DNA of 43,847 nt, taken from the IMG/VR virus record IMGVR_UViG_3300030613_000005. One strand, 5' to 3'. The translations under genes were made by a program, and so were the position numbers. This document shows, piece after piece, positions 1 to 43,847 of this stretch (positions within the stretch are counted from its first letter, which is position 1; the number at the start of each line of letters is the position of its first letter). Source of the stretch: a virus. The notes under the pieces are model-generated. The model was not told the origin of the DNA. It did no database searches and saw only the letters and a program-made list of their open reading frames with translations.

Positions 1-127
1 GGTGGGGGTGGGTTTAATCCTTTTGCAGCAGGGCTTAAAAGATACGGTGCATCTGGCTTACTTACAGGTCCAAACGTGGGCCCTGTAGCAGATAAATCAG
101 GATATAGAGAAAGAGATGCACAAACTG
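1..127. repeat. Terminal overlap copy 1 (nt 1-127 identical to nt 43721-43847)
   Basis: Read directly. Both copies begin ggtgggggtgggtttaatcc and end gatgcacaaactg. This implies a 43720-bp circular or terminally redundant unit. Confidence 0.95.
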
Positions 128-216
128 CTGCACGTAGAAATGCAATTCTGCAGCGACTTAAAGCACAAATGTTTAAGCAATACGCTTCCCCCGCTATAGG
201 TAGGAGGATGTACTAA
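1..216 (+). CDS. 3' part of a small ORF crossing the assembly junction (about 80 aa in total; starts at TTG 43694); hypothetical virion-module protein
   Basis: Frame 1 is open from nt 1 to TAA at 214-216, which overlaps the ATG of the next gene (TAATG). The same frame continues from 43694 at the window end. Confidence 0.6.
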   Translation, partial: GGGGFNPFAAGLKRYGASGLLTGPNVGPVADKSGYRERDAQTAARRNAILQRLKAQMFKQYASPAIGRRMY

Positions 217-878
217 TGGCAACTTATATGGACAAGGGCAATACAAAACCAGTAGCCTTACAAGGGCCGTATAAACCTGGAACAGCTACACAGACCCTCT
301 TCAATACAACAGTGCCTAAAATGGCCCAAGCTCCAAAACCCTCTAAAGTTGTGTATACAAATAGTAAGGGAACAGTTTCTACCCCTTACCAGGGGGGCGG
401 TGGCACGTATGGAGGCAGTGGCGGGTCGTATGGAGGCTCTCAGGCCCCTGCCCCAGCCGCTCCTCCTATGGACGTAAATGCCTGGCTAGGACAAGACAGC
501 ACTTATCAGTCTCAAGCAGCAGCGTTCATTAAAGCGTTGGCAGATTACAAAGCTCAGCAAGCACATGCTACATCTGATTATAGCACTAACTATGCTGCAA
601 GAACTAATGATCTAGGGATTAACAAAGTAAGGTCTGTTGACAACCAAGCCAACGACTTCGCTGCTCGTGGCACCTATGTTTCAGGTGTCTACGGTAAAGA
701 ATATTCAGATTTACTTGGTGATTTTGCTCGCAGACAAAGTGATATGGATACTGCTAAATCTCAGTATTTAGCAGGACTACAACAGGATTATACTAATTTC
801 TTTGGTCAGCAGCAAATTGACCAGACTAAAGCAAAACAGGATGCTATTAATCGTCGAGCATTGCAATACGGAATCTAG
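216..878 (+). CDS. Hypothetical Gly-rich protein, probable internal virion/ejection-module protein
   Basis: 220-aa ORF preceded by AGGAGG. Contains a GGGGTYGGSGGSYGGS tract. Lies between the nozzle-like gene and the giant virion protein. Confidence 0.8.
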   Translation: MATYMDKGNTKPVALQGPYKPGTATQTLFNTTVPKMAQAPKPSKVVYTNSKGTVSTPYQGGGGTYGGSGGSYGGSQAPAPAAPPMDVNAWLGQDSTYQSQAAAFIKALADYKAQQAHATSDYSTNYAARTNDLGINKVRSVDNQANDFAARGTYVSGVYGKEYSDLLGDFARRQSDMDTAKSQYLAGLQQDYTNFFGQQQIDQTKAKQDAINRRALQYGI

Positions 879-886
879 GAGTTAAG

Positions 887-1996
887 ATGGGATTCCCTTC
901 TCCTGTAGCGCATGGAACAAATCCACAAGCTCAACAGCAGCAACAAGAAGATCCTATGGCTTTAATTATGGCCATGTTGAGTCAACCTGCACCGGATTTT
1001 AACACATCTGCACAGCAGCAAGCTGCGCAGATGTATGGCCCGTTGCAGAATAGTGTAAATCAAGCTGGTGCAAATGCTAGGAAGCAAGCTGGTGCTAACG
1101 ATCAGCAGTTGGCAGCTATGTATGCGGCTTTACAAAAAGATATTGGCGGCCAGTCTACAAATATTAATAGTGCATTTAACTCTGCTCTTGGTGGATCTAA
1201 AGCTGCTTACACTCAAGGTCAACAAAGCATTGGTAACAATTACGATCAAGCTATAGGAGATACTGCTGCCTTAATGGCGCGTTTAGGTATCCAAGCAGCA
1301 GCAGCGGATCCACGTACTATTCAACAGCAAAATGGGCAAGAAGCATTTCTAAAAAGTATTTTAGGTGTAAATAGTCAAGCAACTCAAAATGATCTTCTTT
1401 CAAATAGGCAAAGTAGCCTTAACTTTAACACTGCTTCTCGTAATGCTGCTGGTGCAGCTGGAACTCAAGCTCGATCTAGCCTTACTCAGCAGCTAACTAA
1501 TAGGCTGAATGAACTTGAACAGCAACGGCTACAGTATTCTGCACAGCAGTCCCAGACAGCACAGACACTAGCTGCACAATTGTCACAAGGCTACGCAGGT
1601 AACCAAACTGAACTAGCTAAAATGATGTACGACGCTTATAACAACCAAGCTAATAGAGACAATGATCTATTAAGAACTCAAATATCTTCTAACACTAACA
1701 ATAGCAGCAACACTAAAATTGGGCCGCTAACTACTGCATTTAGTCAGGCTCAGCAACTACTAGGCAATGAAGGTCAAGCTAGTCAAGCAGTTAATATTGC
1801 GCTACAGGTGGGCAATGCTAAGCAGTACCATAACGCCTACCAGTATATTCAGGCTGTACGAGAAGAAGCTAGAAAACAAGCTGCTTCTGACATGACTCGA
1901 GCTATCCCAGAAGATGCTTTAGCAGCAGTTGCAGCTACTGTATGGGAAGAGTTAAATCCACAGACACTTTCAAGCTATATGCCATACGGACAGTAA
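887..1996 (+). CDS. Hypothetical Gln/Ala/Asn-rich protein, probable internal virion protein
   Basis: 369-aa ORF with a GGAG RBS. Low-complexity, helical, Q/A-rich composition. Tightly packed within the structural operon. Confidence 0.8.
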   Translation: MGFPSPVAHGTNPQAQQQQQEDPMALIMAMLSQPAPDFNTSAQQQAAQMYGPLQNSVNQAGANARKQAGANDQQLAAMYAALQKDIGGQSTNINSAFNSALGGSKAAYTQGQQSIGNNYDQAIGDTAALMARLGIQAAAADPRTIQQQNGQEAFLKSILGVNSQATQNDLLSNRQSSLNFNTASRNAAGAAGTQARSSLTQQLTNRLNELEQQRLQYSAQQSQTAQTLAAQLSQGYAGNQTELAKMMYDAYNNQANRDNDLLRTQISSNTNNSSNTKIGPLTTAFSQAQQLLGNEGQASQAVNIALQVGNAKQYHNAYQYIQAVREEARKQAASDMTRAIPEDALAAVAATVWEELNPQTLSSYMPYGQ

Positions 1997-2006
1997 GTAG
2001 GTTAAG

Positions 2007-5000
2007 ATGGGCGGAAATCCGTTAATTGACCAGTACCTTAAGAACCTAGCAGCAGTTCAGCAGTTCCGTATTAATAATACACATGCTGGACGTCTAGATT
2101 CTTTTAGTGCTGGATCCCCTACCGCATTACAGTTAGCGCTGGAGGCTATGCGGGCTAGGTCGCCCATCGGAACATACACTCCTGCACAAAAAGAAGACAG
2201 TGGTTTTAAGTTTAGTTCTTTGTTTAAAGTGCCTGCCGATCAGGAGTGGCTACCTGATTGGATGAAAAAAGCTTACACAGTTTCTCAAATTATTAATCCA
2301 GCTGCACTAGCCGGTAGGGCAACAACTGAGGGTATTGCTAAAGCAGCAGAAGTTGGTCCTATTAAATGGGGTATTGAACAGCTATCACGGCCTATGTACG
2401 GTGTAGGCTCTATGATAGAAGATACGAATAAAAAAGCAGATGAGATGGGCCGTAGTCGCTGGATTGGCCCAGATGTAGACCCTAAAGCTTTAGCAACATC
2501 CTTTCTTGAAGGTATTACTCTTAAAAATAAGGTCACTCCTGGAGAAGCGTTATTAGGGAAACCAGAAGGCCCAGCTGAAGGTTGGGGAGACGTAGGTAAA
2601 GGTGCTGCTAGATTCGGGCTAGACGTAGCTTTAGATCCTCTTAGCTACATTGGTGTAGGCGCTGCTACTAAAGCAGGTAAAGTTAGCAAAACTGGTAAAG
2701 CAACTGAAATTATTCAAGGGATACCTAAAAAAGAACCTTTAGCTATTGAGAGGCATTCTGTTAGCACTCCTAGGTTTACAGCTGGAACTACTGGTATTGC
2801 TGATAGGTTTAACCCTATTCAGCTGGCTGATGAAATTACAGCTAGTTCTTTAACTAAAACTGTGGCTACTACGCCTAAGCTTGCTCATCCTGGTTTAAAT
2901 GTAGATCCTATCTTCAAGGATGTTACTACTGAAAGTATTGTACGTACTCCTAAGACTGTTACAGAAACTGTAGAAATACCGTCATTTTTAACAGAAGAGC
3001 CTAAAGTATCAAAGAGCCTTGCTCAGCGACGTGCCGTTAAAATGGCTATGCTACAATCTCCTGGATATAAAGTCCAAGGTCAATACACCATAAATGATTT
3101 ACTTAAGACCGCGGCAGAACACCCAGAACGTCAAGCAGACATTGAACGTATAATCAATGCTGAGGTTAATAGAGTATTCAAAGAACGTAAGGTAAATACT
3201 GTCTTACCTTCAAGTAAAACTGGACAACAGCTTATTCCTTTCACTGGTCGTGAAGGTACAGGTAAAGCTGCTTTTGGCCTTACACTTGAGCAAGCCACTA
3301 AACTTTTCAGTGAAGGTAAAATTGGCGGGACGTTAGGCGGATATGGTAGTAAAGAGGCACAAGACTTTCTTAGTGCTCTGCCTTTTCATGACCCTTCTGA
3401 TTTTAATATAGCAACACTTAAAAATGCTAAAGGCGCTACTGTAACACTTAAGCAGTATTTGGATGATCTGGGTGTAGATGTTACAGCAGTCACGCCTACT
3501 GGGGAACCGAAAAGTATTTTATCACACAGTGTGGATGACTCAGCTTTCGCAAGTATGGTAGTACCTAAGGCTAAAACAAAAACTGTCATAAAAACTATAT
3601 ACGAAGAAGTTAAGAAAACTACTGCAAAAACCCAACGTTTATCTCAAGCAGAATCCATTGCTTGGGCACTAAAGCACCAAGGTGTCTTGTCTAAAGATGA
3701 GATTTCTTATCTTCGTATTAGCAAGAATAGAGAAGAGTTCTTTGCTAGAGTAAAGGAGCTATCTACCAAACAAATTGCTGGTGACTTTAAAACACTACAG
3801 GCTGTGGTAGATGCGCACAAAGCTGGCCTAATCCCAGCTGAGGCATTTCAAAAGATTCTAGATATTGCAGGTGCTAAGAATGCAACTGAGTTACTCAAAA
3901 AAGCAGATAAAATTCTCAATGGCATTAAAGGTAAGTCTAAGGTTACTAGTGCACCTAAAGTAGAACGTATTAAAGGTAAAGCGCCTGACACTGTGTGGGA
4001 AGGTGTTAAATCTGTAGACCAAGTAATTTCAGATGTGTCTAAGGGCGATACTAGCCTAGTACAACCAGCCGCACCGGTTGTAACTCAGCAATTAGTTACA
4101 GACCTAACTAATGCGATCCCAGAAGCTGTTCAAAAGAATCTAGCACGTGTATTGGACCCTAAAGGTGAGTACAAATGGGAAACAACGATTAAGAAAGCTA
4201 AGAGGACATCCCCTGTAGCGGGACAAGGCTATGGGAGAAATCTTCATGGCTGGAATATGTACTCACAGTCAGATGTATTTAGGGCCTTAACAACGGGCGC
4301 CTCTAAACGGCTGTATGGAGTTACTAGAGGTAAAACAGGGTCAGCACTTCACGCAGCATTAAGAGTACGTCCCGCTATGATGTATACGCAAGTAATGTCT
4401 GCTATGCGTGCTGCTGAGTTTGCACTTAAAAAACAAGGCGTTAAGATAGTAGCAGGGTCTGATAACTCAGGTTTGTTACTATCCATGGTTGATGTGCTAG
4501 ACAGTTTAGAACCAAGACTTGTCCAGAAGTATCTCTTTAGTACAGCAGATAAGTTTGCACCTAATGTCTACCCAACTAAGTTTATTGCTGCGGCAGAAGC
4601 GTACGCCCAGACAGCCATCGGCGGAGGATCATTAGATCTAGCACGTGAAAATGCTATTTCTCTGTTTTCTAAGACAGGAACAGGGGAACGGTTCGGTAAA
4701 ACTGGATCAGTAGATGAATTAGTAAGCAGTATCGAAACTGCTATGCCTAGTATCATGCAACGAATTACTGCAAATTACGCAGAAGAGAGTATTAAGTTAG
4801 GAGAGTCTGTTGTGTCAATGACAGACTCTGTAATTAGTACACTACTTACAGAGTTCTCGAATCCTAGTGTTTCTATTGGTAAAGCTTTTGAGAAACTTAT
4901 GTCTAGCAGTTCTGATATGGCGGCTGTAGCTAAGAGCATAAGTGCCCCACAAGGAGCTGTACAAACAGCTAAAGTTGTGTTGTCCAGTGAACTTGCTACT

Positions 5001-7223
5001 AAAGGTATTTCTACTGGTGATTTAGCTGAAGCTGCAATAGCTAATAGAATGACTAGAGCTGCCACACCAGAGGAGGCTGCTAAAATTGGTACGGCTCAAC
5101 AGAAAACTAGGACTGCTGAGGCTGGACATACTGCTCAAGAAGCAGATGTTGTTGAACTTGGAGATATTTTTGATATCTCTCTTAATGCTGGTGTTTTCAG
5201 GGCTAACTCTCCTATGCTGGGAAAAGTTGTTGCCATAAAAGATATGCTAGGAAGAGCACTTTACGCTTCATATGGGCATGCAGATATGCACTATATGGTG
5301 CATAAAAACCGTAACGTAGTGCAAGAGTATTCTAGGCTGCACAGGCATATCATGATGAATACTCATGGAATTGCTCGTGCAACTTATGGTGCGGAAGCTA
5401 ATAGCAAACTAGCGGAGGCTTTTAAGATTCTTCAAACAGGGGCAAAAATTGAAGATCCCAGAATGGTTTCTTTGGTTGAGTCTATGGGTAACTCTATTGG
5501 TATTCTATTCGACGGGGGTAACGCCTCTTTCAGCGTTCGCAATGGGTTGTTTTCTTCTCACCTTAATACTGTTCTTAACTATTTTGGTGTACATAGTGCT
5601 TACAGGTTTAAAGACGGTGTGCCTCTTACTAAGCAAACAGAATCATGGAAAATGTGGGATGAGGTAACTGACCCACTAGACGTTTTAGATAAAGTACACG
5701 CAGCCTATCAACGAGCTACAGTGGAAGTTACGATTGGTAGAGATATCTCTGCACAATGGGGAAGTGGTGTTAAAAAAGAAGGATTTGTTAAAATAACCGA
5801 TAAACACAGCCGTAGCAAAGTATTTGGCTTTCTAGACTCCAGTCTATACTACCCCAGAGAGATCGTAGAACAGCTTCCACATCTTGATAGATTTTTAGAT
5901 GAGACGCTATTCCGCAGCAGTAGTGACCTCATGAAGATGTATGACTCTGTGTTGCATGCTTACAAAGCTGGTCTAACTATCTATCGCCCTGGTCACCATA
6001 TGCGTAACCTTGTTGGTGATATGGGTATGTCATTCTTGGCAGGTGTTACTAATCCTAATAGGTACTACGATGCTATGCGTATACTTAAGGGGCGTGCATC
6101 TACTTATTCTGGAGATTGGGACGCATTTAAATCGCTACAGGCGGGAGAGGCAGCGACTGGCGCTAAATTAGGTTCAGATACTGTACTTACTATAGGTAGA
6201 AAAAAAGTAAAAGCTACAGACGATGCAGTATGGCGCGGTGCTTTTAATCAAGGCCTTCTGAATGACTACTCAATAATGGAAGACATTGCGTTCAATGAAA
6301 GTCAAAAGTTTGGACGTACCACTAAAAAGGCTAGTCTTAGGTATCCTCTAGGTGGTAGGGTTCAAAGAGCAGCAGGTGGGCTATCCCAGAGTCGTGACCA
6401 TATGGTACGAATCGCCCATTTCGTAGACGTGCTTAAAAAAGGTAAGTTCAACACACTAGAAGAAGCATTTGAAGAAGCAGGTAAAGTAGTACGTAAGTGG
6501 CACCCTGACGGATCCGATTTAACTAAGTTTGAACGTCAGACTATGCGTAGAGTCATTCCATTCTATAGTTGGTTCCGTAAGGCTATTCCTCTAGTTTTAG
6601 AGGCTATGGTAACTAAACCTGGTCGAGCAATGATTATGCCTAAAGCTAGCTATGAATTTGCTCAGACTATGGGTCTAGACCCTGAAAGCCTAGGAGATCC
6701 TTTTCCCCAGGATCAACTATACCCTGACTGGATGCGCGATGATATTCTAGGACCACAGTGGACAGGCAGTCTTGATATCGGGCCTATTCATTTAGGCTCT
6801 GACAATGGACAACGTTTTGGTATGAACCCTGGAGATCCTATTTCTGATTTAGGATCAGGATACTTAGGTGGAGATGCTCCTAAACAAGTACTAGGCTCTC
6901 TTACGCCTGCTGTCAGGATTCCCTTGGAATTAGGCTCAGGTAATGCCTTAGGTACAGGTGCTCCAATTACAAATACCTCAGAATACTTATCACAACAGCT
7001 TCCTGTAATAAGTGTAGCAGGAGCAATTGCAGGTAAGGATGTTCTTGGTGGATGGCAAAATAAATCTGCCGTAGAAAAAGGGTATCAACCAGAAGGTTTA
7101 GATCCTATTGCATTACAAAACCTTTTGTTAGGGCTAGGCGTTAAATCGTTCAATAAGCCTAACCATGCTATATCTGCACAGTATGACCTGCGTGACAAAC
7201 TTCGTGAGCAGGCAGGTAAATAA
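2007..7223 (+). CDS. Giant virion protein (1738 aa), probable internal core/ejection protein
   Basis: Uninterrupted 5.2-kb ORF followed immediately by a transglycosylase gene. By size and position it is analogous to podovirus internal core proteins. I could recognise no catalytic motif. Confidence 0.75.
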   Translation: MGGNPLIDQYLKNLAAVQQFRINNTHAGRLDSFSAGSPTALQLALEAMRARSPIGTYTPAQKEDSGFKFSSLFKVPADQEWLPDWMKKAYTVSQIINPAALAGRATTEGIAKAAEVGPIKWGIEQLSRPMYGVGSMIEDTNKKADEMGRSRWIGPDVDPKALATSFLEGITLKNKVTPGEALLGKPEGPAEGWGDVGKGAARFGLDVALDPLSYIGVGAATKAGKVSKTGKATEIIQGIPKKEPLAIERHSVSTPRFTAGTTGIADRFNPIQLADEITASSLTKTVATTPKLAHPGLNVDPIFKDVTTESIVRTPKTVTETVEIPSFLTEEPKVSKSLAQRRAVKMAMLQSPGYKVQGQYTINDLLKTAAEHPERQADIERIINAEVNRVFKERKVNTVLPSSKTGQQLIPFTGREGTGKAAFGLTLEQATKLFSEGKIGGTLGGYGSKEAQDFLSALPFHDPSDFNIATLKNAKGATVTLKQYLDDLGVDVTAVTPTGEPKSILSHSVDDSAFASMVVPKAKTKTVIKTIYEEVKKTTAKTQRLSQAESIAWALKHQGVLSKDEISYLRISKNREEFFARVKELSTKQIAGDFKTLQAVVDAHKAGLIPAEAFQKILDIAGAKNATELLKKADKILNGIKGKSKVTSAPKVERIKGKAPDTVWEGVKSVDQVISDVSKGDTSLVQPAAPVVTQQLVTDLTNAIPEAVQKNLARVLDPKGEYKWETTIKKAKRTSPVAGQGYGRNLHGWNMYSQSDVFRALTTGASKRLYGVTRGKTGSALHAALRVRPAMMYTQVMSAMRAAEFALKKQGVKIVAGSDNSGLLLSMVDVLDSLEPRLVQKYLFSTADKFAPNVYPTKFIAAAEAYAQTAIGGGSLDLARENAISLFSKTGTGERFGKTGSVDELVSSIETAMPSIMQRITANYAEESIKLGESVVSMTDSVISTLLTEFSNPSVSIGKAFEKLMSSSSDMAAVAKSISAPQGAVQTAKVVLSSELATKGISTGDLAEAAIANRMTRAATPEEAAKIGTAQQKTRTAEAGHTAQEADVVELGDIFDISLNAGVFRANSPMLGKVVAIKDMLGRALYASYGHADMHYMVHKNRNVVQEYSRLHRHIMMNTHGIARATYGAEANSKLAEAFKILQTGAKIEDPRMVSLVESMGNSIGILFDGGNASFSVRNGLFSSHLNTVLNYFGVHSAYRFKDGVPLTKQTESWKMWDEVTDPLDVLDKVHAAYQRATVEVTIGRDISAQWGSGVKKEGFVKITDKHSRSKVFGFLDSSLYYPREIVEQLPHLDRFLDETLFRSSSDLMKMYDSVLHAYKAGLTIYRPGHHMRNLVGDMGMSFLAGVTNPNRYYDAMRILKGRASTYSGDWDAFKSLQAGEAATGAKLGSDTVLTIGRKKVKATDDAVWRGAFNQGLLNDYSIMEDIAFNESQKFGRTTKKASLRYPLGGRVQRAAGGLSQSRDHMVRIAHFVDVLKKGKFNTLEEAFEEAGKVVRKWHPDGSDLTKFERQTMRRVIPFYSWFRKAIPLVLEAMVTKPGRAMIMPKASYEFAQTMGLDPESLGDPFPQDQLYPDWMRDDILGPQWTGSLDIGPIHLGSDNGQRFGMNPGDPISDLGSGYLGGDAPKQVLGSLTPAVRIPLELGSGNALGTGAPITNTSEYLSQQLPVISVAGAIAGKDVLGGWQNKSAVEKGYQPEGLDPIALQNLLLGLGVKSFNKPNHAISAQYDLRDKLREQAGK

Positions 7224-7831
7224 TGGGAACAAACTACCATGCCCAGCTACTACAACGTCTAGACGCTATTAACAGTATTGGAGACAATCAGAATATATTT
7301 GCCCAACAGTTAGCAGCACAGCAAGCTCAACAAAGAGCAGCTCAATCGTCGTATAGTTCTACTAGTTATGTTGGTGGTGGTGGTGGTGGAGGCACCTCTA
7401 ACACTACTGGGTATGTTCCTGCGTCTGGCGCTAAAGGTAATACTTTTGAGAACTTTTTGCATGCTATTTCAGGACGAGAATCTGGAGGAAACTATAAAGC
7501 ACGCAACCCTGATTCTGGCGCATTAGGTAAATACCAGATTATGCCAGGGAATGTGGGCCCCTGGTCTAGGCAGATTCTTGGCTATTCTATCACGCCACAG
7601 CAGTTCTATGCAAGTCCAAAGTATCAAGAACAAATAGCTCAAGGCATGCTTCGTCAATACTATAATCAGTATGGTCCTGGCGGTGCTGCTGTAGCGTGGT
7701 ATGCAGGTCCAGGAACTGCTTCAAAGTGGATGAAAAATAGAAATAACGGTTACTACAACTCCCCACAAGGAAAGTATAGTAGCATTAATGCATACGCTCT
7801 AGGTATCATGCGCGCGATGGGAATTGCATAG
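7223..7831 (+). CDS. Lytic transglycosylase-like virion-associated peptidoglycan hydrolase
   Basis: The motif ISGRESGGNYKARNPDSGALGKYQIMPGN resembles the SLT-family catalytic Glu-Ser region. A poly-Gly linker lies upstream. ATAATG overlap with the upstream gene. Confidence 0.75.
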   Translation: MGTNYHAQLLQRLDAINSIGDNQNIFAQQLAAQQAQQRAAQSSYSSTSYVGGGGGGGTSNTTGYVPASGAKGNTFENFLHAISGRESGGNYKARNPDSGALGKYQIMPGNVGPWSRQILGYSITPQQFYASPKYQEQIAQGMLRQYYNQYGPGGAAVAWYAGPGTASKWMKNRNNGYYNSPQGKYSSINAYALGIMRAMGIA

Positions 7832-7832
7832 T

Positions 7833-8150
7833 ATGCTCAGTCAAGCAGATGGCAGAGCAGATGGCAGGGCTACTGAAGTGTCTTCTAGCGTGTTAGACCA
7901 AATTAATGCCAGACTTGGCGAAATTAGAGACGACGTTAAAGACTTAAAAGGACATGTGGACGAAAAATTTGATAAGGTAGCTACAGACTATGTAACTAAA
8001 GAGCTACTAAAGGCTATGTTGCAGCCGTACCAGGCTGATATCGCTAGTTTAAAAGAAGATCGTAAAAAACTTGTTTGGATCATTATAGGTGCGGTGTTGC
8101 TAGCTGTTATATCATTAGTAATATCAGGTACAGGAGGGTCACTGCGGTGA
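7833..8150 (+). CDS. Membrane-anchored coiled-coil protein (possible lysis accessory or holin-like protein)
   Basis: ATG lies 1 nt after the upstream stop (alternative TTG at 7824). C-terminal TM segment LVWIIIGAVLLAVISLVISG. Confidence 0.65.
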   Translation: MLSQADGRADGRATEVSSSVLDQINARLGEIRDDVKDLKGHVDEKFDKVATDYVTKELLKAMLQPYQADIASLKEDRKKLVWIIIGAVLLAVISLVISGTGGSLR

Positions 8151-8362
8151 ATTTTAGCCTACAGGATAGAAAGGCAATATCAGCTGGCATCCTAGCTAGT
8201 TGTTCGTCTGCTATTCAAGCTGTTGGAGACAGGTCTTTTGATATCGTTGATACTACATTAATTATATGCTCAGGTTTAGTTGCATGGGCCATTACATGGT
8301 CCGTTGGAAATTCGAAAACGGACACATCGGACACAACCTACGCAGGTTTCGACCGCAAGTAA
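8147..8362 (+). CDS. Small membrane protein (71 aa)
   Basis: GTG 8147 overlaps the upstream TGA (GTGA). Hydrophobic stretches ISAGILASCSSAI and IICSGLVAWAITW. The track ORF start at 8075 lies inside the previous gene. Confidence 0.55.
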   Translation: MNFSLQDRKAISAGILASCSSAIQAVGDRSFDIVDTTLIICSGLVAWAITWSVGNSKTDTSDTTYAGFDRK

Positions 8363-8377
8363 AGGTAGACAGGCAAA

Positions 8378-8436
8378 AGTCCCTCTAGTACACTACGTCA
8401 TGTGATCAGTCACGGGACGTGGCGACTAGAGGGACT
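8378..8436 (+). promoter_or_regulatory. 12-bp perfect inverted repeat enclosing the whiB-like start codon
   Basis: AGTCCCTCTAGT (8378-8389) pairs with ACTAGAGGGACT (8425-8436). The 35-nt loop contains GTG 8402. Confidence 0.5.
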
Positions 8437-8869
8437 CTGCGTTGTGAGTCCTTCTTCTTTTTATGCTATGGGCAGACCTACAGCTGCGACAGTACAAAAA
8501 TACTGTAGTAAGTGCCCTGTGCAGAGTAGCTGTCTAGAAGAAGGCATTATTTATGATGAGGACGGAATATGGGGTGGCTTGACTAGGCGTCAAAGAAGAG
8601 ACTCCCCATATTCAATTTTATTGGAAATTCTAGAGAGGGCAATTCGTGAGGGTTGGTACTATGAGGATCGTCTTGGACAATCTTCACGCTCTCAGCGGAT
8701 TCGGAACTCAGCTTTTCTTCTTCGGAAGAAGATTGAAGAAGAAAAGCGAGCTGCTGTGCGAGTAGCTTTACCACAGCAGGTGGTAGTATCAATGGAGGTT
8801 CCCCTCCCCACCTATCCTCTGGATTTTTTCCAGGAGTCCACCGTATTCCAATTTTTTCTAGCGCCTTAG
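8402..8869 (+). CDS. whiB: WhiB-like Fe-S transcription factor
   Basis: Four-Cys pattern C-x21-C-x2-C-x5-C (LCVV...YCSKCPVQSSC) followed by GIWGGLTRRQRR, the WhiB G[VI]WGG turn plus a basic tail. The C-terminal extent is uncertain because of the overlap with the convergent ORF 8583..9155. Confidence 0.8.
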   Translation: MISHGTWRLEGLCVVSPSSFYAMGRPTAATVQKYCSKCPVQSSCLEEGIIYDEDGIWGGLTRRQRRDSPYSILLEILERAIREGWYYEDRLGQSSRSQRIRNSAFLLRKKIEEEKRAAVRVALPQQVVVSMEVPLPTYPLDFFQESTVFQFFLAP

Positions 8870-9155
8870 CTCTACAATTGTCGCTACAATAACCTACACC
8901 GCGGTAATTAGTACCAAAAGGCTCTTGACATTCTTCGCGTTTGCAGGTCTTGTACATGAATCGCGCAGGCTTCTCTAGCGCTAGAAGCAAAGCTTCTGCT
9001 TCATAGTATGCAGGAAGTTGCCTAGTTGATGCTACTTCCACTGCCTGGACAACTTGATGCTTTTTCTCAGCAAACTTACTGAGGTCATGTCCGGCAGCTT
9101 TAGCCTGAGCTATGAGTTTTTCCATAGCTCGGGCTGTTTTTTGTGCTGGCTTCAT
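8583..9155 (-). CDS. Hypothetical protein with a Cys-rich zinc-binding-like motif
   Basis: 190-aa ORF. ATGA overlap with the RuvC-like gene. Motif CKREECQEPFGTNYRGVGYCSDNC. Last gene of the leftward arm. Confidence 0.65.
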   Translation of the reverse strand: MKPAQKTARAMEKLIAQAKAAGHDLSKFAEKKHQVVQAVEVASTRQLPAYYEAEALLLALEKPARFMYKTCKREECQEPFGTNYRGVGYCSDNCRAKALEKIGIRWTPGKNPEDRWGGEPPLILPPAVVKLLAQQLAFLLQSSSEEEKLSSESAESVKIVQDDPHSTNPHELPSLEFPIKLNMGSLFFDA

Positions 9156-9613
9156 GGTGTCTCCTTCCGTTGTGCGTACTGCTTTTCTAGCTCAGTAGGA
9201 ATAATACCCTGCAAGTGAAGGTAGTACATGCCATGCAACGTGGCTGAGATTTGATGAGACATTGCATGATCTGTTGGCATTTTTATTTGAAACCACATTT
9301 GTGCAATAGATAGAATGCTGTCTGCTTGTTCAACTACTTTCAATTTATGCCGAATAGCCCACGACCTAATTGCACCAATAGTTTGGATAGTTTCTACTCT
9401 AGAGCCCTTATGGGATTGCAGTTTATGCGGTTTAATTATATATCTTTCATATACCACCACGTCTCCCGCTACAGGGGTCTGTCCTTCTAAAAAATGGACT
9501 AGGCCATCAAAAGTTAACTGGCCTATGTCTAGTAAATCACCTCCATCTTCAAACCTAGCGTAGCCTATAGTATTAGAGTGTCCGGCGCCTGGGTCAAATG
9601 CGTATAAGGCCAT
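9152..9613 (-). CDS. RuvC-like Holliday junction resolvase
   Basis: N-terminus MALYAFDPG (catalytic Asp), then VVVYERY (Glu). About 150 aa, as in phage RuvC-family resolvases. Confidence 0.7.
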   Translation of the reverse strand: MALYAFDPGAGHSNTIGYARFEDGGDLLDIGQLTFDGLVHFLEGQTPVAGDVVVYERYIIKPHKLQSHKGSRVETIQTIGAIRSWAIRHKLKVVEQADSILSIAQMWFQIKMPTDHAMSHQISATLHGMYYLHLQGIIPTELEKQYAQRKETP

Positions 9614-9801
9614 TAGACGTCGTACCTTCTAAACTCTAGGGAATAAGACTTATCCTTCCAATTCCAGACGATGCCACTAACGTGAAGCCACCTATTCATT
9701 CGTGTACGTCGAATTGGACCACCATTTTTGCCTGCAAACATCCATTTAAAATGATTTATAGTACGTAGACGTCTATTCCATTTTGTTAGTTGCATTAGCA
9801 T
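9613..9801 (-). CDS. Hypothetical basic protein (62 aa)
   Basis: ORF packed between neighbours with 1-nt and 7-nt overlaps. Confidence 0.5.
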   Translation of the reverse strand: MLMQLTKWNRRLRTINHFKWMFAGKNGGPIRRTRMNRWLHVSGIVWNWKDKSYSLEFRRYDV

Positions 9802-10070
9802 CCTTCTTTATCTACGTGAAGTGCTGGAATGGATACAAGCACTATAAGAGATACGTCAAACTCTAGTGCTTCTTTTGTAGTCCTTTCTAATGTAGGATTA
9901 CTAGTGATTTCGTTGTCTATCTCTTGTTCCATTCTTGCTACTGTTTTTATTATCAGAGAGCCCAGCTCACTCGCATTAGAGTCTAGTTCTAGGTCATTAA
10001 GTTCTTCATCACTGAGGACGAGTCTGAATTCTTTCCAGTCGCCCCAAGGTACTATCCTTATCTCACTCAT
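9795..10070 (-). CDS. Hypothetical protein (91 aa)
   Basis: ATG 10070 is preceded by GGAGG and overlaps the upstream stop (ATGA). The longer track start at 10115 lacks an RBS. Confidence 0.6.
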   Translation of the reverse strand: MSEIRIVPWGDWKEFRLVLSDEELNDLELDSNASELGSLIIKTVARMEQEIDNEITSNPTLERTTKEALEFDVSLIVLVSIPALHVDKEGC

Positions 10071-10312
10071 AGCACGGCCTCCGCTGTACATTCGAGCATG
10101 TGCTCTTTTATGCATTTTAAAAAGTCTCTAGTAGTGAATATACCGCCGCTAGGTAGCTCAATAAGGCTGCTACAACGGCCGCAAAATACATCGTCGTTGT
10201 AGTAGTAGATTAACCAATCAACTTCCCCACCTATGGACGTCAACTCGGAATCTGATTCCGAAGTCAGGTTGAACATCTTCCATAACTCTTTTAATTTCTG
10301 GTAAAACCTCAT
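10067..10312 (-). CDS. Hypothetical protein with CxxC motifs
   Basis: ORF coupled by ATGA to the downstream gene. Its 5' end overlaps the DNA polymerase 3' end by 59 nt or more. Confidence 0.4.
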   Translation of the reverse strand: MRFYQKLKELWKMFNLTSESDSELTSIGGEVDWLIYYYNDDVFCGRCSSLIELPSGGIFTTRDFLKCIKEHMLECTAEAVL

Positions 10313-11987
10313 GTGCTACCTCATCTCTCACAGCAAACACTACTGAGTCGTGTACTTGGAGTAGCATCTTACAGTCTGAACCGTCTACAGTATCGTAGAG
10401 TCTTCTCATAGTACCCTCTACGATGTCTGCTGCCCCACCCTGACAGGCAGAATTGAAAGCTTTATGCGCTTCTTCATCTACAAATCTGAAATGACGGTAT
10501 CTTCCAGACCATAGTTTAATACGCTTATTCTTCTTAGCTGTACTTGACGCTAGATTAGACGCATTTTTGAATCCCGGGTATCCTGCGAAAAATTGGGCTC
10601 GCATTTGCTCTGCCGTAAGCGCATCCACGTTGAAGACGTTTTTGATTCGGCGAATACCTCCACCATACTGGATTGTGTATACCAATGTCTTCTGATCGTT
10701 ACGAGTAAGCCCTGTTTTTTCCGCCATCTCAGTAAAGATATCACGTGTGTCATCAGCAAAAAGCTCCATTAAACTAGCATCACGTGAGTAATGTGTTGCC
10801 AGTCGTAACTCTAGCTGTGAGTAGTCTCCTTCGTATAGTGTCCACCCTGGGTCTTCAATGAAAACTTTCTTCATCTCACCATTCCAGGGATGAAGTGATT
10901 TTTTAGGAATTTGCTGTAGGTTAGGGCTCTCGCAAGACCAACGACCAGTTTTAGTACGGTGCAACTTATAGTTTGGCCTTAGCCTACCGTCTGGACTTAG
11001 TAATGCTACATACGGCTTATAGTTAGAACTTACTGCTTTTTGCCAACCACGATATGCTCTAATTAATTTTGCTGTGTCATTGTCCCTTCTTTCTAGCATC
11101 TCGTCGTACTCTTCCATCGCATACTTGTCAAAGGAAGGGTTACCTGTTGGGGTTACTTTAACTATTGGTAAACCTAGCTCTGTCAGCAACAGATGTGCTA
11201 GGTCCTTATTAGATCCTGGATTTCTACCTAGGATCTCCCTAATATCTTCTAGCTGTTCATCTCCAATATACGCCATTCGTTCACTTAGCGGTACATCAAT
11301 CTTTATTCCTCTGCGTTCCATTGCCCTAACAATATTGATTATCTGTCTCTTACCTATCCAGTAACCTTCTAGCCCTTCTGCTTTGAACTTAGGGTGAAGA
11401 TGCTCAAATAGACGTAGAGTTAAGTCAGCGTCGTAAGAAGCGTATTCATACATCTCAGGAGATGGGATTGTGTCCCATCCATGCTTATCTGTCCAACGTT
11501 TAAACTCTGGACTGTCCTTTTTACCTGGATCATCAATCCAATGTTTAGACGTGGAGTTCAGACTCTGAGAATAAATATTTTCATTTAGCAGATAGCTCAT
11601 CATCATGGTACAATAGTCGGCAGTGCCTCCTATGACCACACCGATAGTGCCAAGGGATTCCAAATCGAATTTCAAATTGTGATATACGTTCGGGAAGCCC
11701 TGAGATTCCCTGAACTTCAAAACTTCTCGTAGCTGTTCTAGATACTGCTTTTCTAAGTTTTCTCCAAACCTGTGGCGAAACGGCATATAGTGAGATAGTA
11801 ACCCTCGAGGATGACGATAAGCGAACGATATGCCTTGGCAATACCCTCTCCCATCCCTAAGATCCTCACCATTAGTTTCTGTGTCTACAGCTACTACGGG
11901 GGCTGTAGCGGCGGCATTTAGTACGTCAACTAAATCCAAATGTTGGTCTGGATTCCGGTGGCTTACTGGTACTTTCGAGAAGTCCAT
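10218..11987 (-). CDS. Family A DNA polymerase with 3'-5' exonuclease domain
   Basis: Exo motifs VAVDTETNG, YHNLKFDL and YASYDADL. Pol motif A DYSQLELRL, motif B KTLVYTIQYGGG, motif C QVHDSVVF. Confidence 0.92.
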   Translation of the reverse strand: MDFSKVPVSHRNPDQHLDLVDVLNAAATAPVVAVDTETNGEDLRDGRGYCQGISFAYRHPRGLLSHYMPFRHRFGENLEKQYLEQLREVLKFRESQGFPNVYHNLKFDLESLGTIGVVIGGTADYCTMMMSYLLNENIYSQSLNSTSKHWIDDPGKKDSPEFKRWTDKHGWDTIPSPEMYEYASYDADLTLRLFEHLHPKFKAEGLEGYWIGKRQIINIVRAMERRGIKIDVPLSERMAYIGDEQLEDIREILGRNPGSNKDLAHLLLTELGLPIVKVTPTGNPSFDKYAMEEYDEMLERRDNDTAKLIRAYRGWQKAVSSNYKPYVALLSPDGRLRPNYKLHRTKTGRWSCESPNLQQIPKKSLHPWNGEMKKVFIEDPGWTLYEGDYSQLELRLATHYSRDASLMELFADDTRDIFTEMAEKTGLTRNDQKTLVYTIQYGGGIRRIKNVFNVDALTAEQMRAQFFAGYPGFKNASNLASSTAKKNKRIKLWSGRYRHFRFVDEEAHKAFNSACQGGAADIVEGTMRRLYDTVDGSDCKMLLQVHDSVVFAVRDEVAHEVLPEIKRVMEDVQPDFGIRFRVDVHRWGS

Positions 11988-13767
11988 TAGGTGTGTCTAT
12001 CTCCAACTGAGTAGTGAACTGGAGGTGCTCCATTCGCTTAATCTTAAACGGACTACGCTTTCTGGCTAACCTATTTTTTACCACTGTTAGCTCAATATCG
12101 TCTACTGTCGGTCCTCCTGGCCACAGAGAAATGCCAAAGTCTAAACCGGCAGCAATGTATTGACTACCATAGATATCTGCTTGATCTTTAGGCTTCTTGT
12201 TACCCTCTTGTGGTTTACGCGTATGGTGAATTACTACGAAGTAACATCCATACTTATTACGAAGTTGGCGTAGATAAGCAAAAAATGAACGAACCTCTAA
12301 GTCACTTTGTAGGTCTTTTATAACTTGTCCTAGAGAATCAATGTAAACACCGGTAGGACCAATCTCAGCTAAGAGCATCTCTAGGAAAGCTTTACCTTCG
12401 GGTTTAAATAGAGGAATAGGCTCACCAATTGGCGCGATTACGAAATTGTTTTGTAGCCCTTCCATATCTTCTGGTTGATATGCTTGTGCCATATTGTGAG
12501 AGAAGAATCCTAAATCGTTAGCACCCATTTCCAATGAGATAAGAAGACTTTTATGCGCCTGTAGCGGAGTCCATCCTAGGAACTCTTTACCTAGAGCAAA
12601 CCTCATGCCCATATTTAAAGCCAGCTGAGTTTTACCTGTACCAGGAGGACCTACTACTAATCCTACTCCCCCTTGTGCTATTAGGTTTTTAACTACCCAC
12701 TCTACCCTAAGGTCTAAGGCATTAAAATCTAAGAAGCCGTAGTACAGCTTCTTGTCTACCGCTACAGGGGTTATTTCGTCGAGTAGTCCAGCGAATGTAG
12801 GGTCTTCTACTTTATGAGGAAACTTCTGACGGGCTTTATTGACAATATCTAGTAGCCGTCTGATCCTGTCATTACGTTCTTTGAACTTACCCCATTTGTC
12901 GTCAATCCATAGCATAATTGCGTATGCTTCTGAATCTGTCATACCTAGTTCACAGCAGTGGTAAGCTACTCTCATCATCGCAGAACTACGCGACCCAACA
13001 GGTAACTCATCTTTTACTACCAGTGCCAAAGTATCTGATTCTAGTGTGTAACTCCCTAGAACAGTTTCTACTTTAGGCAGATTTGCATAGTCAATTGAAT
13101 CTTTGACTAGTTCTTTTACTGGTTTTAGAGTTAGGAACCCATCTGCGTTATATCTAGTTTCGTCAAAGGAGCATACCAGTACAGGTAAGGGTTCAGGTCT
13201 TTTAATACCTCCAGACCTAGTGTAGGATGTTGTGTATGGAGGTCGAAGTAATTGTCCGACATCCCATCCACTAGTGTCTGCTCCGTAGGTGTAAGCAATT
13301 GCTCGGTTAGTTCCTTCGATCCATGCTGTATCTTCTTGGAACTCATCTAGTCTCCAGTATACGTGCCTATGTGACTCTGTGGAAGACTGTATCTCTAGGC
13401 TGGGAGGCCCCGGAACGGGGCCAGACGGCCCGCTATCATGATCGTTTGGCGTCTGGCCCCACTCGTCAGGGGGACTTTTGTCGAAATCAGCCCATACCAT
13501 GTATGAACCTACGACATCTCCAGGAGCAATTACCTTCTTCCAAGGCTTGTTGTAGATAGCGGGAGAAAAGTACACATCTTTTTGCTGGGCTGCTGAGGCT
13601 AGAACGTGCTTTACTACATGTTCTGCGTGCAGCGGCCACCTAAAGAAATACTTTTTCCAGGCGCCATCATTGGCCTTGACAGGTACATACACGTATCCTT
13701 CAACACTCCCCCACATCAAGCTAAAGAACTGGGTTAACCCCTCTCTGGGTTCAGTGCTGAATGACAC
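11926..13767 (-). CDS. Bifunctional primase-polymerase / RepA-DnaB-like helicase
   Basis: N-terminal prim-pol motifs VWADFD and STESHRHVYW. Walker A GPPGTGKT and Walker B-like FVVIHH. Overlaps the polymerase start by 62 nt. Confidence 0.8.
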   Translation of the reverse strand: MSFSTEPREGLTQFFSLMWGSVEGYVYVPVKANDGAWKKYFFRWPLHAEHVVKHVLASAAQQKDVYFSPAIYNKPWKKVIAPGDVVGSYMVWADFDKSPPDEWGQTPNDHDSGPSGPVPGPPSLEIQSSTESHRHVYWRLDEFQEDTAWIEGTNRAIAYTYGADTSGWDVGQLLRPPYTTSYTRSGGIKRPEPLPVLVCSFDETRYNADGFLTLKPVKELVKDSIDYANLPKVETVLGSYTLESDTLALVVKDELPVGSRSSAMMRVAYHCCELGMTDSEAYAIMLWIDDKWGKFKERNDRIRRLLDIVNKARQKFPHKVEDPTFAGLLDEITPVAVDKKLYYGFLDFNALDLRVEWVVKNLIAQGGVGLVVGPPGTGKTQLALNMGMRFALGKEFLGWTPLQAHKSLLISLEMGANDLGFFSHNMAQAYQPEDMEGLQNNFVIAPIGEPIPLFKPEGKAFLEMLLAEIGPTGVYIDSLGQVIKDLQSDLEVRSFFAYLRQLRNKYGCYFVVIHHTRKPQEGNKKPKDQADIYGSQYIAAGLDFGISLWPGGPTVDDIELTVVKNRLARKRSPFKIKRMEHLQFTTQLEIDTPNGLLESTSKPPESRPTFGFS

Positions 13768-13777
13768 ATCTCACCAC

Positions 13778-14284
13778 CTACAAGTCTAGTTTGAATGAAA
13801 AAAGATCTGTACCAAAATCAAACTCATCTTTCTTATCAAGTATCTTCTCTGTTACTACTTTCTCTACTACTGGGATTTCTACATTCGTGGTTGGACGTAC
13901 TCTGAAAAAACAACTAGGCGGTGGAATTTTTCCAACTTTGATTCTATTCCTCTTTACTGCTTCTGGTCCTGGTGCTACGTCATTTGTCTTATGTGCTTCT
14001 AGACAGTTCCAGCAGAATGGTTCATGAATGTCGAATGCTGGGTGCCTAAAATCAAATAAGAAGAAACTTTCACACAACCCGCATTCGTATAGGTCCCAAT
14101 GCTTCTGCTTCTTACAAGCAGAACATACTTTAAGCGTAGTGCTCCAGTCGGGGGCTGGCTGTTTAGCTGAAAAGAAATCCTCTCCCCCACAAAGACAGAC
14201 CTTCCCTCTAAGCTCGCTGGGAAGGTCTGCTGTGAATTGCAATGGCCCTACTGTGCCATTGCTGTATTGGACGTATAGCGTCAT
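13778..14284 (-). CDS. Hypothetical Cys-rich (zinc-finger-like) protein
   Basis: 168-aa ORF with several CxxC pairs (CSACKK, CGLCES, CWNCLEAH). Confidence 0.7.
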   Translation of the reverse strand: MTLYVQYSNGTVGPLQFTADLPSELRGKVCLCGGEDFFSAKQPAPDWSTTLKVCSACKKQKHWDLYECGLCESFFLFDFRHPAFDIHEPFCWNCLEAHKTNDVAPGPEAVKRNRIKVGKIPPPSCFFRVRPTTNVEIPVVEKVVTEKILDKKDEFDFGTDLFSFKLDL

Positions 14285-14342
14285 TAGTATCTCTCCCGTT
14301 CTAGTAAGATGTTTCTACTAAGATACTAATTCTAATTACAAG

Positions 14343-14416
14343 TGGACTAACTGGGACTTGAACCCAGGACCGCCATCTTATAAGGATGGTGCTCTAACCT
14401 ACTGAGCTATTAGTCC
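14343..14416 (-). tRNA. tRNA-Ile (anticodon UAU)
   Basis: Hand-folded cloverleaf: GGACTAA / TA / GCTC-AGTAGGTTA-GAGC / A / CCATC-CTTATAA-GATGG / CGGTC / CTGGG-TTCAAGT-CCCAG / TTAGTCC / A. Confidence 0.8.
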
Positions 14417-14428
14417 ATGCTAGGTATA

Positions 14429-14599
14429 CTATTCAACAAGTAGTAAGTATGGGGTTTTTTTCTTATAGTAGTCCCAGACATCTTTTGCACTTTTACCTAT
14501 TGTCCAATGAGCAATAGGAGGAGCCTCTGTTATTCGTTTAGTGTTCCTGTCAACTATTAAACCAAAAGTTGCATGCTGTAGTTTTATTACAATCATCAT
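14429..14599 (-). CDS. Possible small ORF (56 aa) between two tRNAs
   Basis: ATG lies 1 nt after the tRNA 3' end, with no clear RBS. Fills the whole inter-tRNA gap. Confidence 0.3.
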   Translation of the reverse strand: MMIVIKLQHATFGLIVDRNTKRITEAPPIAHWTIGKSAKDVWDYYKKKTPYLLLVE

Positions 14600-14600
14600 G

Positions 14601-14673
14601 TGCCCTAGGTGGGACTCGAACCCACACTGTTCCGATTTTAAATCGGATTTCTCTGCCGTTGGAATACTAGGGC
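14601..14673 (-). tRNA. tRNA with anticodon UAA (Leu-decoding) but a class I short variable arm
   Basis: Hand-folded: GCCCTAG / TA / TTC-CAACGGCAGA-GAA / A / TCCGA-TTTAAAA-TCGGA / ACAGT / GTGGG-TTCGAGT-CCCAC / CTAGGGC / A. Confidence 0.7.
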
Positions 14674-14687
14674 CTGGTGAGTACTAT

Positions 14688-14855
14688 TTAAATACCCCAC
14701 CAGCTAAGGAAAAATACCCCGCTTAGCGATAAATATTTAATTTCTTTATCATACAAATGACATCCTACGGTAATACATTTTAATGTGTTATTATCCTCTA
14801 CAGTAAATTTATCGCTGCATCCAGGACAGTAAACATCTTCATCTTCTTCGTACAT
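14688..14855 (-). CDS. Small zinc-ribbon-like ORF (55 aa)
   Basis: ATG 14855 is preceded by AGAGAGG. Translation MYEEDEDVYCPGCSDKFTVEDNNTLKCITVGCH... Below the 60-aa track cut-off. Confidence 0.45.
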   Translation of the reverse strand: MYEEDEDVYCPGCSDKFTVEDNNTLKCITVGCHLYDKEIKYLSLSGVFFLSWWGI

Positions 14856-14864
14856 GTAAGCCTC

Positions 14865-14894
14865 TCTCTACCGTTGGAATACTAGGGCCTGGTG
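14865..14894 (-). repeat. Duplicated 5' fragment of the UAA tRNA (pseudo-tRNA fragment)
   Basis: 30 nt at 14865-14894 match 14650-14679 at 29/30 positions. The repeat covers 6 nt upstream plus tRNA positions 1-24. Confidence 0.9.
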
Positions 14895-15056
14895 CCAGGA
14901 GGTTCCTAGTGACGTAGTTCCCTGGCATTTTAAGGGGGCGGATTATCACTCATAAATTTCAGCTATGCTCCCATAGCCTACTACCGCACTTCACTCTGAT
15001 CCCTCATCAATCCACTACAGGGCCACCCCTCACAGGTTACTGTAGCGGAAGTTTAA

Positions 15057-15272
15057 TTACTGATGGATAGCCACCGCAGCATTAGCCCACATCATAGTTT
15101 CTTGAATTGATGTAAGAGCTAGTGACTTCTCACGAGACTCAGGAAGCATGTCGTTCAGCCCCGCAGCTACCTCAGAACAGATAGCCCTGATTAACTCGTG
15201 CTGCTCTCGGACTACGTCACTAGTTGGTTTGTGATAAGCGAATCTATTGGCAAGTTCTGCTGGATCTATCAT
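15057..15272 (-). CDS. Small helical protein (71 aa) with YHKP ... RE-SLALT ... MMWANAAVA motifs
   Basis: ORF with a GGAG-type RBS. From memory, the motif pattern recurs in many phage small proteins. Confidence 0.7.
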   Translation of the reverse strand: MIDPAELANRFAYHKPTSDVVREQHELIRAICSEVAAGLNDMLPESREKSLALTSIQETMMWANAAVAIHQ

Positions 15273-15281
15273 TAATACTCC

Positions 15282-15788
15282 TTAGTCGTCGAACGGGTTA
15301 GAGCCACCAGACGAAACAGTGCTGATCCCACCCTCAGGAACCACTACCTCTCCTGGCTTAGCAGCCCGAGAGTAAATAGAAGGATAGTCCGAACCTGCCT
15401 TGTGCTTAACAGTCAGGACAGATGGCAGACCGATAAGGTCCTCTGGCTTGGTCTGATTAATCCTTGACTCAGGAACACCCAGATTCAGCATCTCTTTCTT
15501 GAGGAAGGAAAGAGCCTCTTGGTACTTTTGTTTGGCTTCATCAGTCATGAGAGCCATATCTTCTGGTGAGAGTCGCTTGGGGATATTGTGCCAGGTTTGG
15601 AGAATCCGGCCAGCTTTCCCCCCTTCGACAATGGTACGCTTGATAACCAAACTCTTCTTGGTCTTGTCCGCGTTGTCGACTACACTAACTTCTGTGACGA
15701 TAGTAGGGTACACGCCAGCTGGAATTTTAAACGGATCGTCGTCGGCCGAAGCAACGTCTAGGTCACCAAAGATGTTGTCTTCAAACAT
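15282..15788 (-). CDS. SSB-like protein with acidic C-terminal tail
   Basis: 168 aa ending in SNPFDD. Positioned immediately downstream of the ATPase/exonuclease recombination genes. The function is inferred. Confidence 0.5.
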   Translation of the reverse strand: MFEDNIFGDLDVASADDDPFKIPAGVYPTIVTEVSVVDNADKTKKSLVIKRTIVEGGKAGRILQTWHNIPKRLSPEDMALMTDEAKQKYQEALSFLKKEMLNLGVPESRINQTKPEDLIGLPSVLTVKHKAGSDYPSIYSRAAKPGEVVVPEGGISTVSSGGSNPFDD

Positions 15789-15790
15789 TG

Positions 15791-16708
15791 TTACTCTACC
15801 TCAATTCCTACGAATGAATCATCAGTATCTGTGTTGTCTAGTATCTCAGTCACCAGTTCGTTTGTGTCTACCTCTCCTCTTTTGCCTTCGATGTACTCAA
15901 CTACACCCTCAATGAGTTCATCGAAACTGATTTTTTCTCCCAGCCCATCAATTCGTGTCTTGGCGATAACACGACGGGTTGGATGCACTCTAACACTTCT
16001 AACGTAGACAGTCTCGCCTGAGCTATCTTCACGGGTGTTAGCAGACACATAGCCTACTAGCAGCATCTCTTCACGTAGTTTAGAGGACAGTTTAGGCATA
16101 AACGCTGGAGAGACAACTTCGATATTTAAGTTATCCTTGTCTCTCCGGATATGAGAGACATGAATAACATGCGCTGGAGTACCGTGAAGTGCTAGTAGCG
16201 TACGTTTACCTCTTTGAGTAGCAGCATTCATGTCCGGTTGTTTAGGCTCATCTGGGTCTTTCTCAGGATCTTTTTTAGCTCTAACCTGAGTAACCAGGAG
16301 TAGATCCTGATCCGCCATAGACGACGACTCATCTAGGATTACCACACCTACGTTATCAAATGGTGGTGGAGTTTTAGCCGCATTAAGTGCAAGTGCAAGA
16401 GTATCAATCTGAGAATACCCTTTATACCGCATTCTCACGACCCCTGGGCGTAAGTAAGCCCATCTAGGGTTCATGAGAGTAGCATATCCCTCTTTATAGT
16501 CGATGTACAAAATCTTTTTATCTTTAGGACAAATAGCTTTTGCTAGTTGGATGGCCAGTACAGTTTTACCTGTACCACTTTCTCCGTACAGCATAGCTAA
16601 GATTTTTGGTGTGCTTGTGTCCATGTCTTCCATAGACGCTAGCAGGTTACTAAGAAGTATTTCTTTTTCAGTTTGTGCTGGAGTTCGTTCATCGATAGGT
16701 TCAGACAT
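15791..16708 (-). CDS. RecA-like / AAA-type ATPase (recombination mediator or annealing-protein class)
   Basis: Walker A GESGTGKT and Walker B VVILDESS. Adjacent to the exonuclease with an ATGA-type junction. Confidence 0.6.
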   Translation of the reverse strand: MSEPIDERTPAQTEKEILLSNLLASMEDMDTSTPKILAMLYGESGTGKTVLAIQLAKAICPKDKKILYIDYKEGYATLMNPRWAYLRPGVVRMRYKGYSQIDTLALALNAAKTPPPFDNVGVVILDESSSMADQDLLLVTQVRAKKDPEKDPDEPKQPDMNAATQRGKRTLLALHGTPAHVIHVSHIRRDKDNLNIEVVSPAFMPKLSSKLREEMLLVGYVSANTREDSSGETVYVRSVRVHPTRRVIAKTRIDGLGEKISFDELIEGVVEYIEGKRGEVDTNELVTEILDNTDTDDSFVGIEVE

Positions 16709-17559
16709 TAGTCTTCCTCTACAGCGTAGCCATATCTCGTGTTTACCTCATAGTTGAATTTACGTTCCATCTTACCGTCGCCGCCATTAGCTTCCACGGC
16801 GCATAGGCTTTTAAAGGGACAGCTTCTACACACTGTCTGGTTAGCGTTTCTAGATACCTTAGTTTCCCACTCCCCTACTTCTAAAGACCTAAGATCTAGC
16901 ATCCGCTCTGACGCATTTACTAGATCACGAAATGCATTTTGAATCCTAGGAGTAGACAAACGTAGAGGGGCTAGAAGATATTTGTCACTCTCGTTATTGA
17001 GCTTACGGTATCGAATAAAACCGTACATCCCGTCACGGACGTTTAAACCTAACGCCCTAGCTGCTCCTACATACCTAGGTAACTGCGGGGCTAGGGACAT
17101 AAAATCTGCGTCATAGAAGTCATATGTAAACTTCCAATCAACAAATTTCTTTTGTCCATCTGTGTCATAGATACAAGCATCTACTGTGAACGCATAAGTA
17201 AAGTCTGGAAAATCTAGCATGTACTCTGCTTCTACAGTTTCAATTATCCAGCCACTAATACGATCCTCGTACCACTCTACAAACCCTTTAGCCAAAATAA
17301 GTGCTGCTGCCACTATAGGAGGGTTTGAGTTACTTCTCAACTCTACTACAGCTTGATTTGCCATGACAGCTAATCTTGCCTGATGGCCACCTGTAGCGGA
17401 AAAGTATGCTTTTAACAATGAATGACCGGTAATACCTCTATTTAAGGCGTCACTCATACCGTTACTACGAATTAGTTTTTCACCAAAAGCGTAGTAGTGT
17501 CTACGCTCACATTGAACAAAACTATCTACCTCAGAGTGACTCAGGATTGGTAGGTTCAT
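16708..17559 (-). CDS. Cas4/RecB-like PD-(D/E)XK exonuclease with Fe-S cysteines
   Basis: N-terminal Cys (VQCERRHYY). Core FVDWKF. C-terminal CRSCPFKSLC (C-x2-C-x5-C). Confidence 0.7.
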   Translation of the reverse strand: MNLPILSHSEVDSFVQCERRHYYAFGEKLIRSNGMSDALNRGITGHSLLKAYFSATGGHQARLAVMANQAVVELRSNSNPPIVAAALILAKGFVEWYEDRISGWIIETVEAEYMLDFPDFTYAFTVDACIYDTDGQKKFVDWKFTYDFYDADFMSLAPQLPRYVGAARALGLNVRDGMYGFIRYRKLNNESDKYLLAPLRLSTPRIQNAFRDLVNASERMLDLRSLEVGEWETKVSRNANQTVCRSCPFKSLCAVEANGGDGKMERKFNYEVNTRYGYAVEED

Positions 17560-17755
17560 CTGGGAGAACTCCCGTAAGTAGGTACTGCTGAATCTTGTCT
17601 GCGTCTATTAGAAGGTCATAGATAGTTTCGTGGGATACAGATGTTGCTAGGGTTACTACTCGTTCACGTAGTGCTGCTTTCTGTTCCTCTGACATTGTGA
17701 CCTGTTCAATATCAGTTGTTGCAGGATTAAAAAGAAAGCCACTAAGGTTGTCCAT
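17531..17755 (-). CDS. Hypothetical protein (74 aa)
   Basis: ORF overlapping both neighbours by short distances. Confidence 0.5.
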   Translation of the reverse strand: MDNLSGFLFNPATTDIEQVTMSEEQKAALRERVVTLATSVSHETIYDLLIDADKIQQYLLTGVLPDEPTNPESL

Positions 17756-18308
17756 CTTCTTCCTCTACTTTTCGTTGAGATGGTACAGTATTCCAGTACA
17801 CTTCTGAACTAAGGATTTCTTCCATTGTTGCTTTAGTTGTTCCATCATGCGGAGCCCATTGGTCTGTGCCAAAAAGCTCTGTAAAAACGAGGTCGTTACG
17901 AGTATGCCAACGATTGTGGCAGTCAACGCATACTCGGTGTACATTACCCTCAGAATTGTTAAGAGTATTTTTGTCAGGGCCATGGTGGCGGTTAGTAGCA
18001 ACGCCACCCGGACAGCCAATAATAGGAAACCTACCACCACCTGCAAACTTAAGAGCCAACCATTCACATGCCATTCCTTCCTCAATTGGATACAGTACGG
18101 CGGCTCTTTTTCGTCCAGTAGATTGGGGATCAGTAACATCTTCGTTGGCTTTGACTGGCCCGGTTCTAGCATTCTGTAAATCTTCCAAGTGCGCATTAGT
18201 ATGTTGACCGCCACAACAGCAAACTAATTTCTCTAAGTCTGGATTAATACATTCTTCGTCAAAACCAGTAGCACAAGGCATGCAAAAGTTATTATTTTGA
18301 TTTAGCAT
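17742..18308 (-). CDS. HNH-type endonuclease-like protein
   Basis: C-terminal NRHHGPDKNTLNNSEGNVHRVCVDCHNRWH (H-N-H with CxxC). The start is set to ATG 18308 because the longer track start lies inside the upstream terminator hairpin. Confidence 0.55.
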   Translation of the reverse strand: MLNQNNNFCMPCATGFDEECINPDLEKLVCCCGGQHTNAHLEDLQNARTGPVKANEDVTDPQSTGRKRAAVLYPIEEGMACEWLALKFAGGGRFPIIGCPGGVATNRHHGPDKNTLNNSEGNVHRVCVDCHNRWHTRNDLVFTELFGTDQWAPHDGTTKATMEEILSSEVYWNTVPSQRKVEEEDGQP

Positions 18309-18343
18309 AAGAAAAGGCCCCGGGAAACTAATGTCCCGGGGCC
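18309..18343 (-). terminator. Rho-independent terminator downstream of the endolysin gene
   Basis: 10-bp GC stem, GGCCCCGGGA (18316-25) with TCCCGGGGCC (18334-43), followed on the minus strand by TTTTCTT. Confidence 0.8.
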
Positions 18344-18437
18344 TCACCTAATTGGTAGGGCTACTGTCGTGCGCTGCTTCACCCTGTCTAGGTAAAGCGT
18401 AGCACACCGACACGGGACGAGTCTAATCGAACAGGTG

Positions 18438-19325
18438 TCAGCCTTGGGTCTTGCCCAAGACCCTGATCAGTGCTGCCTCAACATCGGCAGGTGTTAGACC
18501 TCCCACTTGTGCAGGAGGTAGTGCCTTGACTACAGCTTGTGCGATCGCTACAATTGCTTCTTCTGGTGTTAGAAAGTGCTTTGTGAGTAGTGCTTCTACA
18601 CTAGAAGCACTTAGCCCAGTTTGTGGATTAGCATATGCCAGTAGACGGCTATATTGTGCTCGAGGAATAGTCTTTACAGTGGGTTTAAGAAACTCAAATC
18701 GAGGATAATTAACAGGCCATACACCTTGCTCATCTATGTAATAGACACCATCGTTCGGTAATTTACCTTCTGGCTCAACAAAAGTTCCCATTAGTGGAAC
18801 ATCTCCATTCACAAGAGCTTTGGCTAGGTTAATTAAATCTGGAATCTGAGCTACCCTATCATTTCCAGGGCAAACGTGGTTATTTGGATTCCAAGCATCA
18901 AATTGCCTGTGGTATCCGATCCCAGGACTTTTAGCTGTATTACATAGCACTAAGGGTATGTCATGGGTAATGTGTGCCCAAACTAGAAAGTATGCAAGTT
19001 CTTTGATCTGTATATTATTCCAAGCACCAGTTGCATACCCTTGTGTTTCGACTGAGATGTAACCATACCTCTTAGCACCAGCTGTCCAGGAATTGCCAGC
19101 AGCTTGTGCGTCTGCTTCTCTGGTAGAGTCTCTATACTGCTCCCATATACCGATTTTGTTTAGGAAGAAGTTAGACTCTACCCCTTGACTAGGACCATTG
19201 AAATAGTTAAAGAGACTACTAGAATTTCCTCCGTCTACATGGAGAATAACCCCAATAGGCTCAATTACTGGGTCTCTTTCTAATCCCGATACAGGGAGCC
19301 ACTTAGCCTTTGGATATCTTGCCAT
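18438..19325 (-). CDS. N-acetylmuramoyl-L-alanine amidase (PGRP/amidase_2-type) endolysin
   Basis: GVILHVDGG, YISVETQG and GIGYHRQFD...HVCPGNDR match the zinc-amidase pattern. The C-terminal ~110 aa are a probable wall-binding region. Confidence 0.75.
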   Translation of the reverse strand: MARYPKAKWLPVSGLERDPVIEPIGVILHVDGGNSSSLFNYFNGPSQGVESNFFLNKIGIWEQYRDSTREADAQAAGNSWTAGAKRYGYISVETQGYATGAWNNIQIKELAYFLVWAHITHDIPLVLCNTAKSPGIGYHRQFDAWNPNNHVCPGNDRVAQIPDLINLAKALVNGDVPLMGTFVEPEGKLPNDGVYYIDEQGVWPVNYPRFEFLKPTVKTIPRAQYSRLLAYANPQTGLSASSVEALLTKHFLTPEEAIVAIAQAVVKALPPAQVGGLTPADVEAALIRVLGKTQG

Positions 19326-19336
19326 TACATTTGTCC

Positions 19337-19510
19337 TTACCTTGGCTTCACTTTTCCAGTCGGATCTAGTACGAACTTGTTACAAGGACAGATCATGACT
19401 ATACAAGGTGTTCGTACTTCAAACCTTTTAGTATCATCTGGCGAAGGTACCTCTACTAGTCTTTCAGGATGAGCCCCGTTAGTGTGTCCGCACTCCTTAC
19501 ATCTTTTCAT
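19337..19510 (-). CDS. Small zinc-ribbon-like ORF (57 aa)
   Basis: ATGA overlap with the deaminase stop. Translation MKRCKECGH...CPCNKF. Ends 11 nt before the endolysin ATG. Confidence 0.5.
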   Translation of the reverse strand: MKRCKECGHTNGAHPERLVEVPSPDDTKRFEVRTPCIVMICPCNKFVLDPTGKVKPR

Positions 19511-19794
19511 ACTGTATACACGACTTCCTTTACGTTATAGAAAGCCATAAACTTCCAACAGTCATTACAAGGCCGAGAGAGTCTGGGTTCCCCACATTTA
19601 CCTACTCTAGCCACGTACAATACTAGTTTAGGTGTTTTAATTCCTGGGGAACCCAGACTTCTCAAAGCCGCGACTTCTGCGTGCACAGAGAAGTTACTCT
19701 TCACATTCCTAGGGACATTCTTATTGACATTGGTAGCCAGAGCCACGATATTACCAGAGTTAACTACAACTGCTCCGTGCCGTTGTCTACACAC
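19507..19794 (-). CDS. dCMP/cytidine deaminase-like zinc enzyme (start codon unresolved)
   Basis: HAEVAAL and PCNDCWKF zinc motifs. First canonical start is GTG 19794, but the in-frame upstream codons encode the expected N-terminal helix. Confidence 0.7.
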   Translation of the reverse strand: MCRQRHGAVVVNSGNIVALATNVNKNVPRNVKSNFSVHAEVAALRSLGSPGIKTPKLVLYVARVGKCGEPRLSRPCNDCWKFMAFYNVKEVVYTV

Positions 19795-19877
19795 AGAAGC
19801 ATTTGCTGTAGCGACGGCAATATCAAGAAACCTTTTGTCCCTAGTAGATAGACTAGCTAACTTCTCCTTTGATTCCC

Positions 19878-20177
19878 CTAGAAGGCAAGCTCTCCAGGGG
19901 TATCATTGTCACCATCACCGATTTCCTCCTCATCTTCTTCAGTATCTTGCAGAATACTATCCGGGTCACTGTACACAAACTCTACCACTGTACTCAATGT
20001 AGTGATGTCACTGCCGTCAGACTCTACCAACGTTGTAATTGCGTCTGCTTCCGTAGTCTCGTACTCAGTAATCTCTTCCTTGGTGTAGAGCTTACTGAGG
20101 TTATAGATTTCTGGGTCCATGACCTGCTCTTGAATGAAGACCCGTGTTACCTTTACGCGCATCCTGTTTTTTGCCAT
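19878..20177 (-). CDS. Highly acidic protein (99 aa)
   Basis: The C-terminal two-thirds are rich in D/E (DTEEDEEEIGDGDNDTPGE). Confidence 0.65.
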   Translation of the reverse strand: MAKNRMRVKVTRVFIQEQVMDPEIYNLSKLYTKEEITEYETTEADAITTLVESDGSDITTLSTVVEFVYSDPDSILQDTEEDEEEIGDGDNDTPGELAF

Positions 20178-20192
20178 TGGTGCTATAACCCC

Positions 20193-20438
20193 TTATTGTA
20201 GGTATTTTAGTTTAACGAACAGGTATGGTATATCTACCTCTAGATGTGATGGAAATAGATGTGGATACCCCCAGGGTTCTTGGGAAGGAATTAGAACCGG
20301 ACCTTCTGGTATGCGTCGAAAGTCCTTACTCCAAAACATGTCGTACGGACCAATGGCCCCTTCGGGAACTTCCCACTCTTCTTGAGTGTAGTACTTGCCT
20401 GTACATTTGAAAAGAATCACTTCTACTTTCGCCATCAC
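20193..20438 (-). CDS. Hypothetical protein (81 aa)
   Basis: ORF in the minus-strand operon with a GGAGG-like RBS. Confidence 0.6.
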   Translation of the reverse strand: MMAKVEVILFKCTGKYYTQEEWEVPEGAIGPYDMFWSKDFRRIPEGPVLIPSQEPWGYPHLFPSHLEVDIPYLFVKLKYLQ

Positions 20439-20468
20439 CTTACCTCCATAGCTACCATGTCAATACTA

Positions 20469-20666
20469 TTATCGGTCAAAAAGAGTGTCCCATTTTTGGT
20501 ACTCAGTGCAATTTAGTACAGGTGAAGGGCATGTACTATAGTCCCGAATAACAGGAGGCTTGTAGTAAGAATACGAGGTAAAAAAGATACCTAATAGAAT
20601 AAGTGCTGTGACAATTCTTCGTGGCGTCATTTCTTTATACCTATCAGAATTAATCTTTAGAGTCAT
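20469..20666 (-). CDS. Small membrane protein (65 aa)
   Basis: TM segment IVTALILLGIFFTSYSY. The ATG lies 1 nt downstream of tRNA-Asn. Confidence 0.55.
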   Translation of the reverse strand: MTLKINSDRYKEMTPRRIVTALILLGIFFTSYSYYKPPVIRDYSTCPSPVLNCTEYQKWDTLFDR

Positions 20667-20667
20667 G

Positions 20668-20740
20668 CTCCCCCACCTGGACTTGAACCAGGAACCAGCT
20701 GATTAACAGTCAGCTACTCTGCCAATTGAGTTATAGGGGA
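20668..20740 (-). tRNA. tRNA-Asn (anticodon GUU)
   Basis: Hand-folded: TCCCCTA / TA / ACTC-AATTGGCA-GAGT / A / GCTGA-CTGTTAA-TCAGC / TGGTT / CCTGG-TTCAAGT-CCAGG / TGGGGGA / G. Confidence 0.85.
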
Positions 20741-21811
20741 ATAACCCGCTACAGATGAAGTGGGAGGTTTTGTATAGTAGCTGCCTAATTAATCGAAAGG
20801 CATTATAGTCGCTATTAAAAGAAACAACGACACCCGGCTCACGTATCACGGGTACTATTTTTGTGAGCAGGTCTAACGGGCCACGTATTAGACCTGAACG
20901 TATACTTATTAGTATACTCTCCCTTATAAAGGGCCGATAGATGGGGGTAACGACCCTAATAATACTAATCAATAGGAACCAAACAATGGTGGTAGAAATG
21001 ATTTTGTACAGTGGTGGGATCTAATCCTCTTCAACCCGACTTAGCGCACGGGCACTGTTTTTGTCTGTATGATAAAGCTACAGGAGAACCTAGGTCACTA
21101 CTCCTTGTTCTCTCACTTCTGTATAAACTCCGATAGTCCTTAGTGTGAGGACACCGAAGAGCTAATTAGCGGTACTGCGCCCAGTTTTATACGACTACTG
21201 CGTCCAGTAGTTACGGGTTATTGGGCAACCCACACGCAAGGTGTTTACTTGTTGTCTTTAAGCTACTCAGCCCACGGTTTCGGCTACCCGAACGTTTATG
21301 TCGGACCCCACGGTTTCGCTGTAGCACCTTGCCGCACTGAGCTTAAGTAATCTCATCTGTCTCCCCTTCTATACACATTGTTGTGTGAAGCAGGAGGCAC
21401 ACGCTTTACAACAGATCCGCTCAGTCGGGATTACTTGAGAGCAGTTTTGTTCTCGAGGTTGGAAGCCTCGGGTCATACTCAGGACCCACACTCATTTCCG
21501 AATTGTCCGCACTCTCACAGTCCATCTGCGGCTATTTCCATCAGAGTTTCAGGGTTAGTGTGGAAACCCGCTTTGTTCATAGGGGAGTAGTAAGGACCCA
21601 CTATTCTCGCTATTCCCCTACTATTCTGCTATTTCCATCCGAAGCAACTCTTATTTTCCCTGAATTACTTCAATAGCAGAACGTAGGTAGCCAGGATTCG
21701 AACCTGGATCTCTCAGATTGTCCTCACACCATATCGGAGGTCTGAGTATTTTAACCAGCCTAGCAGGGTTAGATAGGCCTGTTAAACTACTACCCGCTGT
21801 GTGTACCTACC
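20741..21811 (-). ncRNA. Candidate large structured noncoding RNA (GOLLD/ROOL-like class or novel)
   Basis: 1071 bp with no credible ORF in an otherwise gene-dense genome. Many local helices, a 19-bp long-range pairing, a tRNA-like 5' element and an adjacent tRNA. The strand is inferred from flanking genes and the T-arm orientation. Confidence 0.5.
21683..21809 (-). ncRNA. tRNA-like element with a canonical T-arm and extended non-canonical arms
   Basis: On the minus strand, CCAGG-TTCGAAT-CCTGG (21691-21707). Acceptor-like pairing TAGGTAC/CTACCTA (21803-09 with 21684-90). Two long hairpins stand in place of the D and anticodon arms. Confidence 0.5.
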
Positions 21812-22231
21812 TTAGCGCGGCCGGTTGTAGGACACAACTACTTTCTTAACGCCTTCTATTGGGATAAGAATTCGGCAGGTGGTGTACTGAACTATTAGCA
21901 TATCCACAGTACCCACCCTACCAATATGCCAGCCTTTCATGTCCTCCTCTCCAAAGTTATAGTATTCTTTATTGCGGTCATCACCCAAGTAGGTAACTTC
22001 TACACTACCAGTCTTAACGAAGTCCTCTTCTTCAGGATCTGTGATTGGATTAGGATTAGGGTACATCCACTCTGGGGTTTCACCATGACCAACTAAGTCC
22101 CCTAGATTGCCCTTAGGTAGTAACGGACTAGAGTTGGGGTCTACTGGATAATTCTGCGCACCTTTCTTTAACTTAGCATATATCTCTTCATAGGACCGAT
22201 TTAAACCCTGCTCTACACATTTACGACACAC
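21812..22231 (-). CDS. Hypothetical protein (139 aa)
   Basis: GTG start preceded by GGAG. ORF in the minus-strand operon. Confidence 0.7.
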   Translation of the reverse strand: MCRKCVEQGLNRSYEEIYAKLKKGAQNYPVDPNSSPLLPKGNLGDLVGHGETPEWMYPNPNPITDPEEEDFVKTGSVEVTYLGDDRNKEYYNFGEEDMKGWHIGRVGTVDMLIVQYTTCRILIPIEGVKKVVVSYNRPR

Positions 22232-22239
22232 TTAGGCTC

Positions 22240-22461
22240 CTAGACTTCTTCGGCCTCATAAGCGTAAAGAGTGCTGATTCTTGCTCTATCAAAGAGTGCA
22301 TCAGCACTGCTTCTAGACTCGGCGTCTTCTGGATCGTATCTGTGGAAGTTTAGCGTAAACTCTCCCTGAACGCAACAGTCTACCCATTTGATTCTGTATT
22401 TTTTACCGGACACCATGTTGTAGATTAATCCAGATGGGATAGGATCATAGTAATCATCCAT
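22240..22461 (-). CDS. Hypothetical protein (73 aa)
   Basis: ORF starting 1 nt inside the SNF2 gene stop (overlapping junction). Confidence 0.65.
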   Translation of the reverse strand: MDDYYDPIPSGLIYNMVSGKKYRIKWVDCCVQGEFTLNFHRYDPEDAESRSSADALFDRARISTLYAYEAEEV

Positions 22462-24452
22462 TAGGCAATCTCCCCATTACGCATAGCCTCTAGCAGGTTA
22501 CTAGCCATGCTCTCAACACCTTCTACGATGCCTGCTTTCTCGTCATTAAGGTTATCCATCCAGGTGTCGATAGTCCCAGGGATCCTAAGAATGTGGACAG
22601 TAGTAGTATCCAGCTTACTAAAGGATTCTACTCTTGCCCAAGCTTGCTCATTCTTCCCAGGATTCCATTCCCTATCGAGGCTAATGACATGGTTGGCCCC
22701 AGACAACTCAAGCCCGACTCCGCCAGTTTTGTAGTTAGCAAGAACGACTTGCCATCTGGGCCTAGGATTGTCTCTACTTCCGTCAAAATCTAACTTGATT
22801 TGATCCCGGAGATACTCTGGAGTATCTCCATCAAAGACAACTGCGGGGATTCCGTCTTTGCATAGTCTAGATTCAAGCTCACGTAGTGGCCCCTTGAACT
22901 GACTAAAAACCACTGCTCGCTCGCCATTTTCCATACCATCCTGACAGATTTCCTTTAGCAAATCCACAGCACGGTCTACAATGATACTCTCCCTAGTATC
23001 ATCTCCAACGGAGAAGACAACATCCCCCTTCTCATCTTTCATGTTTATTCCAGCGGGCCAAACATTCGCCTGACGCTTACGCAGAATTACTGTGATAGCT
23101 GCAAGCATCTCCATTTTAGCCCCGGTGGTCTCGAGGATAATCTGGGCGAACTTACTAACCTGCTGGATAATACGCCACTGGTTCGGGTAGTCATCTACCA
23201 AATCCTGACGATCAATGTCGTGATAGATGATATCCTGCTTAGGAATCTCCACACCAGCAGACTTACGATCTCTGGCGATGTACCTACCAGCCAAGTGGTG
23301 CTGTAGTTCATCTAGCGCACCACTACGGAACTCCCACCTATTAGTGTAGACATTCCTACGGCAGTACATGCTCAAGAAGACATTCTTGTCGTGGAAGATT
23401 TCTGGCAACACAAGATGCAGCAGTGGGAACATTTCAACTGGCCTGTTAAGAATAGGTGTTCCCGTCATTGGAAAGACATTCTTAACGCTGCATCTAGCGT
23501 AGGCTTCATACTTATCACGTCGAGTGTCAAAGCCACAGCTGTCACACTGCCAGTAATGCTCGAACCTACTAATATTGAACTGAGTAAAGATTCCGCTACA
23601 GCGGGGACAGCTATTCTCAGCGAAGACTATCTTCTTCACACCTTTAAAGGCACTAGTATCAGTATCCTTGATGGCGTGTGCCTCGTCCATTATAACAGTA
23701 TCAAACCTGCACTCAGCCAACAAGTCCAGAAGATGGGGGTCCTTACGCCAAGCTTCGTAGTTGATAACTACTGTATATTCAGCGAGGCGTTTAAGGGTCA
23801 TGAAAGTAACGTCTCTCATCCCGCGGGTCATCTTATACATCAAGATGTTGTTACGGTGTGGCGCCCACCTAGTTACTTGAGCGTAGAAGGTCTTACAGAC
23901 ATCAGCTGGCGCAATGATAAGTATCTTCTGTGCATGCAATAGGTCCGCAGTTGCTAGCACAGTAAGTGTCTTACCAAGTCGCATCTTGTCAGCTAAAATA
24001 CCTCGCTTGACATTACTAAGTGCTAGAGCCCCCTCAATCTGGTGCTTAAGGATAAACTCATGCCAATAGTAACCCGTACTAAGGTTATCGAATTCCAGCC
24101 GACGCCGTTCCCAATCAGCTTTCTGTCGTTCTCTATCTAGAGCTAGCCTCAGTCTGCGTTCCAGGTTGAGGATTTCAATACCTAGCTCACGGATAGTACG
24201 TCGAACATCCCACAATTCTTCATCAATTTCCCCTCGCTCTGTAGCGAGAGCATCGATCTTAGCTTGCATCTCTTCGCGTATACGCTTAATTTCAGCGTTA
24301 ATCTCTTTAGCGCGATCTTCTTTAACAGCAATGCTTGCAGCTAGAGTATCTCTCTCTGACACTTTTGCTGTAAGCTCATCCCCAATGATTTCTGACTCTG
24401 AGCGTACTAGCTCGAGCTTAGTGATAGTGTCAAAAGAAAAGATACTCTCCAC
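22461..24452 (-). CDS. SNF2-family helicase/translocase with N-terminal coiled coil and zinc-ribbon insertion
   Basis: Motif I LADKMRLGKT and motif II IMDEAHAIKD. Helicase C region ANYKTGGVGLELSGANHVISLDREWNP. Insertion CPRCSG...CDSCGF. The first ~130 aa are charged heptad-like. Confidence 0.85.
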   Translation of the reverse strand: MESIFSFDTITKLELVRSESEIIGDELTAKVSERDTLAASIAVKEDRAKEINAEIKRIREEMQAKIDALATERGEIDEELWDVRRTIRELGIEILNLERRLRLALDRERQKADWERRRLEFDNLSTGYYWHEFILKHQIEGALALSNVKRGILADKMRLGKTLTVLATADLLHAQKILIIAPADVCKTFYAQVTRWAPHRNNILMYKMTRGMRDVTFMTLKRLAEYTVVINYEAWRKDPHLLDLLAECRFDTVIMDEAHAIKDTDTSAFKGVKKIVFAENSCPRCSGIFTQFNISRFEHYWQCDSCGFDTRRDKYEAYARCSVKNVFPMTGTPILNRPVEMFPLLHLVLPEIFHDKNVFLSMYCRRNVYTNRWEFRSGALDELQHHLAGRYIARDRKSAGVEIPKQDIIYHDIDRQDLVDDYPNQWRIIQQVSKFAQIILETTGAKMEMLAAITVILRKRQANVWPAGINMKDEKGDVVFSVGDDTRESIIVDRAVDLLKEICQDGMENGERAVVFSQFKGPLRELESRLCKDGIPAVVFDGDTPEYLRDQIKLDFDGSRDNPRPRWQVVLANYKTGGVGLELSGANHVISLDREWNPGKNEQAWARVESFSKLDTTTVHILRIPGTIDTWMDNLNDEKAGIVEGVESMASNLLEAMRNGEIA

Positions 24453-24455
24453 TTC

Positions 24456-24599
24456 TTACTCCTCTATATGTAGCGCATAGCAATAGAAAGAACGTATTTC
24501 TGCAATCTTATTTCTTGTCGTTAGCATCACACTCCCTACGGTGTACTTATCTACGTTAGTGTACTGGTCACACTTTCCATCTGACCATATCACGCACAT
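24456..24599 (-). CDS. Possible small ORF (47 aa)
   Basis: The ATG lies 1 nt after the upstream stop. It ends 3 nt before the SNF2 GTG and contains that gene's GAGGAG RBS. Confidence 0.35.
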   Translation of the reverse strand: MCVIWSDGKCDQYTNVDKYTVGSVMLTTRNKIAEIRSFYCYALHIEE

Positions 24600-24600
24600 G

Positions 24601-24873
24601 TTATACAGTTGCATTTACTTTAGCCTTATTAGGGACGCTCAGGTAGCTAAGTACGTTGAGGATGGACTCGTAATCTGTGCTATCCCAGATATCCCAGTGT
24701 GTGCCACGGATCTTAGATTGCATGGGCCCTGGGAGACTTAGGAATAGTGCCCTACCTACAGGCATTTGTCCAATATTACGAATGAACTTATCATTGCGTG
24801 AACCACTAAGGTTACACTGTTCTTTGAAGAAACAATGGATAATGTAGTAAAAGTCTGCCGTGTTGATTTTCAT
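24601..24873 (-). CDS. Hypothetical protein (90 aa)
   Basis: ATG 24873 overlaps the upstream TAA (TAATG). The longer track start is unnecessary. Confidence 0.6.
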   Translation of the reverse strand: MKINTADFYYIIHCFFKEQCNLSGSRNDKFIRNIGQMPVGRALFLSLPGPMQSKIRGTHWDIWDSTDYESILNVLSYLSVPNKAKVNATV

Positions 24874-25199
24874 TAGATGACATCCCTCTTCCCACAAGTG
24901 TTACTTGCACATGGCTTACACATAGGCCAATCGTCGCCATCCTTATCTGTCCAGAGATTAGTAGTTTCTACGTTGCACTCACAAACACAAACACAGTCTT
25001 TTAGTTCATCAGACTGCTTAGGCCGATCAGTCTGTTCAGTCACGTCAAAGAAAACATATTGTTCCAGAGTGCCATCTTGCTTCATATCTTTCTTGATATT
25101 ATCGGCCGTATTAGGAAACACTACTGTGCTAGTCCACCACTTAGACTCTGCCCTGTCCGTCTTCTTAATATATATAACATAGTTCTTAGGCTCAGCCAT
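24873..25199 (-). CDS. Hypothetical Cys-rich protein (108 aa)
   Basis: ORF containing CVCVCEC and CKPCASNTC. Confidence 0.65.
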   Translation of the reverse strand: MAEPKNYVIYIKKTDRAESKWWTSTVVFPNTADNIKKDMKQDGTLEQYVFFDVTEQTDRPKQSDELKDCVCVCECNVETTNLWTDKDGDDWPMCKPCASNTCGKRDVI

Positions 25200-25200
25200 T

Positions 25201-25398
25201 TCACACCTTCCTAATCGTCATATTACAGCAAGCGAAATCATCATTCGGGATAGCATAGATAAGGTTAGTGTCAGCTGGAATATTGGCGTCTATCACATCT
25301 TTAGGGAACCACCCAATACTAACTAGTGCTGTACGGTAGACACAACCGTCTTTCCACTGCGTAATCTTACGCTGTTCCTTGTAAACCTCGTAGGCCAT
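25201..25398 (-). CDS. Hypothetical protein (65 aa)
   Basis: ORF packed at 1-nt spacing on both sides. Confidence 0.55.
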   Translation of the reverse strand: MAYEVYKEQRKITQWKDGCVYRTALVSIGWFPKDVIDANIPADTNLIYAIPNDDFACCNMTIRKV

Positions 25399-25399
25399 G

Positions 25400-25855
25400 T
25401 TATACCTTCCCTGTCACTATGTCTAGAAGGTCTGGGTCCTTACGCCTATCGTCTTCTGCTATACGCACTAGATAAGTGTACATAGCGTAAGTGACTAGTA
25501 TGTTCGCTCTCAGCTCTGTATCGGGCCAGTTACTATTTTCTATGCGCTCAAATAGCACATGTTCTGTCCCTCTAAGAGACAACACCATTTCGTATAGTTC
25601 TTTTTGTGTTGTGTCATCTATAAGTGTGTAGTCTACACCCAAGTTCTTAACATGTGAAGCACTTTTAAACGCTACAGGGCGGTCAAGTACCCACTTAGCA
25701 CCAATTAGGATTAGCCACTCTTCTAAGCTGTCTGTTACTACTCGGTACCTATTGTCCGGTCCCTTCATTAACCCTGGTGAGTTAAAGACTCTACTGAACT
25801 TATTCTTCGCTACACCAAAGAGCACCTCTAGTTCATTCTGCGTAAAGCCTCGCAT
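25400..25855 (-). CDS. Hypothetical protein, possible N-terminal HTH
   Basis: 151-aa ORF. The segment FTQNELEVLFGVAKNKFSRV resembles a helix-turn-helix. Confidence 0.6.
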   Translation of the reverse strand: MRGFTQNELEVLFGVAKNKFSRVFNSPGLMKGPDNRYRVVTDSLEEWLILIGAKWVLDRPVAFKSASHVKNLGVDYTLIDDTTQKELYEMVLSLRGTEHVLFERIENSNWPDTELRANILVTYAMYTYLVRIAEDDRRKDPDLLDIVTGKV

Positions 25856-26031
25856 ACCTTGCTTCGTAAAGGCCCGAAATATATCCTCCGGTCCTATAGC
25901 ACCTTTAATTTATGTCACCTCCTAATCTCAACGAAAGGTGTGTGCAGAGTTTTTACACACATAATAAACCAGAAGAGCCATGCCATGCACAATAGAATAT
26001 ACCCCACTAGATATAAACGTCCCTTCATTAT

Positions 26032-26388
26032 TCAGAACCTATGCTGAGCGCAGTACCACACATTTTCATGGAGAGTGTAACCTTCTTCCATTGGAAGAGA
26101 AGAATCTATTTCTTCGGAACTATCTTCCCATTGGTAAACTGTTACACAGCCTTGTGCATAGTACCCACACTCTATCTTATGCTTGAACATCGGAACCCTT
26201 TCCTTTTTCTGCTCAGGGAAGGTAGCTGTGACAAGTGGCTTTCCGTCCACAGTTACCTCGTAATAAGTAATCATCTCTGCACTAACAAGTGAATCCGCTG
26301 CATCGCTACAGAGCGTAAGTTGTTTCTGATTGTGTGCATAGAAGGTGATTTTTAAGTTATCCAACTCATAGAGCTTAATAGTCCACAT
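26032..26388 (-). CDS. Hypothetical protein (118 aa)
   Basis: Start set to ATG 26388, which is preceded by AAGGAAAGG. The track extension to 26523 runs through operator-like palindromes. Confidence 0.6.
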   Translation of the reverse strand: MWTIKLYELDNLKITFYAHNQKQLTLCSDAADSLVSAEMITYYEVTVDGKPLVTATFPEQKKERVPMFKHKIECGYYAQGCVTVYQWEDSSEEIDSSLPMEEGYTLHENVWYCAQHRF

Positions 26389-26490
26389 AATTAGTAAACC
26401 TTTCCTTGTCCGGAATGTGGGGCATGCGGCATAGGGGAAGTATAGGGGAGAATGTCCGAATTGGGTAGTCTGGGCTGTTATGTCGCACCG

Positions 26491-26589
26491 GTCTACGGTC
26501 TCCGTAGACGGTAGACCGAGCATATGGTTGAACGCTCACCGTCTACTAGGTCGGTAGACATGCAGGTCAGAGGGGGGTCGGCTGTCTAC
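26491..26589. promoter_or_regulatory. Operator-like array: six GTCTAC/GTAGAC half-sites including two GTCTAC-N7-GTAGAC palindromes
   Basis: GTCTAC at 26491, 26541 and 26584. GTAGAC at 26504, 26511 and 26554. The palindromes 26491-26509 and 26541-26559 are 50 bp apart. Confidence 0.6.
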
Positions 26590-26616
26590 AAGATCGTAAA
26601 ATAGTCCCCGGAATAT

Positions 26617-26657
26617 GGGAATAAAGGTAGGTCGCTTAGCGACCGTACTTTATTCCC
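26617..26657 (-). terminator. Strong composite hairpin, possible terminator of the promoter-A transcript
   Basis: GGGAATAAAG/CTTTATTCCC (10 bp) plus an inner GGTCGC/GCGACC (6 bp, loop TTA). The flanks are AT-rich but there is no clean U-run. Confidence 0.4.
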
Positions 26658-27014
26658 AATTATTCCACTAATTAATTATTTTTTCTTTCTTTAACTTCAT
26701 TCTAAACGAAAAAATAGGTTACGCTAGGTATTATATCCATATTCCCTAACGAAATAGTCGAGTTGTTTTTAAGAATATAAATGATACAAAATGGACTCGA
26801 CGAAGTTAAAAACCTATTTAAACTAGTAGAACTTAGTTAAAACTTGGTAAGGGCTCTAATAATGGAATACTAACACTCTCTCATTATCAGTATTATCTAG
26901 TGCTAGGCCCTTAACTAAAGTTATGGGGACTTTCCTCTATTTAATTCTCAATATACTAGCACTAATAAGAGTCATCAACTGTCTTATTGTGCTTGTGCTT
27001 TCCGAACTAGTGCA

Positions 27015-27043
27015 ACTCTACTCCCCTAGCACGAACCCGTCAA
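27015..27043 (-). promoter_or_regulatory. Promoter A: TTGACG-N17-TAGAGT
   Basis: Minus-strand -35 at 27038-43 and -10 at 27015-20. Shares GCTAG(G/A)GGAGTAG with promoter B. It fires into an ORF-free AT-rich region. Confidence 0.6.
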
Positions 27044-27127
27044 ATTTCCGGAGGTTCCCGGACAAAGCGGACATTTTGGTACACATGACGCATAACGCCG
27101 CATTGTTTCCATGCGGACTATAGTGGA

Positions 27128-27171
27128 AAGAATATAGCCCCAACTCCCTAAGGAATTGGGGCTATATTCTT
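27128..27171 (-). terminator. Terminator T1 downstream of CDS 27189..27926
   Basis: 16-bp stem AAGAATATAGCCCCAA/TTGGGGCTATATTCTT plus an inner TCC/GGA. T-rich 3' side on the minus strand. Confidence 0.8.
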
Positions 27172-27188
27172 GTGGAACTATTCAGTTC

Positions 27189-27926
27189 TTAGTTCTTGGG
27201 AGACACCCGAACTTCGTAGTTCTTCTCCCCTGCGGTGAAACCGAACTCGACGATGGTGGAAAGGTCCTGAGTTCCTGCGGTTTCATAGAGAGGACCCTGA
27301 AGATCCTTCGCTGAGACATTGACATCCTTACCAGCATCCTTGGAAATGAGCTGAGCGAGGACAGTCAGGTTGGTAACTCGCTTCTCCTCCGGCTTGCCCG
27401 CATCCTTGACAGTAAAGACATCAATCCAAGCTTCCGAACCGGCGACTCGGTATTCAATCTTGGCGAATCGCGGACGGGGAATACCAGCGGAAGATGCTCC
27501 ACCACGACCAGTACCAGGAGCAGCCTTGATTTCAGGAACATCTTCCAGAGCCTTCTCAACACCAGGGAAGCTCAGGAGAGTCTTACGCATATCCCGCGCC
27601 TGAGAGACAAGGTCCTTATACTGAGCTGTAATCTTTTCGACATCAATCGGCTCTTGAGAAACGAAGCCCTTCTCAATGATGTACTTCTCAACAGCAGCTT
27701 GATTCTTGAGAATTTCCTCGTTAACCGAGTTGTACCACTTACGGTACTTGAGAATGTTCGCGTCATCCGTTTCTGCCTCATCGCGGAACTGGTGAAGCAG
27801 AAGGTCCTTACTGCCCGCTGCCACAAGCTTATCTGCAAGAGAGTTGGCGTTGGTGATCAGATCACCCAGAACCTGCGTGCCAGCGGTGACGAAATTGTTG
27901 AGTGTGTCAGCGGACATGGTGTCCAC
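27189..27926 (-). CDS. Hypothetical protein (245 aa) in a GC-rich cassette
   Basis: ORF with its own promoter (B) and terminator (T1). RBS AAAGGGTGG. I recognised no motif. Confidence 0.8.
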   Translation of the reverse strand: MDTMSADTLNNFVTAGTQVLGDLITNANSLADKLVAAGSKDLLLHQFRDEAETDDANILKYRKWYNSVNEEILKNQAAVEKYIIEKGFVSQEPIDVEKITAQYKDLVSQARDMRKTLLSFPGVEKALEDVPEIKAAPGTGRGGASSAGIPRPRFAKIEYRVAGSEAWIDVFTVKDAGKPEEKRVTNLTVLAQLISKDAGKDVNVSAKDLQGPLYETAGTQDLSTIVEFGFTAGEKNYEVRVSPKN

Positions 27927-27966
27927 CCTTTCTAGGTGTTGTGGTCGGGGCCTGACTTCAAGTGCC

Positions 27967-27995
27967 AGACTACTCCTCTAGCGCCACTATGTCAA
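27967..27995 (-). promoter_or_regulatory. Promoter B: TTGACA-N17-TAGTCT
   Basis: Minus-strand -35 at 27990-95 and -10 at 27967-72, about 35 nt upstream of ATG 27926. Confidence 0.65.
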
Positions 27996-28067
27996 TTCAT
28001 CGGACGCGTGGAGCTCTGTAGCGGGAACAATTCGGGCAAGCCGCCGCATTTGTTTCCATGCAGCTTA

Positions 28068-28110
28068 AAGAAATTGGGCTAATCCCTTGAGGGACTAACC
28101 CAATTTCTTT
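28068..28110 (-). terminator. Terminator T2 downstream of the 28109..28692 two-gene unit
   Basis: 12-bp stem AAAGAAATTGGG/CCCAATTTCTTT with an inner TCCC/GGGA. Overlaps the stop at 28109-11. Confidence 0.75.
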
Positions 28111-28255
28111 ACTCGTTGGGGTATTGGTCGAGATAGACTTTGAGAAGGGCTATCAGCTCCTCCGGCTTACCTTCTGGGAGCTTTCCCTCCGGTGTCTCAT
28201 TGGCAACAAGCAACTTCATTATTGCCAGCATGAGTGGGTAACCCTCTGAGAGCAT
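28109..28255 (-). CDS. Small ORF (48 aa) translationally coupled to the upstream gene
   Basis: TGATG overlap at 28253-28257. Translation MLSEGYPLMLAIMKLLVANETPEGKLPEGKPEELIALLKVYLDQYPNE. Same high-GC codon style as its neighbours. Confidence 0.5.
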   Translation of the reverse strand: MLSEGYPLMLAIMKLLVANETPEGKLPEGKPEELIALLKVYLDQYPNE

Positions 28256-28692
28256 CAGGCCTTGTCCTCCATCAGTTTCTCAACAATCGACTTGGCTTCC
28301 AAGAGAGATAGTGCTGGGAAACTCTCTCGGAGCGTCTTGACTGCGAGGACCTTCTTGTCGTCACGGATAGCAGCGAAGGTGACAGGATACTCGCCGTAGT
28401 GGTTGTGCGAGTAGGTGAGCATTTCAGCAATCGCAGAGATAAGTGCAGTGTTCTCTCTCCTGTTGTTGTAAGTGCGAGCATCAGCGAGTTCTCTGTCCAG
28501 CTGCTCAATCGTTCTTCCGCGCTGTTCATCCTGAGAGCCCAGGCGGACGAAGTTCGCGTTCAGAGTATTGAGGGCAGACTGTGCGCTATCCAGAGCAGAA
28601 GTCGTGTTCTCCAAGGTATCCTGTAGATACCTCACATCCGCGACGAGTGACAGGAAATACCTCATCCGCTTGGCTGAGACCTTGAACTTCAT
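28255..28692 (-). CDS. Protein with a ribosomal bL12 (L7/L12) C-terminal-domain-like motif
   Basis: C-terminus KKVLAVKTLRESFPALSLLEAKSIVEKL compared with E. coli bL12 [26 protein letters not shown] (recalled from memory). N-terminal coiled coil. RBS GAGGAG. Has its own promoter C. Confidence 0.6.
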   Translation of the reverse strand: MKFKVSAKRMRYFLSLVADVRYLQDTLENTTSALDSAQSALNTLNANFVRLGSQDEQRGRTIEQLDRELADARTYNNRRENTALISAIAEMLTYSHNHYGEYPVTFAAIRDDKKVLAVKTLRESFPALSLLEAKSIVEKLMEDKA

Positions 28693-28728
28693 TGTGTCTC
28701 CTCTGCTCTGTTCCCTGCTGACATCTAA

Positions 28729-28757
28729 AGACTATCGCAGTTCGGCTAGTTAGTCAA
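28729..28757 (-). promoter_or_regulatory. Promoter C: TTGACT-N17-TAGTCT (leftward early promoter)
   Basis: Minus-strand -35 at 28752-57 and -10 at 28729-34, about 30 nt upstream of ATG 28692. Confidence 0.65.
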
Positions 28758-28808
28758 GAAACCATGTTGTACAGGTCGCCGCGCCGCCCTTTGTTTCCAT
28801 TATAGTAT

Positions 28809-28887
28809 CTAACTTCCACTTCACATTAATATTCAATGTGTACTAAGCTAACTTCCACCTAATATACTAATTTACTTGTGTACTAAG
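28809..28887. promoter_or_regulatory. Direct repeats in the divergent control region (candidate operators)
   Basis: CTAACTTCCAC at 28809 and 28848. GTGTACTAAG at 28838 and 28878. Each pair is 39-40 bp apart. Confidence 0.55.
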
Positions 28888-28902
28888 TAGTTACTTATCT
28901 AC

Positions 28903-28931
28903 TTGACATCTCGTATATGTTACCGTAGTAT
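28903..28931 (+). promoter_or_regulatory. Rightward promoter TTGACA-N17-TAGTAT driving a leaderless transcript
   Basis: -35 at 28903-08 and -10 at 28926-31. ATG 28938 lies 7 nt after the -10, with no room for an RBS. Confidence 0.65.
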
Positions 28932-28937
28932 TTAGAT

Positions 28938-29429
28938 ATGATTAATCCTTATAAAGCAGCTAGGGAGGATCTTGGTTTATCCCAAGCATCTGTAGCCGAG
29001 GCTTCTAATGTCTCTAGACATTATGTGCTTCGTGTAGAACAAGGTTTATTCCATGTCCCTAGTCCTCGCCTAAGCACAACTCTTAATATAAGTCATATGG
29101 AACTTACAGATACTTACCATGAATGGCAGCATATTACTCGTGCTTTAGCTGCCCCTTCTGTAGCGGAGGGCGTAGAAAAGTATTTTCAAAGTGTACTAGT
29201 TCCTCTACAGAATAAACATCCTCATATAAAGCTACGTCAGTGTATTACAGATTCACAAGTGGCTTTTTGCATCCTGCTTAAGATTCAGCCTTCTAGACTA
29301 AGTGCATATGAAAAATCTAAAGGCATTACATTACCACTATTTCTAAAGGAGGCTTACTTTGACTGCGGAGTCACCCCTGAACAGCTTAATAGAATCGAAT
29401 CCAGATTCCGAGGAGCTACTCTCAGATAA
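28938..29429 (+). CDS. Xre/Cro-type helix-turn-helix regulator
   Basis: The N-terminus DLGLSQASVAEASNVSRHYVLRVEQG is a classic HTH_3-like pattern. First gene of the rightward arm. Confidence 0.75.
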   Translation: MINPYKAAREDLGLSQASVAEASNVSRHYVLRVEQGLFHVPSPRLSTTLNISHMELTDTYHEWQHITRALAAPSVAEGVEKYFQSVLVPLQNKHPHIKLRQCITDSQVAFCILLKIQPSRLSAYEKSKGITLPLFLKEAYFDCGVTPEQLNRIESRFRGATLR

Positions 29430-30171
29430 AGTAAGACACCTTATACAGTGGGTTTACCTTTTCTATGTCAATAATAAACGTAAACCCAGACCCGATGAAA
29501 TTTGGTCTGCAAACAAAGAAATGTATAGTTCCCCTTTAGAAGTAGCTACTTTATTAGATACTAGAGGCTTTAAGCGGTGTATTAACTTACGTGGTGTTTA
29601 CTGGACAAATGATAAAAACTTAACGTCAGAACAAATGTACGCTATCTCTTTTATTACTGACCCCACACAAATTGGCACACTTAGGGCACGGTTAAGTAAG
29701 ATAGGCATTACGTACGCTAAGTGGAAAGGTTGGATGTCTAACGGTGTATTCCGTAACGCATTCAACACAGTAGCGTCACAGCTACTAGAAGATAACTTCC
29801 ACGAAGTAGATAGAGGACTACTTAAGAGTGCAAGTAATGGTGATGTTACAGCAATTAAATTTGCGTATGAGATTACTGGTCGCTACGATCCGGCGAAAAA
29901 GCAGGCGCTTGATGTGGCGTCGGTGTTAGCGCAAGTGGTAGAAATTATCTGCAAGCACGTTAAAGACCCGGCAGCATTACAAGCAATTGGCGGAGAACTG
30001 ACTATGTTAAGTGGTAGTCAGGGGATTAGAACAGACCTTGCAGCCCCCCGACCTGCGTATATAGCAATGGAGCCGGTTCGGGAGCCAACCCCTTGGACGG
30101 CCGAAAACGAGCCTTTTTACAAAATTACGCCCCTAGAAGGAGAAATTTTTAATGGGAACGCTGACAACTAA
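29359..30171 (+). CDS. terS: Terminase small subunit (probable)
   Basis: LTSEQMYAISFITDP...TYAKWKGWMSN (HTH-like) and SASNGDVTAIKFAYEITGRY resemble TerS families. TTG start overlaps the upstream gene by 71 nt. Lies upstream of terL. Confidence 0.55.
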   Translation: MTAESPLNSLIESNPDSEELLSDKVRHLIQWVYLFYVNNKRKPRPDEIWSANKEMYSSPLEVATLLDTRGFKRCINLRGVYWTNDKNLTSEQMYAISFITDPTQIGTLRARLSKIGITYAKWKGWMSNGVFRNAFNTVASQLLEDNFHEVDRGLLKSASNGDVTAIKFAYEITGRYDPAKKQALDVASVLAQVVEIICKHVKDPAALQAIGGELTMLSGSQGIRTDLAAPRPAYIAMEPVREPTPWTAENEPFYKITPLEGEIFNGNADN

Positions 30172-30778
30172 GCTAGGTTTGTTTAAGCCAGCGGACACAG
30201 ATAACGTAAGTAATGAAACAGATTTAAACGATAACTATGACGTAATAGACGCGGCGATGGGAGAACTTCCCTGTACTAGCACTACGAGACCTACTGGTTC
30301 GCTATTGTGGGCGGGTAGGCAAATCTATGAGACAGACACCTTACGAAGCTATGTTTATACTGGAAGTGCTTGGGTACCAATTCTAGGACAAGGCTGTGTT
30401 AGGCGACTTGTAGAAGATGAAACCAGTGCTGTGTCAAGTAATATAGGTGCCACAGAAACGATAGTATGGACACTGAACTATAACACACGAGCAGCGTACA
30501 GATATACCACCACGTGGATTTGTAAGCTGTCCCAGAGTGTGGCGAATGAAAGATTTTATGCTAGGTTACGTAAAAACACAGTTGGCGGGACGCTGTACTA
30601 TGAAACGGCTGTGCAAAACCCTGTGGCTAGTCAGGGTTTTACAGTGACTATAGGCAAAGTATGGCCTGGAGCTGCCACAGAAGCAGTTTCTTTGAACCTT
30701 ACAATAGAGCGTCAAACAGGAGGAGGAACTATGGCACTAGACGCGAAAAGTTCTGCGTGGGTGGATGAAATCTCATGA
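30152..30778 (+). CDS. Tail-fibre / minor-tail-like protein (actinophage-type N-terminus)
   Basis: From memory, LGLFKPADTDNVSNETDLNDNYDVIDAAMG ... CTSTTRPTG ... IYETDT ... GSAWVPI matches the recurring N-terminal pattern of actinobacteriophage minor tail proteins. Confidence 0.55.
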   Translation: MGTLTTKLGLFKPADTDNVSNETDLNDNYDVIDAAMGELPCTSTTRPTGSLLWAGRQIYETDTLRSYVYTGSAWVPILGQGCVRRLVEDETSAVSSNIGATETIVWTLNYNTRAAYRYTTTWICKLSQSVANERFYARLRKNTVGGTLYYETAVQNPVASQGFTVTIGKVWPGAATEAVSLNLTIERQTGGGTMALDAKSSAWVDEIS

Positions 30779-31092
30779 GCTTAAAAGATCCTTCTCTTTT
30801 AAAGGACCCTTTTCTAGATAGTAAGTCTCGACAGGAAAATGTAGTAGATTCCAGGGTGGTAGGTGCTTTCCATACGAGAGATGATTTAGATACCAGTAAA
30901 CAAGCACATCATCACTCTATAGGAGTAAGTTCTGCCACCGCCTGTAGCGGGAACCATAATCATAGAGGAAGTGATAGCGCATTACTACTAGAGGGTGTTA
31001 CCCTTACAGGGTCACGTGGAGGTAATGCAGCCCTTCCAAGTATTATCTCTGCCCTAGTAGAACTAGGTGCAACAGACTCTACTACTGCATAG
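30775..31092 (+). CDS. Minor-tail-like protein with His-rich motif
   Basis: From memory, DTSKQAHHHSIGVSSATACSGNHNHRGSDS resembles the HH-x-G ... GxHxH motif of actinophage tail proteins. ATGA overlap with the upstream gene. Confidence 0.5.
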   Translation: MSLKDPSLLKDPFLDSKSRQENVVDSRVVGAFHTRDDLDTSKQAHHHSIGVSSATACSGNHNHRGSDSALLLEGVTLTGSRGGNAALPSIISALVELGATDSTTA

Positions 31093-31094
31093 GA

Positions 31095-31361
31095 TTGATT
31101 ATGGAAATACGTAGCTTTGGTTGGGCTCTGGAGATGTTAGAAGAAGGGCATAGGGTTAGTCGTCGTAATTGGAATGGGCCTGGGCAGTATCTGGAACTTC
31201 AAGTTCCAGATGAGCATTCAAAAATGACGTTACCGTATATTTTTATTACTACTGTTCAGGGTGACAGGGTTCCTTGGTTAGCAAGCCAGACAGACATGCT
31301 GTCTAAGGACTGGGGCTGCGCGAAAACCTGTCAGTATGCAGCAACTCCGGTAGAGGGGTAA
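31095..31361 (+). CDS. DUF2829-like small protein (Tad2-class candidate)
   Basis: 88 aa. FGWALEMLEEGHRVSRRNWNG ... PWLASQTDMLSKDW follows the DUF2829 pattern (A..L..G..V.R..W ... W.P...D.L..DW) as I recall it. Confidence 0.6.
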   Translation: MIMEIRSFGWALEMLEEGHRVSRRNWNGPGQYLELQVPDEHSKMTLPYIFITTVQGDRVPWLASQTDMLSKDWGCAKTCQYAATPVEG

Positions 31362-31365
31362 TACA

Positions 31366-31638
31366 GTGGATCAGGGTACTTGTCTTCGTACAGACAGCCA
31401 GATTAAGAGTATAGTACGCCAGTATATAGACAGCCACTTAGACAAGAGTGATCCTCCTGTTGAGTATACTATCTATGTAGTATGGTTTTGTTACATCCTA
31501 GGTGGATGGAAGGCACTAGTATCTTCTACACTTTCTGACGACATGTACTACGAAGTTACCTACAACAAAGATAAGTATGAAACATATCTCGACGCCTACA
31601 AGAAGTTAGAGAATGCTGTCTACACAGAAGCTCTCTAG
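31366..31638 (+). CDS. Hypothetical conserved-looking small protein (90 aa)
   Basis: GTG start. The pattern VVWFCYILGGWKALVSSTLSDDMYYEVTYNKDKYETYLDAYKK recurs in phage proteins of unknown function, from memory. Confidence 0.65.
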   Translation: MDQGTCLRTDSQIKSIVRQYIDSHLDKSDPPVEYTIYVVWFCYILGGWKALVSSTLSDDMYYEVTYNKDKYETYLDAYKKLENAVYTEAL

Positions 31639-31651
31639 TTAAGGGCTGCTA

Positions 31652-33208
31652 ATGCCGCCTCGTAGGAAACAAAAAGATATGGACCTCGCCGAGATGTTTC
31701 GACATCTCGGCGAGAAAGTCCGTATTCAAGCGCGAGAACCAAATGTCTTAGCGTATGTACCTCATGCTAAACAGCTGTTGTTCCATAGTAGTTCCGCCAA
31801 GATTAGACTGTACATCGGTGGTAACCGTAGCGGGAAAACAGTAGGTGGCATTACAGAAGATATCTTTTATATGAAAGGTGAACATCCGTATAAAAGAATC
31901 TTCGAGCCGCCTACTAGAGGACGTATTCTTAGCACCGACTTCACATACGGCATCAACCAGGTAATCATTCCTAAGCTAAGGCAGTGGTTACCTCCCAGCA
32001 TGTTAACTAATGGTAATTGGGATGATAGCTACAGTAATGAATTCAAGTTACTAACACTAGCTAATGGTTCTACAGTAGAGCTAATGACTTATGAGCAAAA
32101 TCCAGATAAGTTCCAAGGTACTAGTCGTCACTGGACACATTATGATGAAGAACCACCACACCCTATTTATAAAGAGTGTCAAGCGCGTTTAATTGATACT
32201 TATGGCGACTGTTGGCTTACTATGACGCCTGTAGAAGGTATGAGTTGGGTCTATGATAGTATCTATTTAAAAGGTACAGAAGAAAAACATCCTAACATCT
32301 TTGTGGTAGTTATTGATATTCATGAGAATCCTTACCTATCTGTTGAAGCTATTGACGCCTATCTGGAGACACTGGACGACGATCCAGAAGAACGAAAAGC
32401 TAGAGAAAAAGGACTATTTGTTCAACTCGGTGGTAAGGTTTACAAGAAGTTTAACCAAGAAGAACATGTAATTCCTGCTCTCGAACCAGCAGAAATTAAA
32501 GCACTACTCAAATTTGACTGGTACAGGTCTATGGACCATGGGTATAATAATCCTACAGCCTGGTATTGGCACGCAGTCAAACCAGATGGTTCGGTGATTA
32601 CGTTTGCAGAGCACTATGCTCGAGAGATGACAGTAGAAGAACACGCTAAAATTGTGTTAGCTATGGACGCTGAATTTGGTAAAGAACCTGAGTTCTGCGT
32701 TGGTGACCCTGCCACACAACAACGACAAGGTGTAACAGGTACTAGTATAGCAGTAGAGTATGCAAAATACGGTATTTACATCGCACCGGGTAATAATGAC
32801 GTCCTAACAGGTGTCGGTAAAGTACAACAGTATCTAAAATATAATCCTAAAACTCTACGGCCTTATTGGCAAATCACAGATAACTGCCCTAATCTAACTA
32901 AAGAGATGGCTAGACTTAGGTGGAAGACTTATTCTAGCAAGAAGGCACAGTCAGAAAATAACCCACAGGAACAGATACATAAGCATAATGACCACGGCTG
33001 TGACGCCACTAGATACTTCTTTGCAAGCCAACCAGATCTAGAAACAACTCTCGACTCCCCTGTAGCGAAGTTGCCAGTCAGCACAGCAGTGCAGTCTTAT
33101 GACCAGTTGTTAGCTAAGATGTATTTAGGTGACGACACCGTTCCTTTTTCTGATGAACAAAAAACACAGTGGGCTTTTAATATCAATCCTATGGAGTGGG
33201 ATTTCTGA
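31652..33208 (+). CDS. terL: Terminase large subunit
   Basis: Walker A GGNRSGKT and Walker B HWTHYDEEP. Nuclease region MDHGYNNP ... HNDHGCDATRYF. 518 aa. Confidence 0.9.
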   Translation: MPPRRKQKDMDLAEMFRHLGEKVRIQAREPNVLAYVPHAKQLLFHSSSAKIRLYIGGNRSGKTVGGITEDIFYMKGEHPYKRIFEPPTRGRILSTDFTYGINQVIIPKLRQWLPPSMLTNGNWDDSYSNEFKLLTLANGSTVELMTYEQNPDKFQGTSRHWTHYDEEPPHPIYKECQARLIDTYGDCWLTMTPVEGMSWVYDSIYLKGTEEKHPNIFVVVIDIHENPYLSVEAIDAYLETLDDDPEERKAREKGLFVQLGGKVYKKFNQEEHVIPALEPAEIKALLKFDWYRSMDHGYNNPTAWYWHAVKPDGSVITFAEHYAREMTVEEHAKIVLAMDAEFGKEPEFCVGDPATQQRQGVTGTSIAVEYAKYGIYIAPGNNDVLTGVGKVQQYLKYNPKTLRPYWQITDNCPNLTKEMARLRWKTYSSKKAQSENNPQEQIHKHNDHGCDATRYFFASQPDLETTLDSPVAKLPVSTAVQSYDQLLAKMYLGDDTVPFSDEQKTQWAFNINPMEWDF

Positions 33209-33426
33209 TGGCAGTATATGAAAAGTATAACAACATTGTAGGTCCTAAGAAAGGCGGACCGTACTTAGATGAACTGGAGCTTTTAGAAGAGGAAAAGGTT
33301 CGTGCTGGTAGAGAAAAGCGTGAACCAAAGTATGATCAGCTGGAAGGTTTTTTCTACCCTTCTAGTAGCCCTGTCTCAGATAATGAGGAAAGTTTAAGTC
33401 TTGATTTTGGTGGTATTAATGAGTGA
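33196..33426 (+). CDS. Hypothetical protein (76 aa)
   Basis: ORF overlapping the terL end by 13 nt. Charged and helical. Confidence 0.6.
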   Translation: MGFLMAVYEKYNNIVGPKKGGPYLDELELLEEEKVRAGREKREPKYDQLEGFFYPSSSPVSDNEESLSLDFGGINE

Positions 33427-33934
33427 AGACGGAGAAAGTCGATATAAGTTCAAGATACTGCCAGCTCCTGCTGCACTTCCCACAAAATGTATTGCATGCG
33501 GGTGTAGCACAAAACCAGTAGTTGATTTTGCATGTGATATTGATTGGTATGGTGCAGTCTATTTTTGTGAGGACTGTATAGTAGAAGCTGCACGGATGTT
33601 TGGTATGGTGTCTACAGAGCAATATAATAAGGTTTTTGATGAGGCACAGCGTCTTAACAGTAACATGAAAGATGCAACTAATACTATTGAAGATGCAGTA
33701 AGGGAAATTAATGAAAGAGTACACCTCCTTAGTGCTGATATCGGTACTGTCCTTGCTGTTCCTTGGCAGCGTGGCACTGATAGTAGTACAGAAGGTACAG
33801 AAGAACAGCCAGCAGTTAGTAAGTCAAGCATTGATGCAACTAGAAAAAACAGTAGGACTGCTAGCAGCAAAGGGTCCGTTGGAGTACCAGATGATACAGT
33901 CAATGAACCAGAACTCAGCTTTGGATTCAATTGA
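33419..33934 (+). CDS. Hypothetical protein with N-terminal zinc-ribbon-like motif (171 aa)
   Basis: ATG 33419 overlaps the upstream stop. Contains CIACGCS...FCEDC. Confidence 0.65.
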   Translation: MSEDGESRYKFKILPAPAALPTKCIACGCSTKPVVDFACDIDWYGAVYFCEDCIVEAARMFGMVSTEQYNKVFDEAQRLNSNMKDATNTIEDAVREINERVHLLSADIGTVLAVPWQRGTDSSTEGTEEQPAVSKSSIDATRKNSRTASSKGSVGVPDDTVNEPELSFGFN

Positions 33935-33935
33935 C

Positions 33936-33960
33936 CCCCAAGATCCATCGGATCTTGGGG
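33936..33960 (+). other. Perfect 11-bp stem-loop just upstream of the portal gene
   Basis: CCCCAAGATCC-atc-GGATCTTGGGG begins 2 nt after the stop at 33934. No U-run follows. Confidence 0.7.
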
Positions 33961-33993
33961 AGTATGAACAGATGATTAATGAGGGGAGGTTAG

Positions 33994-36111
33994 ATGAGTC
34001 CGAAGCAGCGGCTCTCGAACAGCTTGGCATCCCTCCTGAGTGGACAAGCCACCTCTAATGATCCTGGAGAGTCTTTACTAGGTAAGATACAAGAAGGTAA
34101 GGAAGCTACTCAATTAGCTGCATGGGTTAAATCATCGTATACTGATGCTAAGAGTACACGCTCTCGTACAGAGCTTTCTTGGAGCATGAACTTAGCTTTC
34201 TTCTATGGCAAACAGTGGTTAGAAGTAACTGCTATCAGTGGAGGAAAACTAATCCAACCTAAAGCACCGCCTTACCGTGTGCGACAGACTATTAACAGGA
34301 TTCGTCCTGCTATTAGGACAGAGATTTCACGTTTAATTTCTCAAAAGCCTACTGCTAGTATTATTCCTTCATCTAGCGATGATGAGGATTTAGCAGCAGC
34401 ATATGCAGGTGAACAGCTATGGGAAGCAATTTCCCAGAAAAAGAAATATCAACGAGAGCTTCGTCTAACTGCGTTCTGGACCCTTATTTGTGGTACAGGA
34501 TTCATGAAAACTTGGTGGGACGCTTCTACTACAGATGAAGGCGGTAACCAGGGAGACATAAAATTTGAGTGCGTAACCCCTTATCATCTGTACGTCCCTG
34601 ATCTTCGCATCACTGATATCCAGGAACAGCCGTACTTAATCAATGTCTATACACGTACTGTAGCGCAGCTGCAACAAATGTATGGTTCTAGAGGCATAGA
34701 TATCAGTAAAATGGGTATTAACTCTAATGTAGTAGCGTCACAAGAGATTTTAAGTGATTCAATCTTAAACTTATCTGGTTCGTCTAAAACTGAACCAGAT
34801 AGCGTGCTGTGCTATGAGCTGTGGGCTAAGCCAGGTGCTCACAAGTTGTTACCTAAAGGTGGAATGGTACAAGTAGCAGGGGATAAAGTTACTTACTGGT
34901 CACGCGAAGGTATTCCCTATTCGCATGGTAGGTATCCTTTTGCTAAGCTAGAACACATGCCTACTGGTAAGTTTTATACAGAGTCTACAATTTTAGACTT
35001 AATTGGTCCTCAAAGAGAATACAATAGGCTTCGTAGTTTCTTGATTGAAAATCGTAATAGGTCAGCTAAACAGCAATTAGTAGCCGCTAAAGGTTCTGTA
35101 GAGCCAAATAAGATTACCACAGAGCCTGGTCAAGTTATTTTCTATAAACCTGGTATGCCTCCACCTGTGCCACTACAGGTGCAGAATATGCCTCCATATG
35201 TTATGGAGGAACAGAATCGTATTCTATTAGATATTGAGGATATTTCCGGTCAGCATCAAGTATCTAAAGGTAGTGCTCCTCCTGGTGTCACGGCTGCAAC
35301 TGCAATTTCATTCTTGCAAGAAAAAGATGATAGCCTCATGGCTACTACTTATGCAAGCATGGAAGAGTTTTGTGAGGAAATAGCCCAACAGACACTAGAG
35401 CTAGTTAAACAGTATTGGGATAGCACCCGTACAGTAAAAACTGCTGGGGAAGATGGTAGTTTCGACGTACTACAGCTGCTAGGTTCTAGTATCGATACAG
35501 ATATACGCATGGAAGGCGGCTCTGCTTTACCAACTAGTAAAGCAGCACGTCAAGCTTTCCTTATGGATATGATGAAAATGGGCTTTATTTCTCCACAAGA
35601 GGGATTAAAGCTTATGGACATGGGTGGAGTTCAAAAACTCTATAAGACCCTTAAGGTAGATGAGTCTCAAGCACAGCGTGAAAACATTAAGCTAAAGACA
35701 GTAAAAGAAGAAGATATCCAACAGCATATGATGCAGTTCCAATCTCTTGCCATGTCAGGAGACCCTGCTACGCTAGATGCAGAAACACAGATGCCTATGG
35801 AGCCTCCGGCTATAGTTCCGGTTAATAGCTGGGATAACCATATGGTGCACATCACAGTACACAATAACTTCCGTAAGACACAGGCTTTTGAAATGCTTCC
35901 AGATGTAATTAAAACTGAATTTGAAAAGCATGTAAATGACCATGTAATGGCACAAAATGACGCTATGATGCAGATTCAACAAGCAACAGGACAGGACCCC
36001 TCAGCTTTAATGGGCGGTCCAGGTGGTAGTCCAAGTGGAGAACCACCTATGCCAACCACAACTCCAGACAATGCCGGAATTGCTCCGCCAGAGATGATGG
36101 GAATGGGATAA
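33994..36111 (+). CDS. Portal protein
   Basis: 705 aa, preceded by the RBS GGGGAGG. Lies downstream of terL and upstream of scaffold and capsid. Gly/Pro-rich C-terminal tail. Confidence 0.8.
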   Translation: MSPKQRLSNSLASLLSGQATSNDPGESLLGKIQEGKEATQLAAWVKSSYTDAKSTRSRTELSWSMNLAFFYGKQWLEVTAISGGKLIQPKAPPYRVRQTINRIRPAIRTEISRLISQKPTASIIPSSSDDEDLAAAYAGEQLWEAISQKKKYQRELRLTAFWTLICGTGFMKTWWDASTTDEGGNQGDIKFECVTPYHLYVPDLRITDIQEQPYLINVYTRTVAQLQQMYGSRGIDISKMGINSNVVASQEILSDSILNLSGSSKTEPDSVLCYELWAKPGAHKLLPKGGMVQVAGDKVTYWSREGIPYSHGRYPFAKLEHMPTGKFYTESTILDLIGPQREYNRLRSFLIENRNRSAKQQLVAAKGSVEPNKITTEPGQVIFYKPGMPPPVPLQVQNMPPYVMEEQNRILLDIEDISGQHQVSKGSAPPGVTAATAISFLQEKDDSLMATTYASMEEFCEEIAQQTLELVKQYWDSTRTVKTAGEDGSFDVLQLLGSSIDTDIRMEGGSALPTSKAARQAFLMDMMKMGFISPQEGLKLMDMGGVQKLYKTLKVDESQAQRENIKLKTVKEEDIQQHMMQFQSLAMSGDPATLDAETQMPMEPPAIVPVNSWDNHMVHITVHNNFRKTQAFEMLPDVIKTEFEKHVNDHVMAQNDAMMQIQQATGQDPSALMGGPGGSPSGEPPMPTTTPDNAGIAPPEMMGMG

Positions 36112-36347
36112 TGGCGCTAGCGCATGCGGACTTATGCCAGACATTCGGATTTACTGACAAACGCCTAGCTAGAGGTACCGCAGAACCTGGTCTTTCTTCT
36201 GAGACTACTTATAGCACTGAGACTAACTTAGACACTGCTCTCGCTACAGCAGATGCTGGGTATTTTACTGCTACTAGGTTAGCTCAAATGACTCGCAACG
36301 ACAAAGTGTATGCACTTCGTTTAGCTAATGACCCAACAGGTATTTAA
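36111..36347 (+). CDS. Hypothetical protein (78 aa)
   Basis: ATAATG overlap with the portal stop. Confidence 0.6.
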   Translation: MALAHADLCQTFGFTDKRLARGTAEPGLSSETTYSTETNLDTALATADAGYFTATRLAQMTRNDKVYALRLANDPTGI

Positions 36348-36355
36348 GCAAGTGC

Positions 36356-36383
36356 TTGACTGTGCTATAGAGTAATGTATTCT
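36356..36383 (+). promoter_or_regulatory. Possible promoter TTGACT-N16-TATTCT upstream of scaffold and capsid
   Basis: Lies in the 85-nt gap before the scaffold gene. The unit is closed by the terminator at 38601. Confidence 0.35.
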
Positions 36384-36432
36384 TTAATTAGCGCACCAGG
36401 GCCGCATAGGTACAGTGCAAAAAGGAGCAGCA

Positions 36433-37368
36433 GTGCCTCCAGAAGATGAAGTTGATCCAGTAGCTGCTTTTACTAGTGCTCTTAGTGGAGTAGAAGAAGA
36501 GCCTTCTGTAGTAGAGGAAGCCACTCCCCCGGTAGCTACTCCCCCAGTAGAGTCAACTGGACAGTCTGGCGGGCATCCTGCTTGGCAGGATATATATAAT
36601 GCTATCCCTGAGTCCCTTCGAGAGAACGTTAAACCAACTCTTGAGGCATGGGACAAAGGTGTTCAGGCTAAGTTAGAACAGGTACACTCGCAGTATGCGC
36701 CGTACAAGTCTTTTGCTGAGCAGAATATAGACGCTCAGCAACTTGAGGCAGGGTTGCAACTGTATGGAGCACTTAATAACGACCCTAGAGGATTTTTTGC
36801 ATACCTTCAGGAGTTTTTAGGTGAGAAACCTCCACAGAACCAGCAGCCTGTTAGCGGGCAGGGCCAAAGTAGTAATACTGTTGACCTAGGAGAGTTTGGG
36901 GAGTCTCCGCAAGGAGAAACTGATCCTAGAATTGCACAGCAGTTGAGTGCACTACAGGCTCAGCAGCTACAAATGCAACAGTTTATTCAGGCGCAGCAAC
37001 AGGCGAAAGCAGAACAAGAGTCTGCTCAATGGCTGACTAGCGAACAAGCCAGACTAACTGCTGATGTTAAGCAGCGACGTGGTATTGACATGGCCCCAGA
37101 AGACTGGAATTATGTGCTAGGAGTAGCAGCCGCACATAATAATATGAATCCTAGAGGGAATCCAGCAGAGTCTTTAAATGTAGCCATGAAACAATTTGAA
37201 GCACAATTGGATCGTTTTACTAGTCGACCTACAGCTAACTCAACTGCTCCGCCTGTTTTTGCCTCAAGTGGAGGCACACCTTCCACTGCTTTTGACCCTA
37301 GTAAGCTAACAGATCTGGAACGTCGAAAATTAGCGGTCCAGATGCTGAATCAGCAACTTAAGGACTGA
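36433..37368 (+). CDS. Scaffolding protein (probable)
   Basis: GTG 36433 lies 5 nt after AAAGGAG (alternative GTG at 36415). Q/A/E-rich and helical. Positioned directly before the capsid gene. Confidence 0.6.
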   Translation: MPPEDEVDPVAAFTSALSGVEEEPSVVEEATPPVATPPVESTGQSGGHPAWQDIYNAIPESLRENVKPTLEAWDKGVQAKLEQVHSQYAPYKSFAEQNIDAQQLEAGLQLYGALNNDPRGFFAYLQEFLGEKPPQNQQPVSGQGQSSNTVDLGEFGESPQGETDPRIAQQLSALQAQQLQMQQFIQAQQQAKAEQESAQWLTSEQARLTADVKQRRGIDMAPEDWNYVLGVAAAHNNMNPRGNPAESLNVAMKQFEAQLDRFTSRPTANSTAPPVFASSGGTPSTAFDPSKLTDLERRKLAVQMLNQQLKD

Positions 37369-37370
37369 TA

Positions 37371-38579
37371 ATGGGCGCAACCCTTACTACTATTAGTGCA
37401 GTAGCTAAAGAGCTGTATGAAGGCAGTCTTAACAAGCAGCTCAATGACGAAACAGTCACCTTAAAGCGTGTTGAGCGCTCTTCTGAGGGTGTTAGTTCTC
37501 AGGTTGGCGCAAAATATGTTAACTTCCCTATCCACACCCGTCGTAATGCTGGTGTTGGTGCACGTCGAGAAATGGAAGCACTACCGACCGCAGGTAATCA
37601 GTCAACTGCTGGATGCCAGGTTGGGTTACGCTATCTTTACGGTTCAATCCGTATGTCTGGCCAGACACTTAAATTAGCTAAAACTAATACGCAGGCGTTC
37701 ATTTCTGCGTTAGAACTTGAAATGAACGGTATGAAGTCTGACCTAGCAGTTGACTTCAACCGTCAGATTTACGGTAATGGTACTGGCGCACTTTGTATAG
37801 CTACTACTGCCGTAGGTGGTGGTGGCGGAAACACTGTTACTTGTGCCGCTGGGACACAGTGGGTCCAGTTAGGCATGAAGGTTGATTTATACGACGCTAC
37901 AGGTGCGACTGCAACCTGGACTAACCGTACAGTAACTACTATTACGGACACCGTCGTTACTATTGATGGCGCAGCATTCGTAGTAGTTCTTGGTGACTTC
38001 TTAGTTCGCACAGGCTCTGTTGGTGAAACAGATGGTGATCCTCAACGCGAACTAACTGGTCTTGGCAAGATGGTTGCTTCCAGCGGTGCGTTGTACGGTG
38101 TAACAGACTCGGTATGGACTTCTGTTATTGACACTAACTCTGGCACTAACAGGGCTCTTTCTGAGGGCCTCATGATTAAAATGGCTGACGATATCCGTAA
38201 ACGTGGTGGGAAAACTACTGCTATTTTCTCTAACCTCGGCGTACGTAGAAGCTACTTCAACTTACTCGTACAGCAACGACGAGTTACTAACACTCAGAAG
38301 TTTGAAGGTGGGTTTAGCGGTTTAGCCTTCTCTACCGACGATGGGGATGTTCCAGTTGTAGTAGACACTCAGGCGAAGTTAAACAGCCAGTATTTTCTCA
38401 ATGAAAAAGAAATTAAGCTTTTCCAGGAATCCGATTGGTCTTTCATGGATCACGACGGTTCTATGTGGGATCGCGTCACGGGATATGATGCCTATGACGC
38501 TACTCTCGTTAAGTATGCAGAAATTGCTACTCATCGTCGTAATTCACAAGGTGAGATTCAGGATATTACTGAGGGTTAA
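37371..38579 (+). CDS. Major capsid protein (HK97-fold class)
   Basis: 402 aa. Follows the scaffold gene and is followed by a strong terminator. Size and position are typical. The fold is inferred, not shown. Confidence 0.8.
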   Translation: MGATLTTISAVAKELYEGSLNKQLNDETVTLKRVERSSEGVSSQVGAKYVNFPIHTRRNAGVGARREMEALPTAGNQSTAGCQVGLRYLYGSIRMSGQTLKLAKTNTQAFISALELEMNGMKSDLAVDFNRQIYGNGTGALCIATTAVGGGGGNTVTCAAGTQWVQLGMKVDLYDATGATATWTNRTVTTITDTVVTIDGAAFVVVLGDFLVRTGSVGETDGDPQRELTGLGKMVASSGALYGVTDSVWTSVIDTNSGTNRALSEGLMIKMADDIRKRGGKTTAIFSNLGVRRSYFNLLVQQRRVTNTQKFEGGFSGLAFSTDDGDVPVVVDTQAKLNSQYFLNEKEIKLFQESDWSFMDHDGSMWDRVTGYDAYDATLVKYAEIATHRRNSQGEIQDITEG

Positions 38580-38600
38580 TAACCAAAGCAGTAAACCCCT

Positions 38601-38644
38601 AATGAGGGCCGGGTCTTTTGGCCCGGCCCTCATTGTGTTTTATT
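38601..38644 (+). terminator. Rho-independent terminator after the capsid gene
   Basis: 13-bp stem AATGAGGGCCGGG/CCCGGCCCTCATT, loop tcttttgg, then GTGTTTTATT. Confidence 0.85.
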
Positions 38645-38662
38645 AAACGTGGAGAGAGTAAA

Positions 38663-39127
38663 ATGGCCAAGGCCGGTTACAACGTAATGACGCAAGCTTC
38701 TGTGGCTCTTGTTGCATCTACAGCCAAGACAGTTTTAGCTGCTACTTCTCCTGCTACACATGGACTAGACCTTAAGAAACTTAGGATAGCTTTTGACAGT
38801 GTTACTTACAGTGCTGCACCTGTTCTATTAGAAATAATTACAGGAGATTTAGGTGCAGCTGGCACAAGTACGGCGTGCACAGTAAGGCAAGTATACGGGC
38901 GCTCTATCCTATCTACTTCATTTACTGCTACGTACGGGTACACTGTAGAACCTACTACTCTTACAGTAGTAGATACTACCCTTATCACTCCTGTGGGTGG
39001 CACTTTCTGGTATGACTATCCTCTAGGTGACACTCCTGATATTGGAGTATCTTCCCTCATCGGCTTACGCCTTACAGCGCCAGCTGGTGTTAACTGTCGT
39101 GCAGCTATGGCGCTAGAGCGGTGCTAA
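38663..39127 (+). CDS. Hypothetical structural protein (154 aa)
   Basis: ATG 38663 follows GGAGAGAG. The track start at 38618 lies inside the terminator. Confidence 0.65.
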   Translation: MAKAGYNVMTQASVALVASTAKTVLAATSPATHGLDLKKLRIAFDSVTYSAAPVLLEIITGDLGAAGTSTACTVRQVYGRSILSTSFTATYGYTVEPTTLTVVDTTLITPVGGTFWYDYPLGDTPDIGVSSLIGLRLTAPAGVNCRAAMALERC

Positions 39128-39128
39128 T

Positions 39129-40052
39129 ATGCTATTATCTAGACTTGGAGTAGCGCCTACTACCCCCGGAGCCTCAGGGGGTAGGGATAACTTAGTAGCA
39201 GGCACTTATAGACCAGGTGCTACAACTACAGGGTATTTAACAGGAACTAGTTTTACAGTAGTAAGTGGAAATGTAACGCACTCTACACCAAGCACTGTGT
39301 ATAGGAATACTAAATTTGAAGGTAAAGTAACTAGAGCAGCTAGCAACTGTTCGTATCTTAACTGCTGGTTTGCTGGAGAAGCTTCTCCAGTAGCCTCTAG
39401 CCCTCTAGTAAACTGTGACAATGATTATACTGGTACTTATTTTGAAGACTGTACTTTCCAGCCAGGCACACCTAATGTGTATCATTCCTATGGTGTTGTG
39501 GGCGAGGGTTTTACAGCCAAAAGATGTTACTTTAGATACGCTATAGATGGAGTAAGAATACGTAACCTCAACGGCGCTGTAGCGAGTGTTACAATTGAAC
39601 AGTCTTTTATTGATGAATTAGCTTGGTGGGCTTCTGATCCAGATCAAGTAGATGGTAGCCACAATGATGGTATTCAGATGGAAGGTGGATCAGGTATTGT
39701 AATTAGGTACAACTATATTAGAGGATACAGTTGTCAAACTCCTGGTATTGGTGACCAACCAACAGGTAGAAACCCAAGTCAACCGCAAGCTCTTTCTGCG
39801 CTGATGTACACAAATAACGTCAATGCTATTAATGCTCAGGTCTATAGTAATTGGCTTGCTGGTGGCGAAATCACTATAAATGCCACAAAAGATTCTTTAT
39901 CTGGAACAGATATTGGTTCCATTAGTGATAATACTTTTGAGGCTAATTCGTACTACTCAGGACATTCTTTAGACGTTCAGTCAGGAATGACGTATTCCCA
40001 GACTAATAATAGGTATGAGTCTGGAACCCTAATCACAGTGCATTCGGGGTGA
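39129..40052 (+). CDS. Right-handed beta-helix (pectate-lyase-fold-like) protein, possible tailspike/depolymerase
   Basis: Repetitive N/G/I-rich turns. DGSHNDGIQMEGGSGIVIRYNYIRG and NCWFAG are typical of parallel beta-helix repeats. Confidence 0.55.
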   Translation: MLLSRLGVAPTTPGASGGRDNLVAGTYRPGATTTGYLTGTSFTVVSGNVTHSTPSTVYRNTKFEGKVTRAASNCSYLNCWFAGEASPVASSPLVNCDNDYTGTYFEDCTFQPGTPNVYHSYGVVGEGFTAKRCYFRYAIDGVRIRNLNGAVASVTIEQSFIDELAWWASDPDQVDGSHNDGIQMEGGSGIVIRYNYIRGYSCQTPGIGDQPTGRNPSQPQALSALMYTNNVNAINAQVYSNWLAGGEITINATKDSLSGTDIGSISDNTFEANSYYSGHSLDVQSGMTYSQTNNRYESGTLITVHSG

Positions 40053-40059
40053 TGACTAA

Positions 40060-40812
40060 ATGTCTGTTTCTGTGTTAGCGCAAGGAAGTGTAGACGGAGG
40101 AAGTTCTTCTGTCCCAAGCCTAACTATGACTTTGCCTGCTTCTCTCGCAGATGGAGATGTGCTTTTAACTCTAATTACTGCTGAAAGAGCTACCAGCACT
40201 CCTAGTGCGCCAACTGGATTAAGTAATGCAAGCACCACACTAAGCAATACAGCAAACACCACTATGGCATGGTATGCAGGGTACACAGTGCTCGGCACAG
40301 AAGACTCTAGTACAGATATTACTTCCACTATGTCAGGCGGCTTAAGCCGCCGTATGGCAGGCGGTTTTATTGTACTTAGAGGATGTGATTTAGCTACAAT
40401 TGTAACAGCTGTTGGGTCATATACTGAAAATGGTACAGGTGTTGTTACTGCTACTACAGGAAGTGTGACACCAACAGTAAATGATAGCATGATGGTAGCA
40501 TTAATGGCTTCATGCTCTAACGTATCCCCCTATGCTCGTACTCAGTCAGTAAATGCACCATATAGTCAACAATTTTTTGACATCTCTACAGCCGCTGCTT
40601 CTACTAATGCAATAGTTCATGGAGCTTCACAACTGCTAAGTGGCCAATCAGGTGTACTAACAGCAGGGGCTACATTTAATGATACTACTGCACCAACCCC
40701 AACTAAGTTTGCTTGGATAGGTTTTACAGTAGCTATAGGTCCTTCTTCTTTCTGGTTCCCTGGAGTACCTTTGGTTACACCAGAACAAGCTCCAATGAGA
40801 GCAGTGTGGTGA
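40060..40812 (+). CDS. Hypothetical Ser/Thr/Ala-rich structural protein (250 aa)
   Basis: ORF in the structural operon. Confidence 0.7.
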   Translation: MSVSVLAQGSVDGGSSSVPSLTMTLPASLADGDVLLTLITAERATSTPSAPTGLSNASTTLSNTANTTMAWYAGYTVLGTEDSSTDITSTMSGGLSRRMAGGFIVLRGCDLATIVTAVGSYTENGTGVVTATTGSVTPTVNDSMMVALMASCSNVSPYARTQSVNAPYSQQFFDISTAAASTNAIVHGASQLLSGQSGVLTAGATFNDTTAPTPTKFAWIGFTVAIGPSSFWFPGVPLVTPEQAPMRAVW

Positions 40813-40813
40813 T

Positions 40814-41095
40814 ATGGCAGCAAGATTAGGTAGACGGCAGCCCACTAACATTTATAGGGCCTCCCCTGTAGCGGATTTAAGCACTATTCTAGCAGAAGTA
40901 ACTATTCCTTATCCACATACTACTGTAACAGACAAAATAGTGTATGAACTTGACCAAGATGGGTATGTTACTGGAACAATATCAGATAGGGAATACGCAA
41001 GATTACTAATTCAAACAGGAGCGCCTAGCGAAGGCCACACTATGATGGACCTGTACAGGCTTGCTGGAGAGGAGCCTAGGATTTATGGATACTAG
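40814..41095 (+). CDS. Hypothetical protein (93 aa)
   Basis: ORF starting 2 nt after the upstream stop. Confidence 0.6.
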   Translation: MAARLGRRQPTNIYRASPVADLSTILAEVTIPYPHTTVTDKIVYELDQDGYVTGTISDREYARLLIQTGAPSEGHTMMDLYRLAGEEPRIYGY

Positions 41096-41519
41096 AAATG
41101 CGTACTTGTTAGATTCTCAGTCTGGGCATTTTGTGTCAGGAGAACATCAACGAATCGCAGAGATTATTAACGACTATGACTCAGAGATGACGTTAGTTTG
41201 GATACCTCCTGAAAATCGTAACCTGAATGAAGAGTTTCCATTTGCTATTATGCACACTATGCCAGATGGCCATACATATGTTGTACGTAAAGTACGAGAA
41301 CGAGAAGTTAATGAGGAGCTTGTTGCTTGGCTATGGACTAATGACTTAGCGAAGCAAGGTGTTACTAAGATTAGTCTATATCTAGAATCCCTAGAAAATG
41401 CTAAAAAAGCAGTTAAATTGAAACGCGAGATAGAAGAGGCCAAACAACGTAAAGATTTCTGGACATCTGTACTAGAAGGGCCGAACTATTATAGGCACAA
41501 TGGAAAAACTTTAAGTTAG
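41085..41519 (+). CDS. Hypothetical protein (144 aa)
   Basis: ATG 41085 lies downstream of GGAGAGGAG and overlaps the upstream gene by 11 nt. Confidence 0.6.
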   Translation: MDTRNAYLLDSQSGHFVSGEHQRIAEIINDYDSEMTLVWIPPENRNLNEEFPFAIMHTMPDGHTYVVRKVREREVNEELVAWLWTNDLAKQGVTKISLYLESLENAKKAVKLKREIEEAKQRKDFWTSVLEGPNYYRHNGKTLS

Positions 41520-41528
41520 GAAATTTGG

Positions 41529-42182
41529 ATGCCACTAGCTGGAGCTACTAAAACTGTTGCGGAAGTAGTTACTTACGTACAACGGCAGTTTGGTGATGAA
41601 TCTGGCGCGCAAGTAACTGATGCTGACATCCTTAGATGGACTAATGCAGCTCAGTTAGAAATTGCACGTCAGACTGACTATAGCCAAGACCTAGCTACTA
41701 CTGTTTCTGTAGCAGATCAAGAAGGGTATAGCCTTCCTGGAGTAGATATTCTTACAGTAAAAAGTATCTACTACAAAGGAAAGCCATTAAACCATATATC
41801 ATTTAACACATACCAAGAAAGTATACTGTCCCAGCAGCCTGAAGACTCAGACAATAGTGGGATACCTACTGTCTGGTATGAGTGGAAAGATTCTATCTAT
41901 TTGTATCCTATTCCGGATACAAGTGGAGAGGCAATTAAACTCTATTTCACAAAAAAGCCTACACTATTGACTCTTACTACAGATACCCTTAGTGCTCCTG
42001 ATTCACTGTGGCAAGCTATTATACAATTTGTTATGGCTCAAGCGTATGAGCTAGATGATGATCTACAGGGATCAACATATAAGACTAATCAGTTAAAAGA
42101 AATGCTAGGTAGTATTGACACTACTTCTAGCCAAAAATACTACCCTATTATTACTGTTCTGGCAGAGGATGCTGACTTATAA
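41529..42182 (+). CDS. Head-tail adaptor-like protein
   Basis: 217 aa. Its position before the nozzle-like gene, together with the N-terminal pattern ILRWTNAAQLEIARQTDY ... YSLPGVD, resembles adaptor families. Inferred. Confidence 0.45.
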   Translation: MPLAGATKTVAEVVTYVQRQFGDESGAQVTDADILRWTNAAQLEIARQTDYSQDLATTVSVADQEGYSLPGVDILTVKSIYYKGKPLNHISFNTYQESILSQQPEDSDNSGIPTVWYEWKDSIYLYPIPDTSGEAIKLYFTKKPTLLTLTTDTLSAPDSLWQAIIQFVMAQAYELDDDLQGSTYKTNQLKEMLGSIDTTSSQKYYPIITVLAEDADL

Positions 42183-43684
42183 TGCCAGGACAAATGTTGA
42201 AACTTGGTCCCTTTAAAGGTGGGCTGAATAATTTAAGTGACCCTACTTCGATTAAAGATGATGAAGTAGCTTCTTGCATAAACTTTGACTACGATTCTGA
42301 CGGAACTTTAATTTCTCGCCCACCTATTGCTGCCGATACGGATGGGCCTGTTGCAGCAAAAACAGTTGATTACCTTAGTTACTACATTTCTACTACAGGT
42401 GCTGTTTATTTGGTAGCTTGTAGCAATAGTAACCTGTACTATAAGTCAAGTGGCGTCTGGACGTTAATTACTTCGGGAGTAACAGCGTCTGCTGCTATCC
42501 AATACCTTAATAAACTATGGGTAGTAGCAGATGAAGGTTCAACAAACAATGGTGGGTCTTGGGATCCTGTTGCAGGTTGGACTACTATTGCGTCTATGCC
42601 AAAAGGCAGTGCAATAACCACCTTCAAAGAACGTCTTTGGATTGCTGGTGGTAAGCTTTCTACAAGCAATCAATCTCGTCTTAACTTCTCTGCTATTGCA
42701 GATGGCACTACTTGGAATAGTGCTGACTTTTTTGACATTAATCCTGGTGACGGTCAGGCTTTAATTGATATTGTTTCAGTCAGTACCAACTTGTTTCTGT
42801 TTAAACAACACTCTACACATGTTATGCAGTATGACTCAGCACCTAGTAAAGCAGTTATTACACCTGTCTCTAGGACTGTTGGTGTCGACGATATACGTTG
42901 TATTGTCAACTATGAAAACGTCCTATATGTATACAATGATGGCTATTTGTACGAGTTAATCAACTTTACCTATAACAAAATAAACACACGAATTAGCATA
43001 GCGGCAAACGCTACAGGTTCTTATGTGAGACCTATAAGTGTGTCTCTAGTAGGTAATAGAGTTGTCGTCAACTATTACGGGAATATTTTTGTATTTTATT
43101 TATTCACACGAACTTGGTCACAGTGGACGGTGGCTTCAGCTATCGGTAAATTTTTACAGACACCCTATAGTGCTTCAGGGTCCACTCCTTATACATATGT
43201 AGCTGCTTGTAATACAGCGGATAACAGAAGCACATTCAACTTTGTAGATGGGTACTTAGCGGGTAGAAGTGAATCCGCTACAGCAACGGTGGTATCTAAG
43301 ATCTATGATTTTAATGCCCCTAATATGTTTAAGAAGCTATATTGGTGGGGCATTGATATATTAGCTAGTGGGTCTTTAGTAGCTACTGTTACACCTGTTA
43401 TATATAATGCTTCTGTTACGTGGGCACAGATGGCTGCATTTACATGGGCAGAAGTAGCTAGCTATACGTGGAATCGCCCTGCCGCTTCCAACGTCTCTGT
43501 GTCTGAAACAATCAATACTACTGGTGCAATTCGTAAGTTCATTAAGATTAAGAAAGCTGTGCGCTTTAGAAACGTATACTTTACACTAGCTTTTACTATT
43601 AGCGATTGGCAAAACCCAATTCGTGTGTATAGCATTACACCTGTCATCAACATGAAAGAACAGGTTGTTAAAACAGTTAACTAG
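42182..43684 (+). CDS. Tail tubular/nozzle-like structural protein (500 aa)
   Basis: ATAATG overlap with the upstream gene. Beta-rich repetitive sequence. The call rests on position only. Confidence 0.4.
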   Translation: MPGQMLKLGPFKGGLNNLSDPTSIKDDEVASCINFDYDSDGTLISRPPIAADTDGPVAAKTVDYLSYYISTTGAVYLVACSNSNLYYKSSGVWTLITSGVTASAAIQYLNKLWVVADEGSTNNGGSWDPVAGWTTIASMPKGSAITTFKERLWIAGGKLSTSNQSRLNFSAIADGTTWNSADFFDINPGDGQALIDIVSVSTNLFLFKQHSTHVMQYDSAPSKAVITPVSRTVGVDDIRCIVNYENVLYVYNDGYLYELINFTYNKINTRISIAANATGSYVRPISVSLVGNRVVVNYYGNIFVFYLFTRTWSQWTVASAIGKFLQTPYSASGSTPYTYVAACNTADNRSTFNFVDGYLAGRSESATATVVSKIYDFNAPNMFKKLYWWGIDILASGSLVATVTPVIYNASVTWAQMAAFTWAEVASYTWNRPAASNVSVSETINTTGAIRKFIKIKKAVRFRNVYFTLAFTISDWQNPIRVYSITPVINMKEQVVKTVN

Positions 43685-43693
43685 GAGGGCACC

Positions 43694-43847
43694 TTGGTAT
43701 ATCCTAATGGTGTTGCTAAAGGTGGGGGTGGGTTTAATCCTTTTGCAGCAGGGCTTAAAAGATACGGTGCATCTGGCTTACTTACAGGTCCAAACGTGGG
43801 CCCTGTAGCAGATAAATCAGGATATAGAGAAAGAGATGCACAAACTG
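43694..43847 (+). CDS. 5' part of the junction-spanning small ORF (continues at nt 128 of the circle)
   Basis: TTG 43694 lies 4 nt after AGGAGGG. The frame stays open to the window end and continues to the stop at 214-216. Confidence 0.6.
   Translation, partial: MVYPNGVAKGGGGFNPFAAGLKRYGASGLLTGPNVGPVADKSGYRERDAQT
43721..43847. repeat. Terminal overlap copy 2 (identical to nt 1-127)
   Basis: Read directly. Confidence 0.95.

Follow-up and report, generated by a model that had tools for sequence, protein, structure and literature searches.

We found that the non-palindromic octamer CTGTAGCG occurs 28 times in the 43,847-nt stretch of viral DNA analysed here (the window), in a pattern supporting selection on the DNA word and its copy number rather than on a peptide. 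From an analysis of this genome and its relatives, we infer, tentatively, that the word could be the preferred initiation or recognition site of the phage's own AEP primase-helicase (11926-13767). If true, the phage would hard-wire the start points of its lagging-strand DNA synthesis.

The window covers the complete, circular genome of a podovirus-like actinophage. Because bases 1-127 recur at 43721-43847, it represents a closed 43,720-bp circle; the overlap contains no CTGTAGCG sites.

43721-43847, no strand: assembly overlap, 127-bp exact repeat of bases 1-127 (sequence comparison)

The window carries genes for a PD-(D/E)XK exonuclease, TerL, the portal, the major capsid protein, an HTH_3 protein and a 1738-aa virion protein. 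It also has a recombination module of its own: besides an AAA_24 ATPase and a Cas4-like nuclease, this includes a gene whose counterparts in Jasmine and Shocker are annotated as Holliday junction resolvases. There was no integrase among the genes examined. No DnaG/Toprim primase Pfam family was recorded among the genes called on the window's contig segment and the relatives' contigs, and no DNA methyltransferase or other modification-enzyme family among the called genes of the window's contig and the relatives. We also observed small anti-defence-like genes, Tad2-like and, in a relative, Acb2/Tad1-like.

Exact enumeration placed 16 copies of CTGTAGCG on the + strand and 12 on the - strand. A sequence-only reading had counted 28 by eye against about one expected, and both figures hold: dinucleotide shuffles gave 1.12 ± 1.09 copies (maximum 5). 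Its coordinates were also correct, apart from two typing errors (12770 for 12760 and 39587 for 39577). The CTGTAGCG sites are as follows:

903-910, +: sense in ORF 887-1996, P-V-A
1800-1807, -: antisense in ORF 887-1996
4213-4220, +: sense in the 1738-aa virion protein gene
6133-6140, -: antisense in the 1738-aa virion protein gene
7689-7696, +: sense in ORF 7223-7831
9467-9474, -: sense in ORF 9152-9613
11903-11910, +: antisense in the PolA gene
12559-12566, +: antisense in the primase-helicase gene
12760-12767, -: sense in the primase-helicase gene
15040-15047, +: intergenic
17391-17398, +: antisense in the PD-(D/E)XK exonuclease gene
19806-19813, +: intergenic
20747-20754, -: sense in ORF 20703-20972
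23594-23601, -: sense in the SNF2 gene
24239-24246, +: antisense in the SNF2 gene; orthologous site in relative L060
25670-25677, -: sense in ORF 25400-25855
26304-26311, -: sense in ORF 26032-26523
28016-28023, +: intergenic
29158-29165, +: sense in the HTH_3 gene 28938-29429; orthologous site in L058 and L060
30942-30949, +: sense in a conserved 105-aa ORF, A-C-S-G
33060-33067, +: sense in TerL
34658-34665, +: sense in the portal gene; orthologous site in L060
36242-36249, -: antisense in small ORF 36111-36347
37895-37902, -: antisense in the major capsid gene
39577-39584, +: sense in ORF 39129-40052
40866-40873, +: sense in ORF 40814-41095
43009-43016, -: antisense in ORF 42182-43684
43276-43283, -: antisense in ORF 42182-43684

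CTGTAGCG is the commonest 8-mer of the window, and the next unrelated 8-mer occurs 14 times. All eight positions are sharply specified; the 24 single-mismatch variants sum to just 44 copies, so CTGTAGCG is a sharp word. The unextended hexamer CTGTAG is also enriched ∼2.5-fold, and the site may therefore be graded rather than one single word. The longer shared forms noticed earlier are present (TCCCCTGTAGCG three times, CTGTAGCGGGAAC twice), and the flank counts were reproduced, with C at -1 in 14 of 28 sites and G at +1 in 14 of 28. Across 156 sites, the 5′ flank is C-rich over exactly three positions (54, 51 and 42% C vs a background of 22%), on one side of the word only, and G occupies +1 in 46%.

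The sites are distributed over four frame/strand classes and intergenic DNA, with 25 of the 28 lying within genes on either strand. The reading frames had been described accurately from the sequence (P-V-A at 903, 4213, 33060 and 40866; A-C-S-G at 30942), and x-Val-Ala is encoded in one frame by 11 of the 28. The codon-preserving null that the sequence-only reading had proposed gave a mean of 5.3 copies on synonymous shuffling and 4.4 on shuffling of codon order, with a maximum of 11, figures that count ∼3 intergenic sites left unshuffled. Together with the four classes, these counts bear out the earlier view that selection acts on the nucleic acid.

The sites are spread evenly, as had been claimed: the coefficient of variation (CV) of gaps between all sites was 0.44 in the window, compared with 0.95 under random placement (P ≤ 2e-5). 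The largest gap, put earlier at about 2.85 kb, measures 2847, and the probability of a maximum gap no larger than this is 2e-5 for the circular genome and 3.5e-4 for a linear one. Taken by themselves, copies on the + strand are regular, with a CV of 0.46 (P = 8e-4) for the window and 0.59 (P = 7e-4) for Jasmine, and they are more regular than under random relabelling of sites (P = 0.04 and 0.007, respectively). The - strand copies showed no regular spacing, and all sites taken together form a more regular set than these copies do. The window's spacing tendency also appeared in contigs L149, L151, L150 and L060. Polarity between the strands is weak, at 16:12 for the window and 77:51 for seven relatives' loci, and a modest one-strand excess appears in every genome examined. 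Orientation did not switch at any candidate origin, and the 16 orientation runs counted by hand along the window are near random (∼14.7 expected). Sites lie ∼1.5 kb apart when both strands are considered and ∼2.7 kb apart on the strand with more copies; for comparison, Okazaki fragments of T7 measure 1-6 kb and those of E. coli 1.5-2 kb (PMC8599759).

The sequence-only reading had named absence of the octamer from close relatives as a refutation; they carry it, at 0.7-1.4 per kb in seven related phage contigs (nine loci). The seven, whose primases are 45-71% identical to the window's, have a GC content of 0.38-0.49; relatives sharing the word have either such a primase or a 61-70% identical TerL. 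The sites lie mostly at non-orthologous positions between the window and these relatives, and selection maintains the density of CTGTAGCG, not particular loci. In more distant relatives (Jasmine, DS1, Shocker and many metagenomic contigs), the top word in each starts with CTGT. Arthrobacter phage Jasmine has CTGTGGG(A); Cellulosimicrobium phage DS1, Microbacterium phage Shocker and contigs L006, L011 and L013 have CTGTCG; and L004, L014-L030 and L147 have CTGTAGG(T). The phage family holds sister hexamers, CTGTAG, CTGTGG and CTGTCG, with CTGT in common and different bases downstream. The dominant CTGTNG hexamer stands at ∼1.1-3.7 per kb irrespective of GC (0.38-0.63), and at 1.8-2.5 in the five complete genomes.

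Phages that infect Arthrobacter ATCC 21022 or M. paraoxydans but are unrelated were without CTGT-family words. In 200 kb of an Arthrobacter replicon, Jasmine's word was not enriched (CTGTGGG had a ratio of 0.88 and CTGTGGGA one of 0.51), nor were the words enriched in 1.4 Mb of chromosomal DNA from other actinobacteria. Since these same-host phages and the 200 kb of Arthrobacter DNA lack the words, the signal is a property of the phage lineage, not of the host. Trees of the primase, helicase, PolA, HNH-like, Cas4-like and AAA_24 proteins were all congruent with the motif classes, and thus covariation cannot pick out the primase.

The proposed reader and the polymerase next to it are:

11926-13767, - strand: primase-helicase, 613 aa, proposed motif reader (Pfam, PHROG, fold model)
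10218-11987, - strand: family-A DNA polymerase, 589 aa, adjoining and overlapping the primase-helicase gene

The primase-helicase models as an AEP-type catalytic domain (∼aa 1-210) and a helical domain (∼aa 233-315) fused to an AAA_25 / DnaB-RepA-like helicase (aa 347-519). Its Pfam match is AAA_25, and its PHROG matches are primase and primase/helicase families. With an AF2 model of residues 1-350 (pLDDT 85), the top Foldseek matches were the RepB′ primase 3h20 (E 8e-9), the cyanophage S-2L PrimPol AEP 6zp9 and the RepB′ catalytic domain 3h25, with LigD polymerase among the lower matches; profile searches matched the same proteins (RepB′, S-2L PrimPol) weakly. The 3h20 entry is full-length RepB′, including its helix-bundle domain, and in this one alignment the phage helical domain appears helix-bundle-like, the high rmsd being attributed to domain orientation. 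The family-A polymerase is 40% identical to an annotated DNA polymerase I of Arthrobacter phages, and its orthologues have a DNA_pol_A Pfam match.

A priming signal was among three hypotheses drawn from the sequence, and we favour it, given a word built like an AEP initiation site and an encoded AEP primase. The hexameric helicase would travel 5′ to 3′ on the lagging-strand template while the helical domain reads G3-T4-A5-G6-C7-G8 on single-stranded DNA. The primer would begin with A, placed opposite T2, followed by G opposite C1, and synthesis would continue into the C-rich 5′ flank to give 5′-AGGG..., which the adjacent family-A polymerase could extend. The flank, from its base composition, fits such a templated primer region, ccc-CT|GTAGCG. 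The copied CT would be the part constant across the family, and the read part (GTAGCG, GTAGG, GTGGG or GTCG) the lineage-specific one. Because a word with 6-8 specified bases is expected about once per genome by chance, selection would have to place copies at the distances of Okazaki fragments and maintain them there. A primase site would also account for the CT-GT 5′ end kept in all family words and for the one-sided flank.

We consider it unlikely that CTGTAGCG is instead a double-stranded recognition site of another phage-encoded protein, for example a site-specific nickase, whose regularly spaced nicks or bound copies would help to start replication, to recombine or condense the DNA, or to relieve torsion, mostly independently of orientation. 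Sequence-specific nicks are carried by phages T5, phiKMV and tf, which speaks for nicking. Candidate readers are a small terminase, a nucleoid-organising protein and the following two:

17742-18347, - strand: Cys-rich HNH-like protein, called gene 179 aa (179/201 aa), with an HH..N..H..CxxCH motif
22461-24452, - strand: SNF2-family helicase, also a conceivable DNA reader; it has a zinc ribbon and is encoded by a core gene of the phage family

The HNH-like protein is a very conserved family core gene, present in Jasmine, DS1 and Shocker and with 870 homologues, and its motif is invariant in the alignment. A duplex site would also suit a lineage-specific word kept by density, near-random orientation and the greater regularity of the combined sites over the - set. 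However, the HNH assignment drew no support from any library: the protein had no match in Pfam, PHROG, NCBIfam or PDB sequences, and a fold search returned HNH proteins at a non-significant level only (E > 1). A duplex site leaves the CT-GT constancy and the one-sided C-rich flank unexplained, and the excess regularity of + copies over random relabelling argues for a strand-specific function. Of the earlier suggestion of a phage-encoded binding, nicking or modification activity, binding or nicking keeps some probability; for modification, no enzyme family is recorded among the called genes of the window's contig and the relatives. That CTGTAGCG is a modification target or host-defence decoy, marking self or titrating a host factor, is highly improbable: a sharp, lineage-specific, high-copy word and the Tad2-like and Acb2/Tad1-like genes would fit it, but it predicts neither regular spacing nor CT-GT architecture.

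Slightly less improbable, though still very doubtful, is a Chi-like signal, the suggestion that the sequence-only reading had put first. It would attenuate a host helicase-nuclease (RecBCD, AddAB or AdnAB) that degrades linear phage DNA, and so shield replicating or packaged phage DNA. Like E. coli Chi (GCTGGTGG), CTGTAGCG is a short, eight-base, non-palindromic, dispersed word maintained by density; Chi functions in an orientation-dependent manner, and the one-strand excess would suit this. The B. subtilis Chi is AGCGG, with which roughly half of the sites end, but this likeness depends on a +1 G found in 46% of the 156 sites and 50% of those in the window. Chi is a host property, over-represented in host DNA, whereas CTGTAGCG follows the phage lineage and the family words are not enriched in the host and other actinobacterial DNA or in the same-host phages described above. 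The same octamer also spans phages of 38-49% GC, CTGT is common to members on different host genera, and the phage has its own recombination module. The stoperators of cluster A mycobacteriophages resemble the octamer in number, at ∼25-35 copies of one asymmetric word over an actinophage genome. Stoperators are 13-14 bp, intergenic, co-oriented with transcription and bound by a temperate-phage repressor, unlike the mostly genic, either-strand sites of this phage, among whose examined genes there is no integrase. An explanation of the word by codon usage, a repeated peptide or base composition is refuted by the shuffles, the spread over frame/strand classes and intergenic DNA, and the different positions of the relatives' sites. 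We give it practically no weight; the shared x-Val-Ala frame favours it, but the one-mismatch neighbours are not enriched.

The proposed priming site has counterparts among known primases. These mostly need just three specified bases, and an eight-base requirement is unusual. The E. coli DnaG site is 5′-CTG-3′. T7 gp4 primase uses 5′-(G/T)(G/T)GTC-3′, with flanking bases modulating use (PMC8599759). Both share with the proposed site a cryptic 3′ base beside copied bases, an ancillary domain of a helicase-linked primase and a lagging-strand template, but they are DnaG/Toprim enzymes, unlike the phage AEP, and their trinucleotide cores are so frequent that copy-number selection is neither needed nor known. 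RepB′ of plasmid RSF1010 (ssiA/ssiB), to which the phage primase region is structurally most similar, is described as an AEP-like primase with sequence specificity that needs its helix-bundle domain to form dinucleotides (PMC8567376). Its sites are two 40-nt hairpins within a single origin, in contrast to dozens of short dispersed words.

The AEP enzyme of phage NrS-1 has both an 8-nt site and GTG(A/G) as recognition sequences, with synthesis beginning one base upstream; many GTG sites and far fewer 8-nt sites are described, with genome-wide enrichment or regular spacing of the 8-nt site unreported (PMC8718748). It likewise has a helix-bundle domain and can use an 8-nt site, starting at the first base 5′, but the sequence differs and the enzyme is NrS-1's own replicative polymerase, whereas the window phage has a separate PolA. 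A parallel in layout is the pRN1 (ORF904) AEP primase, which primes only on 5′-N1N2-GTG-3′ (standard template 5′-CTGTGCTCA-3′): the first NTP is templated by T2 and the second by C1, N1 accepts pyrimidines only, C best, and the GTG directly 3′ of the start is read by the helix-bundle domain (PMC13469122). The proposed phage site would similarly combine two pyrimidine templating bases (C, T) with a 3′ G-T element read uncopied by a helical ancillary domain, and the AEP catalytic domain, helical domain and helicase reside in one protein in both. The phage read part would be 4-6 bases (GTAGCG) instead of 3, with A instead of G as its third base, and its recognition by the phage enzyme is our proposal. 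The phage sites form a spaced population across a 44-kb genome, as opposed to a motif in a 5-kb plasmid. Jasmine's CTGTGGG includes the pRN1 site CTGTG exactly.

Exact enumeration bore out the 28 copies of CTGTAGCG that the sequence-only reading had counted by eye in the window, 16 on the + strand and 12 on the - strand; two of its coordinates were typographical errors, 12770 standing for 12760 and 39587 for 39577. In the window this octamer was twice as common as the next unrelated 8-mer, with a density of 0.64 per kb, and dinucleotide-preserving shuffles of the window gave 1.1 ± 1.1 copies (maximum 5). The word is also sharp, since its 24 one-mismatch neighbours in the window sum to only 44 copies. 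The same reading had proposed that selection acts on the nucleic acid and had named a codon-preserving shuffle as the check. Synonymous shuffles gave a mean of 5.3 copies and codon-order shuffles a mean of 4.4, figures that take in about three sites outside the shuffled codons, and the shuffles within genes never exceeded 11 copies against the 28 observed, indicating that CTGTAGCG is selected as DNA. Judged on crude gene calls, which covered 93% of the window sequence, 25 of the 28 sites lay inside genes, sense and antisense about equally, and the sites occupied four of the five possible strand/frame classes.

Strand and frame classes of the CTGTAGCG sites in the window
x-Val-Ala: 11 sites
x-Cys-Ser: 4 sites
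Leu-Gln (antisense): 3 sites
Ala-Thr (antisense): 7 sites
Intergenic: 3 sites

The codon-preserving shuffles and the frame analysis together ruled out a codon or peptide artefact.

The impression of an even spread also held under measurement. The gap CV was 0.44 against 0.95 for random placement, and the largest gap was 2847 bp where about 6100 bp was expected (P = 2e-5). Sites averaged 1.57 kb apart overall and 2.7 kb apart when the + sites were taken alone, both series being regular. Bases 1-127 of the window recur exactly at 43721-43847; this 127-bp terminal overlap marks the window as a 43,720-bp assembly closed into a circle, in which no site was counted twice.

For site anatomy, we pooled 156 distinct CTGTAGCG sites from the window and the octamer-sharing relatives. 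All eight core positions were tightly specified: at none of them did the commonest single substitution exceed about 12% of the consensus count. Immediately 5' of the word, three positions were C-rich (42%, 51% and 54% C against a background of 22%) and depleted of A, and G was favoured at +1 (46%), giving a full consensus of ccc-CTGTAGCG-g. Positions past -3 and +1 were uninformative in these sites, and we rejected the octamer as a piece of a longer repeat. The plain hexamer CTGTAG was also enriched, and CTGTAC was the second commonest CTGTNN hexamer in the window (47 copies). A second dispersed octamer, ACCTGTAC, which has CCTGTA in common with the main word, occurred 11 times in the window (3256, 6952, 12634, 13179, 16568, 20516, 28769, 32521, 40433, 41049 and 42432) against 1.8 expected and a shuffle maximum of 5. 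The enrichment of CTGTAG and ACCTGTAC suggests that the site signal may be graded rather than a single word.

A DNA similarity search found no near-identical relative of the window among deposited phages, and an IMG/VR search with the single primase protein found no close relative; a metagenome scan for close relatives yielded one fragment. The relatives used here were gathered by an alignment-based IMG/VR scan and by exact-protein look-ups. TerL and PolA were about 40% identical to their counterparts in Arthrobacter phage Jasmine and its kin, Cellulosimicrobium phage DS1, Microbacterium phage Shocker and a freshwater podovirus contig, all of which have the same gene order as the window. More than 1800 homologues of TerL were counted. 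The structural module is SU10-like, and a WhiB-like gene identifies the window as a phage of Actinobacteria. Six DNA-metabolism genes are common to the family.

Family-common DNA-metabolism genes, with window coordinates for those discussed here
10218-11987 (-), family-A polymerase (PolA)
11926-13767 (-), 613-aa primase-helicase
17742-18347, very conserved Cys-rich protein with an HNH-like motif
AAA_24 ATPase
Cas4-like PD-(D/E)XK nuclease
SNF2 helicase

Several smaller open reading frames were noted alongside these genes.

Smaller ORFs in the window
8402-8869 (+), WhiB-like ORF
8583-9155 (-), opposite-strand ORF overlapping the WhiB-like ORF by about 290 bp; Jasmine has a counterpart, and its annotated WhiB-like gp31 and gp32 overlap likewise
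15057-15272, counterpart of a gene in relative L150 with an Acb2/Tad1-hairpin match (PF24729), anti-defence-like
30775-31092, 105-aa ORF lying immediately upstream of the terminase genes; among the family's small proteins it is the best conserved (phrog_36468), 53-62% identical to Jasmine, DS1 and Shocker versus about 40% for TerL
31095-31361, small ORF just upstream of TerL, Tad2-like (PF11195), an anti-defence-like family match

We then followed the word across the family. The close-relative set, found by exact-protein look-ups, comprised seven related contigs and nine loci, two contigs being represented twice; these matched the window at 61-70% identity in TerL and 45-71% in the primase, with GC contents of 38-49%. 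Presence in close relatives had been set as a test of the word, and CTGTAGCG was again the top word in all close-relative loci.

Copies of CTGTAGCG in close-relative loci
L058: 15 copies in 18.0 kb
L060: 16 copies in 11.6 kb
L062: 12 copies in 16.3 kb
L063: 9 copies in 13.6 kb
L148: 19 copies in 21.8 kb
L149: 27 copies in 21.8 kb
L150: 16 copies in 16.3 kb
L151: 23 copies in 21.8 kb

When the relatives' sites were placed on the window via protein alignments, only three window sites were orthologous (24239, 29158 and 34658), and one portal-gene site common to four relatives was missing from the window. Site density is thus conserved, and position is not. Each of the more distant relatives had a top word of its own, and every one of these words started with CTGT.

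Top words in more distant relatives (copies)
Jasmine: CTGTGGG (47) and CTGTGGGA (23)
DS1: CTGTCG (116)
Shocker: CTGTCG (84)
Freshwater podovirus contig (L004): CCTGTAGG (28)
Related contig locus L030: CTGTAGGT (31 in 21.6 kb)
Related contig locus L147: CCCTGTAGG

The dominant CTGTNG hexamer ran at about 1.1-3.7 per kb family-wide, narrowing to 1.8-2.5 per kb among the five complete genomes, a density that held at any GC content from 0.38 to 0.63.

The sequence-only reading had listed a priming signal among its hypotheses. In the 613-aa phage primase-helicase, an AAA_25 match covers residues 347-519, and PHROG families label relatives of the protein as primase or primase/helicase. An AlphaFold (AF2) model of residues 1-350, built with 24 homologues, had a mean pLDDT of 85; in it, a beta-rich domain precedes a helical region that spans roughly residues 233-315. 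The top Foldseek match in the PDB was the full-length primase RepB' of RSF1010 (3h20, E 8e-9), whose 324 aligned columns span both the catalytic and the helix-bundle domain; the AEP domain of cyanophage S-2L PrimPol came second (6zp9, TM 0.73 on the target), followed by the DNA-bound catalytic domain of RepB' and then by LigD polymerase domains. A sequence profile of the region matched RepB' and S-2L PrimPol weakly, with the D-x-D and S-x-H motifs aligned. On this model, the window encodes a predicted primase of the AEP superfamily with a catalytic and a helical ancillary (helix-bundle) domain. No further primase was evident in the window's contig and four relatives. We also tried covariation as a means of pinning down the protein that reads the word; neighbour-joining trees of six core DNA-metabolism proteins were all congruent with the motif classes, so covariation cannot single out the primase.

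Primase recognition sites, long AEP ones included, are already known. The pRN1 AEP primase primes only where the template reads 5'-N1N2-GTG-3', and the template used throughout that work was 5'-CTGTGCTCA-3' (PMC13469122). There, the first nucleotide, ATP, is placed opposite T2 and the second, dGTP, opposite C1; the GTG directly 3' of the start is read by the helix-bundle domain and left uncopied, and N1 supports activity with pyrimidines only, C being best (PMC13469122). The AEP enzyme of phage NrS-1 recognises the 8-nt site 5'-TTTGGTTA-3', and also 5'-GTG(A/G)-3', and begins synthesis at the base just 5' of the site (PMC8718748). The family words CT|GTAGCG, CT|GTGGG, CT|GTCG and CT|GTAGG match the pRN1 layout, with two pyrimidines and then a G-T element: the putatively copied dinucleotide CT is constant, and the putative read element, which is lineage-specific, starts with G-T. 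The pRN1 template 5'-C1T2G3T4G5-3' is contained exactly in Jasmine's word, and the one-sided C-rich flank at -1 to -3 fits a templated region for a purine-rich primer, 5'-AGGG...

We tentatively propose that CTGTAGCG is an initiation/recognition site of the phage AEP primase-helicase, a reading that we consider a serious candidate, slightly short of probable. The helicase would translocate along the lagging-strand template until the helical domain captured GTAGCG; synthesis would begin opposite the T and C just 5' of GTAGCG, its products beginning with A-G, and PolA would extend the primer. As a template oligonucleotide, the candidate site would read 5'-...CCCCTGTAGCGG...-3'. Okazaki fragments in T7 are 1-6 kb long, and those in E. 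coli 1.5-2 kb (PMC8599759). The mean site spacing in the window is compatible with such fragment lengths. Since an 8-base signal arises by chance about once per genome, its copies would have to be kept by selection at Okazaki-fragment distances. Such a mechanism would explain why the copies are so many and so regularly spaced, why their positions turn over, why regularity is strand-specific and why the word varies between lineages.

Strand polarity was assessed with the structural genes placed on the + strand, and + copies outnumbered - copies in five of five complete genomes.

Strand counts of family words (+ : -)
Window, CTGTAGCG: 16:12
Jasmine, CTGTGGG: 33:14
DS1, CTGTCGC: 28:19
Shocker, CTGTCGG: 23:11
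L004, CTGTAGG: 27:20

The + excess was also present in seven of seven relatives' loci (77:51 summed). It occurred alike in the rightward- and leftward-transcribed halves of Jasmine, pointing to a polarity of the strand and not of the sense strand. Taken alone, the + copies had regular spacing both in the window (CV 0.46, P = 8e-4) and in Jasmine (CV 0.59, P = 7e-4), and more so than after random relabelling of the same positions (P = 0.04 and 0.007, respectively); the - copies alone showed no regular spacing in these two genomes. Regular spacing was seen again in four close-relative loci (L149, L151, L150 and L060). The strand excess is modest, with 43% of the window copies on the other strand, and no orientation switch marking a bidirectional origin was visible in the window or the relatives. 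The idea of a priming signal gains from the AEP-site layout and the encoded AEP-type primase and loses from the modest excess and the missing switch, and we treat the sites as candidates.

A compositional artefact is excluded. The first hypothesis of the sequence-only reading, a host Chi, drew on the likeness of the 3' half, AGCGG, to the short AddAB Chi of Bacillus subtilis; this resemblance needs the +1 G, which only 46% of the 156 pooled sites have. A Chi-like word should hang on the host, yet the same octamer spans 38-49% GC, and CTGT is common to relatives on different host genera. Jasmine's word was missing from two unrelated phages of its host strain, Arthrobacter ATCC 21022, and Shocker's from a phage of its own host species (strain NWU1). 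Nor was there over-representation in host-type DNA: Jasmine's CTGTGGG and CTGTGGGA stood at 0.88 and 0.51 of expectation in a 200-kb sample of a 1.35-Mb Arthrobacter replicon, and no family word tested was clearly enriched (ratios 0.08-1.39) in 1.4 Mb of Mycobacteriales/Pseudonocardiales chromosomal loci, which are not the real host orders. These tests are indirect and use proxy hosts; together with the CTGT shared across host genera, they argue against a host Chi, and we consider a Chi-like function very unlikely. From these sequence comparisons, CTGTAGCG is a property of the phage lineage, not a host word. DNA uptake sequences (DUS/USS) recur as the same word at about 1 per kb in naturally competent host genomes, a density similar to the 0.64 per kb found here; however, the present word tracks the phage lineage and was not enriched in the actinobacterial DNA sampled as host proxy.

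Stoperator-type repressor sites belong to temperate phages with a repressor and lie between genes, co-oriented with transcription, whereas 25 of the 28 sites here are in genes with sense and antisense about equal. That the word is a DNA modification target or decoy seems extremely improbable, as none of the called genes of the window's contig and four relatives matched a Pfam family of DNA methyltransferases or modification enzymes. Another phage protein might instead read the word as duplex DNA, which we consider unlikely; the obvious candidate is the HNH-like protein, very conserved and a putative nickase. Sequence-specific nick sites are a feature of phages of the T5, phiKMV and tf type. 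This Cys-rich, 201-aa protein (17742-18347) has invariant STGRKRAA, CEW and RHHGPDKNTLNN..GNVHRIC..CHNRWH blocks and 870 homologues in metagenomes. Its sequence had no match in Pfam, PHROG, NCBIfam or the PDB, and its fold matches to HNH proteins were all non-significant, and we did not retain the HNH assignment. The HNH nature of the candidate comes solely from the sequence pattern and these fold matches; by sequence, the protein seems to represent a family of the replication module that is very conserved yet uncharacterised.

If the phage primase-helicase does read the word, the family may have swapped the usual three-base primase signal for a private code of 6-8 bases, varying from lineage to lineage, a possibility we regard as rather doubtful. 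The start sites of Okazaki fragments would then be hard-wired and regularly spaced in the genome. The primase would be efficient only on its own phage's DNA, since the word is 25-fold rarer elsewhere, which would amount to replicative self/non-self discrimination; word and helix-bundle domain would have to co-evolve, raising a barrier to recombination between lineages. The family would also offer a natural series of AEP helix-bundle domains with differing specificities (GTAGCG, GTAGG, GTGGG and GTCG). How a primase chooses the start of an Okazaki fragment is an open question: of the trinucleotide sites of E. coli DnaG, about 97% go unused, and the sizes of T7 fragments are at odds with the frequency of GTC (PMC8599759). 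A start signal long enough to count would make this choice directly testable, for example in cultured Jasmine; the window has 28 such candidate sites, regular, conserved in word but not in position, and different in sister lineages. A literature search for the words themselves found no relevant paper, and the searchable literature held neither a genome-wide, regularly spaced, positively selected population of 8-base candidate primase sites nor a phage family with differing versions of a candidate site in sister lineages. Even with another protein as the reader, the finding stands as a family-wide genomic signature, and the words may help to recognise and classify these widespread, mostly uncultured actinophages.

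Loci with only a distant N-terminal primase match did not show CTGT words. Three such IMG/VR loci (L037-L039), with a distant AEP N-terminal match only, had octamers of their own, TAGACGAG and CGTCGTAA, at 8-11 copies against about 0.5 expected, suggesting that other AEP-primase phages may carry private words too. Four IMG/VR relatives (L009, L010, L012 and L028) were enriched in C-GGTAA(A)G(A), beside or in place of CTGTGG. Shocker (L003) had 45 copies of CTGTAAAG(G), four of them near each genome end (e.g., 98, 162, 179, 440 and 45045-45387). We rejected it as a sister word: intergenic copies co-oriented with genes make up 40% of the total, and the word combines a stop codon with a ribosome-binding-like AAGG, so that an element distinct from the CTGTNG words is probable.

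Follow-up and report, generated by a model that had tools for sequence, protein, structure and literature searches.

What fills a gene-free kilobase in the middle of a phage operon? The window, by which we mean the whole stretch of DNA analysed (43,847 nt), is a complete tailed-phage genome of about 43.75 kb. An earlier note had singled out its positions 20741-21811 as an ORF-free, helix-dense region with two implausible ORFs, and had proposed a giant structured RNA of the GOLLD or ROOL class or, failing that, a new large RNA. The description as ORF-free holds in so far as no ORF exceeds 89 amino acids (the longest one overlaps the tRNA gene), and a 34-aa ORF sits in the linker (21525-21421), its stop codon abutting the RNA core described below. 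Genes elsewhere are indeed roughly 0-20 nt apart, as the note had stated, but there is a second gap, of 665 nt, at 26524-27188. The cassette lies on the minus strand inside the phage replication and early-gene operon, flanked by an SNF2 helicase gene and small ORFs without a family match; no excess of promoters or terminators was found at the cassette. Judged from sequence comparison, about 440 bases of the gene-free kilobase form a real folded RNA that evolution has conserved. The region is a string of modules and not a single RNA domain of 1.07 kb; in minus-strand order these are as follows.

21682-21797, minus strand: tRNA-like element upstream of the core, recognised by ARAGORN (relaxed threshold), its T arm and a homologue in the related contig L005.
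21432-21681, minus strand: linker of about 250 nt with several predicted hairpins and short direct repeats.
21431-20992, minus strand: conserved core RNA of about 440 nt, defined by homologues and covariation.
20758-20943, minus strand: degenerate second copy of the 3' domain, downstream of the core, detected by nhmmer, Smith-Waterman alignment and covariance model R2.
20667-20740, minus strand: tRNA-Asn (GUU), directly 3' of the RNA block, found by ARAGORN and Rfam (65.1 bits).

The individual helices read from the sequence in the earlier note are all correct in sequence and position: the 8-bp pair AGGTCTAA/TTAGACCT (20869-76 / 20888-95), GTATAC/GTATAC (20900-05 / 20912-17), CTACTG..CAGTAG (21195-21210), GGGTT/AACCC (21215-19 / 21227-31), GGGTC/GACCC (21470-74 / 21483-87), GCGG..TTTCCA / TGGAAA.CCGC (about 21528-21572) and a bipartite 8+11 complement between 21128-35 + 21143-53 and 21719-29 + 21732-39. 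The architecture built from them mostly does not survive, as four of the six local helices fall outside the conserved core. Nor is the region helix-dense, since neither hairpin density nor folding energy is above that of shuffles or neighbouring genes. It contains six perfect hairpins of at least 6 bp, compared with 3.0 +/- 2.1 in shuffles (31 of 300 reach six) and 1-13 in each of the neighbouring coding kilobases, and an inverted repeat of at least 11 nt is present in 33 of 300 shuffles. Folding z-scores of the core in 200-nt segments are about 0 to -0.7, an unremarkable thermodynamic stability. The combined 8+11 complement is the only one of these helix features that is non-random.

Evidence for a folded RNA comes from homologues of the core, which we found in six other phage or metagenome contigs. 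There are eight copies in total: the window, L005 and L003 (core alignment), and L012, L013, L014 (two copies) and L015 (pattern scans). In the alignment of the 5' domain (A2; eight copies, 19 pairs), 94% of cells are paired; stems P1 and P2 are 100% paired, with five covarying positions at which every change is compensated and none is one-sided, and none of 500 shuffles attains the score. Over the full length (five of the eight copies, 79 pairs), where RNAalifold derived the structure from the very alignment in which the pairs were counted, 93% of cells are paired and double changes occur in 36 pairs, versus 2-7 in shifted controls. Internal loops are better conserved than stems, as measured by invariant columns in the eight-copy alignment. 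Indels in the core are not multiples of three, and the core holds no ORF. The RNA strand is the minus strand, because invariant G.U pairs at columns 322-350, 325-347 and 246-358 would be A.C on the opposite strand. These comparisons show purifying selection on the fold of the core, as an RNA of the minus strand.

These observations bear on the reading that the region is non-functional as RNA, being either a DNA-level feature (an origin, recombination or packaging site) or the remains of decayed genes and duplications. The linker without homologues, the tail consisting of a decayed duplicate, and the shifting position and order of the cassette between phages would all fit such an origin, but the compensated pairs, the strand-specific G.U pairs, the indel lengths, the missing ORF and the conserved single-stranded loops speak against it. 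As an account of the whole region we regard it as very unlikely; it is disfavoured for the core, and plausible for the linker (21681-21432) and in part for the tail.

The core is organised into the following elements.

21330-21431, minus strand: universal 5' domain of three stacked stems (P1, P2, P3), from alignment A2 and covariance model R1.
21427-21419 / 21342-21333, minus strand: P1, covariation in eight copies.
21416-21411 / 21360-21355, minus strand: P2, covariation in eight copies.
21396-21361, minus strand: P3, variable, from the 5'-domain alignment.
21236-21332, minus strand: P4, a hairpin of variable length closed by GCAAGGUG/CACCUUGC, covariation.
21121-21235, minus strand: central domain (P5, lineage-specific hairpins, P6), covariation.
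21235-21230 (GUGUGG) / 21126-21121 (UUAUAC), minus strand: P5, from the full-length alignment.
21159-21128, minus strand: P6, conserved hairpin CUUCGGUGUCCUC...AAGGACUAUCGGAG, covariation.
20992-21120, minus strand: 3' domain closed by the long-range helix P7, covariation and covariance model R2.
21119-21114 (GAAGUG) / 21000-20995 (CAUUUC), minus strand: P7, pairing retained across lineages.
21112-21084, minus strand: P8, inside P7.
21083-21065, minus strand: P9 (CUGU..ACAG), inside P7.
21052-21035, minus strand: P10, inside P7.

The 5' domain begins at a sharply conserved edge, AUCCUGAC, and ends with GUGCGGC. Its joining loops are nearly invariant: AG, UGUAAAGCGUGUGC (21410-21397) and GAGAUUACUUAA (21354-21343). 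The diagnostic motif of the R1 model, P1-P2-P3 with loops AG / UNUAAAGCGNGNGC / GAGA(N)ACUUAA followed by GUGCGG, is present in the window copy. P4 shows compensatory changes in eight of ten pairs (97.5% of cells paired). P5 encloses lineage-specific hairpins, among them CTACTG/CAGTAG and GGGTT/AACCC of the earlier note, together with the conserved P6. Of the 13 pairs of P6, six show double (compensatory) changes and two are invariant G.U pairs, and pairing holds in 98.4% of cells. The sequence of P7 changes in each lineage and its pairing is kept (AGAAGUGA/UCAUUUCU, GGGAGUG/CACUCCU, AAGGGAC/GUCCCUU, GGGGC/GCCCC); besides P8-P10 it encloses the conserved ACAAAAAC, a variable hairpin and AUACAAAA.

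Covariance models were built for the 5' domain (R1) and the 3' domain (R2). In 160 kb of sequence, R1 retrieves exactly the eight copies (97-113 bits) without any further match; its match to the window copy (100.6 bits) is true by construction, because that copy is in the seed alignment. R2 scores the window 3' domain at 147.6 bits and also gives a full-length match to the degenerate second copy (23.1 bits, E about 0.003 in 144 kb), which is further recognised by nhmmer (E=0.01) and by Smith-Waterman alignment (54 versus 28 +/- 5 in shuffles, maximum 48). This second copy keeps CUAUCGG..UUUAUA, a P7-like GGGAG/CUCCC, ACAAAAA and CUAUACAAAA, and its hairpins include the GTATAC and AGGTCTAA/TTAGACCT pairs quoted above. 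No homologue of the linker was found in any related locus by BLAST or nhmmer; its folding z-scores are -2.2 to -2.6. The linker was also considered as a diverged core copy, an idea that we rejected (similarity of 37, not above the 31.8 +/- 5.5 of shuffles). Linker and decayed 3'-domain copy may be junk.

Comparison with known RNA families was carried out with all models of Rfam 15, including GOLLD, ROOL, HEARO, tmRNA, RNase P and introns, using permissive filters on the window region 20400-22100 (1.7 kb), the core 20975-21440 (466 nt), a 161-nt minimal copy and four homologous loci; none matched at E<=10. The membership in GOLLD or ROOL that the earlier note preferred therefore failed the note's own check, as neither model gave a match in the window region, core or homologues, be it at gathering score or at E<=10. 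A divergent member of these classes would share the setting, namely a phage genome, a gene-free stretch, many helices, an abutting tRNA-Asn and a tRNA-like element, but the empty search on all these targets and a core of 140-530 nt, smaller than GOLLD, leave this reading extremely unlikely. ROOL and GOLLD are large ornate phage or prophage RNAs that form RNA-only cages (PMC12286853). The present RNA resembles them in being phage-borne, hundreds of nucleotides long, rich in covarying helices and located beside tRNA genes, and differs in its lack of covariance-model similarity, its smaller size and its restriction to very few contigs from uncultured phages or metagenomes.

Other candidates were rejected as well. 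HEARO/IscB omega RNA has no Rfam match, and the neighbouring genes (SNF2 helicase, small ORFs) include no IscB/HNH nuclease. A tmRNA is matched neither by Rfam nor by ARAGORN, whose tmRNA mode is empty even at a lowered threshold. For RNase P RNA there is no Rfam match, and an AAGUC(C)GG likeness lies in the local hairpin P10 and not in a long-range P4. Group I and group II introns have no Rfam match, and ARAGORN's intron mode yields no credible split tRNA. Likenesses seen by eye (RNase P-like, group II 5' GUGCG, T-box AG-bulge, an Asn-codon "specifier") fail in register or conservation across the eight copies and have no model match. The core RNA is thus a previously uncatalogued family, 140-530 nt in size and present in few uncultured phage or metagenome contigs only: a new, rare and ornate phage RNA. 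What the earlier note had offered as its fallback, a new large RNA, is borne out by the covariation-backed structured RNA that fills the centre of the region.

The earlier note had also seen a tRNA-like element at the minus-strand 5' end, and this is real. It has an acceptor stem of 8 bp with one mismatch, the GGUUCGAAUCC T loop and a canonical T arm (CCAGG-UUCGAAU-CCUGG, 21707-21691) conforming to GGUUCRANUCC; the T-loop pattern occurs four times in the window versus 0.07 expected, and the other three are real tRNAs. An 11-bp hairpin with a ...ACCCUGC... loop is inserted in its D loop, and its anticodon arm is extended (CUCAGA/UCUGAG + CCUC/GAGG) and tipped by the 11-nt loop CGAUAUGGUGU in place of a 7-nt anticodon loop. 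The minimum free energy fold retains acceptor stem, T arm and D-insert hairpin. ARAGORN detects the element at a relaxed threshold only, and the Rfam tRNA model (gathering score 29) does not report it even at E<=10; its homologue L005:4302-4430 scores 34.9 bits on that model. Between the two, stem sequences differ, pairing is the same and the loops CCCUGC and CGNNAUGGUGU are kept; each copy carries a longer arm in two parts, with the 11-nt loop CGNNAUGGUGU, where a tRNA has a 5-bp anticodon stem and 7-nt loop. A pattern scan of IMG/VR for the element gave zero matches, and it is not detectable in L003 or in the stretches of L012-L015 examined. As in the tRNA-like domains of bacterial Y RNA/YrlA and tmRNA and in mascRNA, acceptor stem and T arm are kept and the decoding part is replaced (21797-21682). 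The element differs from these in having no ARAGORN tmRNA call and no tmRNA, Y RNA or YrlA match in Rfam, and its D-loop hairpin insert and conserved 11-nt loop on a longer anticodon arm match none of them.

The long-range complement of 19 bp enclosing about 565 nt, which the earlier note found most telling, connects this element with the core. It is highly non-random in the window (duplex of -33.4 kcal/mol, reached by 0 of 500 shuffles) but is not a conserved architecture. One partner (21128-21153, minus strand) coincides with the loop of P6, the upper part of its 5' strand and the lower part of its 3' strand, and the other (21739-21719, 5') is the stem and loop of the anticodon-arm hairpin of the tRNA-like element. 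The whole 1.07 kb could be one giant RNA closed by this helix or, in a weaker form, the anticodon-arm loop could dock on P6. Whole-sequence RNAduplex comparison of element and core was uninformative and was therefore replaced by a loop-segment test, in which, for most cores, both tRNA-like loops found their best duplex at P6; loop-loop pairings seen by eye (GUGUG/CACAC in the window, UGGUG/UACCA in L005) are weak because their registers are shifted. Against such an arrangement, both partners sit in local hairpins, that of P6 strongly backed by covariation; in L005, the sole relative with both elements, an ORF separates them and the duplex is not significant (173 of 500 shuffles); and the other relatives show no tRNA-like element in the stretches named above. 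We consider a single closed RNA, or its docking variant, unlikely.

Among relatives, tRNA-Asn adjoins the RNA on the 3' side in L003 and L012 and on the 5' side in L005. The contacts are tight: the RNA starts 2 nt past the tRNA-Asn 3' end in L005 and ends 2 nt ahead of the tRNA-Asn 5' end in L012, and the R2 match in L003 stops 2 nt before the tRNA-Asn 5' end. In L013 and L015 the RNA lies 10-25 nt downstream of an ORF stop. The shortest copy has 140 nt (L015) and the longest about 530 nt (L014b), there are tandem (L014) and partial duplications, and the position and order of the cassette vary between phages. The RNA is present where the phage helicase is 65-73% identical and absent in phages with a 47-55% identical helicase (L006-8, L020-23), and would therefore be accessory. 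One of the latter phages, L022, has a gene with an Acb2/Tad1-hairpin Pfam match (PF24729) between tRNA-Leu and tRNA-Asn genes. Acb2 and Tad1 being proteins by which phages counter host defence, this gene suggests that the surroundings of tRNA genes are hot spots for accessory functions.

In 185,579 reference genomes, two scans with exact patterns of block A gave zero matches. The RNA was not found in cultured phages, where BLAST gave tRNA-Asn similarity only (no match for L014); a 33-nt match in Agrobacterium phage Atu_ph04 is due to chance, as neither R1 nor inspection of the sequence supported it. The first pattern, TCGGTGTCC..GGACTATCGG, had chance matches only, in coding DNA (L009, L010), and its stricter form matched nothing in metagenomes; a 3'-half pattern had four chance coding matches (L016-19). 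No match was found to the exact 21-mer of the long-range arm, no exact relatives of the flanking 139-aa and helicase proteins in IMG/VR, and no homologues of the 109-aa neighbour protein of L005.

Two further readings concern the core. The universal 5' domain might be a new self-cleaving ribozyme or RNA-processing element that cuts a polycistronic transcript, the rest being peripheral. Its compactness (about 100 nt, three stems joined by invariant loops), its sharp 5' edge, the tandem copies of L014 and a location immediately behind ORFs or tRNAs of phage operons agree with this idea, but no known ribozyme model matches and the large conserved 3' domains would be superfluous for a small nucleolytic ribozyme, which makes it improbable. 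Equally doubtful is a cis-acting regulator, be it a processive antiterminator like HK022 put, a riboswitch or a leader for tRNA-Asn maturation. The RNA does lie on the sense strand of the operon, lacks a separate promoter and terminator, contains two hairpins whose internal loops are conserved and is often directly upstream of tRNA-Asn. On the other hand, its downstream neighbours vary (tRNA-Asn, ORFs, a second copy), the tRNA is upstream in L005, the RNA is followed by neither an expression platform nor a terminator, and an ornate 300-nt 3' domain is atypical for such elements. Processive antitermination RNAs such as put are likewise operon-internal phage RNAs with hairpins and conserved internal loops, but put RNAs are about 70 nt long, have no large 3' domain and show no sequence relation.

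We favour, with a probability of roughly 0.55, a cassette of non-coding RNA modules whose core is a conserved, accessory, trans-acting RNA. The cassette would probably be co-transcribed with its neighbours, because neither a promoter nor a terminator is evident for it alone and the RNA lies directly against tRNA ends. From its position, the RNA would probably be cut out by host tRNA-maturation enzymes. RNase P would cut at the tRNA-like element and at the tRNA-Asn 5' end, and where a tRNA lies upstream, its 3' processing would free the RNA. This would yield a stable RNA acting in trans, in which the invariant 5'-domain loops may form the working surface that binds a protein, another RNA or a small ligand, and the variable 3' parts the scaffold. 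Its function would be accessory and non-essential, possibly in host takeover or counter-defence. A far-reaching extension, which we treat as a long shot, sees a new ornate class in which the invariant loops of the 5' domain make up an active site or a specific binding pocket: a ribozyme or trans-acting RNA capturing a tRNA-shaped partner, with the 11-nt loop of the tRNA-like element docked on P6, that would serve RNA-only counter-defence or tRNA hijacking and might self-assemble like ROOL and GOLLD.

A parallel exists in the tRNA gene cluster of phage T4, where stable "species 1" and "species 2" RNAs of about 120-140 nt, which are not tRNAs and have no assigned function, are released by tRNA processing. 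The present RNA is likewise a non-tRNA RNA among phage tRNA genes, its processing being suggested by its position, and has no known sequence relation to them.

Few large, intricately folded bacterial or phage RNAs without known function have been described (OLE, GOLLD, ROOL, raiA), and each has opened new biology or RNA structural principles. The covariation in the present RNA is unusually clean given so few sequences. It has a compact universal core, which in L015 measures about 140 nt and is suited to biochemistry, as well as size variants that occur naturally and a companion tRNA mimic, and the R1 and R2 models are a concrete tool for mining larger sequence collections. The present RNA reinforces a pattern in which phage tRNA neighbourhoods are nurseries of complex non-coding RNAs.

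The window is close to an entire tailed-phage genome of about 43.75 kb, and the same contig was obtained from two sequencing runs; capsid identity to the closest cultured phages is only about 41%. Structural genes (terminase, portal, major capsid) occupy the plus strand, and a replication/early block (DNA polymerase I, primase-helicase, Sak4-like ATPase, exonuclease, SNF2 helicase, dCMP-deaminase-like protein) the minus strand. The RNA region lies within the latter. Two other stretches of the genome were recorded in passing. Window 19500-19699 (minus strand), within the dCMP-deaminase-like ORF 19507-19794, has a very stable fold (z = -5.7, 0 of 200 shuffles) that includes a perfect 14-bp stem, GUCUGGGUUCCCCA/UGGGGAACCCAGAC. 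The 665-nt, AT-rich window 26524-27188 is without a minus-strand ORF and starts, after a 245-aa gene, with a terminator-like hairpin; gaps of dissimilar sequence lie at the matching position in three related contigs (L003 4671-5471, L006 1189-1939, L007 2368-3029), and the stretch may serve in regulation or as an origin.

An earlier note had read 20741-21811 as helix-dense and as a member of GOLLD/ROOL or a new large RNA. Every string and coordinate it quoted was correct; the helix density, in turn, was unexceptional. The region holds six perfect hairpins of at least 6 bp versus 3.0 ± 2.1 in dinucleotide shuffles (31 of 300 equal or exceed it), and nearby coding kilobases hold 1-13 each. An inverted repeat of at least 11 nt was present in 33 of 300 shuffles, sliding-window folding z-scores in the central part were about 0, and the two strands folded about equally. 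The sole intrinsically non-random item was a bipartite 8+11 complement (-33.4 kcal/mol, 0 of 500 shuffles). The sequence of the region by itself would not be sufficient for a structured-RNA claim.

The flanking helicase has many homologues, and two contigs with helicases 73% (L005) and 65% (L003) identical to it both have a gene-free stretch with tRNA-Asn. Alignment with these delimited a conserved core, which takes its place among the following features.

Features of the RNA region and its flanks
21812-22231: 139-aa ORF
21797-21682, minus strand: tRNA-like element with an acceptor stem, canonical T arm, D-loop hairpin insert, long anticodon arm and 11-nt loop
21681-21432, minus strand: linker with predicted hairpins
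21431-20992, minus strand: conserved core of about 440 nt
20943-20758, minus strand: decayed second copy of the 3' domain (nhmmer E = 0.01)
20667-20740: tRNA-Asn

Further copies were found by degenerate pattern scans from invariant blocks, in two IMG/VR contigs (L012, L013) and two metagenome contigs (L014, two tandem copies, and L015), bringing the family to eight copies on seven contigs. Several additional pattern matches, located in coding DNA, were dropped as chance. Family members range from about 140 nt (L015, 5' domain plus hairpin P4) to about 530 nt. The L014 tandem pair (915-1146 and 1147-~1680) consists of a short first copy, whose P4 holds a canonical T arm (GCGGGUUCGAAUCCCGU), and a second copy (L014b) that is the largest version.

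The 5' ~100 nt, common to all copies, form three stacked stems with near-invariant joining loops, in the order AUCCUG, P1, AG, P2, UNUAAAGCGNGNGC, P3 (a variable hairpin), P2', GAGA(N)ACUUAA, P1', GCGGC. P1 occurs as TGAGC/GCTCA, TAGGC/GCCTA, CGAGC/GCTCG and CGGGC/GCCCG, and P2 as ATCTGT/ACAGAT, GTCTGT/ACAGAC and ATCTAT/ATAGAT; 100% of cells in these two stems are paired, with no one-sided change. Across the domain 94% of cells are paired, double changes occur in 9 of the 19 pairs, and the covariation score was matched by 0 of 500 shuffles; in shifted registers the paired fraction falls to about 30%. When R1, a covariance model built on the 5' domain, was run over 160 kb, it returned exactly the eight copies (97-113 bits) and no other match.

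The full-length structure, obtained with RNAalifold from five full-length copies, adds the following elements.

P4: variable hairpin
P5: helix enclosing lineage-specific hairpins
P6: strongly conserved hairpin, CUUCGGUGUCC...GGACUAUCGGAG
P7: long-range helix closing the 3' domain with P8, P9, conserved ACAAAAAC and P10

Double changes affect 36 of its 79 pairs versus 2-7 in slid controls, and 93.4% of cells are paired, both counted on the same alignment that yielded the structure. P7 differs in sequence in each lineage and keeps its complementarity, and single-stranded junctions are conserved more than stems. Several G·U pairs are invariant and would be A·C on the opposite strand, which assigns the RNA to the minus strand, the sense direction of the neighbouring genes. 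Such comparison shows the fold to be RNA-level, strand-specific and selectively maintained.

Rfam 15 at gathering score returned three tRNAs and nothing more, and under permissive filters (E ≤ 10) no credible match for the region, the 466-nt core, the minimal homologue or four homologous loci; ARAGORN found neither a tmRNA nor a credible intron-split tRNA. Membership in GOLLD, ROOL, HEARO, tmRNA, RNase P RNA or group I/II introns therefore fails in the very test the earlier note had suggested. Its other reading, a new large RNA, is supported by the conserved, covarying core of about 440 nt. The literature yielded known ornate RNAs only, plus a viral catalogue of short motifs (at most 151 nt). 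We conclude that this is a phage-borne, tRNA-associated, ornate non-coding RNA without a match in any Rfam 15 family.

The tRNA-like element that had been noticed at the minus-strand 5' end is real. Its homologue at L005:4302-4430 scores 34.9 bits as a tRNA in Rfam, and the stems differ in sequence between the two with pairing kept.

Stems of the tRNA-like element, window versus L005
T stem: CCAGG/CCUGG versus CCGGG/CCCGG
D-loop insert: UUUAACAGGCC/GGCUGGUUAAA versus GGGAUAAUU/AAUUAUCCC
Anticodon arm, lower stem: CUCAGA/UCUGAG versus CUUAU/AUAAG
Anticodon arm, upper stem: CCUC/GAGG versus GUCUC/GAGAC

Loops CCCUGC and CGNNAUGGUGU are conserved between them. The element cannot decode as a normal tRNA. 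No homologue of the linker was detected in related loci, and its similarity to the core is not significant. It contains a 34-aa ATG ORF (21421-21525, minus strand) whose UAA stop directly adjoins the 5' domain at its first conserved nucleotides; in L012, L013 and L015 an ORF ends 10-25 nt upstream of the RNA motif. The second 3'-domain copy has a Smith-Waterman score of 54 versus 28 ± 5 and a full-length match to the 3'-domain covariance model R2 (23.1 bits). Of the six local helices singled out initially, four fall in the linker and decayed copy, and two in the lineage-specific P5 interior.

The 19-bp long-range pairing does not hold as conserved architecture. Both partners are engaged locally, since the 3' partner (21153-21128) coincides with P6, among the best-supported helices of the RNA, where it takes up the upper 5' strand, loop and lower 3' strand, and the 5' partner (21739-21719) makes up the anticodon-arm hairpin of the tRNA-like element, stem and loop alike. 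In L005 an ORF separates the RNA from the tRNA-like element, and the best duplex is not above chance (173 of 500 shuffles). Because the best site for the tRNA-like loop from the window or L005 tends to be P6 on most cores, and the window complement is perfect, docking of this loop on P6, or alternative pairing with it, is kept as a minority hypothesis.

Phages with helicases only 47-55% identical lack the RNA within ±6-10 kb, no cultured phage carries it, and 185,579 reference genomes, scanned twice by pattern, gave zero matches; on these grounds it is a rare accessory element. It behaves as a movable cassette, usually alongside tRNA-Asn, which lies directly 3' of it in L003 and L012 and directly 5' in L005; in the window it is also 3', on the far side of the second 3'-domain copy.

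Some related contigs have other features near tRNAs. Motif B (L005:3215-3300, L015:2245-2335; absent in the window) lies just 5' of tRNA-Asn or tRNA-Arg, respectively, and runs from GGAUAGCCAGRUAAGAA through a covarying stem to loop UGGGCUAGUUGG; it could represent one more family of small phage RNAs associated with tRNA genes. Between it and a 67-aa ORF, L005:2914-3214 is a further ~300 nt gene-free and dissimilar to all other sequences fetched. In a related phage (L023:17053-17281), a ~570-nt gene-free stretch ends with two ARAGORN calls, a tRNA-Leu that is unusually long at 92 nt and an odd 'tRNA-Ser(gga)' of 69 nt whose T arm is normal.

The cassette showed neither a promoter nor a terminator signal; from this, and from the RNA abutting tRNA ends, we infer that it and the operon are probably transcribed together. 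Like other stable RNAs from clusters of phage tRNA genes, the window RNA would probably be freed by RNase P and 3' tRNA-processing enzymes. It would probably act in trans, by way of the invariant loops of the 5' domain; reasonable rival readings make that domain a self-cleaving ribozyme or an antiterminator acting in cis. A host-takeover or counter-defence role would fit the accessory distribution. As context rather than evidence, it is also consistent with L022:17349-18115, where a related phage that has a 47% identical helicase and lacks this RNA carries, between tRNA-Leu and tRNA-Asn, a 71-aa gene matching the Acb2/Tad1-hairpin family of Pfam (PF24729). The family is small, but its covariation is strong and its minimal core tractable.

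What the first reader, a model, noticed from the sequence alone, without database searches (positions are those of the whole stretch)
26389..27188. 800-bp AT-rich noncoding region: promoter-to-hairpin unit of ~400 nt (ncRNA or transcription-activated origin)
Promoter A (TTGACG-N17-TAGAGT, 27015-43, minus strand) fires into sequence whose longest minus-strand ORFs are 4-12 codons. About 395 nt downstream lies the strong hairpin at 26617-57, followed by the operator array.

The interval folds into long AT-rich hairpins. Examples are AGCACAATAAGA / TCTTATT-a-GTGCT near 26955-26995 and TAAGGGC ... GCCCTTA near 26850-26912. It also contains a very AT-rich tract (26658-26720).

One curiosity is that the minus strand reads AGAGGAAAGTCCCC (26938-26925). 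This includes the 11-mer GAGGAAAGUCC that I recall as the universally conserved RNase P RNA CR-I. AGTCCCC is complementary to GGGGACT at 26609-26603, just past the hairpin. I see no other RNase P conserved regions.

Alternative reading: a promoter followed by an AT-rich region and iterons is the classical layout of a transcription-activated phage replication origin.
Basis: partly seen in the sequence, partly recalled or inferred. Interest (0 to 1): 0.6.

Follow-up and report, generated by a model that had tools for sequence, protein, structure and literature searches.

The report
Phage genome end behind boxA leader
This gene-free stretch of an actinobacterial phage is most likely not an RNA gene: it looks like an early promoter carrying the host's ribosomal-RNA read-through signal (boxA), followed by the palindrome where the packaged chromosome ends.

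Summary
A discrete ornate 400-nt RNA is weakly supported. The fold signal (z -6.6) comes mostly from the terminal palindrome; the middle alone scores z -1.7 and is 108-537 nt long in relatives.

The phage is Jasmine-like. In Jasmine, Adat and Casserole the equivalent gap holds the left end of the direct terminal repeat, 3 nt past the triloop of an equivalent palindrome. Their right ends match a motif at window 28800. Predicted repeat: about 26642-28800 (virion DNA about 45.9 kb); not checked with reads.

Behind promoter A lie a conserved hairpin and a degenerate copy of the actinobacterial rRNA-leader boxA. A genome scan put 57 of 71 informative hits just upstream of 16S. The element is at this position in 11 related phages. 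This suggests Nus-type antitermination across the 620-nt untranslated leader, as known for T7. An origin is not excluded. The scan reached similar readings before on other genomes (Jasmine-type ends; boxA leaders in phiEco32-like phages).

The parts
27189..27917 (-). Upstream early gene (242 aa). N-terminal half is homologous to Jasmine gp1/gp58, the 'Lsr2-like' gene inside the terminal repeat. It serves as the synteny anchor.
   Evidence: hhalign E 5.5e-6 to Jasmine gp58, E 3.6e-13 to a DS1 gene; 133 related clusters; no Pfam or PDB fold match
27128..27171 (-). Intrinsic terminator of the upstream gene
   Evidence: 20-bp arms, 95% complementary; an equivalent hairpin follows the stop in nearly all relatives
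27096..27112 (-). ATGGAAAC box: a copy of the genome right-end sequence placed in front of each early promoter (also at 28059 and 28800)
   Evidence: the Jasmine, Adat and Shocker records end exactly at this motif
27069..27085 (-). Second conserved upstream DNA box (TGTACCAAA-ATGTCC type), protein partner unknown
   Evidence: near-invariant in window, L004, L008, L009, L017, L020, L151
27015..27043 (-). Promoter A (host sigma-A type); predicted start about 27008
   Evidence: 71% identical to promoter B; TTGAC-17/18-TAGA(G/T)T also in L009, L017, L020
26957..26995 (-). Conserved leader hairpin in the boxB position: phage-specific loop CAGTTGATGAC on a covarying stem
   Evidence: one copy in each of 6 phages, 19-21 nt before boxA in 5 of them; 4 of 8 pairs show compensatory change; absent from bacterial rrn leaders
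26935..26957 (-). Degenerate actinobacterial rRNA-leader boxA/CL2 element (core 26951-26937)
   Evidence: best match in the whole window, 13/15; pattern scan: 57 of 71 informative hits lie upstream of 16S; same position in 11 phages
26927..26937 (-). The 'RNase P CR-I' 11-mer: coincidental, not conserved
   Evidence: differs in all homologs; no Rfam hit
26659..26934 (-). AT-rich untranslated spacer of variable length with a few lineage-specific hairpins (26801-26757 shared with L004 and L008; 26749-26724 similar by eye)
26610..26666 (.). Terminal palindrome, apex a C-G-closed 3-nt loop at 26636-26638; predicted left boundary of the direct terminal repeat near 26642 (+/-5)
   Evidence: DNA fold z -7.6/-6.7; inferred from the Jasmine, Adat and Casserole ends in the equivalent palindrome
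26561..26572 (.). CTGACC(T/C) motif, conserved next to or inside the palindrome, in either orientation
   Evidence: found in 10 of the 14 segments examined
26491..26589 (.). GTCTAC/GTAGAC repeat array just outside the predicted repeat boundary; position equivalent to the GGATAG array of Jasmine and Adat. Could be packaging-protein sites or operators.
   Evidence: 6 copies in 120 bp, 0.1 expected
26032..26388 (-). First gene of the leftward early/replication arm; no consensus promoter between it and the palindrome
28765..28800 (-). Predicted right end of the chromosome (28800): terminal ATGGAAAC copy followed by the ACAACATG motif found only in the terminal copy
   Evidence: matches the last bases of Jasmine, Adat and Shocker

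Best explanation
The gap is the inner boundary of the phage's direct terminal repeat (DTR) together with the leader of its main early transcript. (1) Inferred: the chromosome is linear with a DTR of about 2.16 kb (26642-28800) holding three stacked host promoters. Its left end is made in the palindrome at 26610-26666, just past the triloop. The GTCTAC array and CTGACC motif are probably protein sites for this processing. (2) Inferred: host RNA polymerase starting at promoter A first transcribes a conserved hairpin and an rRNA-type boxA, which load NusB/S10 and partners. The polymerase then resists termination across 620 untranslated, hairpin-containing bases and reaches the leftward early/replication genes. 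The same promoter in the left DTR copy would give a run-off RNA of about 365 nt. Shown here: the sequence features, their conservation, the identity of the element with the rrn leader motif, and the end positions in relatives. Not shown: this phage's own ends, transcription, or Nus binding.
For: Helicase and capsid relatives are Jasmine-group phages, Shocker and DS1. Jasmine is a podovirus with a 1,330-bp DTR holding the Lsr2-like gene (PMC5513430), and the window's upstream gene is its homolog. Jasmine, Adat and Casserole left ends lie 372, 376 and 374 nt past that gene's stop, inside the palindrome, 3 nt 3' of the triloop. The order terminator - box - promoter - boxA - AT-rich - palindrome - short repeats - gene is the same in Jasmine and the window. 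The right-end motif matches at 28800. The predicted virion DNA of 45,879 bp is in the 45.4-46.7 kb range of the isolates. Genes inside the predicted DTR have GC3 0.56-0.64 against 0.26-0.47 outside. boxA: 57 of 71 informative genome hits have 16S starting 43-372 nt downstream. This leader motif is described as the putative mycobacterial boxA (PMC10218544). It is the best match in 10 of 11 phages with at most 3 of 200 shuffles as good. It is kept without the partner strand it has in rrn operons, which fits a single-stranded protein site. Promoters B and C, which have short coding leaders, lack it. T7 has a functional boxA behind its early promoters (PMC3709561).
Against: The window's palindrome is not alignable with Jasmine's, lies about 545 nt from the stop rather than 372, and has a TTA/TAA apex rather than GAA/GGA. 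The three anchoring isolates are close kin of each other. Shocker's left end is different: 484-bp DTR, no such gene, no boxA match. In DS1 the boxA leader and the palindrome lie on opposite sides of the gene. Casserole's deposited right end is 8 nt off Adat's. The window's boxA is degenerate in its 5' half (16/23). I found no direct demonstration of Nus antitermination in Actinobacteria in the papers read.
Confidence: 0.6

Rival explanations
1. Promoter A makes a discrete structured non-coding RNA of 365-410 nt with its own function (decoy or scaffold), and boxA helps to make and fold it.
For: Whole-region z -6.6 and a well-defined long-range helix in the window. Middle segments of L004, L008, L017 and Adat are structured (z -3.1 to -6.8). 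One internal hairpin is shared by the three closest phages. DS1 keeps a long boxA leader apart from the palindrome. A run-off from the left DTR copy would be discrete by geometry.
Against: In the window the middle is at background (z -1.7) and both strands score alike. Length is 108-537 nt, GC 22-55%, and the middle is largely unalignable. The closing helix is not conserved. No Rfam match in the window or in 9 related loci.
Confidence: 0.15
2. Transcription-activated replication origin of the T7 type: promoter A opens the AT-rich tract and primes the phage PolA/primase-helicase; the GTCTAC repeats are iterons. This can coexist with the best explanation.
For: The phage encodes a family A polymerase and a primase-helicase. 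This is the most AT-rich 300 nt of the genome. C-G-closed GAA/GGA triloops of the relatives are the extra-stable DNA mini-hairpin type seen at phage priming sites (PMC13037366).
Against: No iteron-binding initiator was recognised among the genes scanned. GC skew follows gene direction, with its minimum near 29000-30000. The AT-rich character is lost in some relatives (55% GC in L153). The palindrome position is already explained by the mapped ends.
Confidence: 0.15
3. Purely regulatory: the palindrome is a bidirectional terminator or attenuator, and GTCTAC are operators for a phage regulator of the downstream arm. The genome end lies elsewhere.
For: The hairpin scores as terminator-like on both strands. 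The first downstream gene in L004 has a weak HTH hit. Repeat sequences differ between phages, as operators would.
Against: The T tails are poor. Arms of 20-30 bp with a conserved triloop exceed what a terminator needs. In three isolates the end is inside this element.
Confidence: 0.1
4. A phage-borne RNase P RNA or a fragment of one.
For: An exact 11-mer resembling CR-I (about 0.017 expected per genome, chosen after the fact).
Against: No Rfam RNase P match at E up to 5. The 11-mer is not conserved in any homolog. It overlaps the 3' end of the boxA element.
Confidence: 0.01

Closest known systems
Direct-terminal-repeat boundary of Arthrobacter podoviruses Jasmine, Adat, Casserole (Jasminevirus, cluster AV; PMC5513430)
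   Same: Homologous gene upstream, same order of elements, same right-end motif, palindrome with a C-G-closed triloop followed by short repeats, similar genome size.
   Different: Longer spacer (291 against about 110 nt), unrelated palindrome and repeat sequences, TTA/TAA apex instead of GAA/GGA, no consensus promoter before the next gene, C-terminal domain of the upstream protein is not Lsr2. This phage's end is predicted, not mapped.
Actinobacterial rrn leader (hairpin then boxA/CL2) and the rRNA antitermination complex NusA/B/E/G, SuhB, S4
   Same: Strong host promoter, 5' hairpin, then the same 15-17-nt element, ahead of a long untranslated RNA.
   Different: Degenerate 5' half in the window; no 30-bp leader-spacer processing stalk; no rRNA follows; the hairpin loop is phage-specific.
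Phage T7 early region and concatemer junction (A1-A3 promoters, boxA; PMC3709561; DNA hairpin linked to repeat duplication, PMC4281155)
   Same: Stacked host promoters at the first-transcribed end, boxA behind them, PolA plus primase-helicase, DTR with adjacent short repeats and a palindrome.
   Different: No phage RNA polymerase seen among the genes scanned. DTR about 2 kb with genes. The end falls at the palindrome apex; from my own knowledge the T7 M palindrome lies about 190 bp outside the repeat.
Large ornate phage RNAs (ROOL, GOLLD; PMC12286853)
   Same: Long untranslated phage RNA with hairpins.
   Different: No conserved length, sequence or covarying multi-domain core; no Rfam match.

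Membership tests
RNase P RNA | Match to Rfam RNase P covariance models | tested here: not met
RNase P RNA | Conserved regions CR-I to CR-V kept across homologs | tested here: not met
   the 11-mer differs in every homolog
rrn-type boxA antitermination leader | Sequence match to the host-lineage rrn leader boxA | tested here: met
   13/15 core, best in the genome; pattern maps upstream of 16S in 57 of 71 informative hits; the 5' half is degenerate
rrn-type boxA antitermination leader | Located shortly after a strong promoter, sense strand, behind a hairpin, ahead of untranslated RNA | tested here: met
rrn-type boxA antitermination leader | NusB/S10 binding and boxA-dependent read-through | not testable with these tools
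   needs a binding or reporter assay
pre-16S processing stalk mimic | Leader element pairs over about 30 bp with a downstream partner | tested here: not met
   mostly -34 to -42 kcal/mol in 29 bacterial leaders; irregular -9 to -25 at variable places in phages
Jasminevirus-type DTR boundary | Synteny with the DTR gene and same order of elements | tested here: met
Jasminevirus-type DTR boundary | Right-end motif present between early and late promoters | tested here: met
   28800
Jasminevirus-type DTR boundary | Palindrome with a C-G-closed GNA triloop at the left end | tested here: inconclusive
   triloop and C-G closure present, but the loop is TTA/TAA and the arms are unrelated in sequence
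Jasminevirus-type DTR boundary | Doubled read depth and fixed read starts at both boundaries | not testable with these tools
Large ornate ncRNA (ROOL/GOLLD-like) | Conserved length and covarying multi-domain fold across homologs | tested here: not met
T7-type transcription-activated origin | Promoter followed by an AT-rich tract in a phage with PolA and primase-helicase | tested here: met
T7-type transcription-activated origin | Replication initiates here | not testable with these tools
   needs initiation mapping or a plasmid assay

The most novel reading that the evidence does not exclude
These actinobacterial podoviruses duplicate their terminal repeat by fold-back priming from a triloop DNA hairpin lying exactly at the left end. 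The step is coupled to a host-polymerase transcript made processive by an rRNA-type boxA plus a phage-specific RNA hairpin. That hairpin would be the binding site of an unidentified phage antitermination protein (a nut-like system in Actinobacteria).
Probability: 0.2. Interest if true: 0.65.

Novelty: new variant of a known kind. Interest (0 to 1): 0.4.

Why it matters
It removes a false ncRNA/RNase P lead and gives an exact, testable prediction of both chromosome ends for an uncultured phage. It extends phage use of the rRNA boxA signal, known from T7, to podoviruses of Actinobacteria, where I found no direct test of Nus antitermination. Cultured Jasmine and Adat carry a near-perfect copy, so the test is easy. 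The end falling 3 nt from a DNA mini-hairpin apex in three isolates offers a handle on how long terminal repeats are duplicated in phages that rely on host RNA polymerase.

Tried and rejected
Rfam at E up to 5 on the window and E up to 1 on 9 related loci: only chance hits. blastn of 25000-29500 against GenBank phages: nothing. Pattern and protein scans of IMG/VR: no true relatives; L001-L003 matched only 22 residues and were not used. Contig ends of related assemblies fall near the repeated promoter boxes or at arbitrary places, not at the predicted termini. The idea that the RNA mimics a pre-16S processing stalk was tested and rejected. G-U versus A-C asymmetry between strands was too weak and confounded by composition. 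MAFFT could not align the middle region. A fold of the upstream protein (pLDDT 89) found no PDB match. PMC2941873 could not be read, and the primary T7 M-hairpin papers are not in the library.

Full report
Context. The window is a complete circular assembly of a phage (127-nt end overlap, unit 43,720 bp) with PolA, primase-helicase, terminase, P22-like portal and SU10-like capsid genes. Its helicase and capsid are 36-41% identical to those of Arthrobacter phages Jasmine, Adat and Casserole, Microbacterium phage Shocker and Cellulosimicrobium phage DS1. Jasmine is a podovirus with a 1,330-bp direct terminal repeat that contains an Lsr2-like gene (PMC5513430).

Observation. The region holds the lowest-GC 300 nt of the genome and no minus-strand ORF above 13 codons in 26600-27010. 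The 411-nt fold has z -6.6, but equally on both strands. The signal sits in the palindromes: the segment between boxA and the terminal palindrome has z -1.7, and 150-nt windows across the middle lie in the genome background. Rfam finds nothing.

Relatives. The upstream 242-aa gene has 133 related clusters. Its loci gave homologous regions L004, L008, L009, L017, L020, L151, L152 and L153. Profile comparison tied the gene to Jasmine gp58 (E 5.5e-6) and to a DS1 gene (E 3.6e-13). The common order after the stop is: terminator, ATGGAAAC box, a second box, promoter, hairpin, a 15-17-nt conserved element, a variable spacer, a long palindrome, short repeats, next gene. L152 and L153 lack some parts, and DS1 rearranges them. 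The RNase P-like 11-mer is not among the conserved parts.

The conserved element is the rRNA-leader boxA. A pattern built from the window, L009 and Jasmine, with one position widened to admit the rrn form I recalled, was scanned over 185,579 genomes. The hits were overwhelmingly Actinobacteria. Of 122 matches, 57 had the 16S start 43-372 nt downstream, 51 ran off the held sequence, and 14 were unrelated; 105 were one exact rrn sequence. The window's own exact 17-mer occurred only twice, so the window carries a variant rather than a copy. The motif is described as the putative boxA of mycobacterial rrn leaders (PMC10218544), and boxA loads NusB:S10 (PMC13753749). In the phages it is the best match in each region, reached by at most 3 of 200 shuffles in 10 of 11 cases; Jasmine and Adat match at 20 of 23 positions, the window at 16. 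In bacteria it also forms a 30-bp stalk with the 16S-23S spacer; the phages have no such partner, so it is kept as sequence. A hairpin with a conserved loop and covarying stem precedes it by about 20 nt in five phages and by 52 nt in a sixth; this loop is not found upstream of bacterial boxA. Promoters B and C lack boxA, and no consensus promoter lies between the palindrome and gene 26388. Inference: promoter A drives the leftward arm through 620 untranslated bases under Nus-type antitermination. T7 is a precedent (PMC3709561).

The palindrome is where relatives end. The terminal repeats of Jasmine, Adat and Casserole (1,330, 1,551 and 1,558 bp) begin 372-376 nt past the gene's stop, inside the palindrome. 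The apex is a 3-nt loop closed by C-G: GAA in Jasmine, GGA in Adat, Casserole, L008 and L151, TTA/TAA in the window, L004, L020 and DS1. The ends fall 3 nt 3' of the loop on the plus strand, which places the window's end near 26642. GAA and GGA triloops of this kind are unusually stable in DNA and weaker in RNA (PMC13037366), which favours a DNA-level role. The right ends of Jasmine, Adat and Shocker coincide with the ATGGAA-type box followed by ACAACATG; the window has exactly this at 28800. The predicted repeat is 2,159 bp and the virion DNA 45,879 bp, within the range of the isolates; its genes have a distinctly higher GC3. Exact repeats are duplicated during packaging (PMC5000459), and a DNA hairpin is implicated in T7 (PMC4281155). 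Fold-back priming at this palindrome is compatible with the geometry but is my inference only.

Limits. The three anchoring isolates are close kin. The window's palindrome shares position and shape with theirs, not sequence. Shocker ends differently on the left. DS1 separates leader and palindrome. No reads could be examined.

Rivals. A discrete RNA stays possible (0.15): some relatives have well-folded spacers, one hairpin is shared by the three closest phages, and the left repeat copy would give a run-off of about 365 nt (z -2.2). Its length and sequence are not conserved. A T7-type origin (0.15) fits the layout and is not exclusive, but nothing tested supports it specifically. A purely regulatory reading gets 0.1 and RNase P 0.01.

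Prior notes. I reached the terminal-repeat and boxA readings. Later look-ups showed that the scan had proposed Jasmine-type ends for other actinophage windows and boxA leaders for phiEco32-like phages, and they pointed me to the T7 paper. These notes are not independent evidence.

Verdict. A real, conserved element; a new variant of known kinds (terminal-repeat junction plus boxA-protected early leader). Interest 0.4.

Noticed in passing
window 27112, 28059, 28800 (minus strand): Each early promoter cassette starts with a copy of the chromosome's right-end sequence. This suggests the terminal repeat grew by duplicating its end-plus-promoter unit, or that one protein reads both the end and the promoters.
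   Followed up: partly
window 27189-27917: A family of 133 clusters with no Pfam or PDB match. The N-terminal helical half is shared with Jasmine's Lsr2-like protein, but the C-terminal beta/alpha domain is different; probably a modular early DNA-binding protein.
   Followed up: partly
   Followed up: no
L017:7130-7150 and L151:2400-2412: The CTGACC motif is inverted relative to the window, and L153 has its GAA triloop on the opposite strand; the palindrome region seems to flip between lineages.
   Followed up: no
L023:8440-8860 (phage DS1): A cultured phage with promoter, hairpin, boxA and a 290-nt multi-hairpin leader placed in front of the homologous gene, apart from the palindrome; a ready test case for the leader alone.
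   Followed up: partly
window 28255-28692: Early protein with a weak C-terminal match to ribosomal protein L7/L12 (Pfam E 0.014, below cut-off).
   Followed up: partly
window 14342-14416, 14600-14673, 20667-20740: Three tRNA genes: anticodon TAT (Ile), TAA (Leu) and GTT (Asn).
   Followed up: no
window 21601-21750: The strongest folding signal among the background windows (z -6.8), inside the separately reported structured RNA beside tRNA-Asn; it has no boxA match and no similarity to this region.
   Followed up: partly
window 31095-31361; L020:693-926: Small anti-defence-like genes near the terminase: Tad2-like in this phage and L004, Acb2/Tad1-like in L020 (precomputed Pfam hits).
   Followed up: no

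Follow-up and report, generated by a model that had tools for sequence, protein, structure and literature searches.

Three stacked promoter–hairpin units in a Jasmine-like podovirus: a probable ancestral immediate-early module with an exchangeable first slot

The window analysed here, the whole 43,847-nucleotide stretch of viral DNA (IMG/VR record IMGVR_UViG_3300030613_000005), was assembled as a closed circle whose ends share a k-mer overlap of 127 nt, and hence has a unique length of 43,720 bp. By its genome plan the phage is of the Jasmine-like podovirus type, and as no integrase was seen in it, it is probably lytic. At the divergent junction between the rightward late genes and the leftward early/replication genes lies an island of three stacked promoter/terminator units on the minus strand, at the head of the leftward (early) gene block. 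All the island elements that an earlier note on this DNA had described were recovered in place on that strand. In leftward reading order, the island and its flanks comprise:

28938-29429, plus strand: HTH (Xre-type) gene, downstream of the rightward promoter
28903-28931, plus strand: predicted rightward promoter, TTGACA-N17-TAGTAT, serving the HTH (Xre-type) gene
28837..28931, plus strand: AT-rich divergent control region, 29% GC
28791..28800, minus strand: box C, ATGGAAACAA, one of only three exact copies in the genome
28729..28757, minus strand: predicted promoter C from the motif scan, TTGACT-N17-TAGTCT
28255..28692, minus strand: cargo gene 1, 145 aa, ORFan, GC3 0.65
28109..28255, minus strand: cargo gene 2, 48 aa, present in JGI and Logan gene calls, GC3 0.62
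28066..28111, no strand assigned: hairpin T2, bidirectional-type terminator, -32.1 kcal/mol, z = -8.7, inverted repeat I3
28050..28059, minus strand: box B, an exact copy of ATGGAAACAA followed by ATGCGGCGGC
28016..28024, minus strand: CCGCTACAG, a copy of a genome-wide over-represented 8-mer, between box B and promoter B
27967..27995, minus strand: predicted promoter B from the motif scan, TTGACA-N17-TAGTCT
27189..27917, minus strand: core gene, 242 aa (245 aa from an upstream GTG), GC3 0.55
27128..27171, no strand assigned: hairpin T1, bidirectional-type terminator, -34.5 kcal/mol, z = -8.1
27103..27112, minus strand: box A, an exact copy of ATGGAAACAA followed by TGCGGCG
27015..27043, minus strand: predicted promoter A from the motif scan, TTGACG-N17-TAGAGT
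26660..27008, minus strand: AT-rich non-coding stretch downstream of promoter A, 31% GC
26616..26658, no strand assigned: hairpin T0, closing unit A, -31.5 kcal/mol, z = -7.6
26490..26572, minus strand: conserved motif CTCTGACC(TG), then GTCTAC...GTAGAC palindromes

The formula TTGACN-N17-TAG(A/T)(G/C)T, which the earlier note had given for the promoters, holds for A, B and C and is enriched over chance: TTGACN-N17-TAGWST has four matches in 43.8 kb, three of them inside the island, as compared to 0.18±0.46 in shuffles. The looser TTGACN-N16-18-TAnnnT returns only these three sites on the minus strand, and GCTAGRGGAGTAG, the motif claimed to be common to promoters A and B, is indeed confined to those two. 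All three predicted promoters are consensus-like, in agreement with their proposed host type, and a host sigma-A-type RNA polymerase would be expected to fire from them. Directly 3′ of promoter C is a conserved leader, TTTAGATGTCAGCAGGGAACAG, which is kept in the relatives L003 and L013 despite the different cargo there, while TTGAC(A/G)-N17-TAnnnT recurs at the position of promoter A in L014, L089 and L128.

A very stable bidirectional hairpin would close off each unit. No other near-perfect hairpin in the genome is as long as T1, and a similar structure lies 3′ of the homologous core gene in L001, L003, L012 and the cultured phages DS1 and Jasmine; the T2 stem runs into A-rich and T-rich flanks and is thus of the bidirectional terminator type. 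T0, a third hairpin absent from the earlier list of elements, has a core, GGTCGCTAAGCGACC, that is identical in L003. With promoters and hairpins located, the description of the island as three stacked, individually insulated units is borne out. The anatomy of one hairpin per unit suggests that the products would be dosed separately, with no run-on into the replication genes.

The box said to precede each promoter is likewise real: ATGGAAACAA has exactly three copies in the genome, at 28800, 28059 and 27112, each of them in the island and on the minus strand. Box C opens a bipartite element whose second half, ACAACATG, lies at 28763-28770, and the arrangement TGGAAACAA-N17-21-ACAACATG-N2-9-(-35) is kept in the window, L001, L003, L012, L013, L069, L089 and L128. 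An equivalent of box B is found 127-189 nt upstream of the core-family gene in six of nine relatives and is missing in the other three, which counts against the explanation favored below; a box lies 68-92 nt past the stop codon of that gene in all eight metagenomic relatives with the region available. The CCGCTACAG position is similarly occupied in L001, L003, L013 and L089. On the 3′ side of box A are ATGTC-type direct repeats and TGTGTACCAA (27076-27085); TGTGTACYAA has only three exact copies in the genome. Beyond box C, the divergent control region carries two TGTGTACTAA sites (28837 and 28877), and the HTH_3 gene that follows it is syntenic in L007, L012 and L015. We posit that the invariant TGGAAACAA boxes probably mark module junctions and act as protein-binding and/or recombination sites.

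The earlier note had proposed searching other phages for the cassettes, and homologous islands are present in about 10 metagenomic phages, in the cultured Cellulosimicrobium phage DS1 and, in a diverged form, in Arthrobacter phage Jasmine (Jasminevirus), within its terminal repeat of 1,330 bp; the DS1 and Jasmine forms are partial or diverged. The common layout runs from a box and a promoter through variable ORFans and a second promoter to the 245-aa family gene, which a terminator and another box follow. The variable part is the first slot, from box C to box B, in which hypervariable cargo is framed by conserved flanks that include the 5′ leader: at least 12 unrelated ORFan families occupy it in 11 phages, with the cargo differing in almost every relative. 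In the window the 145-aa product of cargo gene 1 contains a coiled-coil region and weakly matches the motif at the C-terminus of ribosomal protein L7/L12; its Pfam and NCBIfam matches are all sub-threshold and a homologue search returned only itself. The start of cargo gene 2 overlaps the stop of cargo gene 1 (ATGA), and profile searches with its 48-aa product gave no family match. The suggestion that these are moron-type units accordingly survives for unit C, with its swapped cargo and its own promoter and terminator, and is not supported for the island as a whole. In being an autonomous promoter-gene-terminator unit with lineage-specific content of unknown function, unit C resembles the morons known from lambdoid and other temperate phages. 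Unlike in morons, the scaffold of box, promoter, leader and terminator is ancestral and fixed, with only the ORF being exchanged, and the deviant composition is common to all occupants of the slot, and hence is not a mark of foreign origin. Unit C would be a swap slot for lineage-specific ORFans, probably host-takeover or anti-defence accessories, and such a fixed expression scaffold with an ORFan-collecting first slot offers a natural hunting ground for genes of this kind in actinophages.

The exchange of cargo between conserved flanks invites comparison with the PeSLs of T4-like myoviruses, in which repeated units of a stem-loop and a sigma-70-like early promoter flank ORFans that differ between relatives, and which have been proposed to insulate expression and allow modular shuffling (PMC2839356, PMC4122927). 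In the island, T2 followed by promoter B and T1 followed by promoter A are stem-loop/promoter composites that agree with the PeSL definition (PMC4122927). The terminator-box-promoter units might thus be portable homology patches at which recombination swaps, deletes or inserts the intervening genes, the box being a recombination junction rather than a regulatory site. In addition to the hypervariable first slot, independent short metagenomic contigs start or stop at the boxes: L006, L010, L011 and L016 all stop at box A, with L010 and L011 beginning at box B. As the sequence shared at these points is far shorter than assembler k-mers, the breaks suggest branch points at the population level. 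However, the units resemble one another only over a box of 10-19 nt and a promoter motif of 13 nt, which would make a poor substrate for homologous recombination, while the invariance of the 9-mer over very deep divergence speaks for recognition by a protein rather than mere homology. Furthermore, box A and the core gene are fixed in position, and PeSLs have been described only in T4-like myoviruses, a different virus group with hosts of a different phylum. There are also structural differences, in that three units are found at one locus rather than dozens in hyperplastic regions, intra-genome similarity is limited to 10-19 nt, an invariant 9-mer box intervenes between hairpin and promoter, and, of the units, one is devoid of genes and another carries a conserved core gene. 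We regard mobility of this kind as possible, if on the doubtful side; it is compatible with the reading preferred below.

The fixed occupant of unit B is the core gene, whose most likely start is the ATG at 27917, which is preceded by the Shine-Dalgarno-like GAAAGGGTGG, is chosen by gene callers and gives a protein of 242 aa. The product comprises a helical N-terminal domain (residues 1-125), a basic Gly-rich linker (residues 126-150) ending in an invariant (R/K)-P-R, and an α/β C-terminal domain (residues 151-242); the linker, with its pI of 10.7 and invariant Arg, is flanked by acidic domains. The AlphaFold2 model (pLDDT 89.2) has no neighbor in the PDB, and none was found for the C-terminal domain either. 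Although the product had been described as without recognizable motif, this is now outdated: it belongs to a family of 171 representative clusters, nearly all of 230-280 aa, found in every relative examined, and shares a homologous N-terminal domain with Jasmine gp1 (hhalign 92.8%, E = 3.8e-7, residues 18-137 against 19-141). Gp1 carries the Pfam Lsr2_DNA-bd domain (E = 6e-13). That DNA-binding domain (PF23359, with its RGR motif) is absent from the 242-aa protein and from all 76 family members searched, three of which match phrog_21142, the group of phage Lsr2-like proteins of the gp1 type (the P0127 match spans residues 34-109). The link does not extend clearly to the bacterial proteins: phmmer between the core family and bacterial Lsr2 is marginal, and an approximate query sequence of M. 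tuberculosis Lsr2 gave the family an hhalign probability of 0.2%. On sequence grounds, then, the 245-aa protein is a conserved, previously unnamed relative of the phage Lsr2-like nucleoid proteins by way of its N-terminal domain, in which a novel α/β domain and the (R/K)-P-R linker would take the place of the Lsr2 DNA-binding domain. We propose for it a role in nucleoid association, DNA coating or counter-silencing, which presupposes DNA binding. The family thus combines a confidently predicted fold with no neighbor among solved structures, and it is open to testing, since a 253-aa protein of the cultured phage DS1 at the equivalent genomic position is a member (98.5%).

Unit A is of a different nature, as its 26660..27008 stretch is free of minus-strand ORFs of at least 30 aa. 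Parts of it, for example AATAG(T/A)GGA..CCCC, are conserved with L001 and L003. Past T0, the CTCTGACC motif is kept in L001, L003, L012, L015, L089 and L128 and is each time followed by phage-specific repeats, so that 26490..26572 may be an iteron/operator array, a replication origin or the boundary of a terminal repeat. Promoter A would fire into the AT-rich non-coding leader, which ends at T0 just upstream of the iteron-like array, yielding an early RNA or activating an origin by transcription. The stronger proposal is that unit A is a transcription-activated replication origin instead of a gene cassette, with an AT-rich unwinding region followed by an iteron/palindrome array, and with the (A/T)TGTCC repeats by box A as initiator (DnaA-like) sites. 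The low GC and lack of ORFs fit this, as do the GTCTAC..GTAGAC palindromes here and the TTCTCAC direct repeats in L012 after the conserved motif, and the phased ATGTC/TGTCC repeats between box A and promoter A in six phages. The competing structured RNA is weakly supported, with no Rfam match in the non-coding stretch and a fold z-score, T0 left out, of only -2.2. The cumulative GC skew has its minimum near 29 kb, but this is confounded by the switch in transcription direction at the same place. The repeats match a DnaA box only in part, which counts against the proposal, they come without an assigned initiator gene, and T0 would halt the transcript short of them. We therefore consider an origin in unit A rather unlikely.

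The earlier note had also called for windowed GC and codon-usage statistics, and these do set the island apart. GC reaches 0.51 over 27001-28500 as against 0.438 genome-wide, with AT-rich troughs of 0.29-0.31 bracketing the island, and island genes have a GC3 of 0.55-0.65 as compared to 0.35±0.06 for the 31 other genes, with GC1 and GC2 being normal. Certain codons are strongly depleted in comparison with the genome outside the island: AAA (6% vs 59%), GTA (0% vs 42%), TTA (0% vs 23%) and CTA (4% vs 29%). Such a profile, together with a promoter and terminator for each unit and ORFan cargo that is replaced in nearly every relative, could point to moron-type units serially acquired or duplicated from a higher-GC donor whose composition they still keep. 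There is published precedent in the BE-cluster Streptomyces phages, where a terminal repeat of 54.4% GC in a genome otherwise of 47.0% was read as block transfer (PMC8612146). However, GC3 is raised in every homologous island, unrelated cargo genes included: 0.57-0.65 vs 0.33-0.45 in L001 and L003, 0.64-0.70 vs 0.15-0.34 in L012, 0.58 vs 0.33-0.46 in Jasmine and 0.74-0.80 vs about 0.59-0.69 in DS1 (one gene there being at 0.75). The equal shift in orthologues and in non-homologous genes of the same slot indicates that it tracks position or expression class rather than ancestry, and is a signature of ongoing selection. Architecture, box and GC3 shift are moreover kept at 71%, 59% and 27% core-protein identity and across two cultured genera, a divergence over which an acquired composition would have decayed. 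The normal GC1 and GC2 speak against a donor as well, and a search of cellular genomes and IMG/VR for one returned no close relatives of the 245-aa family. The claim that the island as a whole is foreign is thus unsupported, indeed largely refuted, and we hold acquisition from a donor to be highly improbable. Although sharp GC/codon islands in phages are usually read as horizontal acquisition, this one appears ancestral and kept distinct by selection linked to first expression, which corrects that common inference. The BE-cluster repeats resemble it as GC-raised terminal/early segments of low-GC actinophages that encode an Lsr2-type protein; they differ in their size of 10-12 kb and in that comparative data here favor a composition maintained by selection.

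Phage-encoded tRNAs are Leu-TAA, Ile-TAT and Asn-GTT, and the island would avoid A-ending codons along with the TTA and ATA that the phage's own tRNAs read, such that the tRNA pool of a naive higher-GC host could serve for the island's first proteins. That the codons are host-like is suggested by these tRNAs and by analogy with Jasmine and DS1, and differences in codon usage between the early and the late genes of phages are on record (PMC12482277). Codon selection alone is nonetheless insufficient, as the rise in GC extends to the non-coding box-to-start segments, which in four phages have a GC of 0.47-0.56 as against 0.29-0.41 in flanking non-coding DNA. GC-rich island DNA may also escape AT-directed silencers. 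Taken to its limit, the shift would be wholly at the DNA level, keeping the first promoters from being coated by AT-seeking silencers such as host Lsr2 or the phage's nucleoid-like protein, for which the AT-rich flanking troughs would be nucleation sites. The GC-rich non-coding segments, the drop of both A3 and T3 in L012 and the presence of a phage Lsr2-like relative in the island itself are in line with this, as is the preference of Lsr2-like proteins for AT-rich DNA with a fall in GC close to where transcription starts (PMC8612146). Against it, A3 falls two- to three-fold and T3 little in the three closest phages, which retain the T-ending codons GCT, GGT, TCT, ATT and GAT. This asymmetry fits poorly with strand-symmetric avoidance of AT and better with tRNA-linked codon choice, and a purely DNA-level cause seems to us rather unlikely.

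The closest counterpart of the island is in Jasmine, a podovirus of 45.9% GC that has a host of 63.4% GC and whose terminal repeat carries an Lsr2-like gene (PMC5513430); Lsr2 genes are also located in the terminal repeats of Arthrobacter and Streptomyces phages (PMC8612146). The two share a genome plan with a giant structural protein, polA, helicases and exonuclease on the opposite strand and a divergent junction. At the equivalent position Jasmine has a gene with the homologous N-terminal domain and raised GC3 in a low-GC phage, a small ORF slot upstream, a terminator after the gene and three box-like elements in matching order. In contrast, the 184-aa Jasmine protein has a true Lsr2 DNA-binding domain at its end, where the 242-aa protein here has the (R/K)PR linker and an unrelated α/β domain. 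The Jasmine boxes have diverged (CTGGAAC, CTGGAAT and ATGGAAA), so that their homology rests on position and context. The Jasmine repeat contains the whole module, and its boundary coincides with the base that opens the first box-like element. As the homologous module fills that repeat, the island here is probably a terminal repeat or adjoins one, and would belong to the DNA that enters the cell first. Jasmine's repeat is documented (PMC5513430), whereas the window is a circularized assembly in which a repeat would be collapsed.

Taking these lines together, we favor, with reasonable though far from full confidence, the reading of the island as the ancestral immediate-early module of a Jasmine-like clade of actinobacterial podoviruses, driven by host RNA polymerase, with one swap slot and a nucleoid-protein-like core gene; the module as a whole is probably the homologue of a terminal repeat. 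The clustering of statistically exceptional promoters, boxes and hairpins supports this reading. From the sequence we infer its immediate-early timing, promoter use and termination, and the higher GC would be selected rather than inherited. The module is a variant of two known arrangements, PeSL-type cassettes and Lsr2 genes in terminal repeats.

T7, with its A1-A3 promoters, and T5, with its pre-early region, cluster early promoters for the host polymerase at the leading end of the genome, where they first drive small host-takeover or anti-defence genes. Like them, the island opens the early region with several strong host-type promoters stacked in the same direction. Unlike in T7, where three promoters feed one operon, each promoter here has its own terminator hairpin, and first entry of the island DNA is suggested by analogy with Jasmine.

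A bolder version of the immediate-early reading, which we rate as distinctly unlikely, makes the island a silencer-proof landing pad: a GC-rich, host-codon terminal repeat that enters first in AT-rich phages of high-GC actinobacteria and would undergo immediate transcription and translation even where Lsr2-type proteins silence AT-rich DNA. Its core product would represent a new class of nucleoid protein, combining an oligomerization domain of the phage Lsr2 type with a novel DNA-binding fold with an RPR hook, and might counter-silence or organize the remaining AT-rich genome. The TGGAAACAA boxes would double as genome terminus/module junction and as exchange sites for accessory genes. Whatever their function, the deeply conserved 9-mer can be used to find such islands from DNA alone: a filtered search of IMG/VR with the box C element recovered three further islands, two of them with the family gene just downstream.

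The island, at about 26.5–28.8 kb on the minus strand, comprises three successive units, C, B and A, each with a box, a promoter and a closing hairpin (T2, T1 and T0, respectively), arranged as follows.

Features of the island and its flanks
Upstream of box C: divergent intergenic control region, 29% GC, with TGTGTACTAA at two sites (TGTGTAC(C/T)AA copies at 28877–28886 and 28837–28846, plus strand) and, directed rightward, the promoter of an Xre-type HTH gene
28800–28791, minus strand: box C, then ACAACATG at 28770–28763
28757–28729, minus strand: promoter C, TTGACT-N17-TAGTCT
28692–28255, minus strand: 145-aa ORF
28255–28109, minus strand: 48-aa ORF, overlapping the 145-aa ORF
28111–28066: hairpin T2
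28059–28050, minus strand: box B, then CCGCTACAG at 28024–28016
27995–27967, minus strand: promoter B, TTGACA-N17-TAGTCT
27917 or 27926 to 27189, minus strand: 242/245-aa ORF (the core gene)
27171–27128: hairpin T1
27112–27103, minus strand: box A, then, beside it, TGTGTACCAA at 27085–27076, a copy of TGTGTAC(C/T)AA
27043–27015, minus strand: promoter A, TTGACG-N17-TAGAGT
Between promoter A and T0, minus strand: AT-rich non-coding DNA, about 350 nt
26658–26616: hairpin T0
26572–26490, minus strand: CTCTGACC, then GTCTAC/GTAGAC palindromes
From about 26387, minus strand: the gene next after the palindromes

The elements described in the earlier note are indeed present, and beyond chance expectation. 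Its promoter formula has four matches in the genome as compared to 0.18 ± 0.46 expected, three of them in the island, and on the minus strand a looser formula matches at promoters A, B and C only. The boxes are likewise clustered, with all three exact genomic copies of ATGGAAACAA lying within the island in the same orientation. The hairpins fold 7.6–8.7 SD better than shuffled sequence, with T1 emerging from a whole-genome script as the longest near-perfect hairpin, and the GC content of the island is 0.51 versus 0.438. Rightward from the control region, the Xre-type HTH gene comes first, then a small-terminase-like gene, then the late genes. TGTGTAC(C/T)AA, which has three exact copies in the whole genome, is probably the operator of this adjacent regulator. 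In the metagenomic relatives L001 and L003 it sits within the spacer of the HTH-gene promoter.

Across the window and nine relatives (L001, L003, L012, L013, L014, L015, L069, L089 and L128), the box, TGGAAAC(A/G)N, occurs in three stereotyped places only: upstream of the first-slot (unit C) promoter, as the bipartite TGGAAACAA-N17-21-ACAACATG-N2-9-(-35); 127–189 nt upstream of the core gene (6/9 phages); and 68–92 nt past the core-gene stop codon (8/8 phages). When IMG/VR was scanned for the bipartite pattern at the DNA level alone, about 119 matches came back, mostly due to chance; filtering for an adjacent promoter left three real islands, and in two of these the retrieved sequence includes the family gene. 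In Cellulosimicrobium phage DS1, gcATGGAAACAtcgcgTGGAAAC follows a terminator and precedes the family gene. Arthrobacter phage Jasmine has diverged box-like elements in unchanged order, with the entire module inside its 1,330-bp terminal repeat, whose boundary coincides with the base at which the first of these elements begins. Four independent short contigs (L006, L010, L011 and L016, mapping to 28044–27105) start or end a few bases from box B or A. Assembler k-mers are much longer than the box these contigs share, so their ends suggest co-occurring variants that diverge exactly at the boxes, a hint of natural branching there. Other readings of the box were discarded: indels among its copies (ATGGAAACAATGCGG, ATGGAAACAAATGCGG, ATGGAAACATAATGCGG) break the reading frame of a small-peptide start, and, as its spacing to candidate second elements varies, we also rejected an ECF-sigma or sigma-54 type promoter and a role as target of some conserved -10 lying upstream. 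Its resemblance to GlnR-, CRP- or DnaA-type sites is partial, and we claim none of these.

Around this scaffold the content of the first slot changes freely: 11 phages carry at least 12 unrelated families there, with promoter C and its leader conserved around the changing cargo. A homologue search with the 145-aa protein returned itself alone, and no family was found, including in Pfam and NCBIfam, for the 145-aa and 48-aa products or any of the relatives' cargo. The slot behaves like a moron or a PeSL set on a fixed scaffold (PeSL: PMC4122927). Other kinds of accessory genes than those of the window are seen in the remote relatives L012 (7411–7886) and L015 (926–1090): both have among their first-slot cargo a small protein whose N-terminus resembles a signal peptide or that of a lipoprotein (55% identity across the pair); L012 additionally has a Cys-rich 94-aa protein.

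GC and codon-usage analysis upholds the distinct composition proposed in the earlier note and places the shift mainly at synonymous sites: GC3 is 0.55–0.65 versus 0.35 ± 0.06, with GC1 and GC2 normal. It falls on A-ending codons, which are scarce in the island as compared to the other genes (AAA 6% vs 59%, GTA 0% vs 42%, CTA 4% vs 29%, TTA 0% vs 23%, and ATA 10% vs 20% in the genome bulk), with T-ending codons mostly kept (A3 falls from 0.29 to 0.13, T3 from 0.36 to 0.28). The same shift recurs in relatives.

GC3 of island genes and other genes in relatives, with core-protein identity to the window
L003: 71% identical; island 0.57–0.65; other genes 0.33–0.45
L001: 59% identical; island 0.57–0.58; other genes 0.33–0.45
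L012: 27% identical; island 0.64–0.70; other genes 0.15–0.34
Jasmine: N-terminal domain homologue only; 0.58; other genes 0.33–0.46
DS1: ~23% identical (hhalign); 0.74–0.80; others ~0.59–0.69, one gene 0.75

The mutually unrelated first-slot genes of the relatives also carry it. A donor's composition could neither outlast such divergence nor recur in unrelated occupants; hence, selection tied to this locus keeps the shift in place. Judged from these comparisons, the composition of the island is selected, not acquired. The earlier note had read the island as foreign, serially acquired or duplicated moron-type cassettes; the cassettes and one moron-like slot are plausible, but a foreign origin is left unsupported by a shift shared with homologues down to 27% identity and with unrelated cargo.

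Two non-exclusive pressures are compatible with the data. Under the first, the island genes would be translated using the tRNA pool of the naive host; they avoid TTA and ATA, the codons read by the phage's own tRNAs Leu-TAA (14600–14673, minus strand) and Ile-TAT (14342–14416, minus strand), and phages are known to partition codons between early and late genes (PMC12482277). Under the second, GC would be preferred at the DNA level: the non-coding box-to-start segments have 0.47–0.56 GC as compared to 0.29–0.41 in flanking non-coding DNA. Early, host-driven expression from the island is plausible; promoter use, its timing and termination are what we infer, as are DNA binding and a terminal repeat. 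Beyond the island the sole GC3 outliers are a 168-aa gene of unknown function (15282–15788, minus strand; 0.53) and the SNF2 helicase (22461–24452, minus strand; 0.48), both on the early strand. The genome also encodes a tRNA Asn-GTT (20667–20740, minus strand).

A word-indexed search with the core protein found only four clusters; an exhaustive profile search recovered 171 representatives, nearly all of 230–280 aa and aligning over their full length. No close relatives of the 245-aa protein turned up in deposited phages (tblastn), IMG/VR (protein patterns) or cellular genomes, and a metagenome scan yielded one fragment. The AlphaFold2 model (76-sequence alignment; pLDDT 89.2) starts with three long helices, which a basic Gly-rich linker, predicted to be disordered, connects to an α/β domain at the C-terminus (pLDDT ~97). 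The linker has a pI of 10.7, as against ~5 for the domains on either side, and ends in (R/K)-P-R, containing the sole invariant residue of the family, R150. Foldseek with two models found no structural neighbor in the PDB and, in BFVD, a single match to an unnamed 253-aa protein, probably that of DS1, whose 253-aa protein is a family member (98.5%). Weak matches to phrog_21142 ('Lsr2-like') came from 3 of 76 members, and a closer look at one of them (P0127) placed it in the N-terminal helices. Jasmine gp1 occupies the equivalent position; it can be aligned to residues 18–137 of the family (92.8% probability) and has a genuine Lsr2 DNA-binding domain at its C-terminus. No Lsr2 domain was found in the family, nor detectable similarity to M. 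tuberculosis Lsr2 (using an approximate query sequence), and we accordingly rejected direct Lsr2 homology. The best description of the family is an N-terminal module shared with phage Lsr2-like proteins and joined to a different, novel C-terminal module. Its domain architecture and basic RPR linker suggest a nucleoid-associated, DNA-binding role.

Promoter A is kept in several relatives, and the DNA downstream of it (31% GC) is non-coding up to T0. Neither the gathering nor the E-value threshold gave any Rfam match over the region, and there is little sign of a structured RNA, with a fold z of -5.0 with T0 dropping to only -2.2 without it; beyond ~250 nt the alignment to relatives was too poor for a covariation test. 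Just after T0, CTCTGACC(TG) is kept in every relative (window 26490–26572, minus strand; L003 9240–9340; L001 11640–11780; L012 9170–9300) and is followed by phage-specific arrays, of GTCTAC..GTAGAC palindromes in the window and TTCTCAC direct repeats in L012, which look like an origin or operator array. Given the weak RNA signal and the iteron-like array adjoining unit A, a serious alternative is that the unit is a transcription-activated origin. The CTCTGACC(TG) array region also bears a loose resemblance to Jasmine's left genome end (...GACCCCTCTACCAT).

Among known systems, morons and the early-promoter clusters of T7 and T5 are close in kind to the island. So are the PeSL promoter/terminator cassettes of T4-like phages (PMC2839356, PMC4122927) and two kinds of terminal repeat that carry an Lsr2 gene: that of Jasmine (PMC5513430), and the GC-rich ones of BE-cluster Streptomyces phages, which have been read as block transfer (PMC8612146). 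The island fully matches no system compared. New are the fixed scaffold holding one hypervariable slot, the invariant box at module junctions, the core protein family with its domain swap, and the evidence for selected rather than acquired composition.

The window assembled as a closed circle of 43,720 bp, its two ends overlapping exactly over 127 nt (1–127 = 43721–43847). Assemblers leave this signature on circular or permuted genomes, and a direct terminal repeat, if there is one, would have been collapsed. Encoded in the genome are polA, a primase-helicase-like ATPase, the SNF2 helicase, a PD-(D/E)XK nuclease, a P22/SU10-type portal and capsid protein, and a 1,738-aa structural protein. Its large terminase is ~41% identical to those of Jasmine, a podovirus whose host has 63.4% GC (PMC5513430), and DS1, and the three share their whole genome plan. 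The 1,738-aa protein (2007–7223, plus strand, in the structural block) has no Pfam match and may be an internal virion or ejection protein; similarly sized counterparts, likewise without Pfam matches, occupy the corresponding position in Jasmine (1,803 aa) and DS1 (1,783 aa). Just upstream of its terminase, L003, the 71%-identity relative, has a 74-aa gene that gives a Tad2-like (anti-Thoeris) Pfam match (4427–4651), also seen in L004 (4156–4380). A cyanobacterial host was rejected, as HIP1 occurs only once. By far the most over-represented 8-mer is CGCTACAG, with 28 copies on both strands versus ~1 expected (e.g., at 1800, 4220, 9467, 12760, 20747, 28023 and 43276), in coding and non-coding DNA and without strand bias relative to transcription (13/28 on the sense strand). 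Not enriched in L012, L015, Jasmine or DS1, it is 30–60-fold enriched in L001, L003, L069, L089 and L128, and may be a host-lineage-specific signal, e.g., a Chi-like, uptake or modification motif.
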